From assembly GCA_028718575.1 (NCBI GenBank), contig JAQULN010000001.1:1-24651 (forward strand): a stretch of DNA of 24,651 nt, in the 5' to 3' direction. Within the stretch, counting starts at the first letter, position 1. Each line of letters begins with the position of its first letter. The translations under genes and the position numbers were made by a program. The DNA comes from Candidatus Krumholzibacteriia bacterium (GTDB taxonomy: Bacteria; Krumholzibacteriota; Krumholzibacteriia; LZORAL124-64-63). Below, piece after piece: positions 1-24,651 of the stretch. The notes beneath the pieces are model-generated. The model did not search any database and was not told the origin of the DNA. It worked only from the letters and a program-made list of their open reading frames with translations.

Positions 1-1341
1 GAATCCCACCAGGCCACGGCTGGGAATATGAAAGAGCAGGCGCGTGCGCCCGTCGCGCTGGTGCATCTCCACGAGGCTGGCCTTGCGCTGGTTGGCATAC
101 TCGATGACAGTGCCCGCGTGCGCGTCCGGCACGTCGACGGTCAGTTCCTCGACTGGTTCGGCCTTGCGGCCGTCGAGCGTACGGTAGATCACCTGCGGCT
201 GGCCGACCATGAACTCGTAGCCCTCGCGCCGCATGGTCTCCATCAAGATCGACAGGTGCAGGATCCCGCGGCCGGACACCTTGAAAGTATCGCTGGCGGC
301 GGTGTCTTCCACGCGTAGGGCGACATCGCGTTCGAGTTCCCGCAGCAAGCGCTCGCGCAGCTGGCGGCCGGTGCAGAAGCGGCCGTCGGTGCCGTAACCT
401 GGGCTGTTGTTGGTCAGGAAGCTGAGGCTGAGGGTCGGTTCGTCGACGGCGATCAGCGGCAACGGCTCCGGGCACTCGGGCGCAGCGATCGTATCGCCGA
501 TGTCCACGTCCTCAAGCCCCACCACAGCGCAGATATCACCGCACTCGACCGCGGTCGCCGCGCGGCGGCCCAGGTTCTCGAAGGTGTACACCTGCGCGAC
601 CCTGGTCTTGACCAGCCGTCCGTCGCGCTTGACCAGCACCACCGGCTGCTGGCTGCGCAGGGTGCCGCGCACGACGCGTCCGATGCCGATGCGGCCCACG
701 TAGCCGCTGTGGTCCATTGCCGCGATCAACATCTGCAGGGGCCCCTCACGGCGGGGCGGCGGCGGGATGTGCCGTACGATCTTCGCCAACAGCGGCTGCA
801 GGTCGATCCGCGGCGCGTCCAGTTCCTCGATCGCCCACCCTTGGCGTCCCGACGCATAGACACCGCGAAAATCGAGCTGCCGATCGTTGGCGCCGAGGTC
901 CACGAAGAGGTCGAAAACCTCGTCGAGGACCTCGTGCGGCCGCGCGCCGGGGCGGTCGACCTTGTTGATCACCACCAGAGGCACCAGATCCAGCTGCAGC
1001 GCCTTCTGCAGCACGAACCGGGTCTGCGGCATGGGCCCCTCGAACGCATCCACGAGCAATAACACGCCGTCGGCAAGCTTCAGCACGCGCTCGACCTCGC
1101 CGCCGAAATCGGCGTGGCCGGGCGTGTCGATGAGGTTGATGCGGGTGCCCTGATACGTCACCGCAAAGTTCTTGCTGGTGATCGTGATGCCGCGCTCGCG
1201 CTCCAGTTCGCCCGAATCGAGGAAGCAGTCGCGGAGGACCTGCCCGGCGCGAAAGACCTGCGACTGGCGCAAGATCTGATCGACCAGGGTCGTCTTGCCG
1301 TGGTCCACGTGAGCGATGATGGCGACGTTGCGAATGTCCAT
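1..1341 (-). CDS. typA: Translational GTPase TypA/BipA (C-terminal part lies beyond the left window edge)
   Basis: Manual minus-strand translation from ATG at 1341: [24 protein letters not shown]..., [76 protein letters not shown]. The frame is open to base 1. It is missing from the ORF track because no stop lies in the window. Confidence 0.97.
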
Positions 1342-1350
1342 GGCGACACC

Positions 1351-1378
1351 ATGATATGCGCGCCGGGCCGCGGGTCAA
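1351..1378 (-). promoter_or_regulatory. Putative sigma70-type promoter of typA (TTGACC-16 nt-TATCAT)
   Basis: Minus strand: TTGACC (1378-1373), 16-nt spacer, TATCAT (1356-1351), then 9 nt to the ATG. No Shine-Dalgarno sequence. Confidence 0.65.
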
Positions 1379-1472
1379 ATAGCCAGCGGTGTTCTGCGGT
1401 ACCCGATTCGACCTCGCGGTTGCCGCGGCGGGTTTGAGTTGGCTCATGCCTGAAGGATCCGGACAAAAATCG

Positions 1473-1521
1473 TTGACAAATCCGGCCGGATGCATCCACA
1501 TTTGTTGTCAACCGACAACAA
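1473..1521. promoter_or_regulatory. TTGACA element plus inverted repeat TTGTTGTC-AACC-GACAACAA upstream of the TrmB-family gene (candidate operator)
   Basis: TTGACA at 1473-1478; 12-bp palindrome ATCCGGCCGGAT at 1480-1491; perfect 8-bp-arm inverted repeat at 1502-1521 directly before the GGAGG RBS (1522-1526). Confidence 0.5.
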
Positions 1522-1531
1522 GGAGGTTGCC

Positions 1532-2551
1532 ATGGACCGCGAACTCGCCGAGGCCCTCGCGCTGTTGGGTCTGAGCGCCGCCGAGGCCGAGATCTACGTG
1601 GCGCTATTGCAGCAAGGCACAACCGGGCCGGTCAGCGCCTACAAGCTGGCCCAGACTATGGGCCGCGACCCCGCCAACACGACCAAGGTCTTGAGCGCGA
1701 TGAGCAAGCGCGGAGCCGTGCGGGTTTCCGGGCGCCGCCCGTGCCTCTACGCCGCTGTCTCACCGGAAGATTTCACCGGCAGGCTGGTAGCCAACGTGCG
1801 GGCCAAACAACAACTCGCCGTCCAATTGCTCAGGGAAATAGGCGAACCCACGCGGGACGAGCATGTGCACCCGTTGACATCGCGCGCCGAGGTCATGGAC
1901 ACAGTCCGCCGGCTCCTGGGCGAGGCCGAGCGGGTCGTGCTGCTGGACGCCGCCGGCGAGCTGGTGAACGAACTTGCGGCCGACCTGACCGCGGCTGCAA
2001 CCGGGCGGGATGCCACGGTGCTGGTCAAGAGCACCGCCACGATGGATATTCCCCGGGTTCAGATCCGGTGCGACCAGCAGGAACTGGCGCCGGCGCGGGC
2101 GCCAGGCCCCTGGCTGCGCCTGGCGATCGACGCGACGAGTTGTCTGGAAGCGCTGTTGCATCCGGCGGGCGGCGACGACGTGCTGTTCGGCCAGTGGAGC
2201 CGGTGCCCAACCCACGTATTTCTAGTTCACCGCAACCTGGCGACCGAAATGGCCCTGGCGGACTTGCTGGAGTTGCTGCACGGCGGCACCGGCGGCGACC
2301 TCGCCCGCCGGCGGACGTCAGAACGCGCGGCGGTCGTCGGCCGCCTGGCGACCTGGCGCGAGCGCTGGCGCGAAGCGGGCTGGCCCGCATACGAACCACT
2401 GCGGGACGCGGCAACCGGCGCGCCCTCGGCGACCGGCCCCGAGTCGGCAGCCGAAATGGAAACCGCAGCGGAGGCCGCGGCCGAAGCGCAAGCCGGCGCT
2501 GACCCGGACGACTCCCTGCAGTTCATCTACCGCAAGCGCCGCCGTTCGTAG
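1532..2551 (+). CDS. TrmB-family transcriptional regulator (N-terminal winged HTH, effector-binding-like domain), 339 aa
   Basis: GGAGG RBS then ATG at 1532. N-terminus LALLGLSAAEAEIYVALLQQG..SAYKLAQTMG....T.KVLSAM..RGAV......LYAAVSPEDF is the typical TrmB HTH pattern, followed by a ...AERVVLLD segment like the TrmB effector domain. Confidence 0.8.
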   Translation: MDRELAEALALLGLSAAEAEIYVALLQQGTTGPVSAYKLAQTMGRDPANTTKVLSAMSKRGAVRVSGRRPCLYAAVSPEDFTGRLVANVRAKQQLAVQLLREIGEPTRDEHVHPLTSRAEVMDTVRRLLGEAERVVLLDAAGELVNELAADLTAAATGRDATVLVKSTATMDIPRVQIRCDQQELAPARAPGPWLRLAIDATSCLEALLHPAGGDDVLFGQWSRCPTHVFLVHRNLATEMALADLLELLHGGTGGDLARRRTSERAAVVGRLATWRERWREAGWPAYEPLRDAATGAPSATGPESAAEMETAAEAAAEAQAGADPDDSLQFIYRKRRRS

Positions 2552-3453
2552 CGGGGGCCCACCACCAGCTTCACGGCCCGCGGGATCACTTCCGCGGCGA
2601 CCGGCGTGGTGCCCATCATCTCGCCGTCAATCTGCACAGGCAAGGGAGGATCGGCTGTGATGCGCACGCGCTCGGCCTTGAAGTGCTTCATGCGGGGAAC
2701 GCGGGGGTTGCGCCAGGTAAGCATGCGGAACAGGATCGTGAGAATGTCCCAGAGCGTGCGGCTGGAAATGATCGTGACATCGAGGCGACCATCCTGGGGA
2801 TCGGTGTCCGGCGTCACACGGAAGTTGAGATCCGGCACGAGCCCGATGTTCGTCAGCAGCACCGTATTCGCCCGCCTGCGCGTGCGCTTGTCGCCCGCCT
2901 CGACGGTGACGAACGCGCTCTGCCGGCGGAAGAGGTTGCTGACGGCGGCCCAGACATACGAGCCCAGGCCAAAGAGATTTTTCAGCCTGCGCGAGCTGTC
3001 TTTGATGATGTTCGCGGGATAGCCGACCGCAGCCATCAAGATGAAGTGGCGCTCGCTGCTGCTCAGGTAGCCGACGTCGAAATCGTAGACCCGCCCCTGG
3101 AAGATGGCCGCCACCGCCGGCCCCGGAAACCACGGCAAGGCAAGGGTCAGCGGAATGACGTTGGCGGTGCCTCCAGCGATGTGGGCGAGCGGCACTTTCT
3201 TCTGCGCGCGTACCTGGCCTGTCACGGCCTCCTGCATGGTCCCGTCGCCGCCCATGACGCAGACCAGGTCGAACCCTTCCTCAGCCGCGGCTTCGGACCA
3301 GGCGATCACGTCGTCGGCGCCGCTGGACTGGCGGCGGGTGACCTGCAAGCCGCGGCGCGCGAGATCGCGAGCCACCCGGTCGGCATACCGCGGCCCGGCT
3401 CCGATACCGGACGCCGGATTGACGATCAGAAGCGCATGCTGGAACTCGGGCAT
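2527..3453 (-). CDS. Diacylglycerol/lipid kinase family protein (YegS/DagK/BmrU-like), 308 aa
   Basis: IVNPASG, VMGGDGT (ATP-binding), AGGTAN, DGRLDV and QIDGE motifs. Start placed at MPEFQ (ATG 3453), where homology begins. Confidence 0.93.
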   Translation of the reverse strand: MPEFQHALLIVNPASGIGAGPRYADRVARDLARRGLQVTRRQSSGADDVIAWSEAAAEEGFDLVCVMGGDGTMQEAVTGQVRAQKKVPLAHIAGGTANVIPLTLALPWFPGPAVAAIFQGRVYDFDVGYLSSSERHFILMAAVGYPANIIKDSSRRLKNLFGLGSYVWAAVSNLFRRQSAFVTVEAGDKRTRRRANTVLLTNIGLVPDLNFRVTPDTDPQDGRLDVTIISSRTLWDILTILFRMLTWRNPRVPRMKHFKAERVRITADPPLPVQIDGEMMGTTPVAAEVIPRAVKLVVGPRYERRRLR

Positions 3454-3460
3454 GGCGCTG

Positions 3461-3466
3461 ATTGTA
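3461..3466 (-). promoter_or_regulatory. -10 element TACAAT, 7 nt upstream of the lipid kinase ATG (candidate leaderless promoter)
   Basis: Minus strand reads GG-TACAAT-CAGCGCC-ATG. No SD and no well-spaced -35. Confidence 0.45.
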
Positions 3467-3560
3467 CCGATGGCCCGCGCAATAACCAGCAACATTTGGC
3501 GAGACTGCGTCCCGGCGACCATCCGACCCGGCGCCGCCGGTCACGCCGGCATCAGCCGGA

Positions 3561-4025
3561 TTATGGCAGCTCGCGATCAAACGTTCCGCGCCAAGAACGA
3601 ATGCGCAAGCTCTCACCCGGGCCGATTTCCGCCGGCGACAGCTTCTGCTCGTCCGGCTTTTCGATCCAGGCCCCCAACCACTGGTCGCCTTCGTGGGCGG
3701 TCACCAACACCAACCTCTCAGCCACGAAATCACGAATGAAATCCAGCGCGCAGCGCCGGAAATCCTCGGTGTCGTCGCGGCCGCTGACGCCGAAGCGCGT
3801 ATGAAAATTTTCGCCGAAGCCGACCGCGATCTCCCATTCGCTCGTCGTGATGAACAGGCCGTGGCGGCCGTCGCCGACTGGACGTGGAACTTCCACCAGG
3901 AGCGCTTCTTTCTCGAAATCCTCGTAGGGATCGAAGCGGGCGAAGGCGAGCCAGTCCGGAAACTCCCGGAAAAGCTGCTGGGCGAAAAGCCGCGAATGAT
4001 CGTTGAGGCGGGATACGTCGAGCAT
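3561..4025 (-). CDS. Hypothetical protein, 154 aa
   Basis: GAGG RBS 5-6 nt before ATG 4025; protein-like composition (aromatic and acidic rich, ends IRSWRGTFDRELP). It fills the gap between neighbouring genes. No family recognised. Confidence 0.75.
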   Translation of the reverse strand: MLDVSRLNDHSRLFAQQLFREFPDWLAFARFDPYEDFEKEALLVEVPRPVGDGRHGLFITTSEWEIAVGFGENFHTRFGVSGRDDTEDFRRCALDFIRDFVAERLVLVTAHEGDQWLGAWIEKPDEQKLSPAEIGPGESLRIRSWRGTFDRELP

Positions 4026-4105
4026 GCATGCCTCGCAAGGGGAATGAGGCGCCGGTTCTTCTACATACGACAAGACACGCGCGCAGGTTCCCGCACCCGC
4101 GCCGG

Positions 4106-4142
4106 AAATCAAGAAACGAAAAAGCGGTGGATCCGGCCAGCG
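4106..4142 (-). terminator. Possible intrinsic terminator closing the large minus-strand operon
   Basis: Immediately after the TGA at 4143: an imperfect stem (CGCTGG/CCACCG, one mismatch) followed by the U-rich tract TTTTTCGTTTCTTGATTT, which stands out in this GC-rich DNA. The stem is weak. Confidence 0.4.
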
Positions 4143-5102
4143 TCAGTCGGCGTGTTCGATGACCACCGCCACGAAACCGTCCAGCTCGGCGCGTAAATCG
4201 GGCTTCTGCACGGACTCGGTCTCGATCTGCCCTCGCGGCAGGATCATGCTGTCGGCCAGATGAAACGCCACGAGCTCGGCGCGGCGCTCGGCCAACGCCA
4301 GCGTCTCGGCGGTCGCCACGACCCGCACCGGCGAGTAGGGATGGCGCCGGATCTCGTCGGCGGCGCGTACCAGCCAGTCCGATCCGCGCGCGGTCAAGGC
4401 GCTCTCGCGGCGCAAGAACAACTCGCCGCCGGCGATCTCCAAGATGCGGTCGCCCTGGCGGCGATAATCCAGAGCCGGTAGGCGAAAACTCTCCCCCGCG
4501 TGATTGTAGGTATTCGTTCCCTTGTCCGTCGTCGTCAAAACATAGCTGTAGGGGTAGCCGACCTGCATGATCTGACCTTGGTCGGTGCGTCCGTCCCACT
4601 GCAACATCCGCGGCGGTTTGTCCGAACCGGTGTAGGTGCGGCAGGGACTGCCGCGAAAATCAGTGATCGTCAACTGCCACTGTTGGATCTGGTGGCCTTC
4701 GGGCTCCTCGAGATAGAACGTGGCCACCGGCACCGCGGGGAATTCCGGCAGCCACAGGTGCGGCGGTTGCTCGCTGCGCAGCGGTTCGAGGTTGTTCAGG
4801 TGCGGCTGCAGGCCCGACACCGGGCTGAGCGCCAGGGCGAGTTCGTCCATCGCCGTGTGCAAGGAATCCACCGTGGCCGCGTCGAGGGTAAGAGCGAAGT
4901 CGCTCTTCTCGATGGTCTGCCGTACGCGGTTCTGAGCCTCGACCACCATTTCCGGTAGCGCGGCCCCCGACTGGCCGTCCTGGGTCCATTGCTGTCCCGC
5001 CTGCGGTCCCCCCTTGGCTTGGCTGCCCTGGGAATCTTGGGCCGCGGCGCCGGCGCACAGAGCCGCCAGCAGCATGAGCATCGTCAAGGAGCGGTTCAAC
5101 AT
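4143..5102 (-). CDS. Secreted/periplasmic protein with a TonB-box-like segment, an FlgD-like Ig domain and a degenerate OmpA-like C-terminal domain, 319 aa
   Basis: GAGG RBS, ATG 5102; signal peptide MLNRSLTMLMLLAALCAGAAA|QD. FlgD-like WQLTITDFRG...PPRMLQWDGRTDQGQIMQVGYPYSYVL; OmpA-like GELF..RESALT..G...L...ADEIRRHP...VRVVA...LAERRAELVAFHL. Confidence 0.72.
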   Translation of the reverse strand: MLNRSLTMLMLLAALCAGAAAQDSQGSQAKGGPQAGQQWTQDGQSGAALPEMVVEAQNRVRQTIEKSDFALTLDAATVDSLHTAMDELALALSPVSGLQPHLNNLEPLRSEQPPHLWLPEFPAVPVATFYLEEPEGHQIQQWQLTITDFRGSPCRTYTGSDKPPRMLQWDGRTDQGQIMQVGYPYSYVLTTTDKGTNTYNHAGESFRLPALDYRRQGDRILEIAGGELFLRRESALTARGSDWLVRAADEIRRHPYSPVRVVATAETLALAERRAELVAFHLADSMILPRGQIETESVQKPDLRAELDGFVAVVIEHAD

Positions 5103-5114
5103 GGCAGTCCTCAC

Positions 5115-6497
5115 CTAGTGCAAACGGAAAACGATGGTGATGATACCCCACTGTTCGAGGCTCCCCTGGTCGGCCGCCAAAGGAGCAAAGCGAAACTGGC
5201 GAATCGCAGCGAGCGCGGCCTGGTTGAGATCACGGTGAACCGAGGTCTGCTCCAGGAACACGTTGTCCTTGACACGGCCGTCCGGCAGCACGGTGAAGCG
5301 TACGGCAACGACGCCCTCCCAGCCTTCGCGGCGCGCGCGTTCGCTGTAGACCGGCGGCACGCTCGTCAGAATCTTGCGCCCGGCGATCTGGCCGGAGATG
5401 GTCATGCCGACGCCCTGGCCGCCTTCGAGCCGCGCCTCGGCGACCTTGGGCGCTGGTTCGGCGGCTGCCGCCGCCGCCGCAGCGGACGCCACGATGTCAC
5501 GGCTGGCCGGGACTTCGGCGATGCGGCCGCGGCGCTCGGACAGACCGCCGCCGCCGCCGCCCCCGCTACCGTAGTCCAGGATGGTCTTGCGGCCGCCCTT
5601 GACGCTGCCGCCGCCGCCCTCCGGCACGGTCGCGTCCAGGATGCCGGTCGGCGAACCGCTGCCGCGGGCCGTGCCGGCCGGCGCCAGACCGCCCGCGGGC
5701 GGGTTATAGCCGCCGGCGGCCGGGGTGCGTGCGCTCAGATTGCCGCCGCCGAGGGAAGGCGCCGCCTCGGCGATGGCACCGCCTCTGGGCCGGCTCGCGC
5801 CGGCCGCGGCGACGGTGGGTTCGTTGCCCACCGGCGCCCGCCCGCCGCGGTCCTGCAGACCGGTGTTGGCGGGCTTCATCGTCTGTCGCGCGGGCGGGGC
5901 CGCCGGTCGCGGCGTCTTGTCGTTGCTCGCCTCGAGCTGGCCCGCCAACGCGCGCTCCAGGCGCTCGGTGTCGACCACCTGCCGGACGGGCGCCGGCGCG
6001 GTCCGCGCTTCGAGCGTCGCCGCGGCAACAGCCAGTTCCCTTGGCGGCGCAGCGACCGTAGGCGCCAGCGCGGGCACGTCGGCGGCCGCCAACTGCGGGC
6101 GCTCGGCCGGCAGTTGGGGCGGCGGCGCCATTTGCGGCGCCGGTGCAAGCCGCGGTTCCAGCTTGTCGGGTTCAGGCAGCGTCTTCGGCTGCGGGGCGAT
6201 GTCCGGCGCCGCGGGCTTGGCCTTGTTGACCGCGCTGTCGGTCGTGATGCCGGGGCCCGGCGGGCCGGGCGCCAGCTTGCGCGACGGCAGCTCCTTCAAC
6301 TTGACCTTTTCGGCAACGTCCTCGCCGTAGCGCGCCTCGATATAGGCGATGTGGGTCAGCTCATAGTCTGCGAGCTTTTCCAGCGCGGCGCGACCGACGA
6401 GCAAGGTCAGCAGCAAGAGCAGCAGGGCGTGCACCACGATGCTGGCCAGGAACGATCCGCCGGTTTGGGCGGACCGGTCGATCGCTTGCTGCATCAT
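5115..6497 (-). CDS. tonB: TonB-family energy transducer with a long Pro/Ala/Gly-rich linker, 460 aa
   Basis: N-terminal TM anchor with S-x3-H (ASIVVHALLL); C-terminal TonB_C pattern PPVYSERARREGWEGVVAVRFTVLPDGRV...LNQAALAAIRQFRFAP...ITIVFRL. Follows exbD with an ATGA overlap. Confidence 0.92.
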   Translation of the reverse strand: MMQQAIDRSAQTGGSFLASIVVHALLLLLLTLLVGRAALEKLADYELTHIAYIEARYGEDVAEKVKLKELPSRKLAPGPPGPGITTDSAVNKAKPAAPDIAPQPKTLPEPDKLEPRLAPAPQMAPPPQLPAERPQLAAADVPALAPTVAAPPRELAVAAATLEARTAPAPVRQVVDTERLERALAGQLEASNDKTPRPAAPPARQTMKPANTGLQDRGGRAPVGNEPTVAAAGASRPRGGAIAEAAPSLGGGNLSARTPAAGGYNPPAGGLAPAGTARGSGSPTGILDATVPEGGGGSVKGGRKTILDYGSGGGGGGGLSERRGRIAEVPASRDIVASAAAAAAAAEPAPKVAEARLEGGQGVGMTISGQIAGRKILTSVPPVYSERARREGWEGVVAVRFTVLPDGRVKDNVFLEQTSVHRDLNQAALAAIRQFRFAPLAADQGSLEQWGIITIVFRLH

Positions 6498-6907
6498 CGC
6501 TGATTCTCCCGGGGGCGGGTCGCCAGGGCGATGCGCGGCGCGCCGGCCGCGTCGATCACCGCGATCAACGCCTCGACTTCGCGATACGGCAGGCCCTGAT
6601 CGGCTTTGACCACGGCGACGCCGTGGGGCAGCATTCGGAACATCTCGTCCAGGATCGCGGGGAGTTCTTCCAGGGCCAACACCGTCTCGGCGACCACGAT
6701 GCGCCGATCGCTGGTGTAGAGGATCTCGATGTTGTCGGTGTCATCGGCCTGGCTGGCGGTGGCCTCGGGCAAGTCCACGTCGATCTCCTCGCCCGTCAGA
6801 AACGGAGCGATCATCATCAGGGTCAGCACGACGACCAGCGAGACGTTGATCACCGGCACGACGTTGATCTTGCAGTCCACGGTCAACATTTGCCTGCGTC
6901 GCGCCAC
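6494..6907 (-). CDS. exbD: ExbD/TolR family protein (second copy; TM Asp replaced by Asn21), 137 aa
   Basis: INVVPVINVSLVVVLTLMMIAPF TM segment, VDLPEA, VVKADQGLPYREV..LIAVI..AGA.RIALAT. The GTG start at 6907 is uncertain (alternative ATG at 6889). Confidence 0.9.
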   Translation of the reverse strand: MARRRQMLTVDCKINVVPVINVSLVVVLTLMMIAPFLTGEEIDVDLPEATASQADDTDNIEILYTSDRRIVVAETVLALEELPAILDEMFRMLPHGVAVVKADQGLPYREVEALIAVIDAAGAPRIALATRPRENQR

Positions 6908-6909
6908 GT

Positions 6910-7338
6910 CTAGCCCCCGATGCGGTTGAGCAGAGCCAGGCTCTCGGCTCCGCTGGCCTTGGCGATGTCCAGGGCGGTCACCACGCGGCCCAGAATGACC
7001 TGGTCTTCAGGCACGATGACCACGGTGCGATCCTGGCGGCCGGCGAGTTCGCGGGTCATCGCCTCGGCCAGGCCTTCATCGGACAAGAGCTTGCCATTGA
7101 GCTTGAGGCCGGCCTCGGTAACGGCGATGGTCAACAGATCGTCGTCGAGTTTGTCGGTCGGCTGGACCTGCGGACTCTCGCCGCCAGTTTCCGCTTGGTT
7201 GACGTCGAAGCCGCTCCACATCAGGGCCGGCATGGTGATCAAGAAGACCACGATCAACGTGGTCGTCACGTCGGCCAGCGGCGTAATGTTGGCCTCGTTC
7301 AAGCCTTCTGAACGGTTCTTGCGTTGCTTGCGCGCCAT
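6910..7338 (-). CDS. exbD: ExbD/TolR family protein (first copy; canonical Asp23), 142 aa
   Basis: ANITPLADVTTTLIVVFLITMP TM segment; VVIVPEDQVILGRVVTALDIAKASGAESLAL C-terminal pattern. Confidence 0.92.
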   Translation of the reverse strand: MARKQRKNRSEGLNEANITPLADVTTTLIVVFLITMPALMWSGFDVNQAETGGESPQVQPTDKLDDDLLTIAVTEAGLKLNGKLLSDEGLAEAMTRELAGRQDRTVVIVPEDQVILGRVVTALDIAKASGAESLALLNRIGG

Positions 7339-7347
7339 GGCCTTCCC

Positions 7348-8046
7348 CTAGCCGGCGACGCCGACGGGCTGCGGTTGCTCGGTCGTCGCGCGTTGCCCCG
7401 CCGGTTGGTCGGCGGACGCGCGGCGCCGCACGTACTGGCTGGTCAGCGCAAGCCACACCTCGCGGGCGTCCTCGAGCTGGGCGATGCGGGCGCGGATGCG
7501 GCGCACGAACACGTTGTAGAAGACGGTGGCCACGACTGCGACCACGATGCCGGCCGCGGTGGTCAACAGCGCCTCGGAAACGCCCATCGCCACCACGGCG
7601 CCGCCGCCGGAGCCCGTGCGGGCGATGTCGGCGAAGGCGCGGATGATGCCCACCACGGTCCCGAAAAGGCCGAGCAAGGGCGCGATCGTGGCCATGGTGC
7701 CCAGCACGCCGAGATTGCGCTCCATCTCCACCTGCTCGAGCTCGATGGCCGTGTCCAGCCGCTGCACCTGTTCCGCCGCCGTGCGGTTCATGCTGACGAC
7801 GCCCTGGGTCATCAGGCGCGCGACCGGCGTGTTCTGGCGCTGGCAGAACTCCAGGGCGGCGCGCGGGTTGCCGGCCTTCAGGAAGTTCGCCAGTTCCGCC
7901 ATGAACCGGCGCACGTCCGAGCGCGAGCTGCAGAAGTACAGCAACCGTTCGACGCTGAAACCGACGGTGATGATGGAACAGACCAGCAGCACCAACATCG
8001 TGGGCGAGGTCTGGAAAACCTGGATGACGGACATGTCGCCGAACAT
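7348..8046 (-). CDS. exbB: MotA/TolQ/ExbB proton channel family protein, 232 aa
   Basis: TM1 ending ...FSVERLLYF; TM2 LGTMATIAPLLGLFGTVVGIIRAF; TM3 GVSEALLTTAAGIVVAVVATVFYN. AGGAAGG RBS. Confidence 0.95.
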   Translation of the reverse strand: MFGDMSVIQVFQTSPTMLVLLVCSIITVGFSVERLLYFCSSRSDVRRFMAELANFLKAGNPRAALEFCQRQNTPVARLMTQGVVSMNRTAAEQVQRLDTAIELEQVEMERNLGVLGTMATIAPLLGLFGTVVGIIRAFADIARTGSGGGAVVAMGVSEALLTTAAGIVVAVVATVFYNVFVRRIRARIAQLEDAREVWLALTSQYVRRRASADQPAGQRATTEQPQPVGVAG

Positions 8047-8183
8047 GGGCTGTGCACCTTCCTGCTAGGAACTCCGCGGCTGCGAATTGCACGGAGTCGG
8101 TCTTGCAAATCGCTCCACCGGTTGCGGCGGCGAGCCGCCGAGGCACCGCTGGTGCTCGTAGTCCCTTACCGTTGCTCCATCAG

Positions 8184-8198
8184 GCAAGGAGCATGCCA
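8184..8198 (-). promoter_or_regulatory. Putative sigma54 (-24/-12) promoter upstream of exbB
   Basis: Minus strand TGGCATGCTCCTTGC matches TGGCA(C)-N5-TTGC with exact GG-N10-GC spacing. It lies in the only sizeable intergenic gap inside the operon, 14 nt after the TPR stop. Confidence 0.65.
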
Positions 8199-8212
8199 CG
8201 CGCTGGGCCGAA

Positions 8213-11200
8213 TCAGCCGCCGGCAATCACGCCGGCCGCCTGGATGGCGGCGATACGCTGCTCGGCCAGGGTCCGCCACTCGGGCTTGCCGCCGGCCGCG
8301 ATGATGCTGCGGTACGCGTCGACGGCTTTCTGCCAGTCGCCGCGTTCTTCGGCGATGCGGCCGATCTCCGCGAGCGCCGCGATGCGGAACGGATCGGCGC
8401 CGCCGCCGGCCGCGGCCGCCGCGAAGCGCGCCAACGCCGCGTCGACGTCGCCGGCCTTGACCAGGCATTCACCCTGCCGGAAGCGGATCTCCAGGAGCGG
8501 CGCCCCGGCCACCGCGGCCGCCTTTTCGTAGCTGCTGACCGCGCGCTGCCAGTCGCCCAGTTCCTCTTGATACAGGGCCGCGATCTGCAGCCAGATGCCT
8601 CGTGCGTTCTCGTGGTCGGGATAGTCGGCGGCGAACCGCTCCAGACTGCCGATGGCGGCGTGCCACTGCTCCTGCTCCTGGTAGCTGATGGCAGCATTGT
8701 AAGCCGCCAGCGGGGCGTACTCCCCGCCCGGGAACAGATCGGTCAGCGTCTCATAGGCCGCCGCGGACTCGTCGTACCGCTCGAGCTTGAACAGGACGGT
8801 GGCCGCGCGCAAATGCGCCAGTTCGGCCAGCTCGTGGCGCGGATACGTAGTCGTGAAGTTGCTGAAGCCGGCCAGGGCCTGCAACTGCGACTCGGCCCGA
8901 TAATAGCTTTCAGCCAGATAGAACAGCGCGCCGGGCGCCGACTCGCTCGTCGGGTAGTCCAGCGTAACGCGTTCGAACGCCTCGGCGGCCTGACGGAACT
9001 GCCCGTTCGCGAAAGCTTCCTGACCCTTGTTCCAGTAGATGTCGGCCGCCAGCGCGCTGTCGGGACGGCGCTGCAGGTATTCGGTCATGTCGCGGCCGCT
9101 GCGGTAGAAGCAGCTCTGGATGCCGAGTTCGGCGTCGTCGACGCGCGGGTCGCCGGGGAACTTCTCGGCGAAGGCCTGGAACCGCGCGATGGCCAGATCG
9201 TCCTGGCCCAGGTTGTAGGAGCAGTTCGCCAGGCCGAACGCTGCGTCGGCGGCATGCTCGCCGGTGGCGAATTGGGCCTGCAGGCGGCTGTAGCTGCGGT
9301 CGGCCGCCTCGAAGCGGCCGAGCCCGAACTGCGTGTCGGCGATGCGATAGAGCGCCGTGGCGGCTTCCGGCGCTTGCGGGAAGCGGGTCAGCAGCGTGTT
9401 CCAGGCTTCCAGCGCCTGCTCGTAGTACTGCAACCGGTAGAAGCAGTCGCCCTGGTTGGCCAGCGCCGTCGGCGCCGCAGCGTCGTCGGGGTTCTTGGCC
9501 AGGAAATCGGTGAACTGCCGCAGCGCGTCCTCGTAACGATGCTGGTTGAAGAAGATCGATCCGACGGCCAGGCTGTTGGTGCCCTTCTCGCTTTCGGCGT
9601 TGGCCAGCACCCGCAGGAAGCGGTCTTGCTCGGCCAAGGCGTCTTCGTACTGGCCGGCGCGGCTGAGCGCGGCCACCAATCCTTGCAAGGACGGCGCCGC
9701 GACGTTGCTGCGCGGATAGCCGGTCAAGACCAGGCGGTACATGCCAGCCGCCTCGCGGTAGAGACCCTGGCTGAAATACGCTTCACCGAGATGGTAGTAG
9801 GTTCGCCCGCGCCAGTGGCTCGGTGTCGGCAAGAGCTTGCTCGCAATGTAGTTGTAGTTGGTCAACAACCGATCCAACTGTTCCGTGCGCAGGTACGCCA
9901 GCGTGGACAGGAAGAGGGCCCGCTCGGCGACGTCGGTGTTGACGTGCTTGTCGGTCACGTTCTGGAAGGCGAGGATCGCCTGCTTGTATTCTGCGTGCTG
10001 GAAGTGGCTGAAACCCTTCAGCACGCGCACGCGCGGCGCCAGCGGATCGCCCGGATATCGTTTCAAGAACTCATCGGCCAGGACGATGGCCTGACCGTGG
10101 TTGCTCTCCTGCGCGTACGTGTAGACTACCTTGTGCATGGCCGCGCTGGCCACGGTGCTGGCGGGGAAACGGCGAATCACATCGGTCCAGGCGAAGATCG
10201 CCTCGCTGGGACGCCCCATTTGCAGGCAGCAGTTGCCGATCAGGTACTGCGCGTAGGCGACGACCTTGGCGTCCGGGAAGCCGTCGACGATCTGCTGGAG
10301 CTGGCGCATGGATTCGTCGTAGCGCTGTTCGCGATACGTCACGCACGCAATCTTGTAGCGGGCATTCGGCACGAACGGACTGTTCGGGAATGTGTCCAGG
10401 AAATCGCGATAGCTGCGCACCGCCACGTCGTTCTGGCCGGACCGGTAGAACGCCTCGGCGATGCTGTAGGCGACGTCGTCGGCCAGTGCGCTCTCGGGGT
10501 ACTTGCGCAGGATCTGCCGGTAGCGCTGGATGGCCAGGATGTACTGGCCCGTCTCCTCCAATGTGCGGCCAAGGAAGTAGAGGCCGCGATCGCTGGGCAC
10601 CTGCTCGAAATAGTTGCGCGCTTCATCGAAACGCTGGTCGTGGAACGCGAACAGACCGAGCGCGAACTTGACCTCCGGCAGATCGCCGTAGCCCGGCCGC
10701 CGCTCGAGCAGCTCGCGGTAGGCGCCTTCCAGCCGCAGCCAGTTGCCTTGCACGATGTAGGCCTGGCCCAGTTGGTAGAGCCCCTCGGCGAGCAGGAAGG
10801 TGTCCTGGTAGCGGGTCACCAGTCGGTTGTACTTTTCGACGGCTTCGTCGAACCGGCCGAGATTGAACAGGCACTCCCCTTCGCGCAACAAGACAGAAGC
10901 CTCGAGATACTTGTCGCGCCCCCGGGCCCCGCGCACGGCAGCGTACTCGCGTAACGCGCCGGCCCAGTCGCCAGCGGCCGCGTAACACTCGCCGAGCATG
11001 AACTGCGCGGCCGCGACTCGATCGCTGCGGCCGTAAGACTGCACGAACAATCGGTACTGCTGCATCGCGGCCGATTTGTCGGCGCCCTCGGCGTACGCCT
11101 TGCCGGCCGCCTGCCAGAGCAGATCCTCCGGCGGCACGAGCGACCGTTCGGCGGCCTGGCTTGCGGCGGCCAAGCCGAGGCTCACCACGAGAACGCCGAT

Positions 11201-11230
11201 CAGGAGCAGGCTGGCAACGTTGGACTTCAT
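8213..11230 (-). CDS. Large periplasmic tetratricopeptide-repeat protein (CpoB/YbgF/BamD-like repeats), 1005 aa
   Basis: GAGGGGAG RBS; ATG 11230 overlaps the upstream stop (ATGA). Signal peptide MKSNVASLLLIGVLVVSLGLAAASQA|A; more than 20 repeats of the type A.Y..G..Y...G.Y..A...F......(Y/F)P.S..A..A. Confidence 0.93.
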   Translation of the reverse strand: MKSNVASLLLIGVLVVSLGLAAASQAAERSLVPPEDLLWQAAGKAYAEGADKSAAMQQYRLFVQSYGRSDRVAAAQFMLGECYAAAGDWAGALREYAAVRGARGRDKYLEASVLLREGECLFNLGRFDEAVEKYNRLVTRYQDTFLLAEGLYQLGQAYIVQGNWLRLEGAYRELLERRPGYGDLPEVKFALGLFAFHDQRFDEARNYFEQVPSDRGLYFLGRTLEETGQYILAIQRYRQILRKYPESALADDVAYSIAEAFYRSGQNDVAVRSYRDFLDTFPNSPFVPNARYKIACVTYREQRYDESMRQLQQIVDGFPDAKVVAYAQYLIGNCCLQMGRPSEAIFAWTDVIRRFPASTVASAAMHKVVYTYAQESNHGQAIVLADEFLKRYPGDPLAPRVRVLKGFSHFQHAEYKQAILAFQNVTDKHVNTDVAERALFLSTLAYLRTEQLDRLLTNYNYIASKLLPTPSHWRGRTYYHLGEAYFSQGLYREAAGMYRLVLTGYPRSNVAAPSLQGLVAALSRAGQYEDALAEQDRFLRVLANAESEKGTNSLAVGSIFFNQHRYEDALRQFTDFLAKNPDDAAAPTALANQGDCFYRLQYYEQALEAWNTLLTRFPQAPEAATALYRIADTQFGLGRFEAADRSYSRLQAQFATGEHAADAAFGLANCSYNLGQDDLAIARFQAFAEKFPGDPRVDDAELGIQSCFYRSGRDMTEYLQRRPDSALAADIYWNKGQEAFANGQFRQAAEAFERVTLDYPTSESAPGALFYLAESYYRAESQLQALAGFSNFTTTYPRHELAELAHLRAATVLFKLERYDESAAAYETLTDLFPGGEYAPLAAYNAAISYQEQEQWHAAIGSLERFAADYPDHENARGIWLQIAALYQEELGDWQRAVSSYEKAAAVAGAPLLEIRFRQGECLVKAGDVDAALARFAAAAAGGGADPFRIAALAEIGRIAEERGDWQKAVDAYRSIIAAGGKPEWRTLAEQRIAAIQAAGVIAGG

Positions 11231-12522
11231 CGGAGACTCCCCTCGGCAGCGCCCGCCGCGCTGCCGCCAATTTCCAGGCGGATCGGCGTCCGGGTGCGCT
11301 CCCGGAACCCCATCACCTCGACCTGGCTCTGGTAATCCCAAACCTGACCCAGCGCGTCGACGATCTGGACGCGCGCCGTGTAGACGCCGTCGTCGACCAA
11401 CCGGCCGTCGGTGTCTTCGCCGTTCCAGGTCACTTCCGCCGGCGGCGCGCCGGAGCCTTCAAGGCGCCGGACCTCGCGGTCCTCGCTGTCGCGGACCACG
11501 ACTTGCCAGCGATCGATCGCGCCGCGGACGGCCGTCCGGATGCCGAACGTCACCGTGCGGTCGCTGCCGGAGGGACTGAACAGTGCGCGGTCGCGATCCA
11601 GCTTCACGCCGTACGGCACGCCGAAGCGCAGGGTGGCCGACACCACGTTCTGGCTGCCCAAATCCGTGTTGACGTAGGCGTAGTCGAACTGCCAGTTCTC
11701 CCAGCGGAAGCCGGCGCCGGTCGCCCACTGCTCTCTCTCGCCGTCATAACCCGCGCGCAACGCGACCTGGCGGTGCGGCCAGGTCTCCAAGCCGAAATGG
11801 TAGCCGGGGTCCATCCAGCGCGTACGCACCAGATCGGCGGTCATCTCCAGGCGGCCCTGGAAGAAGTTCAGGGCGATGCCGGCGCGCAGACTGTGCGGCA
11901 GCTCCTCCTCTGCTTCGATCAACGTGAGCTTCGGCGCCAGCGCGTTCTGCACCGAAACGCCGAGCCCCAAGGCCTGATGCGGCCGGTAGTGCGCGCCCAG
12001 ATCCAGGCCGGTGCCGGAGCCGCTCGCCCCGGCAATCGACTGCCGGACGTTCTTGACGGCCAGGCCCAGCGACAGCCGCCCCAGCGGACGGGCCCACGCA
12101 AACGAGTGGATGCTCTCGCGCTGGCTGAACGTCGCGTCGAGGTCCTCGTAGAGCGTCGCGCTTTCGAACTCGCCGCTCGAGGTGTAGGTGCCGCTGAGAG
12201 CGAAGGTCCCCCAACGCTCGGTCGGCAGACCCAGGGTCATGAATCCGTAGTGCGTATCCATGCCGAGGCTGGCGCCCATGGCCGTCAGTTCCATGGTGCG
12301 CAGCGACGCGTAGCCGGCGGGGTTCCAGTAGCTGGTGGCGGCGTCGTCGACCAGACCGCCGACGGCGTTGCCGAGACCCAGGCTGCGCGCGCTGGCGCCG
12401 AAGCGCAGGTAGCCGCCGGCGACGCCGCCGTCGTGTCCGGCCGTGGCCGCGCCGGCCAGAGCCAGGCACGCCGCCGTCGCCAGCAGCCGTCGCAGCGAAA
12501 GAGTGCTCCCGAGGGTGTTCAT
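11227..12522 (-). CDS. PorV/PorQ-like outer-membrane beta-barrel fused to a C-terminal FlgD-like Ig domain, 431 aa
   Basis: GGAGG RBS, ATG 12522; signal peptide. Family-typical N-terminus YLRFGASARSLGLGNA......DAATSYWNPAG; amphipathic strands (LSLGLAVK, GLDLGAHY, LRAGY, WQFDYAY, ATLRFG); then FSP...WQVVVRDSEDREVRRLEG.GAPP..VTWNGEDTDGRLVDDGVYTARV. Confidence 0.82.
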   Translation of the reverse strand: MNTLGSTLSLRRLLATAACLALAGAATAGHDGGVAGGYLRFGASARSLGLGNAVGGLVDDAATSYWNPAGYASLRTMELTAMGASLGMDTHYGFMTLGLPTERWGTFALSGTYTSSGEFESATLYEDLDATFSQRESIHSFAWARPLGRLSLGLAVKNVRQSIAGASGSGTGLDLGAHYRPHQALGLGVSVQNALAPKLTLIEAEEELPHSLRAGIALNFFQGRLEMTADLVRTRWMDPGYHFGLETWPHRQVALRAGYDGEREQWATGAGFRWENWQFDYAYVNTDLGSQNVVSATLRFGVPYGVKLDRDRALFSPSGSDRTVTFGIRTAVRGAIDRWQVVVRDSEDREVRRLEGSGAPPAEVTWNGEDTDGRLVDDGVYTARVQIVDALGQVWDYQSQVEVMGFRERTRTPIRLEIGGSAAGAAEGSLR

Positions 12523-12545
12523 CGTGCCTCCGCTTGCGGTGCGCA

Positions 12546-15500
12546 TCACTTCACCACCGCGATCTTGCGGCGCAGATCGAAGCCGCTGCCTTGGATGCGA
12601 CAGACGTAGCCGCCGTTGCCGACCAGCCGGTTCTTACCGTTGCGGCCGTCCCAGACGTACTGCGCAGTCGTCCCGCCGGTCACTTGCATGCGGTCCTGGA
12701 AGACGATCGCGCCGTAGAGGTCGTAGATCGTGATGTTGACGGGTCCGCTCGAGACGGCCTGGAAGAGGATCACCGTCGACTCGCTCCCGGCCCGGAACGG
12801 ATTGGGGCGGTTGGTGATCTCGCGATCGGTCGTCAGCCCCGTCGCCGTGTAGAGCACGACCGTCTTGACGGCCTCGCGCACGCCGCCGGTTTCTTCGGCG
12901 AAGAAGCGCAGGGTGTGCACGCCCGGCGCAGCATAGGCAGCGCCGAGTTCGGCCAGGGTGAACGACCCGGCGTAGAGGTTGCCGGGAAGCGGGGTGTCGG
13001 TGATGTCCACGTCGAACCAGACGCCCTGCACCGGCTCGGGGCCTGCCACGACCGAAACCAGGGAGATCGCCGTCGTCGGCAGCACGTAGTAGCCGTCGCC
13101 GTACGGCGCCGCCTCAGGCAAGAACCGCGGCGTGGTGATCGGCGGACCGAGCAGTTCGATCGCCAGCAAGGCGGACATCGCGTCGCCCGCCGCGGCCTGG
13201 ATCAGCAGGTCCTGGGAACCGTGAGCATTGACGTACAGGTCGCAGGTGGCTTGGCCGTTGACGTCGGCGATCAACTCGGCGCTGGCCGCGCGCAGCGAGC
13301 CGAGCCCGGCGTCGCCCGCCAGCAGGAACACCGACAGCGGCGTGCCGGCCACCACGTTGCCCGAGGCGTCGGAGGCCCGCACGCGCAGGTAGATCCGGTC
13401 GCCCGGCCGCAACGGCCGCAACAGCGGCTGCCCGGGCACGGCCTCCGCTTCCAGGATGCAGATCGAGACCGGCGCCGGCCGGACGACGATCACCGAGCTG
13501 AAGAACTGCTCGCCGGTCGCGTCGCTGACCTTGATGTAGATGGACTCGGCGCGGTCGTAGCTCTGGAAGGGGATCTCGCACACGCCGCTATTGGTCGTAC
13601 CCACGGTATCGGCCAGGACGCCGGCCGGCGTGAGCGCGGGATCGGGCCGCGGCGCGTTGCCGCTGTAAGCGGTCAGGATGAACGAGCGGTCGTCGCTCGT
13701 GACGATCTGACCGGTGACGATGTCCACGCGGCGCACGCGCATGGCGAACGGAACGCCGGCGATCGCCGTGTCGGGCACGTCCACCGCGTAACGCACTCCC
13801 TCGGGCACCACGGTGAGCACGTCGCTGTAGGACGTGCGGCCGCGGCTGTCGCGCACGCGGATGACGAGGCTCTCGCTCGCCGGATAGTACTGGCCGCCGA
13901 TGACCGCCTCGCCGGCGACCAGCGTGCCGCTGGTGATGCCCAGAACCGACGTCGCAGCGCTGCGATCCGGCTTGAGCGCCGTCATCTCGAACTGGCCGCC
14001 CGCCTGGATCCGCTCGCCGGTCTCCGGGTTCACCAGTCGCACGGTCAGGGTGAAGGTGGCCGGCGGTCCCGCGGTCACGACCGGCGGCGTCGGCAGAATG
14101 ATCCGGTACTCCGCCTCGTTGACCGGGATGTCCACGCGGCCGGAACTGACCGTCGGGTGGTCAGGATCGGTGGCGAACACGCCGATCAGACCGGGATTGC
14201 CGAGCACGATGCGCATGTCGCGGCTGCCGCCGATGAACGGCGCGTCCAGATCGTCGGCATCCACCAGATCGAGTTGGCCGCCGTCGCTCGCCAGTTGGAT
14301 CCTGCCGTCGTTGATCGTGCGCACCAGATTCCAGAACTGGTCGACGGCGCGCACGGTCAAGGTGAACGGCACCTCGGCCTGCTGCGTCAGGGGCGCGCCC
14401 GCCTTGCCGGAGCCGCTCAGGCTGCCGGGAGCGGGCGTCTCGCCGGGCGCCACGATCTGGATGCGCTTGAAGCCGTCGGCGACAAGCCGGCAGGTGTTGC
14501 TGACCCCGACAATGCCCTGGTCGTCGGCGACCTGGACGAAGATGTCCTCGGCGCGGCTATACGCCTGATTGATCAAACGGTAGCCGCTCTCCAGCATACC
14601 TTGAGCGACCTCGAGATGCCCCTGGCCGGGCAAACCGGTCTGGGCGCTCATGACCTGGATGTCGAAGAGCCGATCTTGCGTGGTGACACGCAGGCCCGTG
14701 TTGCTGTCGATCAGCTCGACCGTCAGCGGGAACGTGGTCGGCGGCCCGACGACCGCCGTGTCCGGCAGCGTGACGGCGTAATAGAGGCCGCCGGACTGCA
14801 TGACGATCACCGTGCTGAACGCTTCGCGGCCGTAGTCGTCGTCGACGCGGATAATGATGTCCTCGACCGTGCTGTAGCTTTGCGCATTCAGCACGCAGAC
14901 GCCGCCGATCAACTGGGCCTCGGCAATGCCCAACACGCCGTTGGCCGCGCCTTGATTCGGCAGCAGCGGCGTCAACCGGAAGCGGTTGCTCGCCGTCGGC
15001 ACGACGTTGCCCGACACCGGATCGATCAACCGCACCGTGATCTGGAATCCCGGCACCGGCCCGGTCGAGGCGACCGCCGGCACGGTGATCTGGTACGCGT
15101 ACGGCGGATCGACCGGAATCAGCGTTGTCTGCGCTGGCTTATTGAGATCCTGCTCGTCGTAGATGGTCACGCCGACAATGCCCTCGTCGGTCAAGAAACC
15201 GTTGAACGTGCGGCGGCCGTTGATGAACGGCACGAAGTTCTGATCCGGGTTGCCGGGATTGCTGAACGAACCGTCGCTGGCGACCAGGCGCAGGTTGCCC
15301 CCGCTGGTGGTGTCGGCCAGGTTCCAGTACTGGTCGACCGCGCGCGCGGTCATCGGGAAGACCTCGCCCGAGCGCTGCGTGAGCGACGCGCCGCTCTTGC
15401 CCGTTGCCTCGTATGCCGGGATGCCGGGTTCTACGACCTCGCCGGGCGCCACGATCTGCAGCCGCTTATAGCCGTCGGCCGCGAGCGTAAAGACCGGGCT

Positions 15501-18500
15501 GGCGCCGTCGAGACCCGTCGAGTCGAGCACCGTGACGTAGATGTTCTCGGCGCGCGTGTAGCTCTGCTGGAAGGTCACCCGGCCCTCGTTCAGGCGCTGG
15601 TCGGTCACGCCGACCACGCCCTGGCCGGGGCCACCGGCGGCCGCGTTGATGCCCACGGCGATCCGCCGGTCCTCGCGGATGATGGTCTGGGTGTCGACGT
15701 CGCGCAGGCGCACGGTCACCGGGAACGTGGCCGGCGGGCCCACGCGCAACGTCTGCGAAGCGTCGACCGTCACCACGTACTCGAGCCCGTTCGGCACCAT
15801 GTGAATGGTGGAGCTGTAGCTCTGGCGGCCCGAGACGTCGGTGATGCGCAGGACGATGTCCTCGACCGTGTTGTAGGCCTGGTTCGCGATCGTCACGGTG
15901 CCGGCGGCAAGTTGCGCGGTGGTCACGAGCGGCGTGCTGCTGGCCGGCTCGAGATTGGCCTTCAGAGCGCTGATGGTCACCCAGTTGTTGGCGGCCGGCA
16001 GCGGATCGCCGTTCTCGTCCACGAGGCTGATCGTCATCGCGAAGGTGCTCGGCGGCCCGACGGCCGCCGTGGCCGGTGTCTCGATGCGGTAGGTCGCCCC
16101 CTGTTCGACGGCCAGGATGACCGATTGGCCGGTGATGTCGGTATGATCGAGCGCCGACGCCGTGAGCGTCACGTAACCGGGGTTGATCAAGAACACCGGC
16201 ATGATGATCTCGCCGTCGACCAGCGGCTGATCGTTGTTCAGCGGGTTGGTCGGGCTGAGCGAGCCGTCGTCGCTGGCCAGATGCACGCGTTCGGTCGCGC
16301 TGGTCACGAGGTTCCAGAACTGGTCCGTCCCGCGGATGCGCGCGTCGAATTCGAGGCTGGCGGTCTGCGGCGTCGGCGTGCCGGTCTTGCCATCGGGCTC
16401 GGGACCGCCCGGCTGCGGCGTCTCGCCGGGCAACAGCAGCATCAACCGGACGAACTGGCCGGCGGTCACGCCGACGGTCGAGGTGTCGTTGACGGCGGGC
16501 TGGATCAAGTCGGCGGCGGTCAAGTGATGAGTTGCCGCGGTCTTGAAGTAGAGGTCGAAGAGGCCGGAACCGTCGATGCCCAGCGCCTGGTCGTTGGCCG
16601 AGATCATCTGGAAGAACTGGCTGCTCGCGAAGTGCACCTGCGGGCGCGCCGGCACCTGGTTGTACCACGCGTCGGTCGCGAAAACCTGCGCCTGCACGGG
16701 CTCGCCGGCTTGCACCGGCAGCGGCGTGCCGACCTTGCCGGGCGGGATGCCCGGGGTGCTGGTCTCGCCGGGCAGCAGCAGCAGCAGGTCAGCGTAGTCC
16801 TGCGCGTCGGCGAAGACGTTGAAGGTGTTGCTGCTGTCGGTCAGGGCGTAGGTTTCCTCCCGCACGAAGAGGCGCACGTCCTGGCCGGTGCGGGTGATCT
16901 GGATCGGCCCGCGCCAGGCACCCTGGAAGCTGCCGCTGCCCATGCCCTGGCCGAGGTTAACGCTGGTCGGCGACAAGATGCCGGTGCCATGGCTGACGAA
17001 GAGCGTGACATCGGTGGCGTAGTCGTCGATATGGTTGCCGAAGATGTCGCGGGCGATCACGGTGACGTTGGGCAGCCAGGAGCCGGCGCGGTGATCGGGC
17101 AACGAACTCAGCACGTCGTTCGGCGTCGGATTCGAGCGGTTGTTGATGCCGATATCGAAGTGATCGATCAAGCCGGCCTTGACCGGGATGGTGGTGAACG
17201 CCGAGCGGCCGGTCGCCTGATCGGTCACCACGATCGTCTGCCGGTTGGGGTCGGCCAGCGTCACCAGCGCCACCTGGAAATCGCCGAGGTTGTCGTTGAG
17301 CTGCTGCGGGTTGGCCGGCAACTGGGCCGCCGGGTCGCTACTGGAGAAGTGGATGGTCATCGGCAGCGCGGGCGAGCTGTCGCTGATGGGGTTCCAGTAC
17401 TGATCGGTCGCGTAGACCCGCGTGTTGAACGGCACGCCGGCGTCCTGCGTCGCAGGCTGACCGAGCTTGCCGTCGTCCTCGATCGAGTCGAAGATGCCCG
17501 GCGCCAAGGTCTCGCCGGGAGCCCGCACCACGAGCCGTTGCCAGGCCGCGGGCGACACCCCGACCGGGCTCGAGAGGCTCGCCTCGAGGCCGCTGCTCTG
17601 CGCCCGCAGCACCTGGGCACTGGTGGCGGTGCGGAAGACGACGCGGATTTCCGTCGGGTTGCTGATCTGCACGATGTTGCCCGGGTAGTCGGGCAACTGG
17701 AAATAGCCGGTGGGGCAGCTCAGGGTGACGTTGCGGTTGCCCGGCGCCAGGTTGTTGTAGCGGTCGACCGGCCGCAAGGTGACCGGCGTGATGATCTGAC
17801 CGGCCGTCACCGGATTGGGCGTGCCGAGATTGCCGCTGAAATCGGGGTCGTTCAGACCGTTGACCCAGGTCTCGCCGGGGAACGTCATCAAGATCTTCTC
17901 ACAGGGGCCGTTGGTCACCTGGAACGCCGGCGACGCGCGCACGATGCCGCTGTCGACGATGATGTAGGCTGAGAAGCCGCGTTTGGTGACCTGCACGAGC
18001 GCGTCGAGCTGACCGTTCACGAACGTGCTATTGCTCGTCAGGAGGTAATCGGCGCTCTCGTCGGTGGAGCCGATGCGGGCGCGCAGCGAGACCTGGCCGT
18101 TCAACGGGAAGACGTTGCCGTTGGCGTCGCGGGCGATGATGCGGATGTTGAACGGAATCGTGGTGACCTGCAGATCGGACGGGTTCCAGACGCCGGTGTC
18201 GAACTCGAAGTCCGCCAGGCCCTCGGGGTTGATGACGACGTCGCTGCGGCTCGTCGCGGTGACGGCGCCGCTGGCGGTCGTCGTGACTCGGGTCGTACCG
18301 GCGCGGATCAGGCGCAGGTTGTAGCTGGTCTCCGGGTTACCGCCCATGACGGCGGTCGCCGGCAGGACCACGCCGGGATCGGGGTCGTCGCAGCTCCAGG
18401 CGATGGTCGGGTACGGACCCGCCATCACCGGGTTCCAGTGTTGGTCGATAGCGTAGACGCTCACTCCGTCGAAGGTGGCGCCGGAGGTCTGGCTGTTGGG

Positions 18501-19313
18501 CGTGCCGGATTTGCCGGGGCTGACGCCCGGCGTCAGTTGCTCGCCGGCCAGCAGCAACATGATCGACGCCAGCGGCCCGGGCAAAAGCGGCGCCACGGCC
18601 GCTTGCCCCTGGGCCGGCTGGGTCTGGCCCTGGTAGACGACCGTGCCGTCCACGGTCAGCACGTTCTCGCGCGTGACCGGATCGGTGCCCCAGAACGTGA
18701 CCGACAGGCTGACCACGCCTTCGAAGAACGAGGTGCCGGCCACGGTGATGGTCGGACCGGTGGAGAAATGCCCGACGGCGGCTGACAGCACCACGTTGTC
18801 GCGGAAGTTGAGCACCGTGCCGCCGCCGCTGTCGAGCGCGGTCAACGTCACGGTGATCGGCGTATCGACGTACTTGGTGCCGGAAGGCACGGCGACGGTG
18901 AAGCGGTCCACCGGGTCGTAGCTATCGATCAGGACCTCGGCCGCCGGCACGGAGGGGTCGTCGGCGTCGGCCACGCGCAGGCGCACGGGTCGGCCCGCCG
19001 CCAGGAACCGCAGGCCGTCGAACTGGCGCTCGCCGTTTTGCAGATAGGCGCTCCCGGGCAGATCGGCGGCCACGTCCGGCGACGAGAGAACGGCGTTGAT
19101 GAAGTCGGCAGCGGTGTCGGTGGTGCCGTCGGCGTTGACCGCACGGACATGCACACTGAACGTCAAGCCCCGCGTCACCGCAGGACGGCCCTGCACGATA
19201 TGAGGATTGACGACGGTGATCTCCAGGTGATCAAACGCCGCCGCGACGCCGGCGAGACCGCACAGCAGAGCCCCCACCAGAGCCGACCGCAGAATCCAGG
19301 TGCGTTGCTTCAT
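12546..19313 (-). CDS. Giant secreted Ig-like-repeat surface protein with a C-terminal T9SS-type-A/FlgD-like sorting domain, 2255 aa
   Basis: GAGG RBS, ATG 19313; signal peptide MKQRTWILRSALVGALLCGLAGVAAA|F. Beta-rich T/V/P/G composition and two repeat families. C-terminus ITNRPNPF...ITIYDLYG..V....VWDGRNGKNRLVGNGGYVCRI....RRKIAVVK. No catalytic motif recognised. Confidence 0.88.
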   Translation of the reverse strand: MKQRTWILRSALVGALLCGLAGVAAAFDHLEITVVNPHIVQGRPAVTRGLTFSVHVRAVNADGTTDTAADFINAVLSSPDVAADLPGSAYLQNGERQFDGLRFLAAGRPVRLRVADADDPSVPAAEVLIDSYDPVDRFTVAVPSGTKYVDTPITVTLTALDSGGGTVLNFRDNVVLSAAVGHFSTGPTITVAGTSFFEGVVSLSVTFWGTDPVTRENVLTVDGTVVYQGQTQPAQGQAAVAPLLPGPLASIMLLLAGEQLTPGVSPGKSGTPNSQTSGATFDGVSVYAIDQHWNPVMAGPYPTIAWSCDDPDPGVVLPATAVMGGNPETSYNLRLIRAGTTRVTTTASGAVTATSRSDVVINPEGLADFEFDTGVWNPSDLQVTTIPFNIRIIARDANGNVFPLNGQVSLRARIGSTDESADYLLTSNSTFVNGQLDALVQVTKRGFSAYIIVDSGIVRASPAFQVTNGPCEKILMTFPGETWVNGLNDPDFSGNLGTPNPVTAGQIITPVTLRPVDRYNNLAPGNRNVTLSCPTGYFQLPDYPGNIVQISNPTEIRVVFRTATSAQVLRAQSSGLEASLSSPVGVSPAAWQRLVVRAPGETLAPGIFDSIEDDGKLGQPATQDAGVPFNTRVYATDQYWNPISDSSPALPMTIHFSSSDPAAQLPANPQQLNDNLGDFQVALVTLADPNRQTIVVTDQATGRSAFTTIPVKAGLIDHFDIGINNRSNPTPNDVLSSLPDHRAGSWLPNVTVIARDIFGNHIDDYATDVTLFVSHGTGILSPTSVNLGQGMGSGSFQGAWRGPIQITRTGQDVRLFVREETYALTDSSNTFNVFADAQDYADLLLLLPGETSTPGIPPGKVGTPLPVQAGEPVQAQVFATDAWYNQVPARPQVHFASSQFFQMISANDQALGIDGSGLFDLYFKTAATHHLTAADLIQPAVNDTSTVGVTAGQFVRLMLLLPGETPQPGGPEPDGKTGTPTPQTASLEFDARIRGTDQFWNLVTSATERVHLASDDGSLSPTNPLNNDQPLVDGEIIMPVFLINPGYVTLTASALDHTDITGQSVILAVEQGATYRIETPATAAVGPPSTFAMTISLVDENGDPLPAANNWVTISALKANLEPASSTPLVTTAQLAAGTVTIANQAYNTVEDIVLRITDVSGRQSYSSTIHMVPNGLEYVVTVDASQTLRVGPPATFPVTVRLRDVDTQTIIREDRRIAVGINAAAGGPGQGVVGVTDQRLNEGRVTFQQSYTRAENIYVTVLDSTGLDGASPVFTLAADGYKRLQIVAPGEVVEPGIPAYEATGKSGASLTQRSGEVFPMTARAVDQYWNLADTTSGGNLRLVASDGSFSNPGNPDQNFVPFINGRRTFNGFLTDEGIVGVTIYDEQDLNKPAQTTLIPVDPPYAYQITVPAVASTGPVPGFQITVRLIDPVSGNVVPTASNRFRLTPLLPNQGAANGVLGIAEAQLIGGVCVLNAQSYSTVEDIIIRVDDDYGREAFSTVIVMQSGGLYYAVTLPDTAVVGPPTTFPLTVELIDSNTGLRVTTQDRLFDIQVMSAQTGLPGQGHLEVAQGMLESGYRLINQAYSRAEDIFVQVADDQGIVGVSNTCRLVADGFKRIQIVAPGETPAPGSLSGSGKAGAPLTQQAEVPFTLTVRAVDQFWNLVRTINDGRIQLASDGGQLDLVDADDLDAPFIGGSRDMRIVLGNPGLIGVFATDPDHPTVSSGRVDIPVNEAEYRIILPTPPVVTAGPPATFTLTVRLVNPETGERIQAGGQFEMTALKPDRSAATSVLGITSGTLVAGEAVIGGQYYPASESLVIRVRDSRGRTSYSDVLTVVPEGVRYAVDVPDTAIAGVPFAMRVRRVDIVTGQIVTSDDRSFILTAYSGNAPRPDPALTPAGVLADTVGTTNSGVCEIPFQSYDRAESIYIKVSDATGEQFFSSVIVVRPAPVSICILEAEAVPGQPLLRPLRPGDRIYLRVRASDASGNVVAGTPLSVFLLAGDAGLGSLRAASAELIADVNGQATCDLYVNAHGSQDLLIQAAAGDAMSALLAIELLGPPITTPRFLPEAAPYGDGYYVLPTTAISLVSVVAGPEPVQGVWFDVDITDTPLPGNLYAGSFTLAELGAAYAAPGVHTLRFFAEETGGVREAVKTVVLYTATGLTTDREITNRPNPFRAGSESTVILFQAVSSGPVNITIYDLYGAIVFQDRMQVTGGTTAQYVWDGRNGKNRLVGNGGYVCRIQGSGFDLRRKIAVVK
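13473..16460 (-). repeat. Higher-order protein repeat (A-B-B)x3, about 330 aa period
   Basis: A units start at about 16460, 15476 and 14477. B units (Y.I..P....GPP.TF..TV.L.D...G...G.L......L..G......Q.Y..AE.I.I.V.D..G....S) start at about 16094, 15785, 15101, 14786, 14114 and 13796. A-to-A spacings are 984 and 999 nt. Confidence 0.85.
16460..18581 (-). repeat. Four dispersed type-A protein repeats (L.L..PGE...PG...GK.G.P..Q.AG..F...V.A.D..WN) in the N-terminal half of the giant protein
   Basis: Copies begin at about 18581 (PGPLASIMLLLAGEQLTPG), 17909 (GPCEKILMTFPGET), 17549 (AAWQRLVVRAPGETLAPG) and 16802 (QDYADLLLLLPGETSTPG). Boundaries approximate. Confidence 0.85.
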
Positions 19314-19450
19314 CGCTGTCCTCTGCCTCGTGTCCGTTGCTAATTGCACTGGCGCCCGAGCGGGCTGCTGGCAAGCTGCCCGTCCCGCTGCCGGATTCGT
19401 CTCGATTGGCGGCACTTCGACACGCTGTAGCACGCCACGACCATCGCGGA

Positions 19451-19465
19451 TCAAGAGATATGCCA
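19451..19465 (-). promoter_or_regulatory. Putative sigma54-like promoter upstream of the giant surface-protein gene
   Basis: Minus strand GCG-TGGCATATCTCTTGA: good -24 element and correct spacing, but TTGA instead of TTGC at -12. It shares GCGTGGCAT with the site at 8184-8198. Confidence 0.5.
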
Positions 19466-19607
19466 CGCCTCTGGTCCTTTCGCCGCGCCGCCCGCGCCGA
19501 ATGGACGCCCGGCGCAACGCCGGCCGCGACAGCGGACCCGGCCGCGGCGTCGGCGCCCTGTCCAGCGGAATGCATGCGGGGAATCTCGCGGCCTCTCGCG
19601 CGGCGAC

Positions 19608-20915
19608 TCACGCGGAGACCGGCTCGGCGTCGGAGCTGCGCCGCGAAAGGAGCCGGCGCTGCTGAGCCATCACGTACTGGCGGATCAACTGCGTCCCGTG
19701 GCGGTCGCCCGGCCCTTCGGTCAGGAACTCCAGGCCGAGATCAGTCTGGTAGCGGCCGCGGGGACGTGACGTGACCAGCACGCGGCGCACGGCCCCCGTG
19801 AGTTCCACTGGCTGGGGCAACTCCTCGCCGGACAGCCACATGCGCACCCGGCTGTCTTGGGTCAGCTCCGCCGGGGGCTCGCCGGTCAAGGTCACGGCGA
19901 GACCGGAGAAGCTCAGGTCCACGACTTCGGCATCGACGGTCTGGGCCGGCGCCGTCACGATCGCACAGCTCGGGTCGCGCAGTTGTTCCTCGTCGCTCGC
20001 CGGCGGCGGCAACACCGCGAGCCGCGCCACGATCGGCTTCTCGGGTTGGACGCGGAAATAGCGGCGGCGTTGATCCAGGTGAAAACGCTCCGGCAGATCG
20101 CAGAGCACGCACGGCAGATCGCCCACGCCCTCCAGCGGCAACGCCACTTGCCCGCGGCACCGCGTCCGGAAGCGGAAGACCCGGCCGGCGGCGCCGAACG
20201 ACCCCTCGAGTTCGATCTCGCCGGCGAGCTTGCTGAGCGCCGCCTTGGCGAAATCGACGCTGATCGCCAGCAGCAAGCGGTCGTTCTGCTTGACCTGTTG
20301 CACGATCACGCCGCAGCCGCGCTCGACTTCGTCGTCGCCGACGGGCACGAGCAGTTCGATGTCGTGTTCGAAGCGCGTGAGATAACTGCCGACCCGGTTC
20401 AGCGCGACGGGGCTATCGACGCACTCGAGCCGCGCCAGGTCGCGCGGCAGCAATTGGGCCGCCAGGTCGTCCTCCCAGCCGGACTGGCGTTGCGACTCGT
20501 ATTCCCCGCGCGACGCGACATCGGCCATCAGATAGAGGTTGCCGGCGCGCGTCTGCTGCCGCAGGATGAAGCTGCGCAGGCCTCGCAGCGCCCGCGGGCG
20601 GCCGTCCGGTGGGACGATCTCCCAGGCGCCGATGGGTCGCTTGGCCGGCACCCTGGCGACCAGGGCCTTTTTGAATTCCTCGAGCAGGACCTCGTGCCGG
20701 GCGGGATCACGCAGCGCCTTGGCCAGCGGCTGCGAGATGCCGACGTAGATCTGGTGGATGGGGCTGTTGGCCACGGTGACGCGCGCGAGGTAGGGCATCG
20801 CGAACGACCACTCCCGCACCTGGCTGACTTGGGTGCGGACCTCGAGCCCGGAGCCGAAGGTCTCTAATGCGTGGCGGCCGGCTTGACCGATGGCGGTCAG
20901 AGTCTCGCGAATCAT
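19608..20915 (-). CDS. PilZ-domain (c-di-GMP receptor) protein, YcgR-like, with an additional N-terminal domain, 435 aa
   Basis: QRRRYFRV (RxxxR) and DLSFSG (D/NxSxxG) motifs, followed by a PilZ-type barrel (...GAVRRV.....LGLEF.......LIRQYVMAQQR). The preceding FGAAGRVFRFRT..LPERF segment resembles the YcgR N-terminal barrel. Confidence 0.87.
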   Translation of the reverse strand: MIRETLTAIGQAGRHALETFGSGLEVRTQVSQVREWSFAMPYLARVTVANSPIHQIYVGISQPLAKALRDPARHEVLLEEFKKALVARVPAKRPIGAWEIVPPDGRPRALRGLRSFILRQQTRAGNLYLMADVASRGEYESQRQSGWEDDLAAQLLPRDLARLECVDSPVALNRVGSYLTRFEHDIELLVPVGDDEVERGCGVIVQQVKQNDRLLLAISVDFAKAALSKLAGEIELEGSFGAAGRVFRFRTRCRGQVALPLEGVGDLPCVLCDLPERFHLDQRRRYFRVQPEKPIVARLAVLPPPASDEEQLRDPSCAIVTAPAQTVDAEVVDLSFSGLAVTLTGEPPAELTQDSRVRMWLSGEELPQPVELTGAVRRVLVTSRPRGRYQTDLGLEFLTEGPGDRHGTQLIRQYVMAQQRRLLSRRSSDAEPVSA

Positions 20916-21043
20916 CCCATCCCTTCCCGGTGGACTTCGACGGATTTCGTATCGGCCGCAACGTCCAGGGCTTGACCCGGATTATTCCCGCAGGGCCGGC
21001 TGCGCATGGACCGATGCATACACCGAGGCGAGGTTGATTCGAC

Positions 21044-23119
21044 ATGGCGGCACGTTCTCGTTCCCGCAGCGATCTGCACGCCGGCGACCCTGCGCCGCTC
21101 GGCGCCACGCCGAACCCCGGCGGCGTGAATTTCTCGCTTTACGCCCCCCACGCGGAATCGGTCGAGCTGCTATTGTTTGACGACGTCGCGGCCGACACGC
21201 CGGCGCGCACCCTCCAACTCGACAAAACGGACCATCGGACGGCTGGCTACTGGCACGCGTTGGTGCCCGATGTCGGCCCGGGCCAGGTGTACGCCTACCG
21301 CGCCGGCGGCTCTCGGCAAGCAGCGGCCGGTCATCGCTTCGATCCGGCGAAGGTCCTGCTCGACCCCTACGCGCGCGCCGTCGCGCGCTACGACCGGTAT
21401 CGCCGGCTGGATGCCGCCGCCGCTGGCGACAACGTCCGCGCGAGTCTGCGATCGGTGGTCGTCGATCCCGGCGACTATGATTGGGAGGGCGACCGGCCTC
21501 TCGGCCCCGCGACCGAACGCGGCTTGATCTATGAGCTGCACGTGGCCGGGTTCACGCGAGATCCCGCCTCGGGTCTGGCCCCTGCAGACCGCGGCACCTA
21601 CGCCGGCCTGGTCCAGAAGATCCCTTACCTGGTCGACCTCGGCGTGACCACGGTCGAGCTGCTGCCGGTTCATGCCTTCGATCCGCAGGATGCGCCGCCG
21701 GGGCGCACCAACTACTGGGGCTACAGCCCGCTTGCCTTCTTCGCGCCCCATCCTTTGTACAGCCGCCGCGACGACCCGCTGGCCGTGCTGGGCGAATTCC
21801 GCGACATGGTCAAGGCCCTGCACAGCGCTGGCATCCGCGTCGTGTTGGACGTGGTCTACAACCACACCGCCGAGGGCGCCTCCGACGGCCCGATCCTTTG
21901 CTACAAGGGTCTGGCCAACAGCGCCTATTACGTCCTCGAGCGGGACCGCAACCGATACGCGAACTATTCCGGCTGCGGCAACACGTTCAATGCGAATCAT
22001 CCGGTCGCGGCGAGGTTGATCCTCGACTCGCTGCGGTACTGGGTCGAGCACATGCATGTCGACGGATTCCGCTTCGATCTCGCGAGCAGCCTGACCCGCG
22101 ACCGCAACGGCGAGCCCCTGCTGCGCCCGCCGTTGCCGCTTGCGATCCAGACCGAACCGGCGCTGGCGGGCTGCGATCTGATCGCCGAGCCCTGGGACGC
22201 CGCCGGTCTGTTCCAGGTGGGCTCGTTTCCGGCGCGGCGGTTCGGCCAGTGGAACGGACCGTTCCGCGACGACGTGCGCCGCTTCCTGCGCGGCGACGAC
22301 GCGACGATCGAGCCGCTCATGGCTCGGATCGTCGGCAGCCCGGACCTGTTCAACCATCCGCAACACCGGCCGTCGCACAGCATCAACTTCGTGACCTGCC
22401 ACGACGGCTTCACGCTGGCCGACCTCGTCGCCTACAACCGCAAGCACAACGAAGACAACGGCGAGGACAACCGGGACGGCAATCCCCACAACCTGTCCTG
22501 GAACAGCGGATTGGAGGGGCCGACGCCCGCTCCCGCGGTGCGCGAGGTGCGGCGGCGGCAGGTGAAGAACTTCTTGACGCTGCTTCTGCTCAGCCACGGA
22601 CGGCCGCTGCTCTGGATGGGCGACGAAGTGCAACGCACTCAGCGAGGAAACAACAACGCCTACTGCCAGGACAATCCCCTGGGTTGGTTCCAATGGGACA
22701 AGGTCGAGCAGCACGGCGACCTGCTGCGTTTCCTGCGCGGATTACTGCGCCTGGCCGCGGACATTCCCCAGTTACAGCAGGACCGTTTCTGGCATGCGAC
22801 GAGCGCGAACGAACAGGGCGACATCACCTGGCACGGCGTCGCGATCGGCGCACCGGACTGGCGCCCTCAATCGCACAGCCTGGCCTGGACGCTCGAGGGC
22901 GAGCGGCCCCAGCAGCGGGTGCACATCATGGCCAACGCGTGGTGGCGCGAGCTGACGTTCGCGCTACCAGAACTGCCGGACGGTTTGCACTGGCATCGCG
23001 TCGTCGACACCGCGCGAGCGGCGCCCGCTGACCTCGCCTTATCGGAGGAAGCGGCACGCCTGGATGAAACGACGGTACCGGTCTCCTGGCACAGTATCGT
23101 CGTGGCGCGGGCTCGTTGA
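21044..23119 (+). CDS. glgX: Glycogen debranching enzyme (isoamylase-type GH13), 691 aa
   Basis: PLGAT...GVNFSL, IYELHVAGFT, NYWGY, LDVVYNHT, DGFRFDLA (nucleophile), AEPWD (acid/base), INFVTCHDGFTLADL, GNNNAYCQDN. Confidence 0.97.
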   Translation: MAARSRSRSDLHAGDPAPLGATPNPGGVNFSLYAPHAESVELLLFDDVAADTPARTLQLDKTDHRTAGYWHALVPDVGPGQVYAYRAGGSRQAAAGHRFDPAKVLLDPYARAVARYDRYRRLDAAAAGDNVRASLRSVVVDPGDYDWEGDRPLGPATERGLIYELHVAGFTRDPASGLAPADRGTYAGLVQKIPYLVDLGVTTVELLPVHAFDPQDAPPGRTNYWGYSPLAFFAPHPLYSRRDDPLAVLGEFRDMVKALHSAGIRVVLDVVYNHTAEGASDGPILCYKGLANSAYYVLERDRNRYANYSGCGNTFNANHPVAARLILDSLRYWVEHMHVDGFRFDLASSLTRDRNGEPLLRPPLPLAIQTEPALAGCDLIAEPWDAAGLFQVGSFPARRFGQWNGPFRDDVRRFLRGDDATIEPLMARIVGSPDLFNHPQHRPSHSINFVTCHDGFTLADLVAYNRKHNEDNGEDNRDGNPHNLSWNSGLEGPTPAPAVREVRRRQVKNFLTLLLLSHGRPLLWMGDEVQRTQRGNNNAYCQDNPLGWFQWDKVEQHGDLLRFLRGLLRLAADIPQLQQDRFWHATSANEQGDITWHGVAIGAPDWRPQSHSLAWTLEGERPQQRVHIMANAWWRELTFALPELPDGLHWHRVVDTARAAPADLALSEEAARLDETTVPVSWHSIVVARAR

Positions 23120-23220
23120 CCGACGTGGCGCACGTCCTGGCACGTATATAACCTCTCGCAGCCGGTCCTGCTGCGTGTCGCACCCGGGTTCGAGCCGTCC
23201 ATTGCCGGCGGAGGCCGTCG

Positions 23221-24372
23221 ATGAATCCCATCTACCTCGATTACAATGCCACGACGCCGACGGACCCACGGGTCGTCGAATCCATGCTGCCGTGGCTGCG
23301 CGGCGAAGCCGGCAATCCCAGCAGCGGCCATGCCTGGGGTCGTCGCTCGCGGGCCGCGGTCACGGCGGCCCGCGAGCAGGTGGCTGCCTTGCTCGGCTGC
23401 CGTCCCGGCGAGGTGATCTTCACCAGCGGTGGCAGCGAGGCCTGCAACCACGCCGTCAAAGGCTCCGCATTCGCCCGCCAGAACGACGGCCGGCATCTCG
23501 TCGTGTCGGCGATCGAACACCCCGCTGTCACCGAGGCGGCGCAGTGGCTCGCCCGGCGCGGTTGGCGCTGCGACCGCCTACCGGTCACGCCGAACGGTCT
23601 GGTCGAGCCCCGGGCGCTGGCCGCGGCGCTGCAGCCGGACACCGTCCTGGTCAGCGTGATGCACGCCAACAACGAGACCGGGGTCGTGCAGCCGTTGGCC
23701 GAACTGGCGGACCGGTTGCGCGGACGCCAATCCTGGCTCTACGCGGATTGCGCGCAGTCGGCGGGTAAGATCCCGCTCCGGGTGCGTGAACTCGGGGTAG
23801 ATTTGGCCAGCATCGCCGGCCACAAGCTCTACGCTCCCAAGGGAGTCGGCGCACTGTACGTGCGCGCCGGTCTGCGCCTGGACAATCTGATCCATGGCGC
23901 CGGGCAGGAAGACGGCCGCCGGGCCGGCACCGAGGCGGTGGCCCAAGTTGTTGGCCTTGGCGCCGCGTGCGCGCTCGCTGCCGACCTGCTTGCCCACGAG
24001 ACGGCGCAACTGGCCGTCTTGCGCGACGAACTCGCGGCGCGCTTGCAGGCGCAGATCCCAGGCGCGGTGATCCACGGGCGCAACGCGCCGCGCCTGCCCA
24101 ATACGCTGAGCATCGCTCTGCCGGGCTGCCGGGCAGCAGCCGTGCTCGAACATCTTCGCGAAAAGCTCGCCGCGTCGGCAGGGGCGGCATGCCACGGTCA
24201 CGCCGCCCATGTCTCCAGTGTCCTGGCTGCAATGGGAGTTGCCGACGAACTCGCCCTGGCGACCATCCGGTTCTCAGTGGGACGCTTCACCACGTTGCAG
24301 GACGTAGAAAACGCCGCGACGCTCGTGGTCGAAACGTCGCGGCAGGTCGGCGCCGCCGGTCCGGCCGTATGA
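23221..24372 (+). CDS. Cysteine desulfurase family protein (group I NifS/IscS-type, PLP-dependent), 383 aa
   Basis: IYLDYNATTP, GNPSSGH, FTSGGSEA, EHPAV, HANNETG, SIAGHKLYAPKG (PLP lysine), SAGAACH (catalytic Cys), IRFSVGRFTT. GGAGG RBS. Confidence 0.95.
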   Translation: MNPIYLDYNATTPTDPRVVESMLPWLRGEAGNPSSGHAWGRRSRAAVTAAREQVAALLGCRPGEVIFTSGGSEACNHAVKGSAFARQNDGRHLVVSAIEHPAVTEAAQWLARRGWRCDRLPVTPNGLVEPRALAAALQPDTVLVSVMHANNETGVVQPLAELADRLRGRQSWLYADCAQSAGKIPLRVRELGVDLASIAGHKLYAPKGVGALYVRAGLRLDNLIHGAGQEDGRRAGTEAVAQVVGLGAACALAADLLAHETAQLAVLRDELAARLQAQIPGAVIHGRNAPRLPNTLSIALPGCRAAAVLEHLREKLAASAGAACHGHAAHVSSVLAAMGVADELALATIRFSVGRFTTLQDVENAATLVVETSRQVGAAGPAV

Positions 24373-24389
24373 GAGCGGATCGGTCGGGC

Positions 24390-24650
24390 TCAGAAACCGC
24401 CGAACGCGATGCCGGCGCGCACGACAAGGTAGCTCCAGTCGAACTTGGTATCCCGCAATCCCCACGATTCGGCGAGCAGGCGGTTCTTGGCGGGATTGTA
24501 CGTGTAGACAGCGCTCAATTCGACGGGACCGACGGCCAAGCCAGCGCCGGCGCCGACGGCCAAGTTGGTCGAAATGCCCTCGAACACGCCGAAATCTTGG
24601 TCCCAGTCCTGGAAACGATTGTGGCAGAAGGCGACTCCGACTGTCACGTA
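24390..24650 (-). CDS. C-terminal fragment of an outer-membrane beta-barrel protein (start lies beyond the right edge)
   Basis: Frame is open from the window edge; amphipathic strands AVGAGAGLAVGPVELSAVYTY and YLVVRAGIAFGGF with a terminal Phe (beta-signal-like). Confidence 0.7.
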   Translation of the reverse strand, partial: YVTVGVAFCHNRFQDWDQDFGVFEGISTNLAVGAGAGLAVGPVELSAVYTYNPAKNRLLAESWGLRDTKFDWSYLVVRAGIAFGGF

Positions 24651-24651
24651 A

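Follow-up and report, generated by a model that had tools for sequence, protein, structure and literature searches.

What might a gene cassette do that sets the gene of a giant surface protein beside those of a Ton-type motor? The question is raised by a 24,651-nucleotide stretch of DNA (the window) from an uncultured Krumholzibacteriota bacterium, with digesters and landfills as its habitats. Eight tightly coupled, co-oriented genes had been noted there in a first-pass annotation, and both their layout, on the minus strand at 4143–19316 with translational coupling, and the family labels given to them are confirmed by the open reading frames and by profile searches. These genes encode, from 19316 downward, a giant surface protein (12546..19316; 2255 aa, ATG at 19316), a PorV/PorQ-family barrel (11227..12549), a TPR protein (8213..11230; 1005 aa), an ExbB/TolQ-family proton-channel subunit (7348..8046; 232 aa), two ExbD/TolR-family subunits (ExbD1, 6910..7338, 142 aa, and ExbD2, 6494..6907, 137 aa), a TonB-like force transducer (5115..6497; 460 aa) and an Ig + OmpA-like periplasmic protein (4143..5114; 323 aa). 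As read from the DNA, the giant and barrel genes meet in a GTGA or TGATG overlap, and the barrel stop overlaps the TPR start in an ATGA. The 166 nt between the TPR and ExbB genes form the sole sizeable intergenic gap, the remaining junctions being 9 nt (ExbB/ExbD1), 2 nt (ExbD1/ExbD2), an ATGA overlap (ExbD2/TonB) and 0 to 12 nt (TonB/last gene). No gene for a TonB-dependent transporter (TBDT) lies within the cassette in any locus examined. A PilZ-domain gene (19608..20915, minus strand, 435 aa; PF07238, 31.2 bits), 291 nt upstream, possibly encodes a c-di-GMP-responsive regulator; it keeps this position in the genus and in just one other (G024), making it a lineage-specific neighbour outside the cassette core. 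On the downstream side, an open reading frame without assigned family (3561..4112, minus strand, at most 183 aa) follows the cassette in the genus and in part of the family only.

The giant protein carries a signal peptide and ends in a T9SS type-A-like CTD (approximately residues 2165–2255); this region matches two T9SS cargo models, PorU and M6i, in their CTD part and gives 21.4 bits with TIGR04183, just below the cut-off of 23. The C-termini of its orthologues behave alike: ten of ten match the CTD parts of PorU and M6i, eight of ten match TIGR04183 (one over the cut-off), and all five tier-2 orthologues also match the CTD part of the PorZ model. The repeats appear to be Ig-like, of the Big_1/invasin-like kind typical of adhesins, a lead drawn from the sequence; a comparison with PDB sequences found no relative of the giant. 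The product of the adjoining gene had been called PorV-like, and this identity holds, with NF033709 (PorV_fam) scoring 128.1 bits (cut-off 90) and the PorV and PorQ equivalog models both scoring below theirs. FlgD_ig matches residues 329–395 (35.8 bits), and the AlphaFold2 model (pLDDT 78.8) comprises 14 strands followed by a C-terminal Ig domain that is probably periplasmic. The best structural matches in the PDB are Flavobacterium johnsoniae PorV chains 8gl6_F and 6h3i_F, with FadL/TodX coming next.

The TPR protein is a secreted protein without lipobox composed of CpoB/YbgF-like and BamD-like repeats, with TIGR02795 matching at 328 bits over 12 stretches, the YfiO (BamD-like) profile also matching and the PorW/SprE model reaching 101 bits, below its cut-off. 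ExbB is recognized by PF01618 (104.9 bits) and, under the respective equivalog cut-offs, by the TolQ (101.6 bits) and ExbB (90 bits) models; the nearest solved sequences are ExbB (7.5e-19) and then TolQ (1e-13). Both ExbD proteins match PF02472, ExbD1 at 52.9 bits and ExbD2 at 65.6 bits. The transmembrane Asp of ExbD1 (D23) is conserved in all cassettes, and the corresponding position of ExbD2, N21 here, is Asn in 12 of 13 tier-1 cassettes and Asp in all tier-2 cassettes. The TonB-like protein (PF03544, 58.1 bits; TIGR01352, 60.9 bits) consists of an N-terminal transmembrane helix containing His23, a Pro/Ala/Gly-rich linker of about 300 aa and a TonB_C domain at residues 381–459. For the last gene profile searches found no sequence family; the AlphaFold2 model of its product has an Ig + OmpA-like fold, with a pLDDT of about 90 for the folded part, and its C-domain matches OmpA-like, Pal, MotB and PorE structures. 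The LAxxRAxxV motif of the OmpA-like domain is kept in tier 1 only, so that peptidoglycan binding by this domain may not be general. The disordered N-terminus contains a TonB-box-like motif, ALPEMVVEAQN (DNA approximately 4926–4958), which in the alignment recurs across the family, including distant members, and which resembles the boxes of the host's TBDTs (RLEEVVVYG and RAEEVVVVAE).

Gene order is identical in every related locus long enough to show the cassette. Collinearity extends to all 20 GTDB loci and 32 genome_contigs loci, together 52 genome loci, some of them being the same places, and to one distant low-GC MAG. In metagenome contigs the expected neighbour was present for TonB in 42 of 43 cases, for ExbD in 36/36 and for ExbB in 28/28, and further along for the TPR gene in 16/16, the barrel in 13/13 and the giant in 12/12. 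The synteny in other genomes and MAGs on which the first-pass reading depended is thus conserved, and the arrangement, being collinear in every related locus examined, is far beyond chance. Two paralogous cassette types exist and occur, both complete, in a single genome (loci L044 and L059 of G012), and the trees of the barrel, ExbB and OmpA-like proteins share one split (SH-aLRT 93–100); the whole cassette was therefore duplicated as a unit. Barrel orthologue and OmpA-like marker are both found in 28 genomes and both missing from 12, with the barrel occurring alone in one, incomplete, genome. The cassette marker is found in 137 of the 208 Krumholzibacteriota species and is missing from about one third, so the cassette is dispensable. 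Cassette RNA is represented by two short contigs in one metatranscriptome.

The host holds separate genes for each of the general systems that the cassette recalls. Its TBDTs have Ton clusters of their own, from which the cassette's Ton genes are distinct: contig C19 carries a TBDT with ExbB-ExbD-ExbD-TonB, and contig C306 an ExbB...TonB-TPR cluster. Contig C27 carries a TolQ-TolR-PD40 locus, Tol-like and with a TolB-like propeller. Along most of its length, cassette ExbB shares 31–36% identity with the remaining ExbB copies of the host, and one 108-aa segment reaches 42%. A genome-wide search placed SprA, PorU and a PorU-adjacent PorV outside the cassette, and PorU is kept in five high-quality genomes that lack the cassette, from which it follows that the T9SS is independent of it. 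In five or six Krumholzibacteriota genomes, each of which encodes SprA, PorU and PorV and has over 40 ORFs that bear a CTD, none of GldK, GldL, GldM or GldN scored over its cut-off with models that had no positive control. The separate Ton/TBDT and Tol-like loci, together with PorU in cassette-free genomes, mark the cassette as a dedicated accessory module; it is neither a housekeeping Ton system nor the general T9SS motor.

Among described systems, the Agl/Glt "core complex", Tol-Pal and the cargo-barrel pairs of T9SS come closest to the cassette. The Agl/Glt core (aglR, aglQ, aglS, gltD, gltE, gltG, gltC and one extra gene) was described by Luciano et al. (2011; PMC3169522) and gave rise to the Agl-Glt gliding machine of Myxococcus. 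Like the cassette, it combines a single TolQ-like subunit with two distinct TolR-like ones, a TonB-like transducer rich in Pro and one or more large secreted TPR proteins, all encoded in one operon, and a genome can have several paralogous copies; the Myxococcus version is linked to barrels in the outer membrane and to an adhesin at the surface, as would be the machine proposed here. The core has three TPR genes where the cassette has one; the outer-membrane and surface module, GltA/B/H/K and CglB on the Agl-Glt side, is a PorV-family barrel and a CTD-bearing Ig-repeat protein here, and the cassette further includes the Ig + OmpA-like protein with its TonB-box-like motif. NF033768 (AgmX/PglI tail) reaches 21 bits in the cassette against a cut-off of 40, and the Myxococcus analogy drawn earlier is apt as regards architecture, with one TolQ-like and two TolR-like subunits, an arm resembling TonB and a TPR protein. 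Tol-Pal (TolQ-TolR-TolA-TolB-Pal-CpoB) resembles the proposed machine in its 5:2 motor, OmpA-like (Pal-like) domain, CpoB-like TPR (TIGR02795) and long periplasmic transducer that binds the short disordered N-terminal peptide of a partner. Unlike Tol-Pal, the cassette has no TolB propeller, two ExbD/TolR paralogues, an OmpA-like protein without lipobox and an attached barrel and giant; its host keeps a separate TolQ-TolR-PD40 locus, and a third of the phylum lacks it, in contrast to a housekeeping system. In gliding Bacteroidota, an adhesin remains coupled to a PMF motor. The Bacteroidota T9SS pairs (PorV with CTD cargo, PDB 6h3i and 8gl6; PorQ-PorZ; SprB-SprF) likewise combine a PorV-family 14-strand barrel with an adjacently encoded surface protein of very large size that bears a CTD, whereas the cassette barrel reaches the cut-off of neither the PorV nor the PorQ equivalog model and has the extra Ig domain, the motor is of ExbBD/TonB rather than GldLM type, and the host lies outside Bacteroidota. 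Compared by family labels only, a cluster of Fibrobacter succinogenes S85 (FCB group) has the families of the cassette minus barrel and giant: FSU_2396 (OmpA), FSU_2397/2398 (TPR), FSU_2400 (ExbB), FSU_2401/2402 (ExbD) and FSU_2403 (TonB), with proteins that rise on cellulose and with OmpA and TPR detected as parts of a cellulase complex in outer-membrane vesicles (PMC6851124). There OmpA comes first, and a PorV-like barrel or giant gene is not reported. Canonical FCB-type Ton clusters, the host's own on C19 and C306 included, also combine ExbB, two ExbD and TonB_C, but the host's have a TonB of 220–225 aa (220 aa on C19) and a neighbouring TBDT, in contrast to 460 aa and no TBDT in the cassette.

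Gene linkage by itself is no proof of physical coupling, and two separate modules could lie side by side and share only regulation, namely a T9SS cargo with its carrier or anchor barrel and a Tol-Pal/Agl-Glt-like envelope-maintenance set. Each half has precedents, the cargo-barrel half in PorQ-PorZ, PorV-PorU and SprF-SprB and the motor half in the aglRQS + gltD/E/G/C core complex, which exists without barrel or adhesin (PMC3169522), and in TPR-tolQ-tolR-tolR-transducer clusters of PVC bacteria (PMC12204202); PorV-family barrels are moreover plentiful in related genomes (8 to 16 matches per genome), and the one sizeable gap comes after the TPR gene. We nevertheless judge such a division unlikely: the overlap of barrel stop and TPR start ties the halves together, none of about 130 loci on a long enough contig has one half alone, the halves were duplicated jointly with congruent trees and coincide in presence and absence, and a Tol-like locus that includes a TolB-like propeller is already present in the host.

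That the motor might instead energise export, insertion or release of the giant, in a T9SS relative with ExbBD-TonB replacing GldLM/PorLM and the barrel acting as carrier, is suggested by the joint encoding of cargo, barrel and motor and by the Gld result above. A 14-strand barrel could not pass a folded Ig array of 2255 aa, however, and with no translocon in the cassette, SprA and PorU encoded elsewhere and PorU persisting without the cassette, we find the "motor-swapped or minimal T9SS" of the first-pass annotation unsupported and regard Ton-energised export in general as quite improbable. What stands of that reading is the conserved, dedicated unit of T9SS cargo, PorV barrel and Ton/Tol/Agl-type motor without TBDT, supported by synteny. 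The least probable account, and a very doubtful one, is TonB-dependent uptake through a FadL/PorV-type barrel rather than a 22-strand TBDT, with the giant capturing a polymer or hydrophobic substrate and the TonB-box protein serving as a TonB-pulled trans-acting adaptor or plug. It would fit the FadL/TodX substrate channels among the barrel's relatives, the TonB-box-like motif on the OmpA-like protein and the Fibrobacter FSU_2396-2403 cluster, likened by families alone, for which cellodextrin import has been proposed (PMC6851124); yet no enzyme, binding-protein or inner-membrane transporter gene lies in the cassette or is conserved beside it, and the giant bears a T9SS CTD and apparently adhesin-typical repeats.

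We therefore consider it probable, with a moderate degree of confidence, that the eight genes encode one dedicated PMF-driven, envelope-spanning module acting on a barrel-adhesin complex, for which we infer the following contacts, direction of force and cellular role. In the inner membrane, an ExbB pentamer and an ExbD1/ExbD2 heterodimer would form a 5:2 motor of the Ton/Tol/Agl type driving the long TonB-like arm, whose TonB_C domain most likely strand-pairs with the N-terminal TonB-box-like peptide of the Ig + OmpA-like protein. The TPR protein would serve as the periplasmic scaffold, and the 14-strand barrel with its periplasmic Ig tail would hold the 2255-aa protein at the outer membrane after its export, by way of the CTD, through the cell's general T9SS (SprA, PorU and PorV encoded elsewhere). 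Such contacts of motor, arm and OmpA-like protein, with the giant held by the barrel, would let the motor act on the barrel-adhesin complex and on a peptidoglycan tether, much as TolA pulls TolB-Pal or Agl-Glt moves an adhesin complex. The cassette looks like an undescribed envelope machine, plausibly an adhesin-coupled Ton/Agl-type one by analogy, with which the bacterium could reposition, tension, release or move its giant surface protein.

The cassette comprises eight co-oriented genes on the minus strand of the window (4143–19316): a giant protein (12546–19316; ATG at 19316, giving 2255 aa after the signal peptide), a PorV/PorQ-family barrel with a C-terminal FlgD_ig domain (11227–12549), a TPR protein of 1005 aa recognized by profile families (8213–11230), ExbB (7348–8046; PF01618, 104.9 bits), ExbD1 (6910–7338; PF02472, 52.9 bits), ExbD2 (6494–6907; PF02472, 65.6 bits), a TonB-like protein of 460 aa (5115–6497; PF03544, 58.1 bits) and a last open reading frame of 323 aa without sequence family (4143–5114), here termed OmpA-like after its predicted fold. 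As read from the DNA, the giant/barrel junction is GTGA or TGATG and the barrel/TPR and ExbD2/TonB junctions are ATGA, with spacings of 166 nt between TPR and ExbB, 9 nt between ExbB and ExbD1, 2 nt between ExbD1 and ExbD2 and 0 to 12 nt between TonB and the last gene. Open reading frames, profile families and junctions thus bear out the gene list of the first-pass annotation. A PilZ-domain protein is encoded on the same strand, 291 nt upstream of the giant gene (19608–20915); about 280 residues precede its PilZ domain, and a PilZ gene is found at this position only in the genus (50–53% identity) and in genome G024 (31%). Downstream, an open reading frame of up to 183 aa (3561–4112) has no family and no signal peptide, and keeps its position in the genus and some family members at 62–77% identity. 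The flanks (1–3522 and 21044–24372) are ordinary and encode an EF-G/TypA-like GTPase, a TrmB-family regulator, a DAGK/YegS-like lipid kinase, a GlgX-type isoamylase and a class-V aminotransferase. A sigma-70 promoter scan gave no match, and terminator-like sites occurred at chance level. In the metatranscriptome of one anaerobic digester, a 212-nt contig is identical to the TonB-like gene (5966–6177) and a 254-nt contig matches the TPR gene with 2 mismatches (10677–10930), which is weak evidence of cassette transcription, DNA carry-over being possible. The host MAG (3.05 Mb, 75% complete, about 68% G+C) belongs to Krumholzibacteriota, a phylum of the FCB group, and near-identical DNA is present in biogas-fermenter, landfill, wastewater, sludge and soil metagenomes.

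Synteny of the eight genes across genomes, one of the checks named in the first-pass annotation, holds in related loci, in a distant MAG and on metagenome contigs. The order giant, barrel, TPR, ExbB, ExbD, ExbD, TonB, OmpA-like is found in 20 of 20 loci of genus, family and class relatives and, as far as the contigs reach, in 32 of 32 genome_contigs loci. It is kept in a distant low-GC MAG at 27–37% identity per protein; the Atlas clusters nearest to the OmpA-like protein of this MAG are from Elusimicrobiota and WOR-3. On metagenome contigs the expected gene stands in its place for TonB (42/43), ExbD (36/36), ExbB (28/28), TPR (16/16), barrel (13/13) and giant (12/12). Locus L187, on the 2.16-Mb contig Ga0209507_1000001, is the only one in which tblastn gave no TonB-like match in the interval from ExbD to the OmpA-like gene; the gene is probably too divergent there rather than absent. 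Taken as a marker of cassette presence, the OmpA-like protein occurs in 137 of 208 Krumholzibacteriota species (86 of 125 high-quality genomes) and has 1890 matches, 259 of them below 1e-30, among 1.84 billion representative proteins, some of the weaker matches being Ig-repeat proteins. The cassette exists in two paralogous types, tier-1 and tier-2, which are about 25–40% identical protein by protein and have giants of about 2250 aa versus about 1000–1150 aa. Both types can be complete in one genome, for example as loci L044 and L059 of G012, and the barrel, ExbB and OmpA-like trees each part the two types (SH-aLRT 93–100) with shared subclades, which argues for joint duplication and divergence of all eight. 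In a set of 41 genomes, 28 have the barrel orthologue as well as the OmpA-like marker, 12 lack the two, and the single discordant genome is 72% complete; since relatives are not independent, these counts are descriptive and carry no statistical test.

The barrel scores above the cut-off of 90 for the PorV/PorQ family (NF033709, 128.1 bits; 127.1 bits in the genome search), and its AlphaFold2 model (pLDDT 78.8) consists of 14 main strands followed by an Ig domain. Foldseek against solved structures returned 8gl6_F and 6h3i_F as best matches (TM by target 0.62–0.64; E 7e-11 and 2e-9), both PorV chains of F. johnsoniae T9SS translocon complexes, with FadL/TodX next, so that family model and nearest solved structure agree with the initial label of a PorV-like barrel. 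It falls below cut-off as a PorV equivalog (NF033710, 47.3 versus 250 bits) and as a PorQ equivalog (NF033711, 63.6 versus 220 bits). From the usual topology of even-stranded barrels we infer that its Ig tail is periplasmic. No part of the barrel alignment (A2) was sufficiently conserved to serve in a metagenome scan. Krumholzibacteriota show a great expansion of the PorV/PorQ barrel family, with matches in 41 of 41 genomes, mostly 7–13 each; the 2.3-Mb low-GC MAG that holds cassette locus L111 has 29 matches, 19 of them over cut-off. The giant carries at its extreme C-terminus a domain that resembles the T9SS C-terminal sorting domain (CTD), contains an NPF motif and is K-rich at its end. A type-A CTD is defined as a C-terminal Ig-like sorting domain of about 80 residues (TIGR04183/PF18962); the window protein reaches 21.4 bits against the TIGR04183 cut-off of 23, and this model matches 8 of 10 giant orthologues, 1 over cut-off. 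CTD segments of T9SS cargo models are matched too by the C-terminus of the window giant; those of the PorU and M6i models match all 10 orthologues, and that of PorZ matches in addition the five tier-2 ones. With the giant as query, PDB sequences gave no match, and Big_1/invasin-type Ig repeats as the body of the protein are a lead only.

Profile search detected neither a T9SS translocon nor a PorKLMN core in the cassette. The T9SS was considered at genome level, in the host (G000) and in G007, G012, G016, G037 and G039. Outside the cassette, SprA_N matches are found on host contig C241, in G012 (a 2393-aa open reading frame) and in G039, and PorU over cut-off in G037, G039 and G012, with an adjoining PorV-like gene in G037 and G039 that likewise lies outside the cassette; on host contig C142 a PorU fragment adjoins a PorV-family barrel. 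The PorU model yields more than 40 matches per genome, most of them to its CTD segment at the ends of open reading frames; SprA, PorU and PorV-family barrels are present in the surveyed genomes, along with more than 40 open reading frames per genome that bear a CTD. PorU is also kept in 5 of 5 high-quality genomes without the cassette. Of the T9SS genes to be sought genome-wide according to the first-pass annotation, SprA and PorU were thus located, while none of the GldK, GldL, GldM and GldN models exceeded its cut-off in the five or six genomes searched; no control genome gave a match either, which makes this a non-detection only. The GldK-model matches are FGE-sulfatase domains of at most 98 bits versus a cut-off of 350. 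If the Gld absence is real, the T9SS of Krumholzibacteriota would lack a recognised motor. Three GldL/M/N-sized open reading frames upstream of SprA in G012 were rejected as antisense artefacts of high-GC sequence. With SprA and PorU encoded elsewhere, and PorU persisting where the cassette is missing, the simplest view is that a T9SS separate from the cassette serves the giant as its client. The cassette is then neither a general T9SS motor, a reading that was abandoned, nor a minimal T9SS, and the motor-swapped T9SS that had been suggested is not supported.

In the motor, MotA_ExbB, ExbD and TonB_C domains are all detected (PF01618, PF02472, PF03544), whereas equivalog models stay below cut-off: 90 bits versus 206 for ExbB (TIGR02797), 20–44 versus 123–216 for ExbD, at most 25 versus 265 or more for TonB and 101.6 versus 221 for TolQ. 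In the TonB-like protein, a His-bearing transmembrane helix and a TonB_C domain are accompanied by a linker of about 300 residues rich in Pro, Ala and Gly. Comparison of the ExbD copies in loci L043–L062 places Asn at the transmembrane Asp position of ExbD2 (N21, 6845–6847 in the window) in 12 of 13 tier-1 cassettes, L049 keeping Asp; the window ExbD1 has D23 (7270–7272), and all tier-2 cassettes keep Asp in both copies. The one-Asp ExbD heterodimer thus appears to be derived and restricted to one cassette type. No locus examined has a TonB-dependent transporter (TBDT) in the cassette. The host MAG, at 75% completeness, has eight MotA/ExbB matches and five TBDT matches, the latter all on other contigs; two lie near an ExbB match, one of these, on contig C19, within a full ExbB-ExbD-ExbD-TonB cluster. 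This cluster (locus L097, 2608–14122, minus strand) encodes a SusC-like TBDT of 1033 aa, an unknown protein of 1024 aa, a PorV-family barrel of 310 aa, an unknown protein of 542 aa, ExbB, ExbD, ExbD, a TonB of 220 aa and a TolC-like protein; here a PorV-family barrel sits between TBDT and Ton motor, a logic similar to that of the cassette. Contig C306 carries ExbB...TonB-TPR, and contig C27 TolQ-TolR followed by a PD40 propeller protein. These separate Ton and Tol clusters argue that the cassette motor is an extra, specialised paralogue. The lineage's Tol-Pal system was ruled out as an identity for the cassette, given the TolQ-TolR-PD40 locus elsewhere and a third of species without the cassette.

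For the last protein, an AlphaFold2 model built from 15 orthologues shows 115 disordered N-terminal residues followed by a confident Ig domain and alpha/beta domain (pLDDT about 90). The alpha/beta domain resembles OmpA-like peptidoglycan-binding domains (Foldseek E down to 2e-7), with PA0833, YiaD, MotB, Pal and the PorE C-domain among the matches, and AlphaFold DB clusters named OmpA-like match the protein over its full length. The alignment of the family (A1) has no conserved lipobox Cys. Within the disordered N-terminus the window protein reads ALPEMVVEAQN; in the alignment an invariant Glu lies within ALPEMVVEAEN.VRQ, the motif of the second cassette type is LTVEGEDRIRIEF, and distant family members carry the variants LPDVVVKA, LDDVVVRG and LPDVEVTGE. 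Four distant homologues lie on contigs that end at the gene. Host TBDTs have RLEEVVVYG and RAEEVVVVAE at the TonB-box position, and because the family-wide motif resembles these boxes, it is a credible candidate TonB box, carried here by a non-TBDT protein. The OmpA-like domain of tier-1 proteins contains LAxxRAxxV (A1 columns about 330–360; window residues about 265–285), which we take to mark the peptidoglycan-binding type of the domain; tier-2 proteins have lost its Arg, and peptidoglycan binding may for this reason differ between the two types.

The closest described architecture is the Agl/Glt core complex, a conserved operon of unknown function (aglR, aglQ, aglS, gltD, gltE, gltG, gltC and one extra gene) that occurs in Gammaproteobacteria, a Betaproteobacterium, Geobacter and Fibrobacter succinogenes and from which Myxococcus gliding derived in evolution (PMC3169522). 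The likeness is one of architecture: the cassette too has one TolQ-like and two TolR-like genes, a TonB-like (GltG) arm and a secreted TPR protein, although with a single TPR gene where the core complex has several. By gene families alone, the cassette can also be set beside F. succinogenes cluster FSU_2396-2403 (OmpA-TPR-TPR...ExbB-ExbD-ExbD-TonB), the proteins of which increase on cellulose, its OmpA and TPR proteins being part of a vesicle cellulase complex (PMC6851124). A 2025 survey of periplasmic force transducers describes PVC bacteria with TPR-tolQ-tolR-tolR clusters and vWA transducers, and argues that further 5:2-motor outputs await discovery (PMC12204202). Tol-Pal shares the logic proposed here, in that a transducer grips a disordered N-terminal peptide, alongside an OmpA-like domain and CpoB-like TPRs; it has, however, TolB and the lipoprotein Pal, whereas the cassette lacks a propeller and a conserved lipobox Cys. 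The pairing of barrel and giant cargo is common to the cassette and to the T9SS pairs PorV-cargo, PorQ-PorZ and SprF-SprB.

We propose that an ExbB-ExbD1/ExbD2 5:2 motor would drive the TonB-like arm, the C-domain of which would pair with the TonB box of the Ig-OmpA protein; motor and barrel would be connected by this protein together with the TPR scaffold and the barrel's periplasmic Ig tail, and the giant Ig-repeat protein, once exported by the T9SS, would be retained at the surface by the barrel. The transmitted force could shift the position of the barrel-adhesin complex relative to peptidoglycan, put the complex under tension, release it or move it. Families, folds and linkage of the parts are observed; the contacts between them and the role of the whole we infer. 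That the eight genes make up one dedicated motor-to-barrel/adhesin machine is somewhat probable. A role in adhesin movement or force-coupled adhesion in particular is a tentative assignment. Similarly speculative is the fuller reading of an undescribed class of adhesin machine in uncultured FCB-related and Elusimicrobiota-like phyla. In this reading the TonB-like arm of a Ton/Agl-type motor would grip the TonB box of a soluble Ig-OmpA protein in place of a TBDT plug, and the motor would thereby move, put under tension or retract a giant that the T9SS exports and a PorV-type barrel holds.

A housekeeping Ton system beside an unrelated adhesin was ruled out by the canonical TBDT clusters elsewhere and by inheritance and duplication of the cassette as a unit. 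Known part families make up both halves of the locus, and their arrangement as two juxtaposed modules, set against that same joint inheritance, is unlikely. A Ton-energised route for export or release of the giant, which bears a CTD-like end and has a T9SS encoded elsewhere, we regard as improbable, and more improbable still is a TonB-dependent uptake device on a FadL-type barrel. To return to the dedicated machine, the original proposal of T9SS-like cargo and barrel joined, without TBDT, to a Ton/Agl-type motor stands as a description of a conserved locus, the gene order being kept, the trees congruent and every locus examined free of a TBDT cassette gene.

The eight genes thus form a genuine and dedicated envelope module, strictly conserved, whose parts belong to known families and whose function is putative. 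The literature searched contained no description of it in Krumholzibacteriota or Elusimicrobia, and relative to that literature the combination of parts is new, the cassette being kin to force-transducing systems of the Ton/Tol/Agl type. Ton, Tol, Mot, Agl and GldL motors form one family of proton-driven machines with few known outputs, namely TBDT plugs, TolB-Pal, flagella, Glt and T9SS; such a motor wired to a PorV-type barrel and a T9SS-style giant would be a new one. If true, the mechanism would add to Myxococcus Agl-Glt and Bacteroidota GldLM-SprB a third, independently assembled form of force-coupled adhesion or of gliding on adhesins, and would be the first TonB-type interaction with a target that is neither TBDT nor TolB. 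The TonB-box-like peptide on a soluble Ig-OmpA protein offers a concrete binding hypothesis, testable in vitro on recombinant domains even with the host uncultured. The cassette is of interest, too, for the role of the ancestral Agl/Glt core complex and for the handling of T9SS-type cargo in phyla without a detectable PorKLMN core. Its hosts are common inhabitants of digesters, landfills, sludge and soils, habitats in which attachment to surfaces matters ecologically.
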